Origin: a virus
Lineage: Duplodnaviria; Caudoviricetes
IMG/VR virus record: IMGVR_UViG_3300001528_000534
Span: 32,001 to 96,000 of that record
Strand: one strand, 5' to 3'
Length of the DNA: 64,000 bases
Notes under the pieces: generated by a model
Told to the model about the DNA's origin: nothing
Database searches by the model: none
Seen by the model: the letters and a program-made list of their open reading frames with translations, nothing else
Shown here: in pieces, positions 1 through 64,000 of the stretch
Position numbering within the stretch: position 1 is the stretch's first letter
Layout of the letters: the number at the start of each line of letters is the position of its first letter
Program-made: the position numbers and the translations under genes

Positions 1-600
1 AAGAGTTGCACCTCTATCCAGTGCGGAGCGGAGTATTTGCCATTCTATTTTACTATCACTTAATGCGGTGTGGTCCTCTATGAAATCAACGTTCTTTGTT
101 AAAAAACGATACATAATTTCTGCGGTAGTAGAATAGTTTCCGCTATCCGTGTAAAATTCGTTTTCATCACAAAAAGCCTTGTAATCATTATCAACAAGAT
201 AATGAATTGCATATCCTCTAATATCAAAAATAGGGATATTATCAAAGGGATTTGTGCATTTGTACCAGTCTGTATTAACATTAAATATTTTATCATCAAA
301 AGGGCTATTGTAAGCATAAGCACTTGAAACGTTAAAAGCTTTAATGTCACGAATCATTGTCTGGCAGATATAGCCAAACTTGTCAAGCGTTGTTTTACGT
401 GAGCGCATAGCCTTTACATAGATAGGGCGCTTTTCTGCATAATATGCAGTGCTGAACAGTGGCAGGTTGTGCCATACCTGTTCCACAACAAAGTCCCTTG
501 CAACAAGCTGTTCACCAGTATCAGCGTTAACAATAACGTAACCTATATTGTAGCAAAAGTCACGTGCTGTCGTTTCAGTATCAAAAATCATAATGTTCAT
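1..600 (-). CDS. DEDDh-family 3'-5' exonuclease (runs off the window start)
   Basis: Hand translation from ATG 600: MNIMIFDTETT...AYNSPFD...EDHTALSD, the three DEDDh motifs. RBS and sigma-A promoter upstream. Absent from the ORF track. Confidence 0.8.
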   Translation of the reverse strand, partial: MNIMIFDTETTARDFCYNIGYVIVNADTGEQLVARDFVVEQVWHNLPLFSTAYYAEKRPIYVKAMRSRKTTLDKFGYICQTMIRDIKAFNVSSAYAYNSPFDDKIFNVNTDWYKCTNPFDNIPIFDIRGYAIHYLVDNDYKAFCDENEFYTDSGNYSTTAEIMYRFLTKNVDFIEDHTALSDSKIEWQILRSALDRGATL

Positions 601-639
601 TGTAAATCAACCTCTTTTTCTTAATTATTCCATGTACTT

Positions 640-668
640 ATTATAGCACTTTTATTTGAATTTGTCAA
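640..668 (-). promoter_or_regulatory. sigma-A/70 consensus promoter TTGACA-N17-TATAAT
   Basis: Perfect consensus. Equivalent minus-strand promoters at 921-949, 2489-2517, 2873-2901, 4080-4108, 5333-5361, 6651-6679, 10352-10380 and 56795-56823. Confidence 0.85.
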
Positions 669-1046
669 TAGCTTTTTTTTATTTTCAGCATTTTGCACAA
701 ATCTTTTTGGGAGCGGTTAAGGGGGTCAATCTCCCTCATTCCGTAATACTATTGTACCACTTATAAACAGAAAAAGCAAGATAAAAAATAACCGAATTTT
801 CAAAAGAAAATATAGAAAATTTCAGGAAAATGCACAAAAATATTTTGTTCATAAATTGTTTATAAAAAAATATTGATTTGTTCACATTTTAGACATATTT
901 GGCTCGCAAGCGAGCCGCCAATTATACCATATCCCAAGCGATTTGTCAAGAGATAAAATGTAAATAAATTATGAATTTTTATTTTAGATATAAAAAATCA
1001 CCTTGCATTTTTGTGCAAGGTGATGAATGTAAATATTTTATGATTA

Positions 1047-1472
1047 TTATGTTAAATCAATAATTTCCTCTGACTCGTCAATAATTTTATCAACAAGCAA
1101 AAGCCCCTCATTGAACAGATATTCAATTACTGTTTTCTGCTTTTTAGTCACCTTTAATGTGATAGCGTCCTCAACATCTTTATCATAAAGGGTGATTGTT
1201 TCCACGTTTTCCTTTTTAAGTACCTTAGAGGCGTCAAGCGGTGTTATAGGCTCGCACGCCCAATCTTTGCAGTTAGTATGCATTTCAAAATTACCTGTTA
1301 TAAGACCTGAAGGGTATTCAGAGAGCAACTTAAAATCGTTATAGAGCAATGCCCCATATTTGCCGTTTGGGCGGATAATTTTGATATACACATGGTTTCT
1401 GCTTTCGCAAAAAGTTCTTAAAATGAATGTTTCTCCTACGGCGATTTCTGAAAAATTCTTTATGTTTGACAT
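1047..1472 (-). CDS. hypothetical early protein, paralog of 3027-3506
   Basis: Shared segments FSEIAVGETF/FSDVRVGDTF, IRPNGKYGALL/LRPNAKPGAIL and CKDWAC/CSDWAC. RBS present. Confidence 0.75.
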   Translation of the reverse strand: MSNIKNFSEIAVGETFILRTFCESRNHVYIKIIRPNGKYGALLYNDFKLLSEYPSGLITGNFEMHTNCKDWACEPITPLDASKVLKKENVETITLYDKDVEDAITLKVTKKQKTVIEYLFNEGLLLVDKIIDESEEIIDLT

Positions 1473-1491
1473 AATAAATTACCTCTCTTTT

Positions 1492-1899
1492 TTAAAATTC
1501 TTTAGCTTTATCTAAATCAACTACCTGATAATGAATATCTTGTGTTTCCCCTAAAAAAGACAGTAAACACATGGCTTCTTTAGAAACTTTATAAGTGCAT
1601 TCCTCATTAGGAAAACAAACAAAATAAGGCTTTTCAATAGGAACAAGGCACCCATTTTTAAGAGCTATTGTTTTTTCCCCTTTGACTATACACTCTTTAT
1701 CTTTCATACTCTCCGCAATAATGAAATAGGGCGTATTTCTCATGAAGTCATAAGCGGAGCTATTCTTTATAGCTTTATACTGTACGGCAAATATTTCTTT
1801 ACGTATTCCTATTGATACTGGAATCTCTCAACAAATTTTTAAGAAATGAAAGCCCTCTCATTCAAATACAGCACCTGCGGGAACATCAGCAAAACGCAT
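1492..1899 (-). pseudogene. hypothetical protein with two in-frame TGA codons (the track shows only 1492-1743)
   Basis: RBS GAAAGGGAG precedes ATG 1899. MRFADVPAGAVFE*EGFHFLKIC*EIPV... continues in frame into the track ORF. Confidence 0.55.
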
Positions 1900-2011
1900 A
1901 ATAATCAAACTCCCTTTCAATAATTATAGTATTAAGGGGGCTGTGAGTGTAAAGGGTTCCCCTTTACACTTCATTGCATAAGCTATTGCTTATACTCACC
2001 CACACGTTGAA

Positions 2012-2419
2012 TCAGCGGACGGAGAAATAAGATTTTTTCTTTTCGACTGTCTTAATTACCTGCGCAGATTCAACAAGCTTACGAATGATAGCAGAAATTT
2101 TCTGATTGGAATATTCTGCGAGTTCCGCATTGGACTTCTGCATTTCAGTGATAGTCATAGGATTTTCGCTGTTCATGAGCGTTTCGAGAATAACATCTGC
2201 AAGCTTGTCGTTCTCAACCTGTCTTGCGGTGTCTGCCTTTGAGGGACGGTGCGCCTTATTCTTGATTGAAGTGAGCATAGTGTTAAGCTTGTCGATAACC
2301 TCGTGGGATTCAATAAAGATATCCTCGTTGAGTTCCACCACCTTGCTATCAGGGCAGTTAGAGATAATCTCAATTGCGAGTTCGAGTGCCTGTGCCTGTG
2401 TGAGTGTAGTCTTTGCCAT
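2012..2419 (-). CDS. putative winged-helix DNA-binding protein
   Basis: C-terminal PMTITEM...SNQKISAIIRKLVESAQVIKTVEKKKSYF fits a wHTH pattern. RBS and promoter present. Confidence 0.6.
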   Translation of the reverse strand: MAKTTLTQAQALELAIEIISNCPDSKVVELNEDIFIESHEVIDKLNTMLTSIKNKAHRPSKADTARQVENDKLADVILETLMNSENPMTITEMQKSNAELAEYSNQKISAIIRKLVESAQVIKTVEKKKSYFSVR

Positions 2420-3026
2420 AAAATACCATTTCCTTTCATGTTGTGAGGATTTTTTTGTAAATCCTCTTTGTCTTTTCTTTATGTATTTATTATACCATTT
2501 TTTTATACTCTTGTCAATAGATTTTCTTTTAACTTTTTATTAAGAGTTTATGAACTCGTTCATGAGAAAATATTGACAAGAGAAAATGGGAGCAGTTTTT
2601 GCGGTCACTTTCGCATTGCTCGGGACTGCGGTAAGATATGTTGTCTGTTATTGTTCTGTCCCTCTCTTTATCTTACATACTAATTATAACGTATTTTTTT
2701 AAAAATGTAAATATGCAAAATAAACAAATTTAATATTAAAATTTGAACTTCTTTTGTGCATAATTACGGGAAATTGCAGAGTAACTTTTCAGAAAATCAT
2801 TTGCAAAAAATTAATATTTAAGCATAGATTTGTTCATATTTGCGGCGCTCGCACGAAGGAGAACGCGCCGCCATTATACCACATTTATCTCCTTTTGTCA
2901 AGGGGTAAAATGTAAATAAATTGTGAATTTTTAGTTACAAAAAATGAAAAATAAAAAATGCAAGTTTAGGGGAGCAAACTTGCATTTTGAATAAATTGTT
3001 AATTTTTTATTAAGCACTTAAATTTT

Positions 3027-3506
3027 TTAAAATGTCTGCGTAGGTGGGGCAACTGTAATACAATCTCTGTCAAGCACGCCCATATTCATAAGATACTGTA
3101 AGCATTTTGCAGTTTCAGAACTTATGTTGATTATAGCATGGCTATAATTACGGTCTTCTATATTAATGATAGCAGAAATCTTATCGCCATGATGTTCTGC
3201 CGTGACGGGTTTTTCATTTTTAGGCGTTTCAAGATAAGGGTTATACAATGAGAGTGAAAGTTTCTGGTCCTCGTCTAAATCCGCATAAACTTTGATAATA
3301 CGGCAAGCCCAATCAGAGCAATCAGGAAAAGCAGGTATAGAGGTGCTAAAGATAGATGTTTTATAAGGTACAACAGAATCTGCGAGAATAGCACCGGGCT
3401 TAGCATTAGGACGGAGAACTTTAACAAAATGATAATTGTCGCCATACTTTTTTGTTACAAAAGTGTCACCAACACGAACATCTGAAAATTTTACAAACTT
3501 TTCCAT
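3027..3506 (-). CDS. hypothetical early protein, paralog of 1047-1472
   Basis: ORF with RBS and shared N-terminal domain. Confidence 0.75.
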   Translation of the reverse strand: MEKFVKFSDVRVGDTFVTKKYGDNYHFVKVLRPNAKPGAILADSVVPYKTSIFSTSIPAFPDCSDWACRIIKVYADLDEDQKLSLSLYNPYLETPKNEKPVTAEHHGDKISAIINIEDRNYSHAIINISSETAKCLQYLMNMGVLDRDCITVAPPTQTF

Positions 3507-3578
3507 AATTAAATACCTCTCTTTAATAATATTATTATTGTTGTTTTATTCTAAGCAAGGGCGTTTCCGCCCTCGCTA

Positions 3579-4043
3579 TTAAAAGCTTTTTGTTTCAGTA
3601 ATGAAATACTTTGCGTTATTCTTTTTAACTATGTTATTAACTATTCTTGTTTCCTCTTGTGTATTTGCAAAAGCTGTTATTGTAACGTATTCTCCAAAAG
3701 TAGAAAAGTTATAAGAAATGTTGTTAATGTCTAATTCCTTAACCGCAGAATCAAGATATCCTTTTTTAAGAGAAAACTCTATTTTCCAAAGCTTATCTTT
3801 TTTGGACTTTTCCTCAAAGAACTTTACAATGTAAACGCCTATAAGATTAGCTGAACCAACAACTATCACTTTTTCCCATAAAGGAATATCGCAGTTCATA
3901 TAGACAAGAACCACCGTATAAAGACCATATGCAATAGCATTAACAAGTGCGGCAATACCTTTTCCGCATTTTATGGTTACTATTGATTTAGCGGTCTGAA
4001 TGATAACGTTGAGAACATTAAGAATAACAAATGTGATAAGCAT
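3579..4043 (-). CDS. membrane protein, DUF5698/DUF2179-like
   Basis: Three hydrophobic N-terminal segments plus a short soluble C-terminal domain. Confidence 0.55.
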   Translation of the reverse strand: MLITFVILNVLNVIIQTAKSIVTIKCGKGIAALVNAIAYGLYTVVLVYMNCDIPLWEKVIVVGSANLIGVYIVKFFEEKSKKDKLWKIEFSLKKGYLDSAVKELDINNISYNFSTFGEYVTITAFANTQEETRIVNNIVKKNNAKYFITETKSF

Positions 4044-4130
4044 GATTAATTACCTCTTTTTCTTTTTTATTATGTATATATTATATCATACATTTTTGCT
4101 ATTGTCAATGAATTTTTTATGAACAAGTCA

Positions 4131-4287
4131 TTAAAATTCAGCAACTACTCTCATATGGGAGTATAAACGTGCGTGCGGTGCTATATGGTAGGTTTTGATA
4201 TCCTCAAAAAAAAGATATCGCTTTGTTGATATCATAAAAGACTGTTTCACGTGGAACAGCGTTATTGAAAATCTTTACTATGAACAT
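4131..4287 (-). pseudogene. 51-aa paralog of 6415-6570, frameshifted in an A8 tract
   Basis: MFIVKIFNNAVPRETVFYDINKAISFF/EDIKTYHIAPHARLYSHMRVVAEF. One extra base in the homopolymer at 4206-4213. Confidence 0.7.
4243..4258. promoter_or_regulatory. parS centromere-like site
   Basis: TGTTTCACGTGGAACA is the reverse complement of the B. subtilis parS TGTTCCACGTGAAACA. A second parS-like site, TGTTCCACATGGAACA, lies at 5446-5461. Confidence 0.7.
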
Positions 4288-4868
4288 TGTTATCACCTCT
4301 CTTGCTTTATCCTATGTACTAATTATACTACTTTAAGCTGCGGAAATCATGTATTTTAGATTAATTTTTTGTAAACAAATTATGAACAAAGTTAGCATAT
4401 GCTAATTTAAAAAAGTTAGCTCATGCTAATTCAGGAAATGTTTTGTTCATAATTTATTTACAATTTGTTCATAAAAAAATATTGATTTATTCATAATTGC
4501 GCGAGTTCGGCGCCGAGCGATGGAGATGGCGCCGCTTATCATTCACTTTAAAGTGTTAAAGTTTAATGTATTAAAATGTAAAATTTTTGTAAATAAAATA
4601 TTAACTATATATTCATATTTTATGAATAAAATATGAATAAAGTGTAAATTTTTTAAATTTATTTTTTCAAAAAAAATTACACTTTATTCATAAAAGTTGA
4701 GCATATAGTGAATTTTTCTGTGATATGTTTGCTATATAGTGAATTTTTTATGAATGAGTTGCTATATAGAGTATTTAATAGAATCGTTATTTTTTGTTCA
4801 CATTTTGTTCATAATCAATAATGGGATAGCAGGGAGAACATCTGTTCTCTCTGCCTTGCCCTACTGTA

Positions 4869-5294
4869 TTATTTAATGCGCTTGTCCTTGCGGATATTCT
4901 TTAAAAATCCGTTAATTTCGTCAACAGAAAAATCTGCATACTTTTCTAAATAGTAGCATAACATAAGATGTGCGTGTTCTGTTGCATAACCTACTTTGTT
5001 CATGCGGAGAATCTTGTAACCGTAATATTCAGGATATGAAATTTCAGTATACATCTTTTTGTTGTCCTCTATCTCATTAAAAACGATAGAACTATCAAAA
5101 GGAATATCATTGCCCTTTTCATCTCTAACAAAAATACCGCCGTTCATAAGCTCTGAAGGGGCTTCCTCGTCAACTTCATCAATGAGATAATTATAAAGTC
5201 CTGCTAAGGTATCGCTAATACCTAAAAAAGAACCGTTTTCATTTTCGGAGTAAAAATTGAATGCAATGTACATAATAAATAACCTCTTTTTCAT
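4869..5294 (-). CDS. hypothetical acidic early protein
   Basis: ORF with RBS (the second Met, MYIAF, is the probable start), its own promoter and a downstream hairpin. Confidence 0.7.
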   Translation of the reverse strand: MKKRLFIMYIAFNFYSENENGSFLGISDTLAGLYNYLIDEVDEEAPSELMNGGIFVRDEKGNDIPFDSSIVFNEIEDNKKMYTEISYPEYYGYKILRMNKVGYATEHAHLMLCYYLEKYADFSVDEINGFLKNIRKDKRIK

Positions 5295-5633
5295 TTTTAT
5301 TTGAGCTGTTGCTCTTTTCTTTTACTATAATAATAATACCACTTTACAACACATTTGTCAATACATTTTACAAAATTTTTTTCGATTTTCTGTTTTGCAC
5401 AAAAAGAGTTTTGTTTTTTGTGCATTTTCACTTAAACGTTTTCGTTGTTCCACATGGAACATTTTAGGATAAAAATAAAAAGAACATTTGTTCTATTATT
5501 TCAGAGAATTTTAACGCTTTACCACTTTAAAGCGTGTATTCGGAGTCAGAACAAACGTTCTCGAAAAATGTAATCGTTTACATTAGTGAACAAAAAAACA
5601 GCAATGATTTTAGTCATTGCTGTTTTTTTATTA

Positions 5634-5882
5634 TTAATAATACTGTCTATTGTTCCTGCGCTGGTCATAACTGTAAACAACTTTTTCTTTACAAGTAAAT
5701 TTTTCTATGTCAATAGTCCTCTCAACTACATTGAAACTACCCGTTAAACCGTGTGCATAATCAACAGTAGCTATTGTATGACCGTACTCAACAGCCTGCT
5801 CCCTGTTATCGAAACGCTTTTCGTTTTCTTCATAAGGTGTTATTTCGCAAGTTGTTTCAATGAACACAATGTACTTTTTCAT
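5634..5882 (-). CDS. hypothetical early protein
   Basis: ORF with RBS and promoter. Terminator-like hairpin about 5592-5629. Confidence 0.7.
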   Translation of the reverse strand: MKKYIVFIETTCEITPYEENEKRFDNREQAVEYGHTIATVDYAHGLTGSFNVVERTIDIEKFTCKEKVVYSYDQRRNNRQYY

Positions 5883-6414
5883 AATAAATAACCTCTTTTT
5901 TAATGTTGTTTGTTCTTTTCTTTTACTATACTAATAATACTACTTTATTATACAATTGTCAATACATTTTAGACCATTTTGTAGCAATGCACAAATATTT
6001 TTTATTTTATTGTGTACTTTTACTTAAACGTTTAAGTAATATCCTATTAAATCTATTATTTTACTATGGATTAAATAACTGTCCATGAGAGAAAGACACT
6101 TTAGCACTGCATCACTTTAATACATTAAAGTAAAGACTGTCCATGTCTCGCGGACAGTTAGCTGAATCTAACTCTTTGTTATTATTTTAACAATTGTAAT
6201 CGTTTACATACATGAACCAATGTAAACGATTACAATTTCAGGAGATTTTTCTATCAATAGAACAAATGTTCTTTGCTTTAATAATTTATCACTTTACTAC
6301 ATTAAAGTGCTATTCGGAAAATGTTGATGGCTCACGATAGCTATGTTAATAATGTAAACGATTACATTTCATTAGCAAATAAAAGCGGATATTAATAAAA
6401 ATATCCGCTCACTT

Positions 6415-6570
6415 TTAAAATTCTGCAATAACTCTGCGGTGAGAAAACAGTCTTGCGTGATGTACTAAGCTGAATGTTTTGATATCCTCAAAGTAGCTGA
6501 TAGCCTTATTTACATCATAGAATACAACTTCTCTTGTGATATTGTTTGTGAATGTTTTTACTGTGAACAT
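6415..6570 (-). CDS. 51-aa hypothetical early protein
   Basis: MFTVKTFTNNITREVVFYDVNKAISYFEDIKTFSLVHHARLFSHRRVIAEF. RBS AAAGAGGT, promoter 6651-6679, paralog at 4131-4287. Confidence 0.75.
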   Translation of the reverse strand: MFTVKTFTNNITREVVFYDVNKAISYFEDIKTFSLVHHARLFSHRRVIAEF

Positions 6571-7440
6571 GATAAATTACCTCTTTTTAAATAATATTTT
6601 TAAGTTTGGGAGCGGATTTTTTTGTTCCTCTCTCCCTCTCTCTATTATCTATTATACTACTAACAATAGCAAAAGTCAAGATATTTTTAAAAATTTTCAT
6701 GTAAAAATAATAGTTTTATTTTTGTGCAAAATGACAAAGCTCTTACTCTTTTAATAGGTATTAAAGCCTACTGTCTTACTAAGCATTAAAACATACTAAT
6801 TTGATAGTCTTTGTCTGCTTTAACACTTTAATGCATTAAAGTATAGTTGTCCTATTAAATTAGTATGTTTTAACGTATTAATGCTGTATCGCTTTAATGC
6901 ATTAAAGTTTACTTCTCAAAGAATACCTATCGGTTTAGTAGGTTTAGTTGCCCCCGAACAATGCGGATAAAGCCTATCGGTTTAGTAGGTATTAATACCT
7001 ATCAAAAGAATAGGAATTGTAGGAAAAAAGAACGTTTGTTCTATTTTTTTAAATGTGAATAAAATATTATTTGTTAACAATTTGTTCATAAAGTTCGGAA
7101 ACTTCGCGGTCGCTTTCGCACTTTATCTTATTAAAGTGACAAAAGAAAAAATAATAATGAATACTTTAGCACTTTAATGAATTAAAGTGCTTGAATTAAA
7201 GGATTAATGATGTTTTTGCTTGTTAACAATTTATTCATAAAAAATTTACAAAGAATACTCTTGACATAGAAAAGCGGCGCTGCTTGATAGAAAGCGCGCC
7301 GACGTAAAGCATAAAGCTACCGACTGTATGAGGAAAAATTTTTTGAGTTTTTATTTATAATAATTATAGTAGGGGGTACTATTATGGGATTTTTAAAATT
7401 TTATTTCGTTTTTTATTTTGGTCTCGACATAACTCTTTCC

Positions 7441-7507
7441 AAAAGTTATTTTAAAAATATAAAACGATAAAAGTTATTTTAAAAATATAAAACGATAAAA
7501 GTTATTT
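7441..7507. repeat. 28-bp tandem direct repeat (2.4 copies)
   Basis: AAAAGTTATTTTAAAAATATAAAACGAT twice, then AAAAGTTATTT. Confidence 0.9.
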
Positions 7508-8152
7508 ATTTTTCTGCCACTGTTTTTTACATTTTTTATTTTTCCAGCACTCGGTATTCGCAAGAGTCGCATGACTCCGCCAACACCCAATAAGGTCTTT
7601 CCTTTTACCTCTCATAGAACAATATGCTTTTTTAAGTATCTGAAAATCTACTCCTAATTCTTCCTCTATTATAACATCAGCCGTCTGTCTTACTTCTCTC
7701 AATTTTATACACTGATAACGAGACCCTGAACCTCTAGGATGACTCTTAAACCCTTGATTAGAATAGACAATAGAATATGCCTTAGCAATTTTGCTAGGTC
7801 CCGCATAAGTTTTTCCAACCCCGAAATGAATATCCCAATTATTCTTTTCCGCATTCATTTCATAATAAAGTTCTCTATAATTAAAAATCCTTTTTTTACT
7901 ATCTATAATAACATATCTGTCTATTTTTACATCTCCAATAGAAAGGTCTGGATAAATCACGTAGTCATGCACGAAAGATTCTAAGCACATGGAGAGATGC
8001 GGAGTTATGCCATACTTATCATGTCCTGTTAATAAAGCTATATCATTCTTTAAAAATTTTCTTATCTGATAAATAGAATCAAAAGTTTTAATCACAGTAT
8101 TACTATCTTTATCATAAAGATAATATTTAATGTTATCTTCCACTTTAAACAT
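7502..8152 (-). CDS. hypothetical protein
   Basis: 216-aa ORF overlapping the upstream gene in an operon. Confidence 0.7.
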   Translation of the reverse strand: MFKVEDNIKYYLYDKDSNTVIKTFDSIYQIRKFLKNDIALLTGHDKYGITPHLSMCLESFVHDYVIYPDLSIGDVKIDRYVIIDSKKRIFNYRELYYEMNAEKNNWDIHFGVGKTYAGPSKIAKAYSIVYSNQGFKSHPRGSGSRYQCIKLREVRQTADVIIEEELGVDFQILKKAYCSMRGKRKDLIGCWRSHATLANTECWKNKKCKKQWQKNK

Positions 8153-8435
8153 AATTAGTTACTCCTATAATGATAATTTTATCTGCAATATATTCATTAG
8201 TATTATTATTATAATAAGATGAACAAGGTTTAACCATATATACAACAGGCTCTCCTCCAAAGCGGGCAGCCGCCTTTTTAGCGAATTTAATAGCACTTAA
8301 AGGAGAGTTAGTGAAGAAAACCTTATCAATTAGCTTCTTCCGCCACGATTCCCTTAATATACCTGTTTCTATTGCAGGGAGGATATAATCACCTTTATGT
8401 AAATTAAAGTAAGTAGTAGTACCATGATAAAACAT
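8145..8435 (-). CDS. small Arr-like ADP-ribosyltransferase-fold protein
   Basis: FYHGT...GDYILP...VFFT...VYMVKP resembles the Arr (rifampin ART) family signature. Confidence 0.6.
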   Translation of the reverse strand: MFYHGTTTYFNLHKGDYILPAIETGILRESWRKKLIDKVFFTNSPLSAIKFAKKAAARFGGEPVVYMVKPCSSYYNNNTNEYIADKIIIIGVTNYV

Positions 8436-8441
8436 AATATT

Positions 8442-8696
8442 TTACTCCTTTTTTAAAGATTGACAGAGTTTAGGAACTTTTGTTGCGGCAATAGCATAAT
8501 GTGCAGGGTTAGGAGACGCCGCCCAACACTTATCTCTCATTAATTTTATAGTTTCTTTAAACTCTTTTGGGTGAGATAGCGCAAAAGAACGAACAAGCTT
8601 TTCTCTTAATCCTCCTTGCTCTGAAAAAGTAGGTATGCCTGATTCTTGACTAATGCCCGCGCCAGTAAAGAATAATACTTTATAGATAATACTCAT
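8442..8696 (-). pseudogene. N-terminal fragment of a Sir2/sirtuin NAD-dependent deacylase
   Basis: TGAGISQESGIPTF and PNPAH motifs. Ends at TAA before the TQN(I/V)D and HG catalytic motifs. Confidence 0.75.
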
Positions 8697-9198
8697 TTAT
8701 CTTTTTTCTCCTTTCAAATTCTTCATTCATTATAGCGCAAGCTTTTTCCGCATTTTCATAAGTATTAAAATAAACTTCTCCTAAATGACGTCGAGGTATA
8801 AAATTTCTTTCACGTACAAAAAATTGATGAAAAGCAGAGTCAAAAATAATAGTGAAAACAGTATCCCCTGCATGAATATCTTCATATTTAAAATCTAGAC
8901 AATATAAATCATGCAATTGCTCCAATAGAAGATAGAAGTGAATGGCGGAAGAAATTTGCTTTGCTCTTTCATTTGTTTCCCAAGTGTTATAATTTTCATA
9001 GTGCAATTTATCTGAACGTTGATTATGCCAATAATATGTTTCTGTATTATTACAAGTAGTGGCTGTATAATATATAGAGCAATAAGAGGGATGATATCTT
9101 TGATTGATATCTTTAGTTTCTTCCTCATAAATTTTTTTCAATTCTTCTAATTCTTTAGTTTTTTCTTGTATCTTTTGTTCTAATTCATTTTTAGTCAT
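8680..9198 (-). CDS. hypothetical phage protein with N-terminal coiled coil
   Basis: 172-aa ORF in the operon. Confidence 0.7.
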   Translation of the reverse strand: MTKNELEQKIQEKTKELEELKKIYEEETKDINQRYHPSYCSIYYTATTCNNTETYYWHNQRSDKLHYENYNTWETNERAKQISSAIHFYLLLEQLHDLYCLDFKYEDIHAGDTVFTIIFDSAFHQFFVRERNFIPRRHLGEVYFNTYENAEKACAIMNEEFERRKKINEYYL

Positions 9199-9651
9199 TT
9201 AAATTCTCCTACATACTAAAATTTCAATATCTGTGTCTTGAAAAACTTGTTCGATAATGCGGCGAACCTTGCTCCAAGATAATTTATCAAGTCCACAGCC
9301 AATACAAGGCATAGCAACTTTAATTGGCTCGAAATCTTCATATTTAAAACCTCGAACGCATAAATTTTTAGCGTCTTGCAGCGCCGCGGTTAAGGTTTCA
9401 TATGTTGGCTTTTGATAATATTTTTCTTTTGTTATTAGATTAAATTCACCAAGCCAATCTGTTGCATTAGTAAATTCACAAGTACCTACCTCTATTATAC
9501 TAGTACCTTTTAGAATTTCTTTTTTAACACCTCTTTTTGCAAATTCAATAGCTATTCCTGCACCCATTTTACAATCTGCACTAATACAATGCATTAGAAA
9601 ATAATCTTTAGGTACAGAAAAGAGGTCTTTTTGTTCTTCTCTAATAATCAT
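9199..9651 (-). CDS. macrodomain protein (TARG1/DarG-like ADP-ribose hydrolase)
   Basis: HCISADCKMGAGIA, NLITK and PCIGCGLDKLSW motifs. Confidence 0.85.
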   Translation of the reverse strand: MIIREEQKDLFSVPKDYFLMHCISADCKMGAGIAIEFAKRGVKKEILKGTSIIEVGTCEFTNATDWLGEFNLITKEKYYQKPTYETLTAALQDAKNLCVRGFKYEDFEPIKVAMPCIGCGLDKLSWSKVRRIIEQVFQDTDIEILVCRRI

Positions 9652-9921
9652 TTAGCCCTCTCCTGTCTTTTCTAAGAAAGTATAAAGTGAAATTTCATGC
9701 CTTAATAATTGAATGTATAAAGAAAGTAATTTTGGGTCCGAAGGATAAGAAACAAGAGAAGTCTTAATATTAGCCAATGCGGCGTCCGCAGAGATATGAT
9801 GCTTTTCTTTTTCTTCTATATTATATACTATTGTATTTTGACTATTAATTAATTGCTTAAGAAGGAAAATTAATTCTTCTTTTGTTAAATTATCAAGTGT
9901 CATTTTTATCTTCTCCTTCAT
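9652..9921 (-). CDS. hypothetical protein
   Basis: ORF in the operon. Confidence 0.6.
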   Translation of the reverse strand: MKEKIKMTLDNLTKEELIFLLKQLINSQNTIVYNIEEKEKHHISADAALANIKTSLVSYPSDPKLLSLYIQLLRHEISLYTFLEKTGEG

Positions 9922-10291
9922 TCATTTCTTTAGTTATTTTAAAATAAGAGTCAATTTTTTCTTTATTTTCTTCATTATTTAAAACTTGATATAGTTTATA
10001 ATATTCGTGGATTCGTTCTACTGATTCTGAGACAATATTCTTAAAATCAGCAAATTGAAGCATTAAAACCATAAGATTATATATAGGAATTAATAGCGAA
10101 CTATATCTACTTATAACTTCTATAAAAGTAAAAGGTTCATTAAATTCTTCATAAAGCCATTCATTATTTTCTTTAGGAATTAAAGTTTTAATCTATTTTT
10201 CTATTGTGGGAGAAAGAAAATAATTAAGATAAATAATTTCTATTAAGATTACTGCTATGTCACTTAAAAGTAATAGTAAAATTATTCGCAT
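9893..10291 (-). CDS. hypothetical membrane protein (one in-frame TAG)
   Basis: RBS AAGGAG and ATG 10291, hydrophobic N-terminus, TAG at 10195-10193, TGA stop. Confidence 0.55.
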
Positions 10292-10401
10292 TTAATATAT
10301 GCTCCTTTTTTATTTTTTGGAAGAAAACTATAATTTTTAATTTCTGTATATATTATATCATTTTTATTTAATTTTGTCAACTAATTTTTCATAATTCTAG
10401 T

Positions 10402-10430
10402 TTGACAAATTTTGAAATTTATGATATACT
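10402..10430 (+). promoter_or_regulatory. sigma-A promoter with extended -10, divergent from the minus-strand promoter at 10352-10380
   Basis: TTGACA-N17-TATACT with TG extension, at the strand switch. Confidence 0.8.
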
Positions 10431-10462
10431 TATATTGGAAGGAAACGAAAGGGGAAAAAACT

Positions 10463-11599
10463 ATGGCTGACAATATTATTAATATTGATGAACAATCAAT
10501 AAAAGAAAAAAAAGAGTCTGAAATTCCTGAATCTTCTTTTCCATTAAAGTTAGATTATTCTATTGAAGAACCAGAAGAACGAGTTAAATATGTAGACAAT
10601 CTTTTGAAAAAGATGCCTGCAGAGCAAATAAATTAGAAATATTTAGAAATAATGAGCGATTATATTATTTTTGCGATGAACAAAAAAGAAAGAAGAGAAA
10701 AGAAAATATTAACTGACAATAGACTTGTAACAGTTAATAAAAGAGAAACTTCTTTTGAGGGATTAGTAGATAAATTAGAAAATGGAGAAGACGGAATTTA
10801 TGGAATGCTTTCAGAGAATAAAAATTAGATTTTAACACCAAAAGATTCAATTACTTAGAAAGATATTGATGAAATTCCTGAATTACAAGAATTAAGACAA
10901 TTAATGGACTAGCTAGAAAAGGCGGAAAAGCTAGCAACAGGAAAAAGAAAATATAATTTAAAAAAATGGTTGATTCAATTACATTAGGATTAGTATATTA
11001 TAAGAAATTCTTATAGACAACCAATATATTCTTTTAAGAAAACAAAATCTGAACCTCTTACCGCAAATTTACAAGGCGACATTTATATTTCTCCAGAAGG
11101 AGAAATCATTGATACAAGCTTAATTTCTTTATGCGATACGAAACACGTATCAGAGTTATTATGTAATTATTCAAAAATAAAAGAAGATACATGGGGACAT
11201 TTTAACACAGATATGTATTATGTTATGGATGAGTTAGATGATATGATAGAAAAAGCATTAAAAGAAAATTATCCTCTTTATTATTCTCTTTTGATACATA
11301 AAATAGATGGTTGTTCTAACGCGGAAATCCAAGAATTATTAGATAAAGAATTTAATATTACTTACACTCCTGAATATATCTCTTCCTTATGGAGAAATAA
11401 GATTCCTAAATTAATAGCTGATAAAACACAGGAAACTTATTTATTATGGTTTTATACCTATAAAGAAAAAGCTAAATGGAAAAGATGTTCTCGTTGTGGT
11501 CAAATTAAATTAGCTCACAATAGATTCTTTTCTAAAAATAGTACAAGCAAAGACGGATATTATAGTATATGTAAAGCTTGTAGAAATAAAAAAGCGTAA
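10463..11599 (+). CDS. phage protein with HTH-like region and C-terminal Zn ribbon (TAG=Gln), possible transcription regulator
   Basis: Track fragments 10412-10636 and 11213-11599 share a frame and are separated only by TAG. CSRC...CKAC motif. Confidence 0.65.
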
Positions 11600-11613
11600 A
11601 GGAGATGAAATAA

Positions 11614-12819
11614 ATGTCTGTATCTAATAAAATTGTATGTCAAAAGTGTAATAAAGCAATGGAGGAAGAAAATTTTTATACCTATAAAGATGGCACGAAA
11701 ACAGAGCTTTGTAAAAAATGTTTGACTATGCATATTGATAATTTTAATCCAGATACCTTTTTATGGCTATTAGAAAAAATGGACGTCCCATATATTCCAG
11801 AAGAATGGAATGTATTAAGGGATAGAGCTTATGCGAAATTAGGTCCAATAGGTATTAATGGAATGTCAGTTTTTGGTAAATATTTATCAAAAATGAAGTT
11901 AAAATAGTGGAAGTAGTATGGTTGGGCAGATACGGAGAAATTACGCTTAGAGAGCGAACAAAAAGAAGCTATCAACAGAGAAATACAAGAAAAGAAAGAG
12001 CAAGAAGCAAAAGAACGATATGAAAGAGGAGAAATCTCTGAGGCGGAATATCGTACTCTTACTAGTTCTATTACATAGCATGCAAATGAGAGTACCTTAC
12101 CTTTTACTAGACCTACCCCAATACCTGCGGGAATGCCGCAGCCCGCATTTCCTAATCCTTTTGAGAATGCAAACTATATTCAAGAAGAAGATTTGGTTGA
12201 TTTAGGGGCAGAATTAACTAAAGAAGATAAAATTGCAATGGCAATGAAATGGGGGCGGACTTATAAGCCTTCAGAATGGGTTGAACTTGAATCAAAATAT
12301 AATGAAATGATGAACTCATTTGATATTCAAGATTCTGATACTATTGGCACATTAATTTTAATTTGTAAAACTTATTTAAAAATGAATTAGGCTCTTGATT
12401 AGGGTGATTTAGACGGTTATCAAAAATTATCAAGAGTATATGATTCATTAAGAAAATCAGCAAAATTTACTGCCGCTTAGAATAAAGAAAAGAAAGAAAA
12501 TTACGCAGATTCAGTTGGCGTATTAGTTTCTTTATGTGAGAGAGAAGAAGGATTTATTCCTCGCTATGCAACAGATATTCCACAGGATAAAGTTGATGCT
12601 ACTCTTATTGACACTTAGCGATATCTGTCTACTCTTGTTAAAGAAGATTTAGGTTTTGGACAATAGATAGAGGAAGCAATTAAAAAGTTAGAAATTTAGA
12701 GACAAATGGAAAAAGAAAACGAATTAAAAGATTCTGATTACATAGAATATTATAATGAGATAGAAGCAGAAAAAGATGCTGATAATGATTTAATAAACAA
12801 TGAAAAAGAAGAGGAATAA
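11614..12819 (+). CDS. Zn-finger protein upstream of terL, candidate terminase small subunit (TAG=Gln)
   Basis: CQKC/CKKC motif, one frame through TAGs to TAA 12817-12819. Function assigned by position only. Confidence 0.55.
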
Positions 12820-12824
12820 TAGAT

Positions 12825-15800
12825 ATGGCATTAAAAGATTTAATAGCCATCTCCGATAATAGATTACAAAAACAAGGGATATCAGAAGAGAGAATTAAAA
12901 AAATTATTCCTGTTTTACGATAGTATATTTCCTTTTGGAGGGAATACCCTGATATTTTTGTTGAATTTTTATGCGGAGATAACCCCGAAAATTTTCATTT
13001 ATTCTTCTATTAGAGAGTATTTTTAAGAGCTATAATGAGACATAGATATGCTTACGCTACGTACCCTCGTGCGTATAGTAAGTCTTTCTTGTCAGTTTTA
13101 GTTTTAATGCTAAGATGTATTTTGTTCCCCGGTGCTCACTTGTTCGTCACTACGGGAGGTAAAGAGCGAATGTTTGCTCTGCATTATTGGAAAATAGTGA
13201 AAAATAATTTTTTTGAATTGCTGGAAAGTCCGAAAATTCTATTGCTACAATAAACTAGATTTATACTAATAGTTTATGATAGAGCCGAAAGGCAGAAACA
13301 AGTATAGAAATATCTCATGTTGAAAGACTAAAAGACAATAAAGGATAATCAGCAGCTAAGTAAGGAGTATAAATATGAAAAAATTAACTTTAATAGATTT
13401 TCAAAATAGACTAGATTTGATTCATCCAAAAGAAAACTTAAAAGCTATTGAATGGAATGGTGGAAGGCAACTCGCAGTAGTAAAATGTTTAACTTGTAAT
13501 AAAATATATTCTAAAAATGGAGAATACTTTTTAGATAAAAGAAAAGTTAGTATTTGCAAAAATTGTTTTCCTACTCAACCTAATCAATTAAAAGATACAT
13601 TTCCGTTGCCAGAAGAATATTCATATATTGAAAAATATAAAGGTATGCATAATAAGGTTTTGATTAAACATAATAAGTGTGGCTTTATATGGGCAATTAC
13701 TCCTGTTAATATTAAATTAGGAAAAGGATGTCCTAAATGTAATAAAAAAGTTTCAAAAGGAGAACAAAAAATTATAAAATGGTTAGAAGATAATTCTATA
13801 TTTTATGAATCACAAGTACCAATAGATATAGAAGGACATCATTTATCTGTTGATTTTTATTTACCTTCTTTTGATTTATATATTGAGTATAATGGAGAAT
13901 AGCATTATAGGATGGTTAATTTTTTTGGCGGAAAAGAAAAATTCGATAAACAACAAAAAAATGATTGTTTAAAAAGAAATTTTTTAAAAAAGAAGCTAGT
14001 TGAAATACCTTATACTTATTTTGAAAATATTGAAGAAATCCTTAAAAGTTCAACGACTATCTCGAAAGAGAGTACATAGCAAGCGATGGCTGTGGAAGTG
14101 GAAAATCTCCTAAGAGGAGAATGATATAGTCTCAACTTCTAATGAAAGTTAGAGCAGTTCATAAGAGAACGCATACGACTTAGCGAATCGTATGGAAGGT
14201 ATTGAAGCAGCTGGAATAGCAAAAGAGAAGGTAGAAGAGTTATGTAAATTAATTCCGGGTTTAAAAAATGAAATAGACTGGAGTAGAGGAGCTTCTAAAT
14301 CTTCTAAAGACAGCGTTATTTATATTTTTAAAAATGGCAGTTAGTTAGACATTATTGCGGCGAGATAGAGTTCTAGAGGAAAGAGAAAAACAGGTGGCTT
14401 AATAGAAGAGGTAAGTAAAATTGCCTTAATATATCTTTTCCCATATGATGAATGGGGGTTCGCTAATGCGAGCTAACGGGGAAACCTAAACAATTATTGC
14501 ATGGTAATCCCGTGGGAAAATTATTTGGTCTATTTTAATTAAATTCTTACATTCCATCTTTATATATTACTGTAAACATAAAATATGTAGGAGGAATGTC
14601 CCAATGATGGGAATTTATAAATTTGAAAATCAAAAAAATGGAAAATGTTATATTGGATAGTCAATAGCTTTAGAAACAAGATATTAGTCTCATTTTCGGA
14701 ACCACCAAAATAGCAATTTGAGAGATTACAATACTAAATTTTATAGAGCTTTAAGAAAATATGGATTTGAATGTTTTACATATTCTATTCTTGAATAGTC
14801 AGACTATTTTTCAAAAGAAGAATTAAATGAAAAAGAAAAATACTGGATTCAATATTATGATGGCTATAAAAATGGGTATAATAGTAATTTAGGTGGAGAA
14901 AAAGTTACTGAAAATGCAGAGAATCATCCAATGGCAAAACTTACTAATTAGGAAGTTTTAGAAATAAAAAATTTATTAAAAAATTCTAATATCAATTAGT
15001 ATGATATTGCAAAATAGTATAACATTACTTAGAGTGAGATTTCAAATATTAATGAAGGCAAAAAATGGACAACAATTGGAATCTACAATTATCCTATTAG
15101 AAAATCAGGAGCTTTAAGAACGGGTATAAATAATCCGAAAGCTATTTTTACAGAAGAATAGATAAATGAGATTAGAAAAAGATATGTGAATGAATCTGGT
15201 AGATAGATTTATCAAGATTATCAATCATTATGTTCATATACTACTTTTGAAAGAATTCTAATAGGAAAGACCTATACGAATTTGCCAATTTATAAGAAAA
15301 AAGAAAAAAAATGGATAAATAATTAATCCTGTATCGACTATCCCTGAGGTTGAAATGCTGGGGAGTAAGGCTGTTATTCATACACAGTTAAGTTTTAGGA
15401 AACGAAGCTTATGCAAATTGAAATGGATATAGCAATATATTAAATTATATTGTTAAAAGATAGTCAGTAATTATTAGAAATAATAATATTAATACGAATT
15501 CTAGTAGACGGAACATTGCTAAATGAAATTATCATACCTACTATGAATGTCGATAGAAGACTTGCAGACGGGTCTCGGCATAGAGAAGAAGTTGTTAATA
15601 AATCTTAGATTTATGTAACGACAGCTGGTTGGAAATCTTCATTCGCTTATGATAAATTAATTTAGCTTACTGTTTAGGAAATATTAGAGCCAGAATAGGC
15701 TGTAGTATTAGGTGGAACTTGGAGAGTTCCTGTTTTAGAAGGATTATTAAGTAGAACGTTTATTTCTGAATTAAAAATGGACGGAACTTATAATGATTCG

Positions 15801-17652
15801 TCTTTTGCAAGAGAGTATAGATTGATTTGTACTCTTAAAATTATTGAGAATTGCTGGGAAAAACCTTAGAGCTTTTTAAACTACAACATAAGTATGAAAT
15901 AAAACTAAATGTGAATTGTTAAAAATTAAAAAGATTGGGAAATCAGCAGCCGAGCCTCGAAGAGAGGAAGGTTCAACGACTAATGATTATCAGAGCGATA
16001 ATCAGTACAATACAGAATCAAAAAGAAAGGTTGTTATTATGAAACAAATAATAGTTGATAATATCAGTACCTCATACTTTATAACAGAAGATGGAAGATG
16101 TTATAATACCAACACAAATAAATATTTAAAGGGTTAGATTGGGAAAAATGGTTATATATCCTTTAATATAACTCTCCCTAGTGGAAAAAAAAGAAGACTT
16201 TATGCACACAGATTAGTTGGTTTAAATTATCTTCCTAAACCTATAAAAAATAAAAATCAAATAAATCATATTGATGGCAACAAATTAAATAATCATTTTA
16301 CTAATTTAGAATGGATTACTGCTTCGGGAAATTAGCAGCATGTTTTGAAAAATGAATTACGAAAATATAATCATATTTATTGTTTTAATAAAGATAAGAA
16401 ATTAGTTGCAGAATATATTAATGTTACAGAGGCGGCAAATGCAGTAAAAATTAGTAAAAGTATTATAATACAAGAGATTAATAAAGATGTGAAAACATTA
16501 AGTGGAGGTTTCTATTGGTCTAAAGAGAAAACTTTAAAGCAAGTAAAAAATTATTCAAATTTAGGTAAAGCTAAAGAAGTATATCAATATGATTTAAATA
16601 ATAAATTTATAATGGCTTATGAATCAACTGGAGCGGCAGCTCGAGCTTTAGGTATAAAGAATGCGAGCCATATAGGAGAATGTTGTAGAGGAAAAATAAA
16701 AACCTATAAAGGTTTTATTTGGAGATATTCTGAAGATATAGTCTTAACGTCTAATGAAAATTAGAGAAATACTCCGCAAGAGTAGTAAAAAATGGAATCA
16801 GTTTGGTCAGGAGATGTAGAAAATGCTTTCTTCTCTTCTGAAAAGTTTGACAGTTAGAGAATACTTAATTAGCCAGAATATGAATATAGCAATCGTTCAG
16901 CAAAGAATGCTTATTATGTAATAGGCGTTGACGTAGGTAGAAAAGGATGTACTACAGAAGTGGTAGTTTTTAAAGTAACTCCTTAGCCGCAAGGTCCTTC
17001 TTTAAAAACAGTTGTTAATTTATATACTCTTGAAAATGACCACTTTGAAGATTAGGCTATTGTTCTTAAAAAATTATATTATAGATATAAAGCAAGAGTA
17101 TTAGCAATAGATGCTAATGGTTTAGGTATTGGCTTAGTAGATTATATGGTTAAATCTCAAATAGACCCTGATTCAGGAGATACTTTATTTGATTTTGGGG
17201 TTTATAATGACGAAGATAATTTTTATAAAAAATATCGAACTCCTAATACAGAAGAGGATGCTATGTTTTTAATTAAAGCTAATGCCCCTATTAATACTGA
17301 AATTTATAGCTATGTTTAGTCTTAGCTACAAAGTGGAAAGATTAAATTCTTAATTGATGAAAATCAAGCAAAAATTAAACTTCTGGGTATGAAAAATGGT
17401 TAGGCAATGGATGCTAAAAAACGAGCAGAATATTTAAAACCTTTTACTCTTACGACTATTCTTAAAGAACAAATGTTAAATCTTGTAGAAGAAAATGAAG
17501 GTATTAATATTATTTTAAAACAATCTTCAAGGGCAATTAAAAAAGATAAATTTTCTGCTTTTTCTTATGGTCTCTATTATATTAAAAAAGAAGAAGATAA
17601 AGGCAAAAAGAGAAAAAGACATAATATTTCAGATTTCTTATTCTTTAATTAA
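12825..17652 (+). CDS. terL: terminase large subunit, 4 exons (12825-13167, 14205-14412, 15497-15818, 16795-17652), 576 aa with TAG=Gln
   Basis: Walker A-like PRAYSKSF, Walker B GGLIEE, coupling motif VTTAG, nuclease IGVDVG, IDANG and KDKFSA. Splicing restores TTGGKEQAAG, LIEEVILVD and FAREYESVW. Confidence 0.9.
13168..14204 (+). mobile_element. group I intron 1 in terL
   Basis: Core elements AATTGCTGGAAA, AATCAGCAG, TTCAACGACTA and GATATAGTCT. Terminal G 14204. P1 AGAGC/GCTCT. Confidence 0.85.
13375..14124 (+). CDS. intron-encoded Vsr/DUF559-like endonuclease with Zn fingers (TAG=Gln)
   Basis: SKGE, DFYLP and IEYNGE(TAG)HY motifs, CxxC pairs. Confidence 0.8.
14413..15496 (+). mobile_element. 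group I intron 2 in terL
   Basis: P1 GAGGU/GCCUU with U.G at the splice site. Core CTAACGGGGAA, AATCCCGTG, TATCGACTA and GATAGTCA. Terminal G. Confidence 0.85.
14604..15326 (+). CDS. intron-encoded GIY-YIG homing endonuclease (TAG=Gln, absent from the track)
   Basis: MMGIYKFENQKNGKCYIG(TAG)S...LNEKEKYWI...NGYN. RBS AGGAGG. Confidence 0.88.
15819..16794 (+). mobile_element. group I intron 3 in terL
   Basis: P1 AGAGUAU/GUACUCU. Core AATTGCTGGGAA, AATCAGCAG, TTCAACGACTA and GATATAGTCT. Terminal G. Confidence 0.85.
16039..16788 (+). CDS. intron-encoded HNH endonuclease with NUMOD1-like repeats (TAG=Gln)
   Basis: YAHRLV...INHIDGNKLNNHFTNLEW. C-terminal VYQYDL...AAARALG...YKGFIWRY. Confidence 0.85.
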
Positions 17653-17712
17653 GGTCAAGTATGAAAAAGTAAGAAAAGTGCATTTTTATAATCAATAGAG
17701 GAGAATTGAGAA

Positions 17713-18069
17713 ATGAGAGCTAGCAGAGGCGAAATTAAAATAGAAGAGATTCTTGAATAGGCAGGATTGCCTTTTGTAGAAGAATATACTTTTAGTGATT
17801 TAATTGCTTCCAGCGGAAAGCCTTTACGTTTTGATTTTGCTGTTTTTGATGATGAAGGTAATTTGGATTTCCTAATTGAATTTTAGGGAATCCAACATTA
17901 TACCCCTAAAAGCAAATTCGGTGGCGTATCAGGATTAAGAAAGCAATAGTATAATGATTTTTAGAAAAAGGAATATTGCCAAAAACATAATTATAAATTA
18001 ATTATTATTCCTTATTGGGATGAAGGTAGAATTGATTATGATTATATTATGAATGCGGCAGGATACTAA
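17713..18069 (+). CDS. Vsr/DUF559-like endonuclease between terL and portal (TAG=Gln)
   Basis: SRGE...LRFDFAV...IEF(TAG)GIQHY...LIIIPYW. Confidence 0.75.
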
Positions 18070-18089
18070 GAGAGAGGAGGAAGAAGAGA

Positions 18090-19658
18090 GTGGCAACAGA
18101 GTAGAGAAGACAAGAAATTCATAATAAAGGTTTTAATATGTTCTCTTCTTCAGATTATGAAAGATAGCCTATGACTGATTTTAATAAAATTAAAGTCGGA
18201 ACAAAAACGTTAGAAGATGCGGTTTTAAATTTAGGCTCTTTAAAAAGAATAAATTAGCATTTAGCAAATAAAGATACCGTTTTAACTGCAATTGCGGAAA
18301 GCGATTTAAATACAATGAGAGAAATATCTGATTTCTTTTATAAAACGAGCGGTATTTACTCAAGATTATGTAGATATATGGCATATCTTTATAGATATGA
18401 TTGGATGGTAACTCCTTATGTCAATTAGACTGCGAATGTCAAAGAAGAAAAGATTGTAGAAGGTTTCTATAAAGCTTTAACTTATTTGGATAATTTTGAA
18501 GTAAAAAAATTTTTGGGAGAAGTAGCTCTTAAAGTTATTAGACAAGGTTGCTATTATGGATATTTAATTCCTTAGACTAATAAAATGGTTGTTTAGGAGC
18601 TTCCGCCCAAGTATTGTAGGTCTAGATATTCTATAAATAATCGTCCAGTAGTGGAATTTAATATGCGTTTTTTCGATGATAATTTTATGGAAACTCAATA
18701 GAAAATAAAAATTTTAAAGTTATTTCCAAAAGAATTTTAGAAAGGTTATATTTTATACAAAGAAAATAAACTTTAGCCTGAATTTTTAGGAGATACTAAT
18801 GGTTGGTATACTTTAGAGCCGGGGAAGGCTATTAAATTTAATATTAATGGAGAAGATTTTCCCGCCTTTATTTCAGTTATTCCTGCTATTATAGATTTGA
18901 ATGCCGCGCAAGATTTAGACAGGTAGAAAATGGCACAGAAGTTATTAAAAATTATTATTTAGAAAATGCCATTAGATAAGAATGGAGACCCCATTTTTGA
19001 TATAGATGAAGTTAGAGAATTACATAATAATGCTATCCAAATGTTGAGTAAAGCAATAGGTGTTGATGTATTAACTACTTTTGCAGATGTTGATGTAGCA
19101 GATATGGCAGATAATGGTAATGTGTCTTCTGTTGATGAACTATCAAAAGTAGAAAGAACTGTATATAATGAAGCGGGTGTGTCTCAAATGCAGTTTAATA
19201 CAGATGGTAATTTAGCTCTTGAGAAATCTATTTTAAATGATGAAGCCTCTTTATATAATTTAATTACTTAGTTTGAGAGTTTTTTAAATGATTTATTAAT
19301 TCCTTATAATAAATAGCCTAAAAAAATTAATTTTAAGGTACAAATTTTAACAACTACTATTTATAATTATAAAGAAATGGCTAAGTTATATAAAGAATAG
19401 ACTTAGCTAGGTTATTCTAAGATGTTACCTTAGATTGCTCTTGGTCAATCTTAGAGTTCTATTTTAGCTAATGCTTATTTTGAAAATGATGTTCTTGATT
19501 TGGTTAATGTCTTTATTCCTCCTTTAATGAGTTCTACTATGAATGCGGAAGTTCTTAATAATAATTAGACTTCTAGTGGAGAAGGAGCAGGAAGAAAAGA
19601 AAAAGCTGATGATGAGAAGTCAGAAAAAACGATTTAGAATAAAGAAAGTATGAGTTAA
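18090..19658 (+). CDS. putative portal protein, 522 aa (TAG=Gln)
   Basis: RBS and GTG start, single frame with only TAG interruptions. Size and position after terL fit a portal. Confidence 0.75.
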
Positions 19659-19677
19659 AGAGAGGGAGGGATTAAAA

Positions 19678-21027
19678 TTGCCAATACAATATGCAAGAAC
19701 CATTAATAGTCCAGAATTTATTAATTTAAAGCCTCTTGATATTAATCCTTTTATGTCTGCCTGTGAAATTAAAGTTTTATATGTAGGCAAGAATAGAAAT
19801 TAGAGCTTAATTTCTAAAGAGGTAGCAGAAGAAATGGCTAAAACTTTAAGAGGCGCTCCTATTGTAGGATATTATAAAGAAGAAGTAGGAGATTTTCGTG
19901 ACCATGGAGATTTAATTACTATAGATGGCGATTCAATTAGTTTTGCTTGTCAAACTAAGCCTTATGGTTTTGTATCTCCTGATTCTAAAGTATGGTTTCA
20001 AGATTTTATAGAAACTGATGAAGACGGAACGGAAGCTTAGAGAACTTATCTTATGACTACAGGTTATCTTTGGACAGGACAATTTGAAGAATGTAAATCT
20101 GCTATAGCAGAAGGAAGACCTTAGTCTATGGAATTAGACAACGACACGTTATAGGGTCAATGGACAAAGTTGGCAAATGAGAAAATAGAATTTTTTATTG
20201 TAGATGACGCAATATTTTCAAAATTATGTATTTTAGGAAAAGATGTAGAACCTTGCTTTGAAGGTGCTATGGTTACTGGACAGACAACTCAATTTTCTAA
20301 AAATTCAAATTTTGGAGCAACTTTATATACAATGATGAATGAACTTAAAGAAGTTTTAAAAGGAGGACAATCTAAGATGGATACAGAGAAGCTTTCCCCT
20401 GAGTTTAAAAAGCAAACAGATGAAGAGCCAGAAAAGGAAGCTCCTGCTAAGGATAGCGGAGAAGCAGAGAAAGACGACAAGAAGAAGAAATTTACTGAAT
20501 CTGGTTCACAAGCAGAGTCAGAAGATGATAAAGACAGTAATAAAGGCTCTTCTGATGATTCTAAGGATGATAAGAAGCAAGAAGATTCTAATAAAGAAAA
20601 TAAAAATAAAGATGATGACGATAAGAGCAAGAAAAAGGATTATGCTTTGTTAGAAACTTAGTTTACAGCTTTGAAGCAACAAATGGAAGCTTTACAAAAA
20701 GCAAATGAAGAATTACTTGCTTTTAAGAAGTAGGCGGAGACAGCAAAGAAAGATGAGATGATTGCTTCTTTCTATATGCTTTCAGATGCTGATAAAGAAG
20801 ACGTTATTAAGAATAAAGATAAGTATTCTTTGGACGATATTGAATCAAAACTTTCTGTTATTTGTGTAAGAAAAAAGGTCAACTTTAATTTAGACGATTC
20901 AACAGAAAATGATAATAAAGTAGAGAATGAAAATAGTTCTATTACTACTTATAATTTAAATGATGCGGCTGATTCTACTACACCAGAATGGATTAAGGCA
21001 TTGAGACGCACTGCCGCATTAGACTAA
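19678..21027 (+). CDS. prohead protease/scaffold protein (TAG=Gln)
   Basis: DFRDHG, GRP(TAG)SMEL and LCILG...VEPCFEGA motifs, followed by a charged low-complexity/coiled-coil region. Three track fragments in one frame. Confidence 0.75.
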
Positions 21028-21044
21028 GAGGAGGAATAAAATAG

Positions 21045-21650
21045 ATGGCTAATTTTACAAGAAATGGCTATGGACAGGTAGAGCCTAACCAGTTATCTGG
21101 AATTAAAACAGGCTAGATTTTTGCAAGTTTGCCTCTTGCTAAAGATGTAAATTTACTCCAACAAGGAGAATTTATGTATTATGATTATGCGGCAGGTTTT
21201 GTTTCCGCAGAGGATAGTAAATCAACAGGTCTTGAGCCTTATATGGTATATCAAGAAATTAAGATTTATGAGCCTTGGTTATCTTATAAAGATTTTGCAA
21301 TGATTCGTGTTGGAGATAACTATGTTACTCATAGACCTTTCACAGGTTCTTATGGAGATGGCGCTCTAACAAAAGGAGCAGAACTTCCTCTTCATACAGA
21401 ATATGGTTATAGAATGGATGGCATCGCGCCCAGAATGTTAAAGACAAATGTTGGTGATATTTGGACTACTAACATGGTTAAAGAAGGCGTAGAATATGCA
21501 AAAGGTGACATTCTTAAATTGAAGAAGACTGATAGAAATACACTTGAATTTGATAAAACAGGTGATATTGAAACTATTCAGGTTGTAGTTGCTAAGGTTT
21601 ATACAATGCCTGATGGTCAGCCCGGTCTTAAAGTTCAAAGAGTAAAGTAA
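21045..21650 (+). CDS. putative capsid decoration/minor head protein
   Basis: Lies between the protease and MCP, strong RBS, one TAG. Confidence 0.55.
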
Positions 21651-21672
21651 TAGGAAAGGAGAGTAAATAATT

Positions 21673-22713
21673 ATGGCATTAGAATTTTCACAGCTAATTC
21701 AAATGGGTAAAGCCCTTGCTAAGGCTTCTCCTGACGCTCCTGTTGCTTATTCTTATAAGGGAGAGAACTTTAATTATAATTAGCTAGATACAACTTTTAG
21801 AAATGAATTACAAGCTTATGCAGGAACTTACGCTCTTTATAGAGAAAATAAGAACAAGATGTTTGCTTTAATTGAAGCTATTATCAATGATGTTCTTCCT
21901 AAGAGAGTTCTTGAAATGTATGGTCAATTTGCAGAAGTTAAGACTTTTGCTCAGGGTGACAAGCCTATCTTTACACAGAAGATTACTCAAGCTTCCAAGA
22001 GACGTGCAAAGCAGTTTATTGGTAAGGTAGGACTTGCAGGTTTGTATGAAGTATTCAAGCTTGACAGTCAGTCTTATGAGGTTACTACTAATGCAATCGG
22101 CGGCGCTGCTCAGATTGGTTGGGAAGAATACCTTGATAAGAGAGTAGATTTTGCTGATGTTTTAGATATAATTCTTGAAGGTCTTGATGAATGTATTTAT
22201 GTTGAGATTGAAAAGCAATTAATTGGCGCAGTTAGCAATGTTCAAACTGCTAACAAGACATCTCAGGCAAGTTTCTCAGAAGCAGAAATGGATAAGCTTT
22301 TAACTATTGCAGATTCTTATGGTGCAAGAGCAGATATTTATTGTACTTTTGAGTTTGCGGCAACCATGATTCCTGCTGAGGGATGGGTTTCCAATGAAAT
22401 GAAAAATGAAAAGTGGAACAATGGCTATCTTGGCAATTATAAAGGTCATAAGGTAATTGTTCTTCCTCAGTCTATGGAAGATGAAACAAATACTACAAAG
22501 GTTATTGACCCCAAGTATGCATGGATTATTCCCTCTGGCGCAACAAAGCCTGTTAAGATTGCTTTTGAAGGTGAAACTATTGTTGATGATTATAAGAATT
22601 ATGACCGTTCAAGAGAAATTTAGGTTTATAAGAAAGTCGGCGTAAGAGCAATCTTTACAAACGATATTTGTGTTTATGAAAACACTTCTCTTAGCAGAGA
22701 AATATCAAAGTAA
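21673..22713 (+). CDS. major capsid protein, 346 aa (TAG at 21781 and 22621)
   Basis: Size, position, high-expression codon bias and downstream terminator. Confidence 0.78.
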
Positions 22714-22724
22714 CTTTTAAATTT

Positions 22725-22761
22725 AATAAGGAGATTATAAAGATATAATCTCCTTATTTTT
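22725..22761 (+). terminator. intrinsic terminator after MCP
   Basis: AATAAGGAGATTATA...TATAATCTCCTTATT followed by a T-run. Confidence 0.8.
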
Positions 22762-22792
22762 ATTATATTGGAGAAAAAAGGAGTAAATAATA

Positions 22793-23356
22793 ATGTTAGA
22801 AAAAATTACAAAAGAAAATTTAGTAGAAGTTACCAATCGTAATAACGGCACAACAGGTTATACTCTTTCTAATGGATTACATAGAAATTTTAATATTGGA
22901 GAAACTAAAAAAATCAGTATGGATGAGCTTAATGAATTAAATGTTACTCCGGGCGGAGAATATTTACTTCGGAATTATTTGATAATTAAGGATAAAGCGG
23001 CTTTAGATTTCTTAAATATGGACCCTGAGCCTGAATATTATTATACAGAAGATAAGGTTCGTCAGCTACTCTTAGAGGGGTCGGTAGAATAGTTAGAAGA
23101 CTGCCTAAATTTTGCTCCTCAAGGAGTAATTGATTTGGTTAAGTCAGTAGCTGTTAAATTAGAAATTCCTGATGTAAGAAAGAGAGATTTAATTACAGAA
23201 AAAACAGGCTTTAATGTTGGAAATGCTATTTATGTAAATAAAGTTTTAGAAGAAGAACCGGTTAAGGAAAATTCTAAGGCTCCCGCAAGAAAAGCAGCTC
23301 CGCTAGAAACTAAACAAGAAAAGCCTTCTAAATATAATATTGTAAAAGAAGGATAA
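22793..23356 (+). CDS. hypothetical virion-module protein (two track ORFs joined through a TAG)
   Basis: Both fragments in the same frame, RBS present. Confidence 0.7.
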
Positions 23357-23371
23357 GAAGGAGGAATTTAA

Positions 23372-23842
23372 ATGGGAACTTATTTTAAACCCATCTATGA
23401 TTCTTTCTTGTCTAAAATTACTGATGATATGTATATGGAGTTAACGAAAGAAGAGACAGAAGAAATGCTTCAAGAACTTCTTCTTTCGGCGATTCCGCAT
23501 TTTGAATTTCCAAGGGTAGGAATGGAATTTACGCAAGATGATTTAGGAGAGTATTATTTTATTTCTGATTTTACTTTTGAAGAAGTTAACATTTTAGCTA
23601 CATATATGATAGTAGAATGGATAGGACAGCAGTTAGCTTCTGTTGAGAACACTAGAATGAAATATAGCGGTTCAGATTTTAAATTTACTTCTCAAGCGAA
23701 TCATATGTAGAAATTATTATAGATAAAGAAAGATTATGATAGAGAAGGTTTCCATCTTTAGAGATTATATAAACGCAGAAAATTAGATAAAGATGGCGTT
23801 TATCGCTCTACAATGTCTTCAATAATGGAGGCAAAAGAATGA
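23372..23842 (+). CDS. putative head-tail adaptor (TAG=Gln)
   Basis: Position and size. The frame continues through TAGs to a TGA overlapping the next ATG. Confidence 0.55.
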
Positions 23843-24156
23843 AAATAAAACAAGATATTTATATAAATAATAATATTGCTCATTTTAATTTTTCTCGTCT
23901 TATTAATCAAATTTATAAATTGTTACCTATGAGAGAAGAAAATTTGGATTGGCAAAAACCTTTAGAAACACTTTTAGAAGAACTTTATGGTCTTTTTAGA
24001 GTAGTAGAAGAAATACCTCCACAATTTTTACCTTTAATTTGTAAGTTAGAAGGTCTTTTTGCTTTAACTGAGCAAAAAGATTTTTCTTTATATAGAAGAA
24101 CTATTTTTGAGTGTTTGGGCTTAATGGAAGAGGTGAGTAAGAGTGTCATCTCTTGA
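23839..24156 (+). CDS. hypothetical neck-region protein
   Basis: ATGA overlap with the upstream gene. Confidence 0.65.
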   Translation: MKIKQDIYINNNIAHFNFSRLINQIYKLLPMREENLDWQKPLETLLEELYGLFRVVEEIPPQFLPLICKLEGLFALTEQKDFSLYRRTIFECLGLMEEVSKSVIS

Positions 24157-25123
24157 TAATTTACGTAATAGATTATTTTATAGTGGCGGTTCTCCAAGGA
24201 AGAGAATGGAGAATGATAAGTTGAAGACTTTAAAAAAATCTATTCTCTATTCTTATTAGTCAGCCACTATAACACTTTTAGATAGAAATACTTTTAAGTT
24301 TAATAAAGCTTTTAAATGTTTAATTAATCCAGATAAACTTAAAAATAACTATGATAATAAAATTTTGTCAATTCCTTATGAAGCCTTACAAGTAGGAGAA
24401 GAACAAACTTCTAATACTTTAGAGGGAGAAATTCCAACTGAAATTCAAGCTGGAGATGTTTTTTATTGGGAAGAGACTAATTCATATTGGATTGTTTATT
24501 TATAGGACAAGGAAGAAACTGCTTATTTTAGAGGCGAAATCCGCAGATGTGATAAAGAAGTCACTATTAATGATAAGACTTATAAAATTTTCTTTAGAGG
24601 ACCTGTAGAAACTGCTATTAACTGGAATTTGAAAGATTCTATTACTTATAATACTCTAAATTATTCTGGAGTAGTTTATATTACTAAAGATGAAAATACT
24701 TTAGATTATTTTCATAGATTCTCTAAAATTAAAATAGATAATAAGCCTTGGATAACAAAAGTAGTAAATTCAAGCAGCGGAGAAGGTATTATTGAGCTAC
24801 AAATAAAAGAAGATTATGAGAATGAATTAGAAGATAAGAGATTAGAGAAAGAAAAATCTTATAAAGAACCTACTTTTAATTAGGATGAGCCGCATATTGA
24901 AGGAAAAACCAAATTATTTCCTTTTGACATTGCGTACTATTAGATTGTAAATTTATCAGGCGGGACTTGGCAAATTTCTAATGAGAAAGCAAAGATTATT
25001 GAAGAGTATAATGATATGATAGCTCTTGAAATAATTTCTGGTAAATCAGGCTCTTTTACTTTAAATTATATAATAGAGAATGAAATTAAAGTTTCGCTTC
25101 CTATTTAGATTATGGCGTTATAA
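24143..25123 (+). CDS. putative head-closure/neck protein (TAG=Gln)
   Basis: GTG start, one frame containing track ORF 24629-24883. Confidence 0.55.
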
Positions 25124-25137
25124 GGAGTTTCATAAAG

Positions 25138-25731
25138 ATGAAAAAGGATTTAGTAAATAAACTTCAATCTTCATTTTTTTCATATGAAAAGAATATTGAA
25201 TTGATTTTAAAAAAATTATTCATTGACAATAGAAAATATGCTAATACTTTAAAAAAATTATTGGTTATTAATGCAAGAGACTGTTTGGATAATGATTCAA
25301 AGGAATATAATGATATTATTAACGAATATAATTTAGCGAGATTAAAAGAAGAAGAATATATAAGATTAACACCTAAGTTAACTTTTGGAGAACACGAAAA
25401 AGTTAAAACTTATATAATTATTTCTGTAAATAATATTTTACCTAATGCTACAAATCCTCAATATAGGGATTGTACTATTACTTTTGATATTTTGTGCCAT
25501 ACAGACTGTTCTGATTTAGGAAATTATAGATTAAGACCTTTATAGATTTGTGGCTATATTGATGGTATTTTAAATAATACTAAATTAGAAGGTATTGGCG
25601 TATTAAATTATTTAGGTGCTACTGCTTTGTTATTAGACAATGAAATTTCAGGATATTCTTTAATGTATAGAGCAGTTTATAGCGGTGAGGATATTAAAGA
25701 TGAAACCGAATAGATTACAGCTAATGACTAA
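25138..25731 (+). CDS. putative tail terminator/completion protein (TAG=Gln)
   Basis: Position before the tail tube gene. The frame continues past TAG 25543. Confidence 0.5.
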
Positions 25732-26473
25732 GGACGATATTCCTTTTCCTGAAGGTGGTTTAATAATCACTTAGCCTTCTATAAAAGATATAGGATATAT
25801 AGGAGAAGAAAATTTTTATAGGGGCTGTAGTTTTTTAACTATTTCAGAAAAATAGGACAAGAATGATTTAGATAAAATGACAAATTTTGAAATACTTATG
25901 ACAACGATGAATACAAAAAAGAATCTTGAAACTTAGTAGATTAAAATTCAAACTCTAATGGTTCTTTCTTTATTATTTCCAAATTATCGAATATCTTGTG
26001 CAAAAGATAAGATATTATTTTAGGATGCGGAAAATGATAAGACAGGAGAAATTAATTAGAAAAATTTCATTAGCTTTCAAGAAATAGTAAAAACAATGTT
26101 CTTGTTTAATGATGATTCTGATGGAACTAATTATAAACCTATTGGACCTTTAGGAGAAAAGATTGCCGCACAGTTAGAAAAAAGAAAAAAAATTCTTGCG
26201 AAAATTAAAAATGGTAATATAGAAAAAGAAATTAATATTCTAAGTAGTCAAGTATCAAATATTGCTCTTGGATGTCATTTGGATATTAATACTGTTATAC
26301 AATATAGTGTATATTAGCTAAATGATTAGTATATGAGACTTTTGGCGCATGAAAATTACGAAAGTTATGTAAGAAGTCGATTAGCAGGAGCAAAAGATAT
26401 TCCAGAAGTTGAATATTGGATGAAAGATTTGTATGATAAATCTTCCAAAGATAAAGACCAATATAAAAATTAA
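25700..26473 (+). CDS. hypothetical tail-module protein (TAG=Gln)
   Basis: One frame including track ORF 26096-26317. Confidence 0.6.
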
Positions 26474-26496
26474 TTTATTAAGGAGGAAAATGCAAT

Positions 26497-27666
26497 ATGC
26501 GTTTTGGTTCAAGAGAAATTTGCAATGTAGTATTTAGAGCTAAAGCTGCTCAAAGAATTGGTAATATGACTTTCCAAAAAGGTCAGCCTGTACTATACAT
26601 TGACTCTGCGAAGACCTCAACAGTTGAAGGTGCAGCTACTTCTGTTTATGCAACAGGTGGTAGAGGTAACTCAAGACTTATTGCGTGGGAAGGTGAAAAG
26701 ACTTTAACTTTCACAGTAGAAGATGCTTTACTTTCTCCTGTAAGTTTTGCAATGCTATCTGGTGCTGGTCTTATTAAAGGTAAGGAAGAAGAAAAGGTAC
26801 ACGTACATATGACTTCTTATGTACAAATAGATACTGCAGAAATTGACCTTACTGATGCTTTAGGCGTTAATGATACTATTTGTGCAAGCGCGCCTATCTT
26901 TGTTATTGTAACAGAAGAAGATGGCTCTATTACAGGTAATTTAATCGAAGTTAAGGCGGATACTAGCGGTAAGAAATTACTTCCCGCGAAGGATGCTACA
27001 TTTGATGAAGCTTATATCGGAAGAACTGTTATGGTTGACTATTATGTCATCAAGGATTCTGCTAATGTATCTGAACTTCAAATTGATGCAGAGAATTTCG
27101 CAGGATACTACTATGTAGAAGCAGATACTCTATTTAGACGTCAGGATGGTTCAGGAGATATGCCTGCAAACTTTACGCTTCCTAACGTAAAGATTCAGTC
27201 TAACTTTACATTCTCTATGGCATCTAGCGGCGACCCTAGTACCTTTACATTTACAATGGATGCTTTCCCCGGCTATACATACTTTAATAAAGCTAAGAAA
27301 GTTCTTTGTGTAATTCAGATTATTGAAGATTCTGAGGCTAGTGAAGCAGAAGCTAAGTCAGTAATGTCTCATTCTGATAGTGAAACTGTTGATGAATCAG
27401 CAGAGGATTCCACTCCTCTTGCAGAGTATGATATGAGTTCGGTTAAGTGGCCGACTCCCGCGACAAAGTCTCATACAGGTTCAGAAATTACTTATGAATT
27501 AGAAGGCTTGCCAGAGGGTGTAACTGCTGTTTATAGCGGTAATAAGGCAACAGAAACAGGTACTTATACAGTTGTTGTTGAGTCATTAAAGTATGATGCA
27601 AAAACACACAAGAAGCCTGAACTTCCTAAGGGAGTAACAAAGTCTAAGATTTGGACAATTGAGTAA
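26497..27666 (+). CDS. major tail tube protein with C-terminal Ig-like extension
   Basis: Strong RBS and codon bias, ATGGRGN and GDPSTFTFTMD motifs, C-terminal GLPEGVTAVY repeat-type domain, terminator 27680-27721. Confidence 0.7.
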   Translation: MRFGSREICNVVFRAKAAQRIGNMTFQKGQPVLYIDSAKTSTVEGAATSVYATGGRGNSRLIAWEGEKTLTFTVEDALLSPVSFAMLSGAGLIKGKEEEKVHVHMTSYVQIDTAEIDLTDALGVNDTICASAPIFVIVTEEDGSITGNLIEVKADTSGKKLLPAKDATFDEAYIGRTVMVDYYVIKDSANVSELQIDAENFAGYYYVEADTLFRRQDGSGDMPANFTLPNVKIQSNFTFSMASSGDPSTFTFTMDAFPGYTYFNKAKKVLCVIQIIEDSEASEAEAKSVMSHSDSETVDESAEDSTPLAEYDMSSVKWPTPATKSHTGSEITYELEGLPEGVTAVYSGNKATETGTYTVVVESLKYDAKTHKKPELPKGVTKSKIWTIE

Positions 27667-27744
27667 TAATATGTAATTAAAAGAGGGAATTATCAAATAT
27701 TTGATAATTCCCTCTTTTTTTGTTTTATAAGGAGGAAAGAATAA

Positions 27745-29067
27745 TTGAAAAATGATTTAGTAGATATTAAGATTATTAATTAGACAAAAGAGTAGAAGAA
27801 CTTATTTGAGAGAGAAACTTAGGAAGTAGAGACTAAAATAATAGCGGATATACAAAAAACGTTGACTGGAGTAGCTTCTGAAGACGCAGAAGAAGCTACG
27901 AAAAAAGATTCTGCTATTGAACCTCTTTTAAAATCAGCAACATCTTTAATAGGTTATACCTAGAAAAATAACAAACTTTTAAAGGATTATAATTTTTTTG
28001 AATCTTCTGAAATGCCAAAGAATTTTCTCGAAGATAAAAATTTAACTACCGATGCAAGAATGTTAGCATGGAAAATGACAGAAGTAGTTAATAAAAGATA
28101 TAATGCTATCTCTAAGAAGACAAAATAGAAAATATCAAGAGATACTTTCATTAAATTAGCTGAAAAATTTAAAATTGAGTTAGATAAATTTTTAGAGAGG
28201 GTTACTTATTTAACAATTGTTGATAGTAGCACAGGGGACGTTTATGTTTTAGACGAAAAAGCTGAAGTAGAGCTTCTTAAAAGAACTCTCATTGATGAGA
28301 AGAGGAAAAAGATACCTTCTATTGCAGCTATAAAAAAGTATTCTAGTGAAAATAAAAAAAATGAAGAGAGAGTCTCTTCTTTATTTGGTAAATTTGGTAT
28401 AGACTCGACACAAAGACATATTCAAAAAATTTAGCAAGCTTATTAGAATACAAAAGAAAGATTCTTATAGAAAGGCACTAAAATTATTTCTTATTCAGAT
28501 GGAACAAAAGAAGAAGAAAAATGGGAAAATAAAGGAGATTCTAATTGGATTGTTTGGAAGTATTATAGTGGTTAGCATTGTTATAAACAATATAGAGTAA
28601 TTAAAAATTTAGGCGTAATTGCAGAAGGTTATGTGGCAGCTTTATTAGATACAAACTAGCCTTATCTTCGTTATAAAGGAAAAAACCAAGAAATAAAAAC
28701 AGTAAAATTAAGTTGGGAAAATGCCAATCCAGAAGATTGCATAGGTATGTTATATCATACTTATATTTCTTAGGTTGATTCTTTAACGGGAATATTACAA
28801 GAAGATGTTCATTTTAAAGATTCAGATAATAATGACATTTTTTTAGGAGTAAAAACTGCGGGAACCGCATCAACAGGTTCGTATGCTTCTATTGTAGCTT
28901 TAGCAGAAGCTATTGTAATTGCATATAATAAAGGTGAAGGCTTAGGAGAAGAGAATCTGTAGAAAGCTTTAAAAGAAATTATAGAGAAGATTTCCAACAG
29001 AGAGCTTTCTATTGGTAAAGTCTTTTAGAATAAACTATTATAGATTGATGAATTTACATAGATATAA
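27745..29067 (+). CDS. hypothetical protein rich in TAG codons (absent from the track)
   Basis: RBS AAGGAGG and TTG start. The frame appears interrupted only by TAG up to TAA 29065-29067. Confidence 0.6.
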
Positions 29068-29085
29068 TTAAAGTGAGGTATAGAA

Positions 29086-29418
29086 ATGTTTAAAATAAAA
29101 GATATTTTAGATTTACAAGAAATTATTTCTGAGCAAATTTATGATGAGCAATCAGGATATAATAATTTATTAAAAGCAAAAACATTATATGATGTATATT
29201 TTACTGCTTTAGCAGAAGATATGACTATAGATGAAGATATTTATAATTTATATGATAAATGGTCAGAACAAAAATTATTAGAAAAAGCGAAAAAAGAAAA
29301 TTTTAATTTATATATTGAAACATGGCGTCAAATAGTGATATATTTAGAAAAATTAGAAAAGAGAAATATTGCTTTTTTATCTTCTTTAATAAAAGCACAA
29401 AAGGGCGAAAATGATTAA
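29086..29418 (+). CDS. putative tail assembly chaperone
   Basis: Small acidic ORF directly before the tape measure gene. Confidence 0.45.
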   Translation: MFKIKDILDLQEIISEQIYDEQSGYNNLLKAKTLYDVYFTALAEDMTIDEDIYNLYDKWSEQKLLEKAKKENFNLYIETWRQIVIYLEKLEKRNIAFLSSLIKAQKGEND

Positions 29419-29486
29419 TTAAATTACCTCTACCGTTATAAAAAATAGTAGAGGTAATTTTTTATTTTGGGAGGCAAAAGGATATA

Positions 29487-32400
29487 ATGGCAGATATTAA
29501 TAGAAGAATTAATTATGAGATTGGATTTAATATTAATCAATCAAGTTATAGATAGATAGTCCAATCTTTAGAAGAAATTAATAATATTACAACTAATGCT
29601 TATGCAAAAAAGAATAATTTAAGTACATCAGAAGCGCGAAGTGATTTGTAGAAAATCCGCAAAGATGCGAATGCCTTAGAAGAAGCTTTAAGAAAAGCTT
29701 ATAATTAGAAATTAAATACAGTTAATATAAAAGAATTTAATACTCAATTAGAGAAGTCAAATACTAATTTAACTTCTGTTGTTAGTTCTTTAGCAAAATC
29801 TGGCGCGGCAGGACAAAATGCTATTAGAAGTTTAGTTAATCAAACTATGAATGTTAATATGTAGTTAAAAGAAACTTCTAATGTTTTGAATAAAATTGGA
29901 GAAACTCTATCTAATACTTTAAAATGGAATTTAGCATCTGGCGCAATTAATACTTTACAAGGTTCTATTGAGCAAGCTTATGGATATACAAAAAATTTAG
30001 ATAGTTCATTAAATGATATTAGAATCGTTACTGGTAAATCAGCAGATGAAATGGAGCGTTTTGCAGAAAAAGCTAATAAATCTGCGAAAGAGCTAAAAAG
30101 AGGTACTACTGATTATACGAACGCAGCATTAATTTATTATCAACAAGGTTTATCAGATGAAGATGTTGCAGCTAGAACAGATGTTACTTTAAAAACTGCA
30201 AACGTAACTCAATAGAACACAGCAGAAGTATCTGAATAGTTAACTGCTATTTGGAATGGTTATAAAGTATCTGCGGAAGAAGCAGAATTATATATTGATA
30301 AAGTTGCTGCTGTTGCCGCATCAACCGCATCTGACCTTGAAGAATTAGCAACTGGTATGTCTAAAGTAGCATCTGCCGCAAACTTAATGGGTGTAGATAT
30401 TGACCAATTAAATGCTTAGATAGCTACAACAGTATCCGTAACAAGATAGGCTCCTGAGTCTGTTGGTACAGCATATAAGACTATTTATGCGCGTATGTCT
30501 GATATTAAAGCTGGTGCAGATGGAGAAACTTCTTTAGGTAACTATACTGGCAAGATGGCAGAGATGGGCTTTAATGTTTTGGATGAAACAGGATAGCTTA
30601 GAGACATGGGCGAAGTAATTGAAGAAGTAGGTAATAAATGGAAAGACCTTACAAGAGAACAATAGATTGCTTTAGCTTCTGTTATGGCTGGTACAAGACA
30701 GTATAATAATTTACTTTCTTTATTTGACAACTGGGATATGTATTTAGATGCTCTTGAAACTTCCAGAAATGCTGTTGGTACATTATAGGAACAACAAGAT
30801 ATTTATGCAGAATCCACACAAGCTCATTTATAGGAATTAACAACTTCTTTAGAAGGTATTTATGATTCATTAATTAAAGCAGAAGATATAAATTCTGTTG
30901 TTGATGCAATTATACCTCTTGTTGAGGGAATTGAATAGATAATTGATGGTCTAGGCGGTGGAGTAGGGATTTTAGAAGAACTTACTCCTTTAATGTTGCA
31001 AGCTTTTGGACCTCAAATGGCAAAAAGCATAAATTCTATTTATACTAATATTTAGAACTCTATTTCTAATAAAGAATAGATTAAAGCTTTACCAGATACT
31101 GCAAATTAGCTAAGAGGAGCCATAGATAATGTCAACGCTTAGGTAAGCGAAGGACAAAAAGTTTAGGATGCTACTAAATCAATTATTAATTTAACTGAGA
31201 GTTATAATAAATTTGCTCTTGTAATGGATACTAATGATTTTAAAGCTGGGCAAGAAAATATAGGTAAACTTTCAGAAGCTGTAAATCGTTATAATACAGC
31301 TATATAGCAAGCAGAAAAATTATCTAACGAGTTAATAAAAGAAGTTAGTTCTGATACGGCAACTTTTGCAAAATTTTCTTTTGATAAAACTGGTTTCTTA
31401 GGAGCAGATGTAGACGTTTCTGCGAAGGGCTTTGAATCTTTGTCTAGTGATAAATTAGGACAAATGCAAGACCAATTTTCTAAATTAAAAGTACAATTAG
31501 ATGACCTTATTGCAAATCCTAATATAGAAAATTTTAATTCTGTACTAGATAATTTTAATATAAAAATGGAAGGCTCTGTCAATAGTTTGAATCAAGTTTA
31601 GGTTGCAGCTTAGATGCTATCTGATGGACTTCAAGAGACAGAAGACAATTTTACTCTTAACGGAGAAAGTATTGAAGAAGTTACGAATGCTTTAACAGAT
31701 GCTAACCATGAATTGAGAAATGCTTCTAATAACGTAAATGATACTATTGATAAGATGGCGAATGAGCAAGCTTTTTAGGTTATTAATGGTTTAGTAGCAG
31801 GATTAGGTTCTATGGTTAATATTTTTGATAGTTTGCCTAGAGCTATTGAGATTTGGAATGATGATGATTTATCAGTTGGAGAAAAAATAAATAAAGAATT
31901 AGGAATAAGCGTTGCTTTATTTGGTCAATTTGCAAATGTTATTGCGGCAGGAAAAACCATAATGCAAGCATTTTCTGCAGTTCAAGCTAAAGAACAAAAA
32001 GCTACTGCAGGATAGATTGCTGCAAATGTTTTAGAAACGGCATCTGAAAAAGAAAACGCCAAGGCTATGAATGAAAGTGCTTAGGCAGCAGATAATTTAA
32101 AGAAAAAAGAAGTTGCTGAAACAGTAGCAACAGAAGGACAAGCTGTTGCAAATAATGTTAATAAGACAGGTAAAATAATAGCTCAAGGTATGTCTAGCAC
32201 TCTATCTACTATTTCTTCAATGATAAAAACAGCCATGAGTGCAGTTCCTGCTCAAGTAAAAGTAATATTAGTTGTTATTGCAGCAGCAGTAGCTACAATA
32301 ACAACAATATATTCAGAATTTGAAAAAAGGGCGGAAGCTGCGAAGAAGAGAGCAGAGGAAGCTGCTGAGACCGCAAAAGCGCTTGGAGAAGCTTATGAAG

Positions 32401-35400
32401 AAACTACAGAAAAATTAAATAATTTAAATGATGCTTTAGATTCTTATAAAGATTTTTAGAATGACTTAAAAGAATTGACTAAAGGAACCCAAGAGTGGAA
32501 TAAAGCACTTGAAGATTCTAATAAACAAGTTTTAGAATTAATAGAAAATTATCCTTCTATTGCTGGTTAGGTAAAGAGAGGACAAAGCGGAGAATTAATT
32601 CTTGATGAAGAAGCTCAAAATAAAATAGTTAAAGAGTAGGAATAGGAAGTTGCTTCTTCTTATAGAGCAAAACTTGCCGCAGATATTCAAGAAATATAGA
32701 CTTAGGAAATTGCTACTAAAGTAGAGTTATAGCAAGAGATTTTTGGAGAAGTAAAGCTTCTTCCCCTTGATTGGGACTTTTCTGCGGATGATTTAGATAA
32801 AATCGTTACTGCAGTAGAAGCAAATGGAAGTCAAGTGTTAGATGCTTCTAATGCTGCTAGTAGAGAAATTTTATCTTTAGCTGGTTTTACAGATGAACAA
32901 ATTAATGCTATTTAGAATAATTCAGATAAAATTTTATCCGCAGTTGATTCTATTGATAACAATAAAATAGCAGTAGATTTATTAACTCAAGAAATTAGTA
33001 AAATTGATTTTGGAGAGAACGAAGGATATAGCAATTTAACAGAAGAAGAAAAAATTTTAGTTGATAAATTAGCAAATGCGGATGATAAATATAAGGCAGT
33101 AAATGGCGAATCGAATATTGAAGTTCTTGGAAGAACAGAAGGATTAGAGGATTCTCCAGCAATTTTAGCTAAGTTTTTTAAAGAAGCTTTAGAAGAATAG
33201 GGATATGAAGTAAAAGGCAGCAGTATAAAAAAAGATGGAGAAAAATTATCTTCATCAGAAAGAGATGACTTATTAGAACAATTAGCAGGAGAATATGTAT
33301 CTAAAAAATCTTAGGAAGAAAGACAATTAAATGCTGATACTTATATTTAGGCAGCTTAGGCTTTTTCTAAGAGTAATCCTTTATTGGCTTCTTATTTTGC
33401 AACAGGAAATCTTTCTAATACGCCATTTTCTTAGAATTCATAGGCATTAGAAGATGCTAACGAATATCTAAGAGGAGTCCGAGCCCTTGCTGCTAACTAT
33501 CAAAGTAAAAGAAATTATTTACTTTATGATAAAGAAAATTATCTCCGTGAACAAACATACAATGATTATTATGTTAATGAATAGAACATAAATAAATTAG
33601 CAGAGATTTATTAGAAACTCGAAGCAAGTGATGCAAAAGATAAAGATTTAATGTTATAGTTTGCGGCTGTTGCCAAAGGCGTTGATGTTAGTGAACTAAC
33701 AGATGAAGATAAGGTTAGGGTAAATTGGTCTCTTATTTCCGATTCATTTTCAGCGTTAGGGGCAGACAATTATAACATAGGAGCAGAATAGAGATTAGCT
33801 GAATATTCTGCTTTATCAGGTGTTGAATTAGATTCAGATGCTATTGTTGCTTCTATCCAAGAATTTTAGAATGAAGTAGATAACGCTCTAAAAGGTGGAC
33901 AAGAATTAAAAACTGCAGGTACTTCTCAATATGTTGACGAGCAGTATCAAAAGGCTTTAGATGTTTTTGGAGAAGGAAATCTTACTCTTGAACAATAGAA
34001 TTAGCTATAGGATAAAATTCAAAGTATTTGGGATGAAAGCTCTAATGAAGGCGTAGAAGCTTTAATGGCTTCTTTAGATACAGAAGACTTTGAAGCGGCA
34101 ATTAATTTTACTTATAATGGTAATGAAAATGCGGCAGAAGGATTATCTGAAGACCTTCAATAGAAATTAAAAGATTTAAAGGTATCAGAAGATGATTTTA
34201 TTAACCAAAAAGATTTCTTTGAATTTTAGGGTAAAAGTTATTCTGATGATGCTATTGCTAATTACCTTGCCGCACAAAAAGAATTAAATAAGATTTAGAC
34301 TGAATATTAGAAGAATCTTAAAGCAATGGCAAAAGATTCTTCTGTACCAGAGTTCTTTGAGAATTTAAAGAAGGATACTTCTGAATTTACTAGCGAAGAA
34401 ACAGAGTCATTCTTAAATATTAAAAAAGCAATGAGTGAATTGTTTGGACGCGATGTAAGTACAGAATGGGTACAAAATCATTTAGATTTAATTAAAGAGT
34501 TTGCGGTTGAAGGTAAAAATGTCACTGCAGAGTTAAATGCTGCAAAATTAGAGATGGACGAAATAACATAGGAAGATATGGAAGCTTCTTTAGCTGCGTC
34601 CGCGAGAACTAATTAGGTTAAATTAGGCGCTCGAGCTAGTGAGTATTTCATGTCAGACGTTGAAGAAGTTGCGGCATCTCTTGAATTTAATCAAGAATAG
34701 ACTAAAGCTTTGTTCCAAAAGTATGGATACTATTGGGATGAAAGTCAAAATTCTTATATATATTTAGGAAAAATAGAAGATAAATATACTTATAATGCTT
34801 CTGATAATCCGGAAGATAAAAAGTATACTATTGAAGATTTATAGAAATTACTTGGAAAAGAAACTTTCTCAGTAGAAGAAGCAGAGTCTTTAGGGTTTGT
34901 TTACCATACGGGGAACCGTGGAGAAGCGCCTTATTATACAAGAGAAACTTTATTTAGTGATTCTTTGAAAGTAGAAGTTTCAGAGGAAAATACTGAAACA
35001 AGCACTTATGAAGAATTGCTTAAAAAATTTGGACTTAAAGCTGGAGTAGCTGCTAATAAGATGCTCCAAGCGGCAGGTTGGGTTTTTGATAAAGATGGTA
35101 ATGCTACTCGAACAATTGATGAAACTATTAAAAACGGTAGCGTAAGTTTAGAATATACTTTTGACAGTGTTGAAGAAGCAATAAAACAATTAGGAGAAGA
35201 CTTTGAAAAGGCTCTTGAATCAGGCGGAGCAACTATAACAGATGATGGAAATGGACATTTTATAGCAACAATAAATGCAACTATTAGTGGTGAAGCTAGT
35301 GTAGTTGGAGAACAAGGTGCCGCAGAAGTTGATGAAGATACTTCTACTACTAAAAAAGATACAACAGATAAATTCCAAGATTTAAACGATTAGATAAGTA

Positions 35401-38400
35401 AATATGACGCTTAGCTTTCTCATTTATAGAAATTAGAAAAAGGATTAGTTGGAACCGCTTTAGCAGAAAATATATAGGAGCAAAATAAAGTTAGAGAAAA
35501 ACAAATTTCTTTAATTAAAGAAAAGATATCTTTAACTAAAACTGAATTGTCTTAGTAGAGAGAATAGTTAAAAGCTCAAGGTCTTACTTTTGACGCAGAA
35601 GGATATTTGACTAACGCCGCATAGGTACTTCAATCTCTTGAAAATACTGATGCTTATGATACATTATCAACTTCAATTTCCAATTATCGTTCATTATTAG
35701 AAAGTTTACCTGACCTTGAAGATTCTCTTATTGTAGAGACTCCTGAAATTGACCCTCTGTTTGAAGTAAATAATTTAGTAGATGAATATAATACAAAATT
35801 AAAAAGATTACAAGAGACACAGGAGAATTTCTCTGGTGAAGCTTTAGTTAATAATTTACAAGAATAGGTTGAGTTATATCAAGATTTAATAGACGCTTAG
35901 AAAACTATGTATGCTATTAGGTCTACAACATTAGGCGATAGTAGAGAAGTCTTAAAAGGTTATGGTTTTACATTTGATGAAAGTGGAAAATTATCTGGCG
36001 GATTGTCTGATACGAAGTTAACTGCGGAAGGTGAAAAGTAGTAGATTACACTCCAAGAACGTTTAGAAGAAATTGCCAACTCAGATAACATAGCTTTAAA
36101 AGAATCTTATAGCTCTATTATTTCTATATTACAAGAGTATATTAAAGATTATCAGGATTCTCTTGAATTACTTTGGACTATTGAAGACAATGCTAAAAAA
36201 CAAGGCGAAGCTATGGCGCAAGGAGCTCTTGTAGAAGTTTCCAAGGCGGCAGAAGATGCTAAAAAGAGTCTCGAAAAAGCGAATAAAGAATATGAGAAAA
36301 CTGGTACTGCAACAGAGCAAGCTGAAGGATTTACTTTAAAACATGCTTAGGCAGTTAAAGATGAATCAGATGCTTTAGGAGATTTAATTGCAAAACAAGA
36401 AGAGTATATTGCGAAATTAAAAGAAGAAGAGGAACTCTTAGCGAAGAGAGAAAAGAATACTTTTAATACTGATTTATCTAAGGCTGGGATATCTAATGTT
36501 CAGCTAACATTGGAAGACAATGGTACTTCTAATGTTCAAGAAGTTCAAAGTGCGATTGCAGAAGAAATAAAGAAGAGAGAGGAAGCCTTTGAAAAAGCTT
36601 CTGATGCGGAAAAAGAAAAATTACAAGAAGAGATTGAAATTCTATCTGCTTTAGCAGGAAGAGTTGAGACAATTAGTGAAAAATGGGAAAATGTTTCAAG
36701 CGAAATAGAAACTGCTACTAATAATTTAAATTCTTATAAAGATAGTGCTAGTGCGGCAGACTTATTAAAAGATGATTTAAACGTATATTATGAAGTTGAT
36801 AATGAATTAGAAGAAATTTCTGATGAATTAAGTCAATTGAAGAGTCAATAGAGCAATCTTGAAGGAGACGCTTTAATCGCTAATTTAAATGAACAAAAAG
36901 CTTTAATTGATAAAGAAATTGTTGCTCAAAAAGAAAAAATTAAATTAGCATAGAAAGTATTAAAAGAACGCCAAGCAGAATTAGAAACAATTTTAAAAAT
37001 CTATTTATTAGAAAAAGATATCGTTGCAGTTTTTGATGAAAAGACTGGCAAAATTTCTAATTATAATGAAATCTTAACTGCGGCATCTACTCTTAGTGAA
37101 GCACAATATAATGAAATTAAGAGTGCTATGGATTTAGTAAATTCTAATGCTGATTCATTAAGAGAACTTAATAATTCTTTAAAGAGTTTAGACAATGAAA
37201 AAGATAGTATTGATAAGAGTATTAAAGAAGCAATTAAAAAACAAAAAGAAAAAGCTAAGAAAGAACTTGAAAAGAAAGTTAAGTGGTTTAATTTACAAGT
37301 AGATGTTGAATTAGATATCTCTGATGCTAACCGCCGCCTTAATGATTTGAAGAAAAAAATTGAAGGCTTGAATGATAATGATATTCTTGGCAATGTAAGA
37401 AAGAATTTTGAAAATTATCAAAGTTATTTTAAAGGTAATGCAGGCTCTTATTTTGGAGCAGGCGATACAGGAGCTATTACTGGTTTAACTTCTCATTTAA
37501 ATGCTATCATGTCTGAAATTAATACAATGCAAGCAGGTGGCACTTCTGGACTATATGGAACAGATTAGGAAAGCGCTTTTGAAGATTTATATAAATATAG
37601 AGATTCTTTAATGAGTTAGCTTGAAGCAGTACAATAGTTAAAAGAAGAAATCAAACAAGCTTATACAGAAATGTTAAATAAGTTTGCAGACAAAGTAAAT
37701 GATATCCTTGATGGTTATAAACAAATAAATGAAATTATTGACCATAACATTAATTTAATTAAATTAACGCAAGGTGAAAATGCATTTGCTGCTATTGGAA
37801 ACTGGTATGGTTAGAAAATAGAGAATGATAAGCAAACTCTCGCTTAGGCTAAAAAGGAAGCTGATTATTGGAAAAAAGCAATGGCTTCCGCCCAAAAAGG
37901 TTCAGAAGAATGGGAGAAATATTATGAAGAATATAGCAGTGCAATTTCTGACTTAAATTCTTTATTAGAATCTTCAATTTAGGATGCTCTTGATTAGTAT
38001 AATAATTTAATTTCTAAAGCTATGGCAGAATTAAATGCTAAATTAAGTGGCGGTTACAATCTTGATTATTTAGATGAAGATTGGGAACATGCAACAGATA
38101 TGGCAGACCGTTATTTAGATAAATTAAATAAAGCTTATGAAGTTACAACTCTAAGGAATAAGGTTGATAAATCTCTTAGTGACATGGATGATTTAGCTGC
38201 TTAGAAAAAACTACGAGACGTAATGGATGAATAGCTTAAAATATTAGAAAACAAAGAGTATCTAACACAATATGACGTAGATAGAGCGAATAAAATTTAT
38301 GAATTGACATTAAAACAAATTGCTTTAGAAGAAGCTCAGAATAATAAATCTAAAATGAGATTAAGGAGAGATTCTCAGGGCAATTACAGATATGAATATG

Positions 38401-39821
38401 TAGCTGATACAGAAGATATTGCTGATAAACAACAAGATTTACTTGATGCTCAAAATGATTTATATAATTTTGATAAAGAGAGATATATCTCTACTCTTGA
38501 CGAAGCTAATTAGGCTTATCGTAAATATACAGAAAGACGAATTGAAATTTTAAATAGCACCACTTATACAGAACAAGAAAAAACTTATTTATTAGACTAG
38601 TTAGATAAAGATTTTCGTGAAAGTCAATTAGGTAGATTAGAAGATTTATAGACAGCAGAACAGAATACAATGCAATCTGCCAATGATTTAAGTTAGCGGT
38701 TATTACAAGAGCAAGTAGATAATTTAGCAGAATTAATTCCTCAAGCTGGTTCTACTACTGCTGAATTTGTCCATAATATTTTGGATGGAGAAGGTGGAAT
38801 TAATAGTTCAATATCAGCAACTTTTGATATGCTGGATAACGAAGCTAAAAGATTGCAGGATACTATTGCAGATTTAGCTAATTCCGCAGGTGTTAATTTA
38901 GATACTCTTGCGAGTGGGTTTGACCCTGTTATAGATAATGTAAGAGATTTAATTAAAGAAAATGAAAATTTAGCGAGGTAGTACGAACAAGAATTGAATT
39001 CTATTGGAGCAGTTATTGCTTAGTTAGAAGCTTTAGAATAGCAATATAATGCTGTATATTAGGCAGCTTTAAAAACAATTGAAATAGCAAATCAATTAAG
39101 ACAATAGTAGACAAAAGATGATGATGATAGCACTACAACTAAAACAACTAATAAAGCAGCTAATAACAAAGCAAATACTTCCCAATCTTCAACAGATGCT
39201 ACTAAAGAAGATACGAATAAATCTAATAAATAGCATTAGAAACGAGTTGTGTATCATAATGGTAGTTTATACTTCTTATCCACAGATAAACCGGATGCGA
39301 AAGAAAAAGCTTATCTTAAAAAAATGGGTTAGGATTGGAAAATTCTTAATATGAATGGATATTAGACTTCTGGTTCTAAATTAATTAATACTACTACTAA
39401 AAAAGCTGTTGATGGATATCAAGCTAGTTGGTATACTTTTAAAGGATTTAATACAGGTGGATACACTGGAGATTGGAACTCTAACGAAGGAAAATTAGCA
39501 GTATTACACTAGAAAGAACTTGTTTTAAATCAAAAAGATACACAGAATATTCTTTCTGCTGTTGAAGCAGTAAGGAAATTATCAGACAGTTCTACTTCTA
39601 ATTTGGCATCATTCTTAACGAAGAGAGAAATGATTCAGGATTCTCAGTCTATAACCCAAATCTTAAAGCAAATAGCAGAAAATATAAAATCTAATGAATT
39701 ATAGTAGAATGTAAAAATTGAAGCGAACTTCCCAGATGTTAAAAATGCGGATGAAATTAAAAATGCTTTCAATAATTTAATAAATATAGCAAGTATGCAC
39801 GCAAATTCTACTAGAAGGTAA
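29487..39821 (+). CDS. tape measure protein, 3444 aa (TAG=Gln)
   Basis: The main track fragments from 29886 to 38781 share one frame. TP901-like core (IVTGKSADEMERFA...VGTAYKTIYAR), central hydrophobic segments, long coiled coils, C-terminal TGGYTG...LH(TAG)KELVLN. Confidence 0.88.
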
Positions 39822-39828
39822 CATAATT

Positions 39829-39868
39829 AAAGAGCTAATTGATAATATATCAATTAGCTCTTTTTTTT
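39829..39868 (+). terminator. intrinsic terminator after TMP
   Basis: AAAGAGCTAATTGATA...TATCAATTAGCTCTTT followed by a T-run. Confidence 0.8.
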
Positions 39869-39945
39869 CGGTATAAATTGTTTAATTTTTTTGCAATATT
39901 TTTTATATTAATTAATAGAAGAGAGTTAAAAGGAGAGAATTAATC

Positions 39946-42900
39946 TTGAAGAGTATAGAAAATCAAATTTGCGAAGCTATTGAAATCATAGCTAAAAATG
40001 AAGTTTCAAATGCTAATTTTGATAAAACTATTACCGCAGAAATTATTGAGCAGTATGATTTAACAAAAGGTTAGTATAAAGTAAAATATTAGAATAGCAC
40101 TTTTTTTGCTTTTTCAGAGGATTTAAATAAAATTTATCCTTTAAATGAATTAGTTTATATTTTAGTCCCTAGTAATGATTTTTCAAAAACTAAGAAAATT
40201 ATAGGTCTTGTTTATAACACAACTTTAGATATTAATTCTCCAAATTCTACTAAAGATAAATATGAAGAATTAGGTCCAGATTGTATTTTAGATGAGGATA
40301 AAGAATATAATTTATGTTCTTACAATTCTAAAGATACTAATAACAATCCTGTATATTTTTCAAAGACTGTTTATGAAAAAAATGGCTCTTATAATCAATT
40401 TACTATTGATGAAATTGAATTAGCAGAACAGCTAAAAGAAGCTACACATTTGTTATTAGGTGCGACTATTAAAACTAATTTACCTATTGAATAGCAAATT
40501 AATGGTAATTATGGTATTAAATTAACTTTAAGTGTTTTAGATGGGCAAAACAATAGAAAAGATGTTTCTTGTGTTTTAAATACTGATAAGATGACTGGTA
40601 ATCCATATAAAATGATTACTAAGACAAGATAGACAATTGCTTTTGAATTAAATAATTATACTTCGATAAGTATAAAAGAAATAGAATTGTTTGTAGAGAA
40701 GTTCCCCGGCTAGCGGATAGACCCTGTAATCAATGATATTTTCATTTCTGATTTAACATTACAAGGAGCTAGACTGTTAGACAGCGAAGAATTAAATTCT
40801 TATTATTTAAGTGTTTATGCCCCTCAAGGGTCTTATTTTGGTGGCGGCAATGATACAAAAGAGCTTTCTCTTAAAGCAGAATTTAAAATTAAAGGAAAGA
40901 CAGTATCTCCAGAATCTTATAAAATTAATTTTTATTGGTTTAAAGAAAATCCCAGCGTAACAACAGAATCTCCTTATTATTGTTCTTTAGGGGGTTAGGG
41001 CTGGGAATGTTTAAATGAAAAAAAAGAAACAGTTTTAGATTCCGCAACAGGAGAAATTCTTACTTAGTGGCAAGCTGGTAGCGATACTTTTATCATAAAA
41101 AAATCAGATGTGATTACTAAAGAATTAAAGTATAAATGCGTTGCAGTTTATGGAGAGTCTCCTTTTGAAAGAACTAAATTAATATTAAATTTTGATGCAA
41201 ATTATGAAATTATATTGAACTCTTCCGAAGGAACTACTTTTTATATGGATAAAGGTATAACTACACTTAGTTGTATTGTAAGAGAAAAAGGAATTGAAGT
41301 ACCCGAAGAAGAATGTACTTTTAGCTGGTATTCAACCTCTCCCAATGCTGGATATACAATAGAAAAGATATCTAAAGAAAATAGCTATTTAGTAGATATT
41401 TCAAATTATACCTCTTATGTAGAATTTAAATGCGCAGTTTTTAGAAATAATAATTATTTAGGCTATGGTATGATAAAGTTGCTTAATTTATTAGAATCGC
41501 CGCCTTAGAATTATACTTTATCTATTGTTAATGGAACTTAGATTTTTAAATATAATACAGAAGGTTTAAGTCCTTTTACTGTATCTTAGGACAAGATAGA
41601 TTTAGCTATTGATAAAGAAGCTCCCGCGTTAACTTTTAATATTTTTGATAATAAAACTGGAGCTACTATTACAGAGGAAAGTTTTAAAGAAAAATCTTCT
41701 TCTGTAACATGGTATATTCCAAAAGAAAATACTATGTTATCTATTGAAAAAAGTTTATTAAATCCAGAAGAAATTAAAATTAATGGATTATCTTATTATA
41801 AAGTAATTGGCACTTCTTTAAAATATTCTATTGCTAATAGTTTTAATAGATATAATGATAATAATACTATATAGCTCGAAGTAAAATATGACGGAGAAAT
41901 TCTTAAATAGACAACTTCTTTTTTATTTGTTAAAGAAGGAGATAATGGAACAAATGGAACAAATTATGTATGTAAAATTGTTCCTATGGGTTATCCTGAG
42001 TTGGGAAGCAAAAACGAGGCTTTAGACATTCCTTTTATTGTAAATAGAAAAGCTTTAGATTATGGGTGGTATTATCCTCTTAATATTTAGAATAAAAATA
42101 ATCCTAATTGGTTTGATATTGAAATTTGGAGAGATGGAGAAAAAATTACTTTTTCAAATGAGGAAGCCCCTACTGTTAAATGGTCTTTAATGGAATCTTT
42201 AGGCATTAATGCAGACAAAAGAAATACTTATTATCATGTAACAGATAATTAGTTTTATTTATCACCTTTTTCTACTTCTGCAACAGAATTTAAAGAAGAC
42301 GTTCCAAGTTATGACAATATTACTAAAGTTGAAGTTTCTTTAACAGAGCAGGATATTTAGAGCGGAACTTCTCAAGAAAAAATATTATATGCAACTTTAC
42401 CTGTTGGGGCTATTTATAATGCAGGAAGTAATAGTATATAGCTAATTAGAAATAGCGGTTTTAGATATGTAGTATATGAGAGTGATGGCACTAGACCTTC
42501 TTATAACAGTTAGAATCCTTTTGAAGTAAGAATGTTAGATGATTAGGGTAAAGACATCACAGAAAATTATCATTATTATTGGAGCATTGAAGGTGGATAC
42601 ACTGATTTAAAGGGCGATTATGTTAAGTCTAATGATTTAATTTTAAGAAAAGTTGGTACCATTGCCCCTAAAACTGAAAATAATGATAATGAACTATATG
42701 AAAATCAAGCTAACGTTTAGCCTGCATAGGCTTACAATGGTTTAAGTGTATCTAATGCTGTTGTATGCCGAGTATGTGTAAAGATAGAAGAGAATAAACC
42801 TGAATATGACCCAGATTTATTAGTAAGTGCTATCAGAATACCTATTCATTCTTATATTAACAGATTTGGTCATGCCGCAATTAATGGCTGGGATGGAAAT

Positions 42901-44853
42901 ACTGTTTAGATAGATGAAGAAGGCGGCATTGTATTAGCTCCATAGATAGGTGCTGGTTCAAAAAATGAAAATAATCAATTCACAGGTATTCTTATGGGAG
43001 AAGCTATCTTAAATAAATAGCATAAAAATGGATTGATTGGTTTCCATGAAGGAGAATAGTCTATTTTCTTAGATGCGGAGACTGGTGCCGCATCTTTTGG
43101 TAAACAGGGAAATGGACAAATTATTTTAGACCCCTCAAAAGAAGAAGCAATTATAAAATCTGGAAATTATGATACTTCTAATAAAAGAGAAGGTATGGCT
43201 ATTAATTTATCAGAGCCTTCTATTAGATATGGTAATGGAAACTTCTCTGTGGATGCTAATGGTATCTTATCTTGTAAAGGAGCAACAGTAAGTGGAAATT
43301 TCTTTATTAATGCAGGAGATAATTCTGCTTCTTTTACAGATTCTGATATGTATATTCATTTTATTGGCGGAGACCCTAAAATGGAAACTTTCATCGCGCC
43401 CGGATTCTTCTCCTTTAAAGAAGTGGACCCGAGTGGAGTTGATGGAAAGGCTTACGGTATTTGGTGGGATGGCAGTAGCGGTTCTGAAAGTGGATTAAAT
43501 ATTAGAGGTAATTTTTCTACTTCTTTTACGGAAGCCGCATATAAAGATGATGATACTGATTAGAAAGAACCTTATTAGACTGGAAAAGGATATGTTTATT
43601 TTGGTTCTAATGGCGGAATGCTTATTTCTTATGAGAATGATGATGTAACAACAGATGATGAAACTCATGTCTCTTGTAATTTAACACCTACTTCTTTTTC
43701 TTTTATGAAGGAATGGAAAGAGCCGGGTGAATATGGTCTTATGGAAGACTAGTCTTCTGGTATTAGATTCGATGTCGATTCTGGCTTGGAGGTCATTGGT
43801 AAAATTACCGCTAAATCGGGTGAAATTGGTGGATGGCTGATAGAAGATGATTCGATTTCTGCCAAAAATGGTACTATGATTATCCATAGTGACGGTAGAA
43901 TTTCAGGACTCTCTAGCTCAGATGGCGGAGGAAATCTTTCTGGTTCAATGTTTTCTGTTGGTTCTTCTTATAAAACAGGACTAAGAGATGGTGGCTTATA
44001 CATCTATGGAGCGGCAGGCATTAGTTCTTCTGAATATAATAAAATTTCTAAAAATGAAGAACAGGCTAAAAAAGAAGCTGATAAAAATGGATATACCGCA
44101 CCTGAAAGTACAATATTTAAAAATGGAAATGATGCTTTTAAATGGGGCATGAGAGGTGTTTTAGATGTCTATGAATATGCAGATTATGGTCCCGGTGTGC
44201 GATTAAGTTCTAAGAACCCCGGTTATAAAATGGAAACAGAAGAAGGAGAAGAAATCAAGGTTGATACACCTATTTACTTTTGCGTAGATGGAAAAATAGC
44301 TATGATTTTATAGTCTAGTAATGATGATGACCCTGATACTTTACCTGATGAAAGCAAATAGCGCTTATTTTTCCCTTATTCTATTACAAATTATTAGAAA
44401 AATCCTGATGGTTCTTATGTATTAGACGCAGACGGTAATAAATAGGTAGAAAATATTGAACAAAAAGAAGGTACTACTTTAGATAGAAATCAAGTTTACT
44501 CAAACGATTTCGTTTTCTTAAAAGAAGATTTAAAAACAAATGCTTAGACAGCAGTTTCCGCAATTAATGAACTTGCTTCTGTACCCAAAAAAGCTTAGTA
44601 TAAGAAAGGAACAGGAGAATATGATACTATAAAAGAATATTATGATGTTGTTAAAAAAGAAAAGCAAGAAGACGGTAGCATTAAAGAAGTAAAAGCAGAA
44701 GAAATTTATGAATATCATATTGGTGTCGTTAATCGAGACGAAGAAGATGAAGAAGTTACTTATATTGAACGTCAAGAAATTAAAGATGAAGAAGGAAATA
44801 TAATTGTTAAAGGTTTTAAAATGGCTTTAGAAGGATTCTTTACAGGAATATAA
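39946..44853 (+). CDS. large tail tip/baseplate protein, 1635 aa (TAG=Gln)
   Basis: Track fragments 41110, 43195 and 43786 share one frame. Beta-rich with a GKITAKSGEIGGW spike-type motif. Confidence 0.7.
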
Positions 44854-44869
44854 AGGAGATTAACCTATT

Positions 44870-45058
44870 ATGAAAACAGTAAATGAAATAGCTATAAAAA
44901 CAGATGAAGGATTTGAAGGTCCTTATCCAATAGGCACTTCTGATAAATATGTTAACTGTACTTTTAATAACGAGAAAGTAACATTAAATGCCGCATTGGG
45001 AGATATTCAAAAATAGATAAATGAAGTAAAAATTCAATGGACGGATATAGGGGTCTAA
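44870..45058 (+). CDS. small hypothetical protein
   Basis: RBS, 62 aa with one TAG. Confidence 0.55.
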
Positions 45059-45111
45059 AAGAAATAATTTGTTCTTCTATAAAATCATATATATAGAAGG
45101 AGCGTGAAAAT

Positions 45112-45579
45112 ATGGAGCTAATACAACAATATTCAGTTTCAGAAATAATTATTATGTTAATTCTTTTGGCGGCAGCTTTAAAAGGATTAATTAATTTTTA
45201 TGATTGGGCAAAAGAAAAAATATTAAAGATTTTTCACAAAGAACAAAAAAAAGAAGAAGAAAAGCAAGATATTGAAAAAACATTATCTGAGCATGATGAA
45301 AGAATGAAAAGCCTTATGAAAGGTTAGGATAATCTTAATACTCAGATACAATCACTAATGGAAAAAATAAATTTATTAATAGAATCAGACAGAGATGATA
45401 TAAAATCTTGGATTACTGAAAAACATCATTTTTATTGCTTTCATTAGAAATGGATTGATGACTATAGTTTAGACTGTCTTGAAAAACGTTTTGCGCATTA
45501 TGAGCAAGAGAATGGAAATTCTTTTGTAGAAGGGTTAATGAAAGATTTAAGGTCTTTACCACGTTAGCCAAAAGAATAA
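45112..45579 (+). CDS. putative holin-like membrane protein (TAG=Gln)
   Basis: N-terminal TM helix, coiled coil, C-terminal Y...NGNS...L.SLP pattern common in Firmicutes phages. Confidence 0.45.
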
Positions 45580-45608
45580 TAGAATAAGAGATAAAGGAGA
45601 TAAAAGAA

Positions 45609-48218
45609 ATGGCATCAAAAGAAATATTTCCGCCTATTGTTGAAACTTATATGCCAGCTTTTTTATTATCAGATGGAGAGTGTAGAATTTATTTCTCACT
45701 CTCTTCTTATAATACAGAAGAAGATATTTTAAGAAAAGTACAAATTTCCATTAGGAATTAGAATACTAATAAAACTGAATTTAATATTAATAAAGCTACT
45801 GGCGGCTATCCTATGGGAATTAAAATTCAAGAATACTTGTATGATACTGAAAAAGATATGTATTATATAACAATAGCAGATTCAGATTTAGCAGAGTCTT
45901 TTAGAAATAATACTTATTATAAAGTTCAATTAAGATTTATTTCTGCGGTAGAAGTTGCTTCAGGAAATGTTCCTTCAAAACCTACTTCTGATTGGTTGAA
46001 TGCTAATTTAGATGCTTTTTCAGAATGGTCAACAGTATGTTTGATTAAAGGAATTTCTGACCCAACTTTAAAAATTAATATTTTTCCTCCTGCGGGAGTA
46101 GAAGAGGACTTGTCTGATAGGCATATTTCTTTAGGTACTTAGTTAGGTACTATTGTAGGAAGATTAACTTTTAAAAATACAACAGAGTCAGAAACTTTAA
46201 AAAGTTATAGAATAAAAATTTATAAAGTAGATGATGCAACTGCCGCACAAACTTTAATTGTAGATAGCGGTATATAGTATCCTACTTAGACAAATGAAAT
46301 AAATTATACTATTAAAAAAATTTTAGATGAATCATTTTTATACAAAGTATATATTGAATTAATAACTAAAAATTTATTTAGTTGGACTCCATATTATACT
46401 TTTAACATTAATACTTCATAGGGAGACCCCTTTGAAGAAGCTATTTTGTCTGTTCAAGAAGATTCGGAGAACGGTAGAGCTATTATTAAAGTTTCTTTTA
46501 AAGAAGATTTTGCAGATAATTTAGTGATTCGTAGAACTTCTAGTGAAACTAATTTTTCAGAATGGGAAGATATCTCAATTAAGAATTTGGATTTAAAGAA
46601 AAATGCTCTTTATATTTGGTATGATTATACTATTAAAAGTGGAGTCTGGTATAAATACGCAATTCAAAAAGGAGAGTCTTCTGGAAAGAGAAGCTTAGCT
46701 ATTATAAGTAATCCTATTATGGCAATTTTTTCAGACATCTTTTTAAATTCTGGAAATAAGCAATTAAGAATTAAATATAATCCTTCAATAGATTCTTTTA
46801 AATCAAATATTGTTGAAAGTAAAACTGATACCATTGGTTCAAGATATCCTTTTTTCAATCGTAATAGCATGGTAAATTATAAATCTTTTTCTATTGGTGG
46901 ACTTATTACTTTTTTAAGTGATATTGAAACCTCTCTTATTTTAGAGGAAGAAGAAGGTAAATTAATTGATTTAAATGACGAAAATTTATTCATTTCAAAA
47001 AATAACTTATTTGGAGAAGAAGTGAATAAGCTTTATGAAGAATATAATGATAATCATAATATAACTTTATATAATGATTTTATTTACGAAAGAGCTTTTA
47101 GGGAAGAAGTTATGAATTTTCTTCAAAGTAATACAGTTAAGCTTTTTAGGTCAACTCCTGAAGGTAACTTATTAGTAAAGATTATGGATATTAATTTTAG
47201 TCCTGACCAAAGTTTAGGTAGATATGTTTATAGTTTTCAAGCTACTGCTTATGAAGTAGCGGATTGCTCTATTGAAAATTATGATAAATATAATATTTAG
47301 CAGATAGGTGATTTTTTACCTGTTTCTGCAAAAGATGTTGAAACTGTTACCTATAATATTCTAGGACAAGTGTAGTATGAAGATAATTCTATAAATGTTG
47401 TAAATAAAATTTTAGATAAATTAAAAGCTCAAACAGCAGGTCAAGTGAAAGTTAAAGGATATAATTATTTAAAAATAGATTTCCAAGATTCTCCATATTA
47501 TATTAAGAATACGGATAAAGGTCCTATATTAAGCAGCTTTGAAGATTCTGCCGCATATTTAGGATATATTATTACTTTAAATTAGAAAAATATTGCTATT
47601 AATGAAAATGGTATTTATGAACTAAATAGTGAAGATGATTTATATAATATTACATCTTTATATTGTTAGGGAAAATGTTTAATAGATTATATTGTAAAAG
47701 CGGAAGTTTCAGAAAAGAATGAAAACTATACAATTTCACAATAGACTATAAAAACAAATAAAAATATAATTTATACTAAAGAAATTTCTTAGTTATCAGG
47801 CATCTTTTAGTATAATGTTTAGTTATCAAAATATTTAAAGAGCGATTATATTACAAATTTAGACCTTTCTGCTGATGAAAATACTTGTTGGGAAATTACT
47901 TTTGATAACAAAATTAGTTATTATATTCTTGGAAAAACAGAGTTACTTGCTTTAGATAATGTTATTATAAAAGATATTGTTCCAAAAGGAATAGCAATTC
48001 CCGCAAATGAATATAATACTAAAAAAATAAAAATAGAGAATGATAAATTATATTATTTATATAAAAATAAATGGGTAATTTGTACACCTTATGCTTATGT
48101 AGAGGATAGACCTGAAGAGTGCTCTATTGAAAATTATTAGGATAGTGATTTCTTAGAATTAAATATTGACACAGAAGCTATTATAAATTATACTTATGAA
48201 AGAGAGGAAACATATTAA
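45609..48218 (+). CDS. tail/baseplate structural protein, 869 aa (TAG=Gln)
   Basis: Fragments 45813 and 46446 in one frame. Fibronectin-like and distal-tail-like segments. Confidence 0.6.
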
Positions 48219-50107
48219 TGAAAATTATAGAATCTGAATATTTAAAAGATGATAAATTTCTTTCTTTAATAGACTCTCTTTAGATTAAAGAATAGTATAT
48301 TAAATTAACTCTTTTAACTTGGGATGAAGAACCTATTGAAGATATCGAAGGATACAGTACCGGTGGCAATTTAAATTTAGATGGAAATTCTAGTATTAGA
48401 AGAACTTGCAATTTAGAAATGGTTTCTCCTGATACAGATTTAGATTTTTTTAATCTCAATAGAATGATTAGTTTAAATAAAAAAGTATATTTATGGATAG
48501 GAATAAAGAATACTACTTCTCAATATACTAATTATCCTATCATATGGTTCCCTTAGGGAATGTACATCATGATGTCACCTTCTATTTCTCATACTTCTAA
48601 TGGTATTTCTATTTCTCTTTCCCTTCAAGATAAAATGTGTTTATTAAATGGAACTTGCGGCGGCACCCTCCCCGCTTCAGTTACTTTTCATGAAATAGAA
48701 GAAGAAATAGACGGCAAAGTTGTCATTAATAAACCAACAATATATCAAATTATTCAAGAGCTTGTGAATCATTTTGGAGGACAAGATTTAAGTAAAATTA
48801 TAATTGAAGGATTAGATACGAGAGTTAGACAAGTTATGAAATGGAATGGAGATGAGCCTATTTATCTTCATGAATTTTCTGATGGTCAAACAGTTTAGAG
48901 ATATTTTTCTTACGATGCTGGAGGTAAGAAATTTGACCCCGGTTATGATATTGGATATATTTATACCGATTTTACCTATCCGGGGGAACTAATTGGAGAT
49001 GCAGGGAGCACTGTTTGTGACATTCTCGATGAAATTAAAGAAACATTAGGCAATTATGAATATTTTTTTGATATTTATGGAAATTTTGTTTTTCAAGAAA
49101 TAAGAAATTATTTAAATACTACTAAAGCAACTTCTGATTTAAATGATTTAGAAAAAGATAATAATTATGTTATAGATATATCAAATGGAAAAAGAGCTTA
49201 TTCTTTTGACGAAAATTTATTAGTTACTTCTTTTTCTAATGCGCCTTCTTTTGATAATATTAAAAATGATTTTTTAGTATGGGGTATGAAGACTACTGCT
49301 AGTGGCAATACTTTACCTATTCGATATCATTTATCTATTGATGAAAAGCCTCAGGTAGGGAATACTTATTCTATAAAAGTCAAAAGAGATGAAGATAATA
49401 AAATTATAAATGTTTATCCTGCTGATATGGAAATAGAAGATACAGAAACTATTACTATTATAACAAAAGATTGGCGGACAGAATTGTATTTATAGGGAAC
49501 AATGTCCGAAACTTTAGGGGTAGAATACAATTATTATTATACTGAATTAATGAATGAATGGTTGAAATTGTATGATATTGAAAATGGAAAATTTTATGAT
49601 GATTTAGTAATTACAGATTTAGATTTTTATTTGGATTTTATTGATACAAATGCATCTATTGGAGATTTTAATATTAAAAATATTGGACGTAGAAGTAAGG
49701 TATTAGTTGATGACAAAATAAATTGCTTGTTTGAACCAGAAATTCCAAACATAATTATTTTAGAAGCGGGAAATGATGATTTGTCTTCTCTAAAACAAGA
49801 GTGTGAAAATAGAGGAGAAGAATGGATTTAGGTTAATCCAGATATTTATAATAATATGGTTATGGGCGGTCAATTTAATAGTGCATTATATGCAATTAAA
49901 GATTTACTTTATCAATATACTAATTATAATGAAAGTATAACCATTCAAGCGATACCTGTATTTCATTTAGAGCCGAATATTAGAATTGGTGTTGTAGATA
50001 ATGAAAGTGGTATTAATGGTGATTATATGATTAACAATATTTCATTGCCTTTAGAACCCGGCGGAGAAATGTCGATATCAGCAATAAAAGCGTTATAGAA
50101 GATTTGA
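48218..50107 (+). CDS. baseplate hub/Tal-like tail protein, 629 aa (TAG=Gln)
   Basis: GNLNLDGNSSIRRTC, DKMCLLNG and NYEYFFDIYGNFVF motifs. Four fragments in one frame. Confidence 0.65.
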
Positions 50108-50116
50108 GGTGAAATA

Positions 50117-50650
50117 ATGATAGGTCAATTAATAAAATCAGATAGCACAAAATATATAACTAATCTTAATTATAATAAAATTAATGAGTAGACTTTTAAA
50201 ATTAATTTTAATAAAGGTAGTAAATATTATATTAAAATTTAGTTTGATATTAGCGAAACTCCGCAAGATGTATAGGTATACCTGTCTACAGACAGTTCTG
50301 TTTTACAAGAAAATAAGATTGATATTTTTTATTTCCCAGAGGAAACTCCTTTGACAAAAGAAATTGTTATAGCGCCTAATAAAGATTATAATTTTATATA
50401 TATATCTTTTAGTCAAGAAACAGTTGCTATTATTAATTTATAGATATATAAAATTGAAAATATTTTACCCGTTGCAGAAGTCAATAAAATAGGCGTTTGG
50501 GGAAATCCTTCTTAGATATTATGCATTAATGGAGAGAAAATTCAAATTGGAAGAACAGGTATCTATGAAATTTATAATTAGGATATTTTAATTAATTTTA
50601 TAGGTGTTATTCCACAAGAAACAAATTTTATTATAGATTATGAATATTAA
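50117..50650 (+). CDS. hypothetical tail protein (TAG=Gln)
   Basis: RBS and continuous frame. Confidence 0.55.
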
Positions 50651-50667
50651 AGAGGAGGGTATAAATT

Positions 50668-52299
50668 ATGGGTAGTTTTTATGGCGGACGTAGAGGCGCC
50701 TCCGCATAGATAGTTAAAACATATAATTCTTATTCAGAAATGGAAACTGACTTTTCTTCTTCTGATTGTTCTGTTGGATATAATGAATATGTTATTGTAA
50801 ATGAAAATGATTAGAGTATATTATACAAAAAAACTTTTACTGTGCCAGAAAAAATTGGTTCTTTAATGCCAAATAAAGATTTAAAAGTAATAGATTTTGA
50901 TATTGCTCTTAAATCTTATGAGGATATAAAATCAGAAACTGGAGCTGTTGAAAAAGAATCTACTTTAGAAAATGGAGATATAATTCCGGGCAAAGAAACT
51001 ATTAACGGAGAAATTAAATATAATGATAAATTATATTATATTTATAACAATATTTTAAATGGAGAAGGAGATACCGTTATTTCAGAGATAGGTGTTAAAG
51101 TTCCTTATTCTGTAATAGATTTTTCTGCGGATATTTTAGAAGGAGACAATGACGCTTCTCATCCTCTATTATCTTAGATTTTTGAAAAAGATGAAAAAGG
51201 ATAGAATATTATACATCCTTTTTCATCTTCTTGGCATTTTAATATCCCACGAGGCAAATCTGGCTCAAGTATTAAAAATTTAAGGGTATTAAGTGCAGAT
51301 TCTATTTCTAAATAGAAAATAGCCTTAGTTAATAGACCTCAGATACCAGAAGGAGATATTCAAAATTCTATTTAGTATTTAATTTATGATGAATATAATC
51401 CTATTACCGATACAACTTTAACTTATTATTTAGGAAATTCAACGTAGATAGAAGATATTTCTTTATCTAACAATGGAACTCTAACTGTTAAATATGAAGG
51501 TGGTAGAATTGTATCTTTTGATAGAGTGATTAAATGGATAAAAGATATTTCCATTTCTGATGATGGGACTATTACTATAGAATATAACGATGATAATTCT
51601 GACATTTTTGAAAAGAAAATTCGTTCAATTTCTGATTTGTCTTTTGATGAAAACGGAAAATTTATTATTTCAGATAATCAAAATAATGTTATTAATCAAG
51701 AAATCAAATGGATTAAAGATGTTCAAATAAATGAGCAAACTTAGAAAATTAATATTACTTATAATATCCTCGATAATGAAGGGAAAAATATAACTACAGA
51801 AATAGGTTCTCCTCTTAATTATATTGTAAGAACTGCAATAGATAATAATTATAATTTATTAATTTATAATAGCGACCCTGAAATAAGAAAAAAGCTTGGC
51901 TCTTCTGCAGTTACTTATGATGGTTTAGAAGGATGGTAGAATTTAGGAAATATTAAAGAGGATAGTGGAATCCTTATTGGTAAAAATTATGAAAATTTAA
52001 ATAATTATAGCCAAGAAAATATTATTAAAAAATTAAATACAGATTATCCAAAAGGTTTATTAAATTTAGATAAAGGTAAAGTAATAACTGTTGGTGCAAA
52101 CAATCAAATTAAATCTTTTTATGCTTTTGATTATGACTAGAATACGTGGTATTTTTTAGGGAAAATTGGAGATTTAAGCAGATACCCTAACTCTGGAGTT
52201 TTTGTTGGAAAATCTGATTTTAATACCAACGATAAATTAGAATCTTTGAATGTTGGCGGTTTTTGGTTCGTTACTTATGGAGAGGACGATGAAACATGA
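50668..52299 (+). CDS. putative tail fibre/receptor-binding protein, 543 aa (TAG=Gln)
   Basis: Internal repeats IKWIKDISISDDG/IRSISDLSFDENG/IKWIKDV. Fragments 50842 and 51526 in one frame. Confidence 0.55.
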
Positions 52300-52541
52300 T
52301 TTTATCTTATTAGGGTTCTATTAATAAACATTTTAATAAAGGAGAAGAAGTTATTTCTTCTCCTTCTTTTTTTAAGCAAATAGGAATAGAAATATTAAAA
52401 GATTTTCCTATTAATGTTATTATTAATAATCAATCTTTTACTATTAATTCTAATAGAATTTTTGAGTTAGAAAATATACAAATTAATAGTTTAAAATTTA
52501 GTAATCCAGTGGATGCGGCAATCACCTATATCTTAGGCTAA
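52296..52541 (+). CDS. small hypothetical protein
   Basis: ATGA overlap, one TAG. Confidence 0.5.
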
Positions 52542-52642
52542 ACTGGGCAAGTTCAGATAATTTTCTCATTTTGAAATACATATTATATAGTGAAAAATCA
52601 CAGATGAAATAAAATATTTCAAAATAGGAAGAAGGTTTATAA

Positions 52643-53125
52643 ATGAATTTCCCTAATTACAATGGTGCTACCAATTATTATAGTGGATATTAGCAATATC
52701 CATAGATACCTTATAATAATAATTTCCAAGGAAATAATTTTAATTAGCCTTTGTCTCAATAGAATACTGCTCCTCAACAATTTAATTTATAGGCTCCTAA
52801 TACGCTGAATGGAAAAATAGTTGAAAGTAAAGATATTGTTTCTGTTACAGAAATTCCTTTAGGTGGATATGGGTTATTCCCAAAAGCTGATTTAAGCGAA
52901 ATTTATGTAAAGGTTTGGAATAATTCTGGAACAACTGAAACACTTACTTTTAAGCCAGTAGCAAAAGAAAATGCTGTAAACCAAGAAAATACAATGAATG
53001 TTATTCTAGAAAAGATAAATGCTTTAGAAAATAAAATTAATTCATTATTACCTATTTCTTCATCGCAAGAACCAAAATAGGAAATATAGGAAATAAGAAG
53101 AGAGGTAAGTGCAAATGCCTACTAA
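52643..53125 (+). CDS. cassette gene 1: protein with N/Q/Y/P-rich N-terminus (TAG=Gln)
   Basis: MNFPNYNGATNYYSGYQQYPQIPYNNNFQ...LNGKIVES...FPKADLSEIYVKVW. Confidence 0.7.
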
Positions 53126-53357
53126 TCCAATGATGTTTTTAATGTCTATGCTAAAAAATGGAGCTAATCCTTAGCAATTAGCTCTTTCTATGTTACAATA
53201 GCAAGCAGGTAATAATCCCATGATGAATAATTTATTGCAATTAGCACAGAATGGAAAAGGTGTCGAAATTGAATAGATTGCTCGGAATATTATGAAAGAA
53301 AAAGGTTTAGATTTTGATAAAGAGTTTAATAGTTTTAAAAATAATTTAGGACTATAA
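53115..53357 (+). CDS. cassette gene 2: small Met/Asn/Gln-rich helical protein (TAG=Gln)
   Basis: MPTNPMMFLMSMLKNGANPQQL...NNPMMNNLLQLAQNG...EQIARNIMKEKGLD. Confidence 0.7.
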
Positions 53358-53398
53358 AACTTTAGAATATAATGATATATTTAAGGAGGAATTAACGT

Positions 53399-54979
53399 AT
53401 GTTTAATTCAAACACAAGTGGCTACAGTTTAAGTGATATTGCAGCTGCAACAGGAAATGACAGGAATAATAACGACTGCTTTGGCGGAAATGGAGCTTGG
53501 TAAATTTTATCTGCCAAGGGTAAATCGCGGAATTAAGCGGGAAAGCTGAAATGCCAATCCGAACCGAAGGCTATAGTTACTATAGTCAGGGGCAACGCAT
53601 AGAGAGTGAAAAGATATAATCTCTCCACGAGGCCGCGACATTTTTAAGTCATAAAATCAATGGACATGGTAGGATAATTATCCCCCTTTTATTTTCAAGT
53701 ATATATGTGAAATAAATTTAAAGGAGAATTTTACTATATGGCACCAAAAATGTTAACACTTGAAGATTATGAAATTACAAGAGATGGACAAGTAATTAAT
53801 AAACATACCAATCATGTTCTAAAACCACAGCCAAATGCAAAAGGATACTTAAGAGTATCCATTGGCAAAAAATTAGTTTTTGTACATCGTTTAGTAGCTA
53901 AAAAATATATATCTAACCCAAATAACCTACCTCAAGTAAATCACAAAGATGGAAACAAATTAAATAACAATATGGAAAATTTAGAATGGGTAAGCAATTT
54001 AGAAAATAGGGCTCATGCAGTAAAAACTGGATTACATTTATCTGGTGAAAAAGCTACTAATCATAAATTAAATTGGGATTCAGTAGAATATATAAGAAAG
54101 CATCCTGAAATTCCAAGTTCTGAGTTAGCAGAAGAATTTGGAGTATCAAGAGCCACTATAAACGATGTAAAAAAATATCGTACTTGGAAAATTAAAAATG
54201 ACTTAAATAGTTGAAAAGATATGCTGAACTAATACGAAAGGTAAGTATTAGAATTATAGGATAAAAAACCTATAAGATAACAATATAATGGGATTATTAT
54301 TCTTTTCTTATTCTGTTTTGCAGGCGGATGGGGCAATGGTCGCGGAGGTCTTTTCGGAGGAGAAGGAGCTACCGCTTCAGGAATCACAGATGGCTATATT
54401 TTAACATCTGATTTTGCAAATCTTGAAAGAAAAATTGATGGTGTAAATAATGGTCTTTGTGATGGCTTCTATGCTATGAATACTGGTATGCTCAATGGCT
54501 TTAACACTTTAGGAAACAATATTCAAAGTGCTCAAGCTGCTGTGACTGCCGCAGTTAATGCTGATACTATTGCAAATATGTAGAATACAAATAGTCTTAC
54601 AGCTCAGTTAACAGGTTTAGGCACTCAACTTCAGCAATGTTGCTGCGATTAGAGATATGAGTCCGCTACTCAGTTTGCTAATTTAAATTACAATCTTGCT
54701 GACCAGTCTTGCCAAACACGCAGAACAATTACAGATGCTTCTAAAGACATAATTGCAAATCAAGATGCAAATACTCGTTCAATTCTTGATTTCTTAACTC
54801 AGGATAAGATTGCTTCTCTTACAGCAGAAAATCAGTCTCTTAAATTTGCTGCTTCTCAACAAGCACAAAATAACTATCTTGTTCATGCAATCAATCCTGC
54901 ACCCGTTCCTGCATATGTTGTAGCAAATCCTTATTGCAATTGCAACACTTATAACGGATGCGGATGCGCTAATATCTGA
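53399..54979 (+). CDS. cassette gene 3: Gly-rich TM plus coiled-coil, Cys-rich protein, 2 exons (53399-53501, 54291-54979), 263 aa
   Basis: Splicing gives GGNGAW-WIIILFLFCFAGGWGNG, then QQCCCD and C-terminal NPYCNCNTYNGCGC. Strong RBS. Confidence 0.8.
53502..54290 (+). mobile_element. group I intron 4
   Basis: P1 CUUGGU/GCCAAG. Core ATTAAGCGGGAA, AATCCGAAC, GCAACGCATAG and GATATGCTG. Terminal G. Confidence 0.85.
53738..54214 (+). CDS. intron-encoded HNH endonuclease with C-terminal HTH
   Basis: VHRLVA...VNHKDGNKLNNNMENLEW...ENRAH and LAEEFGVSRATI. Confidence 0.88.
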   Translation: MAPKMLTLEDYEITRDGQVINKHTNHVLKPQPNAKGYLRVSIGKKLVFVHRLVAKKYISNPNNLPQVNHKDGNKLNNNMENLEWVSNLENRAHAVKTGLHLSGEKATNHKLNWDSVEYIRKHPEIPSSELAEEFGVSRATINDVKKYRTWKIKNDLNS

Positions 54980-54998
54980 TTAATGGGAGGAATGAGAT

Positions 54999-55418
54999 AT
55001 GGAAATTACAGCTAACGCAGTGTAGACTGTTGCTGCTAATCAAAATGTTCTTTTTAATGAAACAGCAGTTTCAGGTTCTTGCTCAATCCTCCACAGAGAA
55101 GGTTCAGGTCTCGTAACTTTACGAGGCTTGACCAATCAGTGTAGAGCAAGATTTAAAGTAACATTTGGTGCTAATATTGCTGTTCCTACGGGTGGAACTG
55201 CAGGTGCTATTTCATTAGCTTTAGCTATAAGCGGAGAACCTGTGAATACAACTTCAATGATAGTAACACCTGCCGCAGTCGCAGAATATTTTAATGTAGC
55301 TAGCAGTATATATTTAGACGTACCTAAGAATTGTTGCTTAACAATAGCTGTTGAGAATACTTCAACTCAAGCTATTGATGTATAGAATGCTAATTTAATT
55401 GTAGAAAGGGTGGCTTGA
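54999..55418 (+). CDS. cassette gene 4: beta-sandwich protein, BclA-C/C1q-like (TAG=Gln)
   Basis: MEITANAV(TAG)TVAANQNVLF...DV(TAG)NANLIVERVA with alternating beta strands. Confidence 0.65.
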
Positions 55419-55423
55419 TTTAA

Positions 55424-55912
55424 ATGGAAAATTTAAAAACTATGAAAAATTAGCTTATCTCTTTAGTACAAAATTAGCTAACTCACACAGAAACTGTGGA
55501 TACAAAAGAATTGGGCGAAGCAGTTGATATGATAAAAGATTTGGCAGAAACAATCTATTATTGTACAATAACTGAAGCTATGGAAGAAAAAGAGCATCAC
55601 AAAGAAGAAAATTCTTATTACAAATATTATGAAGAACGTCCTATGGGTATGAAAGATAATATGAGAATATCAAGAGATTGGGATTCATCAAGAGAAGGCT
55701 CAAATCCTAAAGACGGTCGTAGTCATATTACTCGTAGATATTATATGGAATCTAAAGAAAAACACTTAGATAATGCTACTACTATGAAAGAATTGGAGCA
55801 TTATCTCTCTGAATTGTCTTCTGATATAGCTGAAATGATAGAAGGCGCAACTCCAGAGGAAAAAATTCTTTTACAATAGAAATTAACAACATTAGTTAAT
55901 AAAATTAAATGA
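55424..55912 (+). CDS. cassette gene 5: helical protein (TAG=Gln)
   Basis: VDTKELGEAVDMIKDLAE...GRS...RRYYMESK...TPEEK in a continuous frame. Confidence 0.7.
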
Positions 55913-56217
55913 CTATAACTATTAATAATATAGTTTGGAATATCTCCTTTGAGCCTGCGGATTCTCCTAAATTAAGAAAACATTTAGGAGAATTTTCCGT
56001 AGGAGTATGTGATTTACAAAATCATTGCATATATATAAATGAGAATGCGAGAGGAGATTTTTTGAAGAAAATCCTTCTTCATGAAATTACTCATGCTTTT
56101 ATATATTCATATGATTTATCTTTTGATTATCTTAAAGAAGAATATATTGCAGATTTTGTTGCTTCTTATGGAGAAGCAATATTAGATATTTATAAAAAAA
56201 TAAAGGGAACAGTATGA
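55909..56217 (+). CDS. HExxH zinc metallopeptidase-like protein
   Basis: LLHEITHA...EE motif, ATGA overlap. Confidence 0.65.
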   Translation: MTITINNIVWNISFEPADSPKLRKHLGEFSVGVCDLQNHCIYINENARGDFLKKILLHEITHAFIYSYDLSFDYLKEEYIADFVASYGEAILDIYKKIKGTV

Positions 56218-56251
56218 TTATTAATATATCAACTGTTCCCTTTATTTTTTT
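56198..56251. terminator. bidirectional terminator at the convergence of the two transcription blocks
   Basis: AAATAAAGGGAACAGT...ACTGTTCCCTTTATTT flanked by A/T runs. Confidence 0.8.
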
Positions 56252-56767
56252 TTACCATTCTAAAAATGTTTCTTGAGTATTACTGCCAGAATTTTTTTGA
56301 ATGTAAGCATAACCTATTCCAATGGCATCAGCGGTATCATCATTAATATCTTCTTTTATATTGAATGTTGTTTTTACATAAGAGATATCTTCTTGTTTAA
56401 GCTATTCTCTTTTAATACCTCTACCTTGGGCAATACCGCAAACTTTTCGCCATTCACTTGGATATAAAAATTCTACCTTTAAATTATACTTTTCATGCAT
56501 TAATAAGACAATCATTGCTTGAAGCCACATTAAAGCTTTATAAGTTTTAATATTATTACCCAATTCTGGGCGGACTTCTTCTAAAATTACACATTCTATT
56601 GGTGACTAAATTTTCTCTATAATCTATATGATTTCTTTTTTCATCTTATCTAATCGGCATAATAAATCAGAAGAGCTGGCGGTAAAATATCCATATTGCA
56701 TTAATTTTTCTTTATCAAAAATAGCGTAGCCTGTACTTTTTGTACTAGCATCTAAAGCTAAAATCAT
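56252..56767 (-). CDS. RuvC-like Holliday junction resolvase (TAG=Gln, absent from the track)
   Basis: MILALDASTKSTGYA...ILEE...PSEWRK...NDDTADAIGIG. Confidence 0.82.
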
Positions 56768-56949
56768 TAATTGACACCCACTTTCATTTTTTAAATTATA
56801 TCATATTTTTTTAAAAAAGTCAAAAAAAAATTAGGATTTTACATTTTTTATGTAAAATCCTAATTAACAAATTTTGATTCTAAAAAAATCAAAAGGCTAT
56901 CTTAAATTTAAGATACGATAGTCTACGTTCCGCCAGCTATAAACATTTA

Positions 56950-58552
56950 TTAATGAGACCCCGTACTTCCAAAACCGCCATCTCCGCGAGCAGTATCTTC
57001 AAGTTCATCAACCTCTTGCCATGTATCTGTCACATAAGGAATGAAAATAAGTTGTGCAATACGCTCATTAGGTTCTATTATCTGACGGACATTTGAATCA
57101 TTGTGTAGAGGAACGATATATTCTCCCGTATAGTCTGTATCGCAAACCAATTTGTTATCGTAAAAGTTTTTTATCTTCTACCTCTTATGATTTCTCATAA
57201 GCTCAGCATATCTTTTCACTATATAAGTGCTGCGGCCTCGTGGGAGAATTATTCTTTCGTCATCTCCTATGCGTTGCCCCTGACTAAACCTATTTACATT
57301 TTAGCCTTCGGTTCGGATTAGCTTATTTTTCAACTTAGCCTTCCCGCTTAATTCCGCAGTTTAACGTCGGCGTTTTTATTTTTCTATAAATTCACTTGTT
57401 TCAAGCAATAAATCTTTAATATTTAATTCTTTATATCTAGTATAAGGTATTCGTATAAGAGGAATATTATTTTCTTTGCACCATTTAGATTTTATTAAAT
57501 CATGTTTATGAGTATATTCATAATCAAAAATACTATCTATGTTAAAATGCTATTCTCCATCATATTCAATTAAATATCTATTATCTATATAAAAATCAAA
57601 AGGCAAACTTCTTTTATCTTTACAAGAATTAAAAATTTTTTCTGTTTCATATTTAATATTATTTTGTTTTAATATTTGTGCAATTTTTTCATTACCTTTA
57701 GATATGTTAGAATGATTTCCGCAGCTTAAACTCTTTTCTTCTCTTAAAGATTGCCCTAAGACATCTTTTTCATTACCACATTCACATCGGCAACGCCAAT
57801 ATATGCTTCCATTTAAAGCTTTTTTATTAGATTTTCCTAAAACTACCCATTTTCCAAAAATCTGTCCTGTTAAATCTATCTCAGTGGTATTTTTATATTT
57901 TCGTTCTTTTCCTTTTAAGCCTGCATCATACCATGTTTTTGTAATCATTCCTCTTGATACGTTATATTCTTTTGCTAACTCACTTGAAGTTTTTGAATTA
58001 TAGTCTTTTATTATTTTTTCTTTATCTTTGGAAGATAATTTATAATTCCTATTTATTTGATTTATATTAAAATTAATTTTTTTAGCATGGTTTAAAACTG
58101 AGCCTTTATCACAATTATATAGCTCTCCCATTTTTCTTGAACTTTTAAATTTTAAATAATTAGCAATAAATTCATCATCGCTACCCCAGTTTATTCTTTT
58201 TCCCATATTCTATTCTCCTTTTTAATTTTTATCAATATTATATGAAAAAAGATTTCACCGGATTAATCAAAGAATACCAAAGATAAAATTTTTATTAGTT
58301 TTCACCGACACAATTCGCAGGTCTAAGTCCTTTCTTTGTAGCAAGTCCGCTACGAGCGAAAATAGCTCCAAAAGTATTAATATCTGCAATTTTAGGAGGA
58401 GTAATTGCAACACCTGTTCCAATTTTGACAGTTGTATGAGGCTGAATAGGAATAGGCTCATCAATACAAGCATATAAATCATAACCTGCCGCGTATTTAC
58501 TTCCCTGTGTAGGAATTGTTGCATTTGGCTTAATTTTCTTGAATTTAATCAT
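56950..58552 (-). CDS. dut: trimeric dUTPase, 2 exons (58552-58304, 57147-56950), 148 aa
   Basis: AAGYDL, ARSGLA, spliced NCVG-VCDTDYTGE, RIAQL and RGDGGFGSTG motifs. Confidence 0.93.
57148..58303 (-). mobile_element. group I intron 5 in dut, with its ORF in the P1 loop
   Basis: Exon end GUCGGU pairs with GCCGAC (57371-57366), downstream of the ORF. Core very similar to intron 4. Terminal G. Confidence 0.85.
57376..58206 (-). CDS. intron-encoded Vsr/DUF559-like endonuclease with HTH and CxCxCG domains (TAG=Gln)
   Basis: DLTGQIFG...WRCRCECG...SCG, SKGNE, PFDFY, IEYDGE(TAG)HF and LIRIPY motifs. Confidence 0.82.
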
Positions 58553-58556
58553 ATTT

Positions 58557-58802
58557 TTATTCTCCTCTTGTATATTCAGTGCTTACATTAAAAATAGGCT
58601 CTTTTTCGTCATTAAAAGATTTTACTACTTCAAAGCGAATCCATTCATCAACAACTTCGCCCTTTTCTTTCTTTTCTTTCTTTTGACTACTGTATTTAAC
58701 AATTTCAAAATTTCCATCAGCTTTTAGCTCTTCAAGAAAATTTTTAACTTCTTCTTCATTCGCCAATCTATAAACTTCTACTGTTTTAATTAAATATTTC
58801 AT
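58557..58802 (-). CDS. hypothetical protein
   Basis: ORF with RBS. Confidence 0.7.
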   Translation of the reverse strand: MKYLIKTVEVYRLANEEEVKNFLEELKADGNFEIVKYSSQKKEKKEKGEVVDEWIRFEVVKSFNDEKEPIFNVSTEYTRGE

Positions 58803-58816
58803 ATTAATATGACTCC

Positions 58817-59080
58817 TTAATTTATATTAATAATTAAATTTTTATTTCCATAATTTTTAGTATACTCTGTTAAAGTATCTTTTTTTATTTTTTCTAGAAA
58901 ATTAGTAGAACCAAATAAATTTACACAGTTACAATTCTCTTGCTCTACAAGAGTAGAAATTGAACGCGGCAAATCTTCTAAATTGCAAGCGTATTCTTTT
59001 ATACATAGTCCATTAGAATAAACTTTAATTTTCTAAAAACTATCGAACATAGAAATATTTACAATAATTTTATTATCCAT
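58817..59080 (-). CDS. hypothetical protein (one TAG)
   Basis: RBS AAGGGAGG and continuous frame. Confidence 0.55.
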
Positions 59081-59091
59081 ATTTTTCCTCC

Positions 59092-59463
59092 TTAGCATTC
59101 AATAACTGCTTGAGAATAAGGAAATAAGTAATAAACATGGGGCAAATCTTCCATAAAAGGCTTCAACCAAATTTCATAAGCCCCATTTTTTTGTTTATCT
59201 ATTGCGTAAATAACTCCTCTTTCTTTTAGAGTTTCAATAACTTCATAACTTGCCTTTTGTCTTGAATTAAAAGAACCTTTAAGAACATATACAGTATAAT
59301 CGCTTAATTCTTTACATAAAAGCATATAATATTTTTCTTTTCTTTCAAAATAATTAATCAAATCAGCTCTTTTTAAATCTATCTCTCTATTAGATAAAGG
59401 ATTTTCTTTATTCACTAACTATTGATTAATTTCATACATATTTCCAATAGGTATATTATTCAT
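59092..59463 (-). CDS. hypothetical protein (N-terminus extended through a TAG)
   Basis: RBS AAAGGAG before ATG 59463. Confidence 0.65.
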
Positions 59464-59944
59464 GTTTTTCTCCTTTACGCATATAAGATATTGTCTAATT
59501 TGAAGACCCTCTTAAATCAAGAGTTATATCTCTTAATGAATCTATATAAGGACCGTCAATTAAAACATCAACTTTATTAGCTACATTCTATTGAAGTAAA
59601 TTAAAATGTTGTTTTTCATATCCTGTCCACAAATAAATTGTAATATCTGGAAACATAATCCTTACATTGTCTATTAAGTATTCTACCAAAAAAATATTTT
59701 CATAACAGAGAGGTTCTCCGCCCAAAATACTAAAATTTCGTTTTATACCGTTTTTATCTATTGCAACAAGAATTTTCTTTAGAATATCTTCGGCGGTATC
59801 TCTTTTACCACCCATAAAAGACCAAGTTTCTGGATTATGGCAATTAAAACAATGATGTGGACACCCCTATGTCCAAAAAGATACGCATATTCCTTTTCCA
59901 TTTGTTGTATCATTTTCTTTAATATCTGCATAAGCAACGAACAT
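59456..59944 (-). CDS. nrdG: anaerobic ribonucleotide reductase activating radical-SAM enzyme (TAG=Gln)
   Basis: WT(TAG)GCPHHCFNCHN, LGGEP, WTGY, LIDGPY and LRGSSN(TAG) motifs. Confidence 0.92.
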
Positions 59945-59979
59945 ATTTGTTGAAACCTCCAACATAAATTATAAATTCC

Positions 59980-62900
59980 TTAATCTAAATGAACAACTCT
60001 CATTTTTATTTCTTGAGTTCGCCCATAATTCCAAAAATGCGCTCCGATATATCCGCAAGTTCTTCTTGCAACGTTCATTTTTGACTAATCTCTATTGCCA
60101 CAATTAGGACAATACCATTGCATATTATTATCAATCAATATTTCTCCGTCATAGCCACAATTATGACAATAATCAGATTTTGTATTTAATTCAGCATATG
60201 CAATATTATTATAAATAAACTAAATAATAGATAGAACAGCGGGAATGTTATTTTGTAAATTTGGAGTCTCTATATAACTTATTGCGCCACCCGCACTATG
60301 TTTTTGAAATTCAGCTTCAATAGATAATTTAGAAAAAGCGTCTATTTTTTCAAAAACTGGAAGATGATAACTATTGGTGATGAAATTTCTATCTTGACCA
60401 TCAAGTTTAATAAAGATATCTTCTCCAAATCTTTTCTTTAAAGTCTTAGCGAATTTATAAGTTGTGGATTCTATCCTTCACTTTTTGTTTTTGGACTATC
60501 TTTTCACCCTTTTTCTCAAAGGGGTTCGCTCTTTCGCTTTTGCTACTCTACTAGGCTTGTCACCGTTCGATAGTCTCTACACATTTATATTATTATTTTT
60601 AATATTGTTCATCTTGGTATCTAAAATACCAATCTTTTCTAACAGGTCTTTTATATTTTGCTTGTCTACCAATGGTTGAGGCAGGACACCCTGTTAATCT
60701 TGCAGCTTCTTTTATCGAACCATATCTTCCCAATTCTTTATTTGTTTTTGTTTCATACATTACAACAGGTTTAGATTGACTATCATTATATCCTTTATCA
60801 TTTATTAATAATCCATCATTAATTGCTTTTTGCGTATTTTCAGAATAAGTAGTCCAATATAAATTATCGACTCTGCAATCAGTTTTTATATTATTTTTAT
60901 GACCTACAATAGGAAGATTTTTAGGATTTGGGATAAAAGTTTCTGCTATAACAATATGCTATCTTCTTTTTTTCTTAATATATTTACCATTTTTATCAAT
61001 ATATTTTAATGTACAGTATTTATAGCCCTGTACTAAAGAGGATGCGCACTCAAAATATTCTCCATAATGTTTTACAGGAGTAAGTATATCTTTATACCAT
61101 CTATTTGGGACTTTTCGAGTTTCTTGTCCATAGATTTTTCCATCTGGAGTACACCAATTTAAAGTATTCTTGATTACTTTTGCATTTGTAGGCAACTCTT
61201 TAAAATAGTTCATCTTTTGTCTCCTTTCTTTTTTAATAATTAAAAATAATAATAATTTAGCTCGGGATTTCTTTCGATTCCCCGAATTAAGCGATTTTTT
61301 CATTATCTATCACTAGATAAGCTCCCATAGAATCTAACTTTTTAAATTTCAGGAGACCCATATACGCTATAATCAATATCTTCTTCTTGCTTCCACTATT
61401 CACACTTTTTTTCAAGAGCTTCCATAATTTTTAATCCAAAATTTCTGCTTCTTCCTTCAACTGCATGAGATTTTCCAGTCATATATTTTACACATTCATA
61501 TAAACCAGCGTATCCCAAGCTAGCAGTAGCATAACCATGGTGAAGAAGCTCTCTTATGCTTTCATGTTTATCTAATCTTGCAAAAGCTCCATGTTGCCAC
61601 AAAATAGGTGCGACATCAGAAGTTATTTTTTCAAGTCTTTTAATACGAGCTTGTAATCCTCTATGACAAAGTTCAGTTCTTTCTTCAAAAAGCTTCCAAA
61701 ATAATTCTTCATTCTTATGAGAAGAAAAAGCTATATCAGGTAAATTTAATGTCGTTACGCCAACATTAAATCTTCCATAATATTTTCCTTTATCTGAATC
61801 ATAATTCTTAGCTCTTGAGATATTTTCTTTAACTCTATCAGCACTAAGAAAACTTCTACAACCCATACAAGGAAAACAGTCTCCATTTTTCATTTCTTTT
61901 AATTTTTTTTCTGAAATGTAGTCTGGAACCATACGCTTTGCAGTGCATTTTGCGGCAAGCTCTGTTATTTTCCAATAAGGAGAATTTTTATGAATATTAT
62001 CCTCTTCTAAAACATAAAGAAGTTTAGGAAAAGCTTGTGTTACATATACTCCTTTTTCATTTTTCATGCCTTGCATTCTTTGTTTTAAAAATTCTTCTAT
62101 TAAAAGAGCTAAATCCTCTTTATATCTTTTTGTTTCTCCTAAATACATACATACAGAGAGGAATGGTGCTTGCCCATTCGTAGTGCTCATAGAATTAATT
62201 TGATAATTAAAAGTCTAAACGGCATCAGAGATTTCTTTTTGTAAATCCTCTTCTGCGAAATTTTTAGATTGCTCTTCACTAAAGCCTCTTTCAATATATT
62301 TTTCATAATACTTTTTTCTGCTATCTTCTACAAAAGGTGCTAAATGAGTTAAAGAAATAGTACAGCCGCCATACTGAGAACTAGCTACCGCCGTAATAAT
62401 CTATGTTGCTATTGTTACAGCAGTTAATAGACGATGAGGCTTTTCAATCATTACTCCATTGATATTAGTACCATTTTGGAGCATATCTTCTAAATTAATT
62501 AAACTACAATTTGTTAAAGCATTTTGTGCCATATAATCTATATCATGCTAATGAATTATACCTTTATCATGAGCTTCACAAATATCCGCGTCTAACAACT
62601 TTCTACGACTATAATCTGTACTAGCAATACCTGCGAGATAGTCTCTTTGTACTGTCACAACAGTAGCATTCTTATTGGAATTTTCTGTCTTCCAATATTC
62701 ATTATCTCCTTTTAGAAAATCCGTAATAGTTTTATCGGTTATATTGCCTCTTGCTTGATTTCTCTCTTCTCTATAAAGAATATAAGCCTTAGCAACATCT
62801 TTCCTCTTAGTTGACATTAATCCTTTTTCGACTAAATCCTGAATATCTTCAACACTTAATTTTTTTTCTGTTGCAATATCTTCAATATAATTTGAAATAT

Positions 62901-63027
62901 TCTCAGCCTTTTTTTCGGCATATTCAGAAATCTCTCCGTCAACTTGTTTAAATGCGGCAAGTATGGCTCTTTCAATTTTCTTTTTATTAAACTAGACTTT
63001 TCTGCCATCTCTTTTAATAATTTCCAT
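59980..63027 (-). CDS. nrdD: class III anaerobic ribonucleotide reductase, 2 exons (63027-61351, 60474-59980), 723 aa (TAG=Gln)
   Basis: ATP cone IIKRDG, NCSL, ASSQYGG, NGQAPF, MGCRS, TNSYH and glycyl-radical RRTCGYI motifs. Spliced junction YGSP-IESTTY. Confidence 0.95.
60475..61350 (-). mobile_element. group I intron 6 in nrdD
   Basis: P1 CUCCU/GGGAG with U.G. 8-bp P10 GAUUCUAU/AUAGAAUC. Core TAATTCGGGGAA, AATCCCGAG, GTAGAGACTA and GATAGTCC. Confidence 0.88.
60599..61213 (-). CDS. intron-encoded HNH-type endonuclease with NUMOD1-like tail (TAG=Gln)
   Basis: R(TAG)HIVIAETFIPNP...VGHKNNIKTDCRVDNLYWTTYSEN and SIKEAAR motifs. Confidence 0.8.
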
Positions 63028-63110
63028 ATTTCTGGACCTCCTAATTATTTAATCATTTTAAGGAAAATATTTTCCACTTAAAATATGAAAAATTATAATT
63101 TTAAGTTATT

Positions 63111-63689
63111 TTACTTCGACCAATGCTTATTAGCAAAATCAACGATTGCCTCCCCAAGAAAATAAGTAAATTTTTTCTTATTATTTTTAAAAGTAATTAA
63201 AGTAAATTCATCATTAATATCTGAAAAATCTTTTTTATCTTGTAAAAATCGCCTACAAATTTCAGAACAATCGGGCGTATCTTCTCTGTTAAGCGCTCTC
63301 AATAGACGTTGTTTATCTGAAACTTCAATATAGAAAGGAATAATATCTAATTCTGGATTTCCTAAAAGATTTTCATATGCTTCAGGACAAAAAACTCCAA
63401 TATTAATTTTTTCAGGAGATAAAGACATTTGTATTGTTCCATAGTACCAACCATTAAAACAAGAAGCTTCCATTATCTCTCCATTTAAAATTGCTTTAGT
63501 GAAATCTTCTTCTGTCATAAAGAAATAATCAACGCCATCTTTTTCTCTCTCTCTCATCGGGCGGGTAGTAGCAGGAATAATATTATTATAATTTGTATTT
63601 TTTAAAATGGATTTTTTAATAGTATCTTTCCCGCTGCCACTTGGACCAATTAAAGCTATTATTTTATACTTCTTCTGAATATCGTTCAT
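63111..63689 (-). CDS. gmk: guanylate kinase
   Basis: GPSGSGKDT, TTRPMREREKDGVDYFF and GWYYGT motifs. Probable start MNDIQ at 63689. Confidence 0.88.
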   Translation of the reverse strand: MNDIQKKYKIIALIGPSGSGKDTIKKSILKNTNYNNIIPATTRPMREREKDGVDYFFMTEEDFTKAILNGEIMEASCFNGWYYGTIQMSLSPEKINIGVFCPEAYENLLGNPELDIIPFYIEVSDKQRLLRALNREDTPDCSEICRRFLQDKKDFSDINDEFTLITFKNNKKKFTYFLGEAIVDFANKHWSK

Positions 63690-64000
63690 GTTCAAGCTCC
63701 ATTTCTGTACCATTATTATAAATTTTGGTAATTTTATATAATTGGTGGGTTGGCGTATGCTTATAAGATTTACATACAAAAGTATCCTCTCTGCGGAAAC
63801 CAGTACACATTACTAAAGTTCCTCTTTTAAACCAACCTTTTTCCATAACTTTTTTCGTTCCGTCTTCTTGCTTTTCTGATATTTGTCTAGCATACATAGC
63901 ATAATATTCTTTTGTGAATTTTACATTTACAACTCCTGTTGTGGTTAATATAGAAATAGTTGAACGGTTATCATCTTTACTAATAACTGTACCAACAATT
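63664..64000 (-). CDS. C-terminal OB-fold part of a DnaE-type DNA polymerase III alpha subunit (runs off the window)
   Basis: IVGTVISKDDNRSTISILTTTGVVNVKF...KGWFKRGT resembles the ends of Firmicutes phage Pol III alpha. Confidence 0.6.
   Translation of the reverse strand, partial: IVGTVISKDDNRSTISILTTTGVVNVKFTKEYYAMYARQISEKQEDGTKKVMEKGWFKRGTLVMCTGFRREDTFVCKSYKHTPTHQLYKITKIYNNGTEMELEHERYSEEV

Follow-up and report, generated by a model that had tools for sequence, protein, structure and literature searches.

The early region of this 139.7-kb gut or rumen phage raises the question of why spacers with so few genes are packed with palindromes, and what those palindromes might bind. Within the window, the 64,000-nucleotide stretch of the genome analysed here, positions 4240–7400 are gene-poor: 854 of 3161 nt are coding (73% non-coding), and the four tiny genes, all on the minus strand, each possess their own consensus sigma-A promoter. 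The first-pass annotation had described this segment as mostly non-coding and dense in palindromes, with dinucleotide-shuffled spacers proposed as the yardstick, and the description holds against that yardstick. Inverted repeats with arms of at least 6 nt and gaps of 0–8 nt numbered 70 in the four spacers, compared with 17.5 ± 5.9 in shuffles, and none of 300 dinucleotide shuffles reached 70. Those with 7-nt arms numbered 38 versus 5.3. The palindrome density of the whole genome peaks at 6001–7000 (20 per kb versus 3.3). All nine motifs listed earlier for 5390–5582 are present, in the order given. The phage probably either captures or senses host regulators through these sites. The answer favoured here, tentatively and at rather less than even confidence, is that the spacers may act as a docking array on which four or more such regulators settle, with sequestration of those proteins as the most likely consequence. 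The features are collected in Table 1.

Table 1. Positions of genes, terminators, operator-like sites and repeats in and around the early region (window coordinates)
Feature	Position	Strand	Remarks
Small early gene	4131-4287	-	paralogue of 6415-6570; two-frame translation, 71% direct repeat D8
parS site, 16/16 match to TGTTNCACGTGAAACA	4243-4258	.	
Gene-free spacer, 524 bp	4345-4868	.	
SOS-type box 1, AGAAC-ATCT-GTTCT	4835-4848	.	in hairpin right after stop codon of gene 4869-5273
134-aa acidic early protein, without known family	4869-5273	-	-35 at 5361, -10 ending 5333
TGCACAAAAA-N9-TTTTTGTGCA palindrome	5396-5424	.	33 nt upstream of -35
parS-like site, one central mismatch (CACATG for CACGTG)	5446-5461	.	
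SOS-type box 2, AGAAC-ATTT-GTTCT	5481-5494	.	identical to uvrB-preceding box in host-family genome
HisR/TrpR-type box, CGCTTTA-N6-TAAAGCG with interleaved CACTTTA half-site	5514-5535	.	
SOS-type box 3, AGAAC-AAAC-GTTCT	5548-5561	.	
cre-consensus (TGWAANCGNTNWCA) LacI/CcpA-type site 1	5569-5582	.	
Bidirectional intrinsic terminator of gene 5634-5882	5592-5629	.	
82-aa early protein, without known family	5634-5882	-	-35 at 5962
Perfect 20-bp palindrome, AAACGTTT core, LacI-type shape	6020-6039	.	degenerate copy 5430-5445
HisR/TrpR-type box	6113-6132	.	
Inverted repeat, 46 nt, two cre-type sites, 18-nt arms	6192-6237	.	
Further cre-type sites	6195-6208, 6221-6234, 6353-6366	.	same 14-mer as 5569-5582
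SOS-type box 4	6259-6272	.	34 bp centre to centre from HisR-type box 6290-6309
HisR/TrpR-type box, then TATTCGGA	6290-6309	.	arrangement as at 5514-5544
Intrinsic terminator of gene 6415-6570	6383-6410	-	
51-aa early protein	6415-6570	-	-35 at 6679
Nested inverted-repeat element, 286 nt	6735-7020	.	inverted repeats I4, I17; encloses HisR-type boxes 6824-6843, 6890-6909
SOS-type box 5, AGAAC-GTTT-GTTCT	7029-7042	.	14-mer also in host-family genome G070
Two HisR/TrpR-type boxes	7119-7138, 7170-7189	.	extra half-sites offset 8 bp; direct repeats D1, D10

Four site classes exceeded their control of 100 whole-genome dinucleotide shuffles: SOS boxes (5 versus 0.11), HisR boxes (13 versus 0.30 at two mismatches or fewer, 7 versus 0 at one or fewer), cre-consensus sites (4 versus 0.11) and parS sites (2 versus 0.02). 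Every SOS, cre and parS copy of the genome falls in 4243–7042, and the 20-bp HisR-type palindrome has seven copies in the region and 13 in the genome. The LexA-, CcpA/LacI- and ParB-type resemblances noticed in the first pass stand, at the level of sequence, as consensus-grade sites far above shuffles. Others named with them were not upheld: Rex sites gave three matches, only at three mismatches and with a genome total equal to the reversed control, PerR a single match in the region and CodY none. Spo0A boxes numbered zero and DnaA boxes were not enriched in the region. The scan comprised SOS, HisR, cre, parS, Rex, CodY, PerR, Spo0A and DnaA motifs. Although the region lacks the CodY motif, 29 of 31 host-family genomes have the CodY protein. 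Recurrence of one vocabulary along the region was confirmed for SOS (five), cre (four) and parS (two) sites and the 20-bp palindrome (seven), but part of what had been read as reshuffling consists of paralogous cassettes. The promoter cassettes at 5274–5445 and 5883–6035 are diverged duplicates.

The SOS box of Gram-positive bacteria reads GAAC-N4-GTTC (PMC4234289), and all five phage boxes match this palindrome in the form AGAAC-N4-GTTCT with an AT-rich centre. The same form precedes lexA, uvrB, a Y-family polymerase gene and a KilA-N gene in G006-family genomes, which are of Lachnospiraceae type and represent the candidate host family. No SOS box overlaps a promoter; each lies 120–390 bp upstream of an early promoter or in a post-gene hairpin.

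The CGCTTTA-N6-TAAAGCG / CACTTTA-N6-TAAAGTG family is, judging by sequence, the published HisR (TrpR-family) operator, which has a half-site spacing of 8 bp (PMC9413887). The Firmicutes HisR consensus, cacTTTAnnnnnnTAAAgtg, spans 20 bp and was validated with R. gnavus HisR and histidine (PMC9413887). Tandem half-sites offset by 8 bp were found as CGCTTTAG-CACTTTAA-AGCGTTAA-AGTG units in the region and in loci L005, L006, L007, L015 and L024. TrpR dimers bind in tandem. The likeness to Firmicutes operators thus includes the 20-bp palindrome, the 8-bp half-site geometry and the order Eubacteriales, Lachnospiraceae among them (PMC9413887). A host genome, however, has roughly three such sites, which lie at his promoters; the 13 phage boxes lie in gene-free spacers and do not stand beside his biosynthesis or transport genes. 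Among 201 host-family genomes, 27 of 28 matches to the palindrome were intergenic, at promoters, and strict boxes occurred at approximately 0.15 per 3-Mb genome versus 7 in the phage. CIRCE, NrdR and CodY sites were rejected as identities for the 20-bp palindrome because spacing or half-sites misfit. A scan of all bacterial genomes for this palindrome returned mostly background, including a Neobacillus repeat and paired Pasteurellaceae uptake sequences.

The cre consensus, TGWAANCGNTNWCA, was matched with a central CG at four sites. All four share a single 14-mer sequence and could represent a recent repeat. The variant carried by the phage, TGTAAWCGWTTACA, gave seven matches versus 12 in the control across 61 host-family genomes; there, symmetric cre variants lie at promoters and the exact phage variant lies inside ORFs. 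The palindrome with the AAACGTTT core was also considered as a host operator and rejected, as it was not enriched in host-family genomes (22 matches versus 65 in the control). Work by Lin and Grossman in 1998 is said to have established TGTTNCACGTGAAACA as the parS consensus. The full-length match to it sits inside the coding sequence of gene 4131–4287, which is frameshifted at an A8 run (4207–4214). The phage has no ParB_N match, so the parS sites would require host ParB.

The sites exist; their arrangement is strongly non-random and clustered, they agree with host operators that have been validated or published, and relatives have them too. From these matches we infer that host proteins bind them. 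Under the favoured docking arrangement the partners would be LexA (five SOS boxes), a HisR/TrpR-family amino-acid repressor (seven boxes here, 13 genome-wide), a CcpA/LacI-type protein (four cre-consensus sites) and ParB (two parS sites). As phage genomes replicate, the array would draw regulators away from the small number of weaker operators on the chromosome, de-repressing the SOS, histidine/amino-acid and carbon regulons, and through the parS sites the host partition machinery would take charge of phage DNA. Sequestration is put first because the sites are consensus-grade, multicopy and placed between transcription units, yet titration as the outcome is speculative. It would work only after replication, when host transcription may not matter, and LexA and HisR, being autoregulated, would buffer it. 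A bolder version, considered rather unlikely, is a takeover without any protein effector, in which the DNA of a virulent phage would act as a sponge that sequesters LexA, HisR/TrpR-type and CcpA-type proteins and captures ParB. Host SOS, amino-acid supply and carbon regulons would then be switched on to the phage's benefit.

The placement of the sites bears on whether they would instead serve as sensors. Mapping of terminators and promoters agreed with the earlier description that the sites lie between a terminator and the next promoter and off the promoters themselves; most sit 100–400 bp upstream of mapped early promoters, and none overlaps the four strong ones. The HisR-type box at 5514–5535 has an SOS box on either side, with 37 and 30 bp between centres, and SOS–HisR pairs 29–39 bp apart occur in four phages. 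This fixed spacing, about three helical turns, suggests a defined nucleoprotein complex, as would be expected if occupancy by LexA, HisR and CcpA tuned early transcription, replication or a developmental pause. The occupied state would then correspond to undamaged DNA, replete histidine and rich carbon, with ParB segregating the silent genome. Such a phi29-like sensor of host state is possible but doubtful. In phi29, five parS sites and boxes for host Spo0A serve exactly this purpose (PMC2731898), SOS-plus-HisR cassettes in the relative G001 stand 45–125 nt upstream of the next early -35, and the HisR box at 6824–6843 takes up the spacer of a promoter-like plus-strand site. Nevertheless, the strong early promoters are free of overlapping sites, 13 HisR boxes exceed the needs of a switch, the region has no Spo0A boxes, and neither an output gene nor a second looping operator was found. 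Sequestration was ranked above sensing because most sites avoid promoters and are multicopy.

The spacers also contain elements that are not demonstrably host operators, namely the TGCACAAA-N-TTTGTGCA and GTTAGC-N4-GCTAAC palindromes, which are phage-family vocabulary. In the 524-bp spacer a ~22-bp repeat of TTGTAAAYAA-TTATGAACAA type occurs approximately seven times, in either orientation, together with GTTAGC-N4-GCTAAC palindromes at 4392–4405 and 4416–4429, a GC-rich hairpin (~4500–4537), a HisR-type box (4544–4563) and a 30-nt palindrome (4610–4639). The TGCACAAAAA-N9-TTTTTGTGCA element has a second copy at 5988–6017 (direct repeat D12) and a half copy near 6721, and is also found upstream of early promoters in the relatives G001 and L010. 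The DtxR-like GTTAGC palindrome forms a phased array of about 30 copies in the related contig L010. That such family-specific repeats share the spacers with the boxes, TGCACAAA palindromes upstream of early promoters and the L010 GTTAGC arrays among them, is what would be expected if the boxes served phage proteins or DNA transactions (origin, iterons, centromere or packaging) and their operator likeness were mimicry or coincidence. The ~22-bp iteron-like repeats, the GC-rich hairpins and the 286-nt nested inverted repeat point the same way.

A phage-encoded binder is possible because most phage ORFs have no family assignment. Nonetheless, a Pfam search of the phage returned no match to ParB_N, Peptidase_S24, LexA_DNA_bind, LacI, RHH_1 or Trp_repressor, and a TrpR-like match in G001 was dismissed as the HTH tail of a GIY-YIG endonuclease. 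The sole conserved gene adjoining the region (3579–4043) encodes a 154-aa protein that was considered as binder of the 20-bp palindrome and rejected, as it reads by sequence as a membrane protein and has no Pfam match. The SOS and HisR boxes, moreover, match host operators including their flanks and the tandem 8-bp geometry. Use of the boxes by phage proteins or in phage DNA transactions is considered improbable.

The palindromes could alternatively act in RNA, as hairpins or insulators (terminators, 3' stabilisers or roadblocks) between early cassettes, or as small RNAs. Folding z-scores are strongly negative, and for 6735–7020 they reached -8.9 and -7.6 on the two strands relative to shuffles. 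Because both strands fold far better than shuffles, and do so equally, the symmetry appears to lie at the DNA level. In G001 a HisR box within a GC clamp would give a long hairpin right after stop codons, where no canonical terminator was seen, and the same gaps hold GAAA-tetraloop hairpins; in L010, consensus promoters on the plus strand read into such boxes. Nine SOS boxes of G001 are identical and lie inside a repeated cassette, which may be a module that was duplicated and acts in RNA. The stems are nevertheless short and AT-rich, what is conserved is sequence and not pairing, and the present phage already has canonical terminators. No Rfam family was matched at gathering thresholds, permissive settings giving sub-threshold matches at terminators only. 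An RNA role would also leave the identity with host operators unexplained, and is the least probable of the readings weighed.

Retention of the motifs in relatives, a test put forward in the first pass, was seen for some site classes and not for others. HisR-box clusters were present in all five related genomes examined, at least three copies occurred at 15 of 36 IMG/VR loci, and such arrays are common to a large family of 110–180 kb rumen/gut phages, many of them related to the present one. SOS boxes exceeded the control in three relatives (G001, 13 versus 1; G003, 5 versus 1; G004, 6 versus 0), were markedly clustered in only one of these, and were absent from two others. The five related genomes held no cre or parS sites. 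With cre and parS absent and SOS boxes missing from two relatives, most site classes reflect no conserved requirement. Locus L023 was considered as a second multi-operator cluster and set aside, as it appears to be an unrelated repressor region. The window had no blastn match among 50,697 phage records, IMG/VR searches with the 134-aa and the 216-aa early protein brought up no relatives, and among 5.8 billion proteins the latter matched only itself.

The earlier statement that no precedent had been described was too strong in view of phi29 and T5. The virulent Bacillus phages phi29 and Nf carry sites for host Spo0J (parS) and Spo0A (PMC2731898). As in phi29, a virulent phage here bears multiple consensus sites, parS included, for DNA-binding proteins encoded by the host and not by itself, and site number and placement vary between close relatives. 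The phi29 sites, in contrast, lie on or next to promoters and origins with shown regulatory output, whereas those of the present phage are predicted by sequence, span four regulator classes, include no Spo0A boxes, are more numerous and lie off promoters. The injection stop signal region of T5 contains eight DnaA boxes (Davison, bioRxiv 10.1101/866236). There too, a large stretch that is not translated lies with the genes expressed first, is rich in repeats, inverted repeats and palindromes, and has been proposed to bind a host protein. In T5, however, a single host factor (DnaA) is involved, the stretch lies in a defined terminal repeat and is proposed to act in two-step injection, and DnaA boxes are not enriched in the present phage. 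Host-type LexA boxes are also found on GIL01/Bam35, where LexA controls the phage switch (PMC4551915), but there they overlap the lysogenic promoter and need the phage protein gp7. A literature search found no phage locus that sponges several regulators. On the bacterial side, the E. coli locus datA works as DNA, through the binding of large amounts of a regulator; unlike the present array, it is chromosomal and DnaA-specific.

If the docking reading is correct, the sensing or absorbing of several global regulators at once by plain DNA sites would be an inexpensive strategy unlike the known manipulation of hosts with proteins, and would account for the long and puzzling repeat-filled stretches without genes that many large phages have in their early DNA. 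The analysis names HisR as candidate binder of a palindrome shared by dozens of genomes of uncultured phages, and the operator vocabulary offers a new route to guessing phage hosts.

Approximately 50 genes downstream of or flanking host HisR-type boxes were scanned. No transcription-factor family was found among the small genes flanking these boxes, and the family matches included six HisZ/HisS-like proteins and two ABC_sub_bind transporters. Other neighbours were aromatic and branched-chain biosynthesis genes and aminoacyl-tRNA synthetases, which suggests that the HisR-type box regulon in Lachnospiraceae is wider than published and extends to these three groups of genes.

Across positions 4240-7400, 27% of the sequence is coding, divided among four tiny genes that all lie on the minus strand and whose proteins matched no Pfam family. 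In the four spacers, 70 inverted repeats with arms of at least 6 nt were present against 17.5 ± 5.9 in dinucleotide shuffles, with 0 of 300 shuffles reaching 70, and those with 7-nt arms numbered 38 against 5.3. The density peaks at window 6001-7000, where 20 palindromes per kb is the maximum of the genome (average 3.3). The first-pass annotation, which read these spacers as operator arrays for many host regulators, was correct in the order in which it listed the motifs. Part of the motif recurrence is plain duplication, since the promoter cassettes at 5274-5445 and 5883-6035 can be aligned with each other as paralogues. A 286-nt nested inverted repeat and iteron-like repeats, also present in the spacers, show that the region has some further role besides host-factor docking.

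Genes, terminators and parS-type sites of the gene-poor early stretch (window coordinates)
Feature	Position	Strand	Remarks
Small gene	4131-4287	-	frameshifted paralogue of 6415-6570
Small gene	4869-5273	-	own near-consensus TTGACA-N17-TATAAT promoter
Small gene	5634-5882	-	own near-consensus TTGACA-N17-TATAAT promoter
Small gene	6415-6570	-	own near-consensus TTGACA-N17-TATAAT promoter
Canonical terminator	5592-5629		called from sequence
Canonical terminator	6383-6410		called from sequence
parS	4243		perfect consensus, embedded in coding sequence
parS-like	5446		single central mismatch

An A8/T8 run at 4207-4214 divides the frameshifted gene between two frames, which could reflect a sequencing error, a pseudogene or programmed slippage.

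Motifs were counted in the whole phage genome (G000) and in 100 whole-genome dinucleotide shuffles. The SOS motif AGAAC-N4-GTTCT occurred 5 times (shuffle mean 0.11), the cre consensus 4 times (0.11) and parS twice (0.02), and all copies of these three lie within 4243-7042. The HisR-type motif CACTTTAA-N4-TTAAAGTG occurred 13 times with up to two mismatches (0.30) and 7 times with up to one (0). Of the host operators first proposed, the LexA, CcpA/LacI and ParB types were therefore enriched, but the Rex, CodY and PerR sites were not supported: consensus scans for these, Spo0A and DnaA gave either no matches or matches that did not exceed reversed-pattern controls.

In Gram-positive bacteria the operator of LexA is GAAC-N4-GTTC (PMC4234289). 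AT-centred AGAAC-N4-GTTCT forms recur in 61 genomes from the family of a Lachnospiraceae isolate, where sampled sites precede lexA, uvrB, a Y-family polymerase, a KilA-N gene and HU; some are placed exactly between the -35 and -10, and the site ahead of uvrB is the same 14-mer as the phage box. All four cre-type sites have the same 14-mer, which matches TGWAANCGNTNWCA, the cre consensus. Because this exact variant was not enriched in host-family genomes, the sites are labelled LacI/CcpA-type only.

TrpR dimers bind in tandem, and many phage copies of the HisR-type box contain interleaved half-sites at an 8-bp offset. HisR is a TrpR-family repressor with a half-site spacing of 8 bp, and its Firmicutes consensus, cacTTTAnnnnnnTAAAgtg, was validated with R. 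gnavus HisR, which showed histidine-dependent binding (PMC9413887). Exact matches of the 20-bp palindrome were found in 36 IMG/VR contigs, 15 of which hold at least three copies. Across 201 host-family genomes there were 28 matches, of which 27 were intergenic, typically beginning just after a -10 hexamer. Pfam scanning of ~50 genes downstream of or flanking the bacterial palindromes gave matches that include HisZ/HisS-like (six), DAHP synthase (three), prephenate dehydrogenase (two), ABC_sub_bind transporter (two) and LeuA/CimA-like (two) genes, as well as chorismate mutase/PheA, a chorismate mutase-shikimate kinase fusion, IlvA-like, acetolactate synthase small-subunit, TyrS, LeuS, a class II (D/K/N) synthetase and amino-acid-binding proteins. 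At promoter level, the box was seen in Lachnospiraceae-type bacteria (L192-L219, L056, L070, L088 and other bacterial loci) at DAHP synthase, prephenate dehydrogenase, PheA and LeuA/CimA-like genes, and also at IlvA-like, acetolactate synthase, TyrS, LeuS and EF-G genes. The bacterial box may mark a regulon wider than the published his-only one, or TrpR-family paralogues that share the motif. A second phage array, of five HisR-type boxes ~35-80 nt apart, is located at genome 29970-30170 (window -2030 to -1830) and is followed by TTGACA and a GC-rich hairpin resembling those at window 4500-4537 and 7271-7305.

The comparison covered five related phages, each with a whole genome of 113-140 kb. 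HisR-box clusters were present in the early region of all five; in loci L005 and L010 they are located to the left of the late module, 2-3 kb away. SOS boxes numbered 13 (control 1) in G001, nine of them identical CGAACATTTGTTCG across 12 kb, 5 (1) in G003, 6 (0) in G004 and 1 (1) in G005, with none in G002; cre and parS were found in G000 and in none of the five. In four phages SOS and HisR boxes form pairs whose centres are 29-39 bp apart. The genes between boxes are not conserved, 3579-4043 being the sole ORF with homologues. Motifs are therefore retained while their surroundings turn over, a pattern that the first-pass annotation had suggested looking for.

We infer from sequence that host proteins bind the boxes. 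As originally claimed, the boxes do not fall on mapped promoters but are found 100-400 bp upstream of them or behind stop codons. Besides being multicopy, they are nearer consensus than nearly all host sites, with 7 strict HisR boxes in the phage against ~0.15 per host genome. Since a few dozen phage genomes would out-titrate a specific repressor with ~three chromosomal targets, sequestration of host regulators was ranked first, if tentatively. Ranked second, and somewhat doubtful, is that the phage would sense host regulators in the manner of phi29, which carries host parS and Spo0A boxes (PMC2731898) and is among the nearest precedents together with the T5 iss region, with its repeats and eight DnaA boxes (10.1101/866236). 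G000 differs from both by having four classes of regulator, sites that lie off promoters, a high copy number and a HisR-box signature shared across the family.

Phage-protein or origin functions follow sensing and appear improbable: six-frame Pfam searching of the phage, reading through stops, left ParB_N, Peptidase_S24, LexA_DNA_bind, LacI, RHH_1 and Trp_repressor unmatched and gave only a marginal HTH_3 elsewhere. A TrpR-like match in G001 was rejected as the HTH tail of a GIY-YIG endonuclease. RNA or insulator roles were judged the least probable; Rfam at gathering thresholds returned zero families over the entire 64-kb window.

The 139,691-bp genome is a single IMG/VR record with direct terminal repeats, 100% complete. 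The standard code gave just 17 ORFs of at least 150 aa in 64 kb. Because reading TAG as a sense codon restored long genes and NrdD was recovered with TAG=Q (E = 7e-121), the phage is, judging by its genes, TAG-recoded and infecting an anaerobe. Small genes on the minus strand make up the early region at window 1-10.3 kb. In-frame TAG is absent from these (1-10300) and frequent in plus-strand late genes (10400-56000), with 95 in a 3444-aa plus-strand late ORF, a contrast compatible with TAG recoding gating late translation.

The AAACGTTT-core palindrome was not enriched in host-family genomes. Two other palindromes, TGCACAAA-N-TTTGTGCA and GTTAGC-N4-GCTAAC, are phage-family elements. The first precedes the -35 boxes of early promoters by 20-35 nt in G000, G001 and L010. 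The second (GTTAG-N6-CTAAC) has just three copies in G000 (4392, 4416, 6156). In a relative, the corresponding homologous non-coding region (L010 4080-4320 and 4680-5050) contains ~30 phased copies with a period of ~21-22 bp, an arrangement that resembles a centromere or iteron array. A cassette that is repeated in G001 (L015 1-5342) combines GCCCGGGC, a GC-clamped HisR box and CCGAACATTTGTTCGG and directly follows stop codons, with no canonical terminator visible at these positions. A conserved non-coding or micro-ORF element at window 7330-7500 and L010 5300-5480 is shared with a phage otherwise only ~70% identical; it runs GTAGGGGGT, ATGGGATTT, CTCGACA and a duplicated AAAACGATAA unit, the last repeated exactly in tandem (28 nt) at 7441-7496.

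Follow-up and report, generated by a model that had tools for sequence, protein, structure and literature searches.

The supE allele of E. coli encodes a tRNA-Gln(CUA), an amber suppressor that competes with RF1 at UAG and inserts Gln there. Phages that read TAG as Gln with a suppressor tRNA of their own have already been described. They include the code-15 gut phages (Borges et al., bioRxiv 10.1101/2021.08.26.457843), for which proteomic proof exists in crAss-like phages (Peters et al., PMC9523058), and phAss-1 of the proposed Phassvirus group, the NCBI 'Caudoviricetes code 15 clade' (Babkin et al. 2023, PMC10607447), a genus with 80-86% nucleotide similarity (PMC10607447).

The phage analysed here is an uncultured gut phage recorded in IMG/VR as complete (139.7 kb, terminal repeats present), and is a further code-15 member of the wider phAss-1/EF1-like group of large siphophages, relatives of which infect Bacillota. 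The window is a stretch of 64,000 nucleotides from this record, to which coordinates refer unless given as genome positions. The initial annotation had drawn its comparison with Lak and crAss-like phages, but the phage is neither; the relatives of its portal are phages of Bacillus, Enterococcus, Clostridioides and Staphylococcus. Judging from relatives that infect Enterococcus, Bacillus and Clostridioides, the host would be a member of the Bacillota with the standard code. Among sequencing runs, the share of phage words reached 0.16 at most (pig-gut and other gut metagenomes), and no RNA run was listed as containing the phage. The phage shares with phAss-1 a genome of ~136-140 kb, a tape measure protein of more than 3,000 residues, TAG=Gln, a tRNA-Sup(CTA), the lack of a synthetase gene and kinship with EF1, but has a single suppressor tRNA where phAss-1 has two or three. 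Since the phAss-1 portal is only 36% identical to the portal here and blastn returned no phAss-1 match, the phage does not belong to the phAss-1 genus; its only blastn matches were the 12-kb fragment MT836163 (72%) and 130 bases in MT839587. With the code-15 gut phages it has in common the in-frame use of TAG at Gln positions, a suppressor tRNA(CUA) of its own, early genes free of TAG, stops that are mostly TAA, a presumed standard-code host and close standard-code relatives; unlike them, it is of another lineage, has no RF2 or synthetase gene and carries TAG in replication genes as well.

Reading of TAG as sense restored ORFs genome-wide, which extends the recoding beyond the region first proposed (10463-63027). 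Under code 11 the window held 45 ORFs of at least 100 aa, the longest of 389 aa; with TAG as a sense codon it held 68, including ORFs of 3,444 aa (95 TAGs) and 1,635 aa (33 TAGs). ORFs of 200 aa or more covered 0.23 of the genome under code 11 and 0.63 with TAG recoded; recoding of TGA or TAA gave 0.24 and 0.36, respectively. Genome-wide, 445 in-frame TAGs were counted in ~80 of the 142 ORFs of at least 80 aa, a few of which overlap the tRNA array and are spurious. As first proposed, long genes were broken by TAG and never by TAA or TGA: the 142 ORFs ended in TAA (110) or TGA (32) and none in TAG, which ends 11% of ORFs in standard-code relatives. All eight TAGs cited in the initial annotation (14658, 13900 and 20122 on the plus strand; 57550, 59867, 59495, 62401 and 62215 on the minus strand) were in frame with the quoted peptides.

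The plus-strand late block opens with a gene for a sigma-factor-like protein (10412-11599, 6 TAGs; phrog_5767 'sigma factor', E 2.5e-50), which is 41% identical to an EF1 protein. The large terminase gene that follows (span 12804-17652, plus strand) was identified by PHROG TerL matches and by tblastn with the EF1 TerL pieces, and is divided into four pieces (12804-13235, 14204-14413, 15516-15902 and 16966-17649) by three inserted plus-strand genes at 13375-14124, 14604-15326 (GIY-YIG, Pfam) and 15916-16788 (HNH, PHROG). TAGs were present in all four pieces and in all three inserted genes. The portal gene (18090-19658, plus strand; phrog_2739, E 9e-77) contains 19 TAGs, 66% of its Gln codons, and at seven of these TAGs the aligned residue is Q in 64-65 of 65 relatives. 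A 449-aa protein encoded after the portal (19678-21027, plus strand, 6 TAGs) matched phrog_3313 of unknown function; the label of protease given to it earlier was not retained, there being no Pfam match, no PDB match and no informative PHROG. The predicted major capsid protein (21673-22713, plus strand), with 2 TAGs among 16 Gln codons, was modelled by AlphaFold2 (mean pLDDT 76.7) with an HK97 fold, and Foldseek matched the model to phage capsids and encapsulins in the PDB (probability 1.00, E ~1e-7). Downstream on the same strand lie a virion structural gene without TAG (26497-27666, 389 aa, phrog_2729), the tail tape measure gene (29487-39821, 3,444 aa, 95 TAGs; PHROG tape measure families, E down to 1e-59) and ORFs with weak PHROG matches to tail and distal-tail genes (39946-52299; 1,635, 180, 869, 629, 177 and 543 aa with 33, 4, 14, 7, 6 and 10 TAGs, respectively).

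On the minus strand, the NrdG activase gene (59456-59965, 3 TAGs) was recognized by Pfam Fer4_12 (E 3e-33). The adjacent nrdD (59989-63027, minus strand), assigned by Pfam, PDB alignments, tblastn and PHROG, is split by an HNH endonuclease gene (61303-60599, PHROG) into an N part with 5 TAGs (63027-61345) and a C part (60471-59989) found by tblastn with the EF1 NrdD C piece. The Pfam NRDD match (E 7e-121) covered profile positions 1-414 of 562 only. At the gathering score, Rfam called no group I intron in the split nrdD and terL.

The proposal that TAG is reassigned to Gln was supported by three independent lines of evidence, namely the homologue columns, the codons of relatives and a Gln-type tRNA(CUA). 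Conserved columns were those with conservation of 90% or more across 20 or more relatives without TAG recoding, and the residue was Q at 26 of the 26 conserved TAG columns. Against the standard-code Enterococcus phage EF1, Q occupied 22.5% of 178 TAG columns over a background of 3.6% (p=9e-21), and Gln was the best fit, ahead of E by 40 lnL. Against 65 IMG/VR relatives, Q filled 51% of the cells in TAG columns. Over 207 columns, Q led E by 95 lnL in a pipeline that called E for a relative, and the method can thus tell Q from E. At the level of codons, the six nearest standard-code relatives had CAA or CAG at 52% of the phage TAG positions; with regard to an origin of TAG from CAG, these columns showed no excess of CAG over CAA. 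The sites first cited gave the same picture: Q was found in 51 of 51 relatives at EYNGE*HY (13900) and in 45 of 45 at EYDGE*HF (57550, minus strand), residues aligned at 20122 were Q (88) or H (40), the TAG at NrdG residue 33 fell on a Q that is conserved in PFL activase, and solved homologues had Q there as well as at residues 209 and 271 of NrdD.

The window contained no tRNA of any kind, in line with the initial failure to see a suppressor there. A search of the remaining genome located a tRNA(CUA) on the complementary strand at genome positions 1695-1767 (60 bits on the Rfam tRNA model), ~30 kb before the first base of the window, in a 16-tRNA array and beside the phage tRNA-Gln(UUG). The array lies downstream of TAG-bearing genes and outside the TAG-free block described below. 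The tRNA(CUA) is 72-76% identical to phage tRNA-Gln, has the same D-arm and anticodon stem, starts with U1-A72 and falls with four tRNA-Gln in a set with SH-aLRT support of 95. Judged from its sequence, it is a sister copy of the phage tRNA-Gln(UUG). Like supE it combines a tRNA-Gln body with CUA, keeping U1-A72, G2-C71, G3-C70, G10, U35 and A37, but it is a dedicated gene serving hundreds of codons instead of a mutant host allele, and its discriminator is A rather than G. Neither an RF-1 domain nor a class Ic synthetase gene (GlnRS/GluRS) was found in the phage genome, and at the gathering score Rfam reported tRNAs only, with no HDV-like or theta ribozyme adjoining the suppressor tRNA. In the infected cell the host would presumably charge tRNA(CUA) with Gln, either by GlnRS or by GluRS followed by GatCAB, and the charged tRNA would compete with host RF1 at TAG. 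Taken as a whole, the data are best explained by translation of TAG as Gln through the phage's own amber-reading tRNA, a reading to which we assign a probability of about 0.93.

The ORF scan also revealed where TAG is avoided. Small, mostly minus-strand genes at 1-9921 form a TAG-free block; over genome positions 30902-41921 in-frame TAG was absent from every ORF of at least 80 aa, and all of these stopped at TAA. The only TAG-bearing ORFs in the 1-9921 region were short ones in a gene-poor spacer (4195-6754). TAG-free blocks far exceeded chance (2,755 codons in a row, in which ~31 TAGs would be expected), and TAG was likewise absent from the ligase, topoisomerase, RNA ligase and Pol III alpha pieces in other parts of the genome. 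The genes at 1-9921 are presumed to be early genes, readable under the standard code of the host; needed first, along with the pieces just named, they could thus be made under that code, and the suppressor would be required for the sigma-factor-like gene, for the virion genes and for many replication genes. A simple early/late switch is nevertheless too neat, because the RecJ-like, DnaB-like, NrdD and NrdG genes carry TAG, which is therefore not limited to late genes. Among virion genes, TAG made up 0.12 of Gln codons in the capsid gene, 0 in three genes and 0.66 in the portal gene; the capsid and two other virion proteins with few or no TAGs are likely to be abundant. Sense TAGs were followed by T in 17% and by G in 21%, compared with 24% and 37% after CAA/CAG (p=2e-14), and T followed real stops in 41%. 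This bias was repeated in two relatives. In bacteria, +4U makes termination stronger (PMC5289835). Both this avoidance of +4T and the scarcity of TAG in the capsid gene and a few further virion genes suggest that termination remains in competition with decoding.

A rival reading gives TAG a dual meaning, mostly Gln but in certain contexts, or at an early stage of infection, still a leaky stop, such that some proteins would exist in short and long forms. The +4 bias indicates termination pressure still acting on TAG, no phage factor that removes RF1 was found in the phage genome, and in eight genes TAG precedes a TAA or TGA stop by 1-5 codons, where it could still act as a leaky stop. No gene, however, requires TAG as a stop, and TAGs are spread throughout conserved domains; we consider a dual meaning unlikely. 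That the TAGs are true stops in pseudogenes or a faulty assembly would account for the fragmentation of genes under code 11, but the frames are interrupted by TAG alone and are conserved over their full length in relatives, the record is complete and has terminal repeats, and independent contigs of other samples show the same pattern. This explanation can be given almost no weight.

Sense decoding of TAG as another residue (Glu, Tyr, Lys/pyrrolysine or Leu), as apparently occurs in some related phages, is suggested by relatives of the same clade that read TAG as Glu, by the ARAGORN default label of the tRNA, 'Pyl(cta)', and by E and K being next commonest in TAG columns at low identity. The E/K background in these columns is nevertheless that of ordinary CAA/CAG columns, E fits worse than Q by 40-95 lnL and K by 50-118, and the strongly conserved columns are uniformly Q. 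Pyrrolysine was rejected in particular, K being the majority in only 10 of 105 TAG columns and the tRNA grouping with tRNA-Gln and not with tRNA-Glu, tRNA-Tyr or tRNA-Lys. A residue other than Gln is thus highly improbable. Equally hard to credit is a host that itself uses TAG=Gln and is followed by its phage. We know of no bacterium described with TAG=Gln. The phage encodes a tRNA(CUA) itself and has kept TAG out of a large set of its genes, and its sisters with 60-75% portal identity variously follow the standard code, TGA=Trp or TAG=Glu, a diversity for which a single host code cannot account. Reassignment of TAG to Gln by the phage suppressor remains the preferred reading.

What is less ordinary is that the close relatives of this phage read stop codons in several other ways. 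Within a clade defined by portal identity of at least about 60%, from mostly animal-gut or rumen-type samples, TGA=Trp was found in many phages and TAG=Glu in about 40 contigs; one related phage may use TAG=Tyr. The papers searched contained no report of TAG=Glu or TAG=Tyr in phages. The TAG=Glu sisters (G006 among them) resemble the phage here in portal (63-75% identity), genome size, layout and the captured codon, but differ in having E at 28 of 31 conserved TAG columns and a tRNA(CUA) nearest to tRNA-Glu. Pairwise tRNA identity did not separate the suppressor isotypes of G006 and G007, for which the tRNA tree was needed. In G002 (L075), the meaning of TAG was ambiguous, with E ahead of Q by only 4 lnL, and tRNA(CUA) was not found in G001, G002 or G004. 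Short contigs scored as standard may just lack recoded codons (the portal of L020, for example, is the same as that of L021), so that 15 is an upper bound on the number of code changes. An independent origin of TAG=Gln was also considered and not adopted: a quick ML portal tree placed the phage beside standard-code phages, yet a single TAG=Gln clade was not rejected by the AU test (p 0.23).

For annotation, these results mean that table 15 is correct for this genome and that code 11 breaks more than half of its proteins into fragments. Taken jointly, the clade has probably captured stop codons in at least three, perhaps four, ways (TGA=Trp, TAG=Gln, TAG=Glu and possibly TAG=Tyr, alongside the standard code), with the suppressor tRNA setting the meaning, the +4 bias being the footprint of RF1 competition and the phage here representing the Gln branch. 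A clade with differing codes thereby gains a complete genome with its suppressor tRNA, which lets the meanings of TAG be compared directly. If this reading of the clade is true, the group would be a hotspot of code change like that of the ciliates, and a natural test bed for how the meaning of a codon changes.

The window (bases 32001-96000) lies within a single 139,691-bp contig of 30% G+C whose ends overlap by 68 bp; IMG/VR classifies the record as a virus with direct terminal repeats, and its completeness is 100% (CheckV). Its virion proteins, the portal and tape measure proteins among them, place the phage with the large siphophages of Bacillota; it is neither crAss-like nor a Lak phage. 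The top GenBank match was an unannotated 12-kb human-faecal fragment (71% at the amino acid level). Phage Phass-1, classified by NCBI in the 'Caudoviricetes code 15 clade', was also among the best matches (36%), followed by EF1/VRE9-type Enterococcus phages (32%) and by Bacillus, Brevibacillus and Clostridioides phages. Babkin et al. (PMC10607447) set out phAss-1 and a wider monophyletic group including EF1, some divergent members of which are recoded. Compared with phAss-1, the present phage belongs in this wider group, outside the phAss-1 genus.

The initial annotation had proposed that TAG encodes glutamine (genetic code 15) and had quoted eight TAG sites, all of which (8/8) proved to be in frame and in the peptide contexts described. 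Counting ORFs of 100 aa or more, the window contained 45 under code 11, the longest of 389 aa; reading TAG as sense yielded 68, including one of 3,444 aa with 95 TAGs and another of 1,635 aa with 33. Coding density pointed the same way, with a genome share in ORFs of at least 200 aa of 0.23 under code 11 versus 0.63 with TAG recoded, and recodings of TGA and TAA gave 0.24 and 0.36. The genome's 142 ORFs of 80 aa or longer included 80 that together held 445 in-frame TAGs, a few of these 80 being spurious ones that overlap the tRNA array. These 142 ORFs terminated in TAA (110) or TGA (32); TAG terminated 11% of ORFs in standard-code relatives and EF1.

Four comparisons, with EF1, with 65 relatives, at conserved columns and at the codon level, concurred in supporting glutamine as the meaning of TAG. 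In alignments with the whole genome of EF1, a cultured standard-code Enterococcus phage, Q occupied 22.5% of 178 aligned TAG positions (background 3.6%, p=9e-21) and 22% of ordinary CAA/CAG positions. Q also gave the best likelihood, E being worse by 40 and K by 50 log-likelihood units under an empirical substitution table built from those very alignments. Among 65 IMG/VR relatives in which TAG is not recoded (portal identity 60-74%), 51% of cells in 105 TAG columns were Q, which was the majority residue in 47 columns (E in 12, K in 10), and no stops were found at these columns. When TAG columns were restricted to those with 90% or higher conservation across 20 or more relatives in which TAG is not recoded, 26 of 26 held Q. 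The six nearest standard-code relatives carried CAA at 35% and CAG at 17% of the phage's TAG positions, frequencies at least equal to those at its CAA and CAG positions. The same pipeline called Glu for the related complete genome G006, and the method therefore separates Q from E.

The individual motifs of the initial annotation also held up. In all relatives compared (51/51 and 45/45, respectively), the TAGs of EYNGE_H and EYDGE_H (13900 and 57552; underscore, TAG) corresponded to Q; that of GRP_SME (20122) corresponded to Q in 88 and H in 40. The TAG at NrdG residue 33 aligned with a conserved Q of pyruvate formate-lyase activase, and of three solved NrdD structures, two had Q opposite the TAGs at NrdD residues 209 and 271.

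The EYNGE_H/EYDGE_H domain occurred in three paralogues (window 13375-14124, 17713-18069 and 57376-58206, the last with weak Pfam matches to DUF5889/DUF2726), two of which had TAG at the same conserved Gln; a single EF1 gene after terL matched all three. The large terminase gene (window 12804-17652, plus strand) was in four pieces, between which lay three inserted genes at 13375-14124, 14604-15326 (GIY-YIG) and 15916-16788 (HNH). On the minus strand, nrdD (window 59989-63027) was split into an N part ending in YGSPEI, followed by an HNH gene (61303-60599), and a glycyl-radical C part (60471-59989). The gene is arranged in the same way in EF1, where the annotation reads 'phage intron'; a group I intron was not called by Rfam at the split nrdD.

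The window itself contained no tRNA. The genome encoded 19, of which 16 formed a single minus-strand array across the arbitrary contig ends; this array included a tRNA(CUA) (genome c[1695-1767]; 60 bits against the Rfam tRNA model), 66 bases from tRNA-Gln(UUG) (c[1554-1629]). It was 72-76% identical to the phage tRNA-Gln, shared with it the D-arm, anticodon stem and C32-U33/A37-C38 loop flanks, and, in a tree built from 119 tRNAs of this phage and its relatives, grouped with four tRNA-Gln(UUG) (SH-aLRT 95). Its acceptor begins U1-A72, G2-C71, G3-C70. Identity elements for E. coli GlnRS are U1-A72, G2, G3, G10, U35 and A37, and GatCAB likewise reads U1-A72; the tRNA body thus suits either route to Gln-tRNA. 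The GlnRS/GluRS catalytic domain (PF00749) was not found in the phage genome, so that charging would fall to the host. Nor was the release-factor domain PF00472 found there, and the phage would not visibly counter host RF1.

TAG usage was uneven along the genome. Genes without TAG were clustered at genome 21079-41921 (including window 1-9921; small genes, mostly on the minus strand), 111794-124994 (NAD-dependent DNA ligase, a topoisomerase II subunit, phosphoesterase and RNA ligase) and 132379-135194; the Pol III alpha pieces also lacked TAG. In one block of 2,755 codons, about 31 TAGs were expected and none was seen. The plus-strand block from window 10412 opens with a sigma-factor-like gene bearing 6 TAGs and continues through the genes for terminase, portal, capsid and tail. 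Use of TAG is not restricted to 'late' genes: it also occurs in RecJ-like, DnaB-like, NrdD and NrdG genes. Across the virion module the TAG share of Gln codons covered a wide range: 0.66 in the portal, 0.68 in gene 27745-29067 and 0.43 in the tape measure protein, but only 0.12 in the major capsid protein, assigned from its HK97 fold, and 0 in three other virion genes. CAG was depleted in TAG-bearing genes (4.0 vs 9.6 per 1000 codons).

The base following sense TAG (A 43%, C 19%, G 21%, T 17%) differed from that following CAA/CAG (A 33, C 6, G 37, T 24%; p=2e-14), and T followed 41% of real stops. Depletion of T recurred in two TAG-recoded relatives, G004 and G006; in all three genomes T after sense TAG was rarer, and A or C commoner, than after synonymous codons (p-values 7e-6 to 2e-14). 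In bacteria, +4U is known to make termination stronger (PMC5289835). Together, the gene-level and context-level biases suggest that decoding of TAG is still in competition with termination.

Around 130 related loci, gathered in two IMG/VR scans with portal proteins, were sorted by code through alignment to this phage's proteins, a sorting in which short contigs may be misclassified. Many had no in-frame stops. Some 30 loci of the same portal clade (L016, L032, L037, L038, L042, L044, L059, L063, L081, L183, L184 and others) had in-frame TGA almost only at this phage's Trp residues, which indicates sister lineages that would read TGA as Trp (code 4). TAG lay opposite Gln in a few loci (L085, record G004; L089; the L076/77/79/80 group) and opposite Glu in about 40 contigs, including L158 (the complete G006, 142,127 bp), L160 (the 133-kb G007), L041, L064, L138-L170 and others. 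In G006, E filled 28 of 31 conserved TAG columns and exceeded Q by 102 lnL; G006 and G007 each encoded a tRNA(CUA), nearest to tRNA-Glu in the tRNA tree, without branch support. In L021, a 67-kb fragment (record G001), TAG lay opposite Tyr of this phage at 18 of 34 positions, with Y counts in its TAG columns of 64/64, 44/62, 8/8 and 7/8. This is a candidate TAG=Tyr lineage, known from few TAG codons and columns in a fragment lacking a tRNA. Among the papers searched, none described phages that read TAG as Glu or as Tyr. No tRNA(CUA) was found in the sequences of recoded relatives G004 (140 kb, 89% complete), G002 and G001, where it may either lie in the missing part or be replaced by another source of suppression. 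Code states were scattered over the portal tree, with this phage beside standard-code phages, and a single TAG=Gln clade was not rejected (AU test, p 0.23).

Gut phages with TAG=Gln have already been described, as have their suppressor tRNAs, their early genes free of TAG and their close relatives with the standard code (Borges et al. preprint, bioRxiv 10.1101/2021.08.26.457843), and proteomic proof of TAG=Gln exists for crAss-like phages (PMC9523058). In-frame TAG is confirmed here and its reading as Gln is supported by the comparisons; recoding in this phage is real, well grounded and known in kind. What the analysis adds is the right annotation, a genome that is complete and includes its Gln-type suppressor, quantitative signs that TAG decoding competes with termination, and membership of a clade with several codes.
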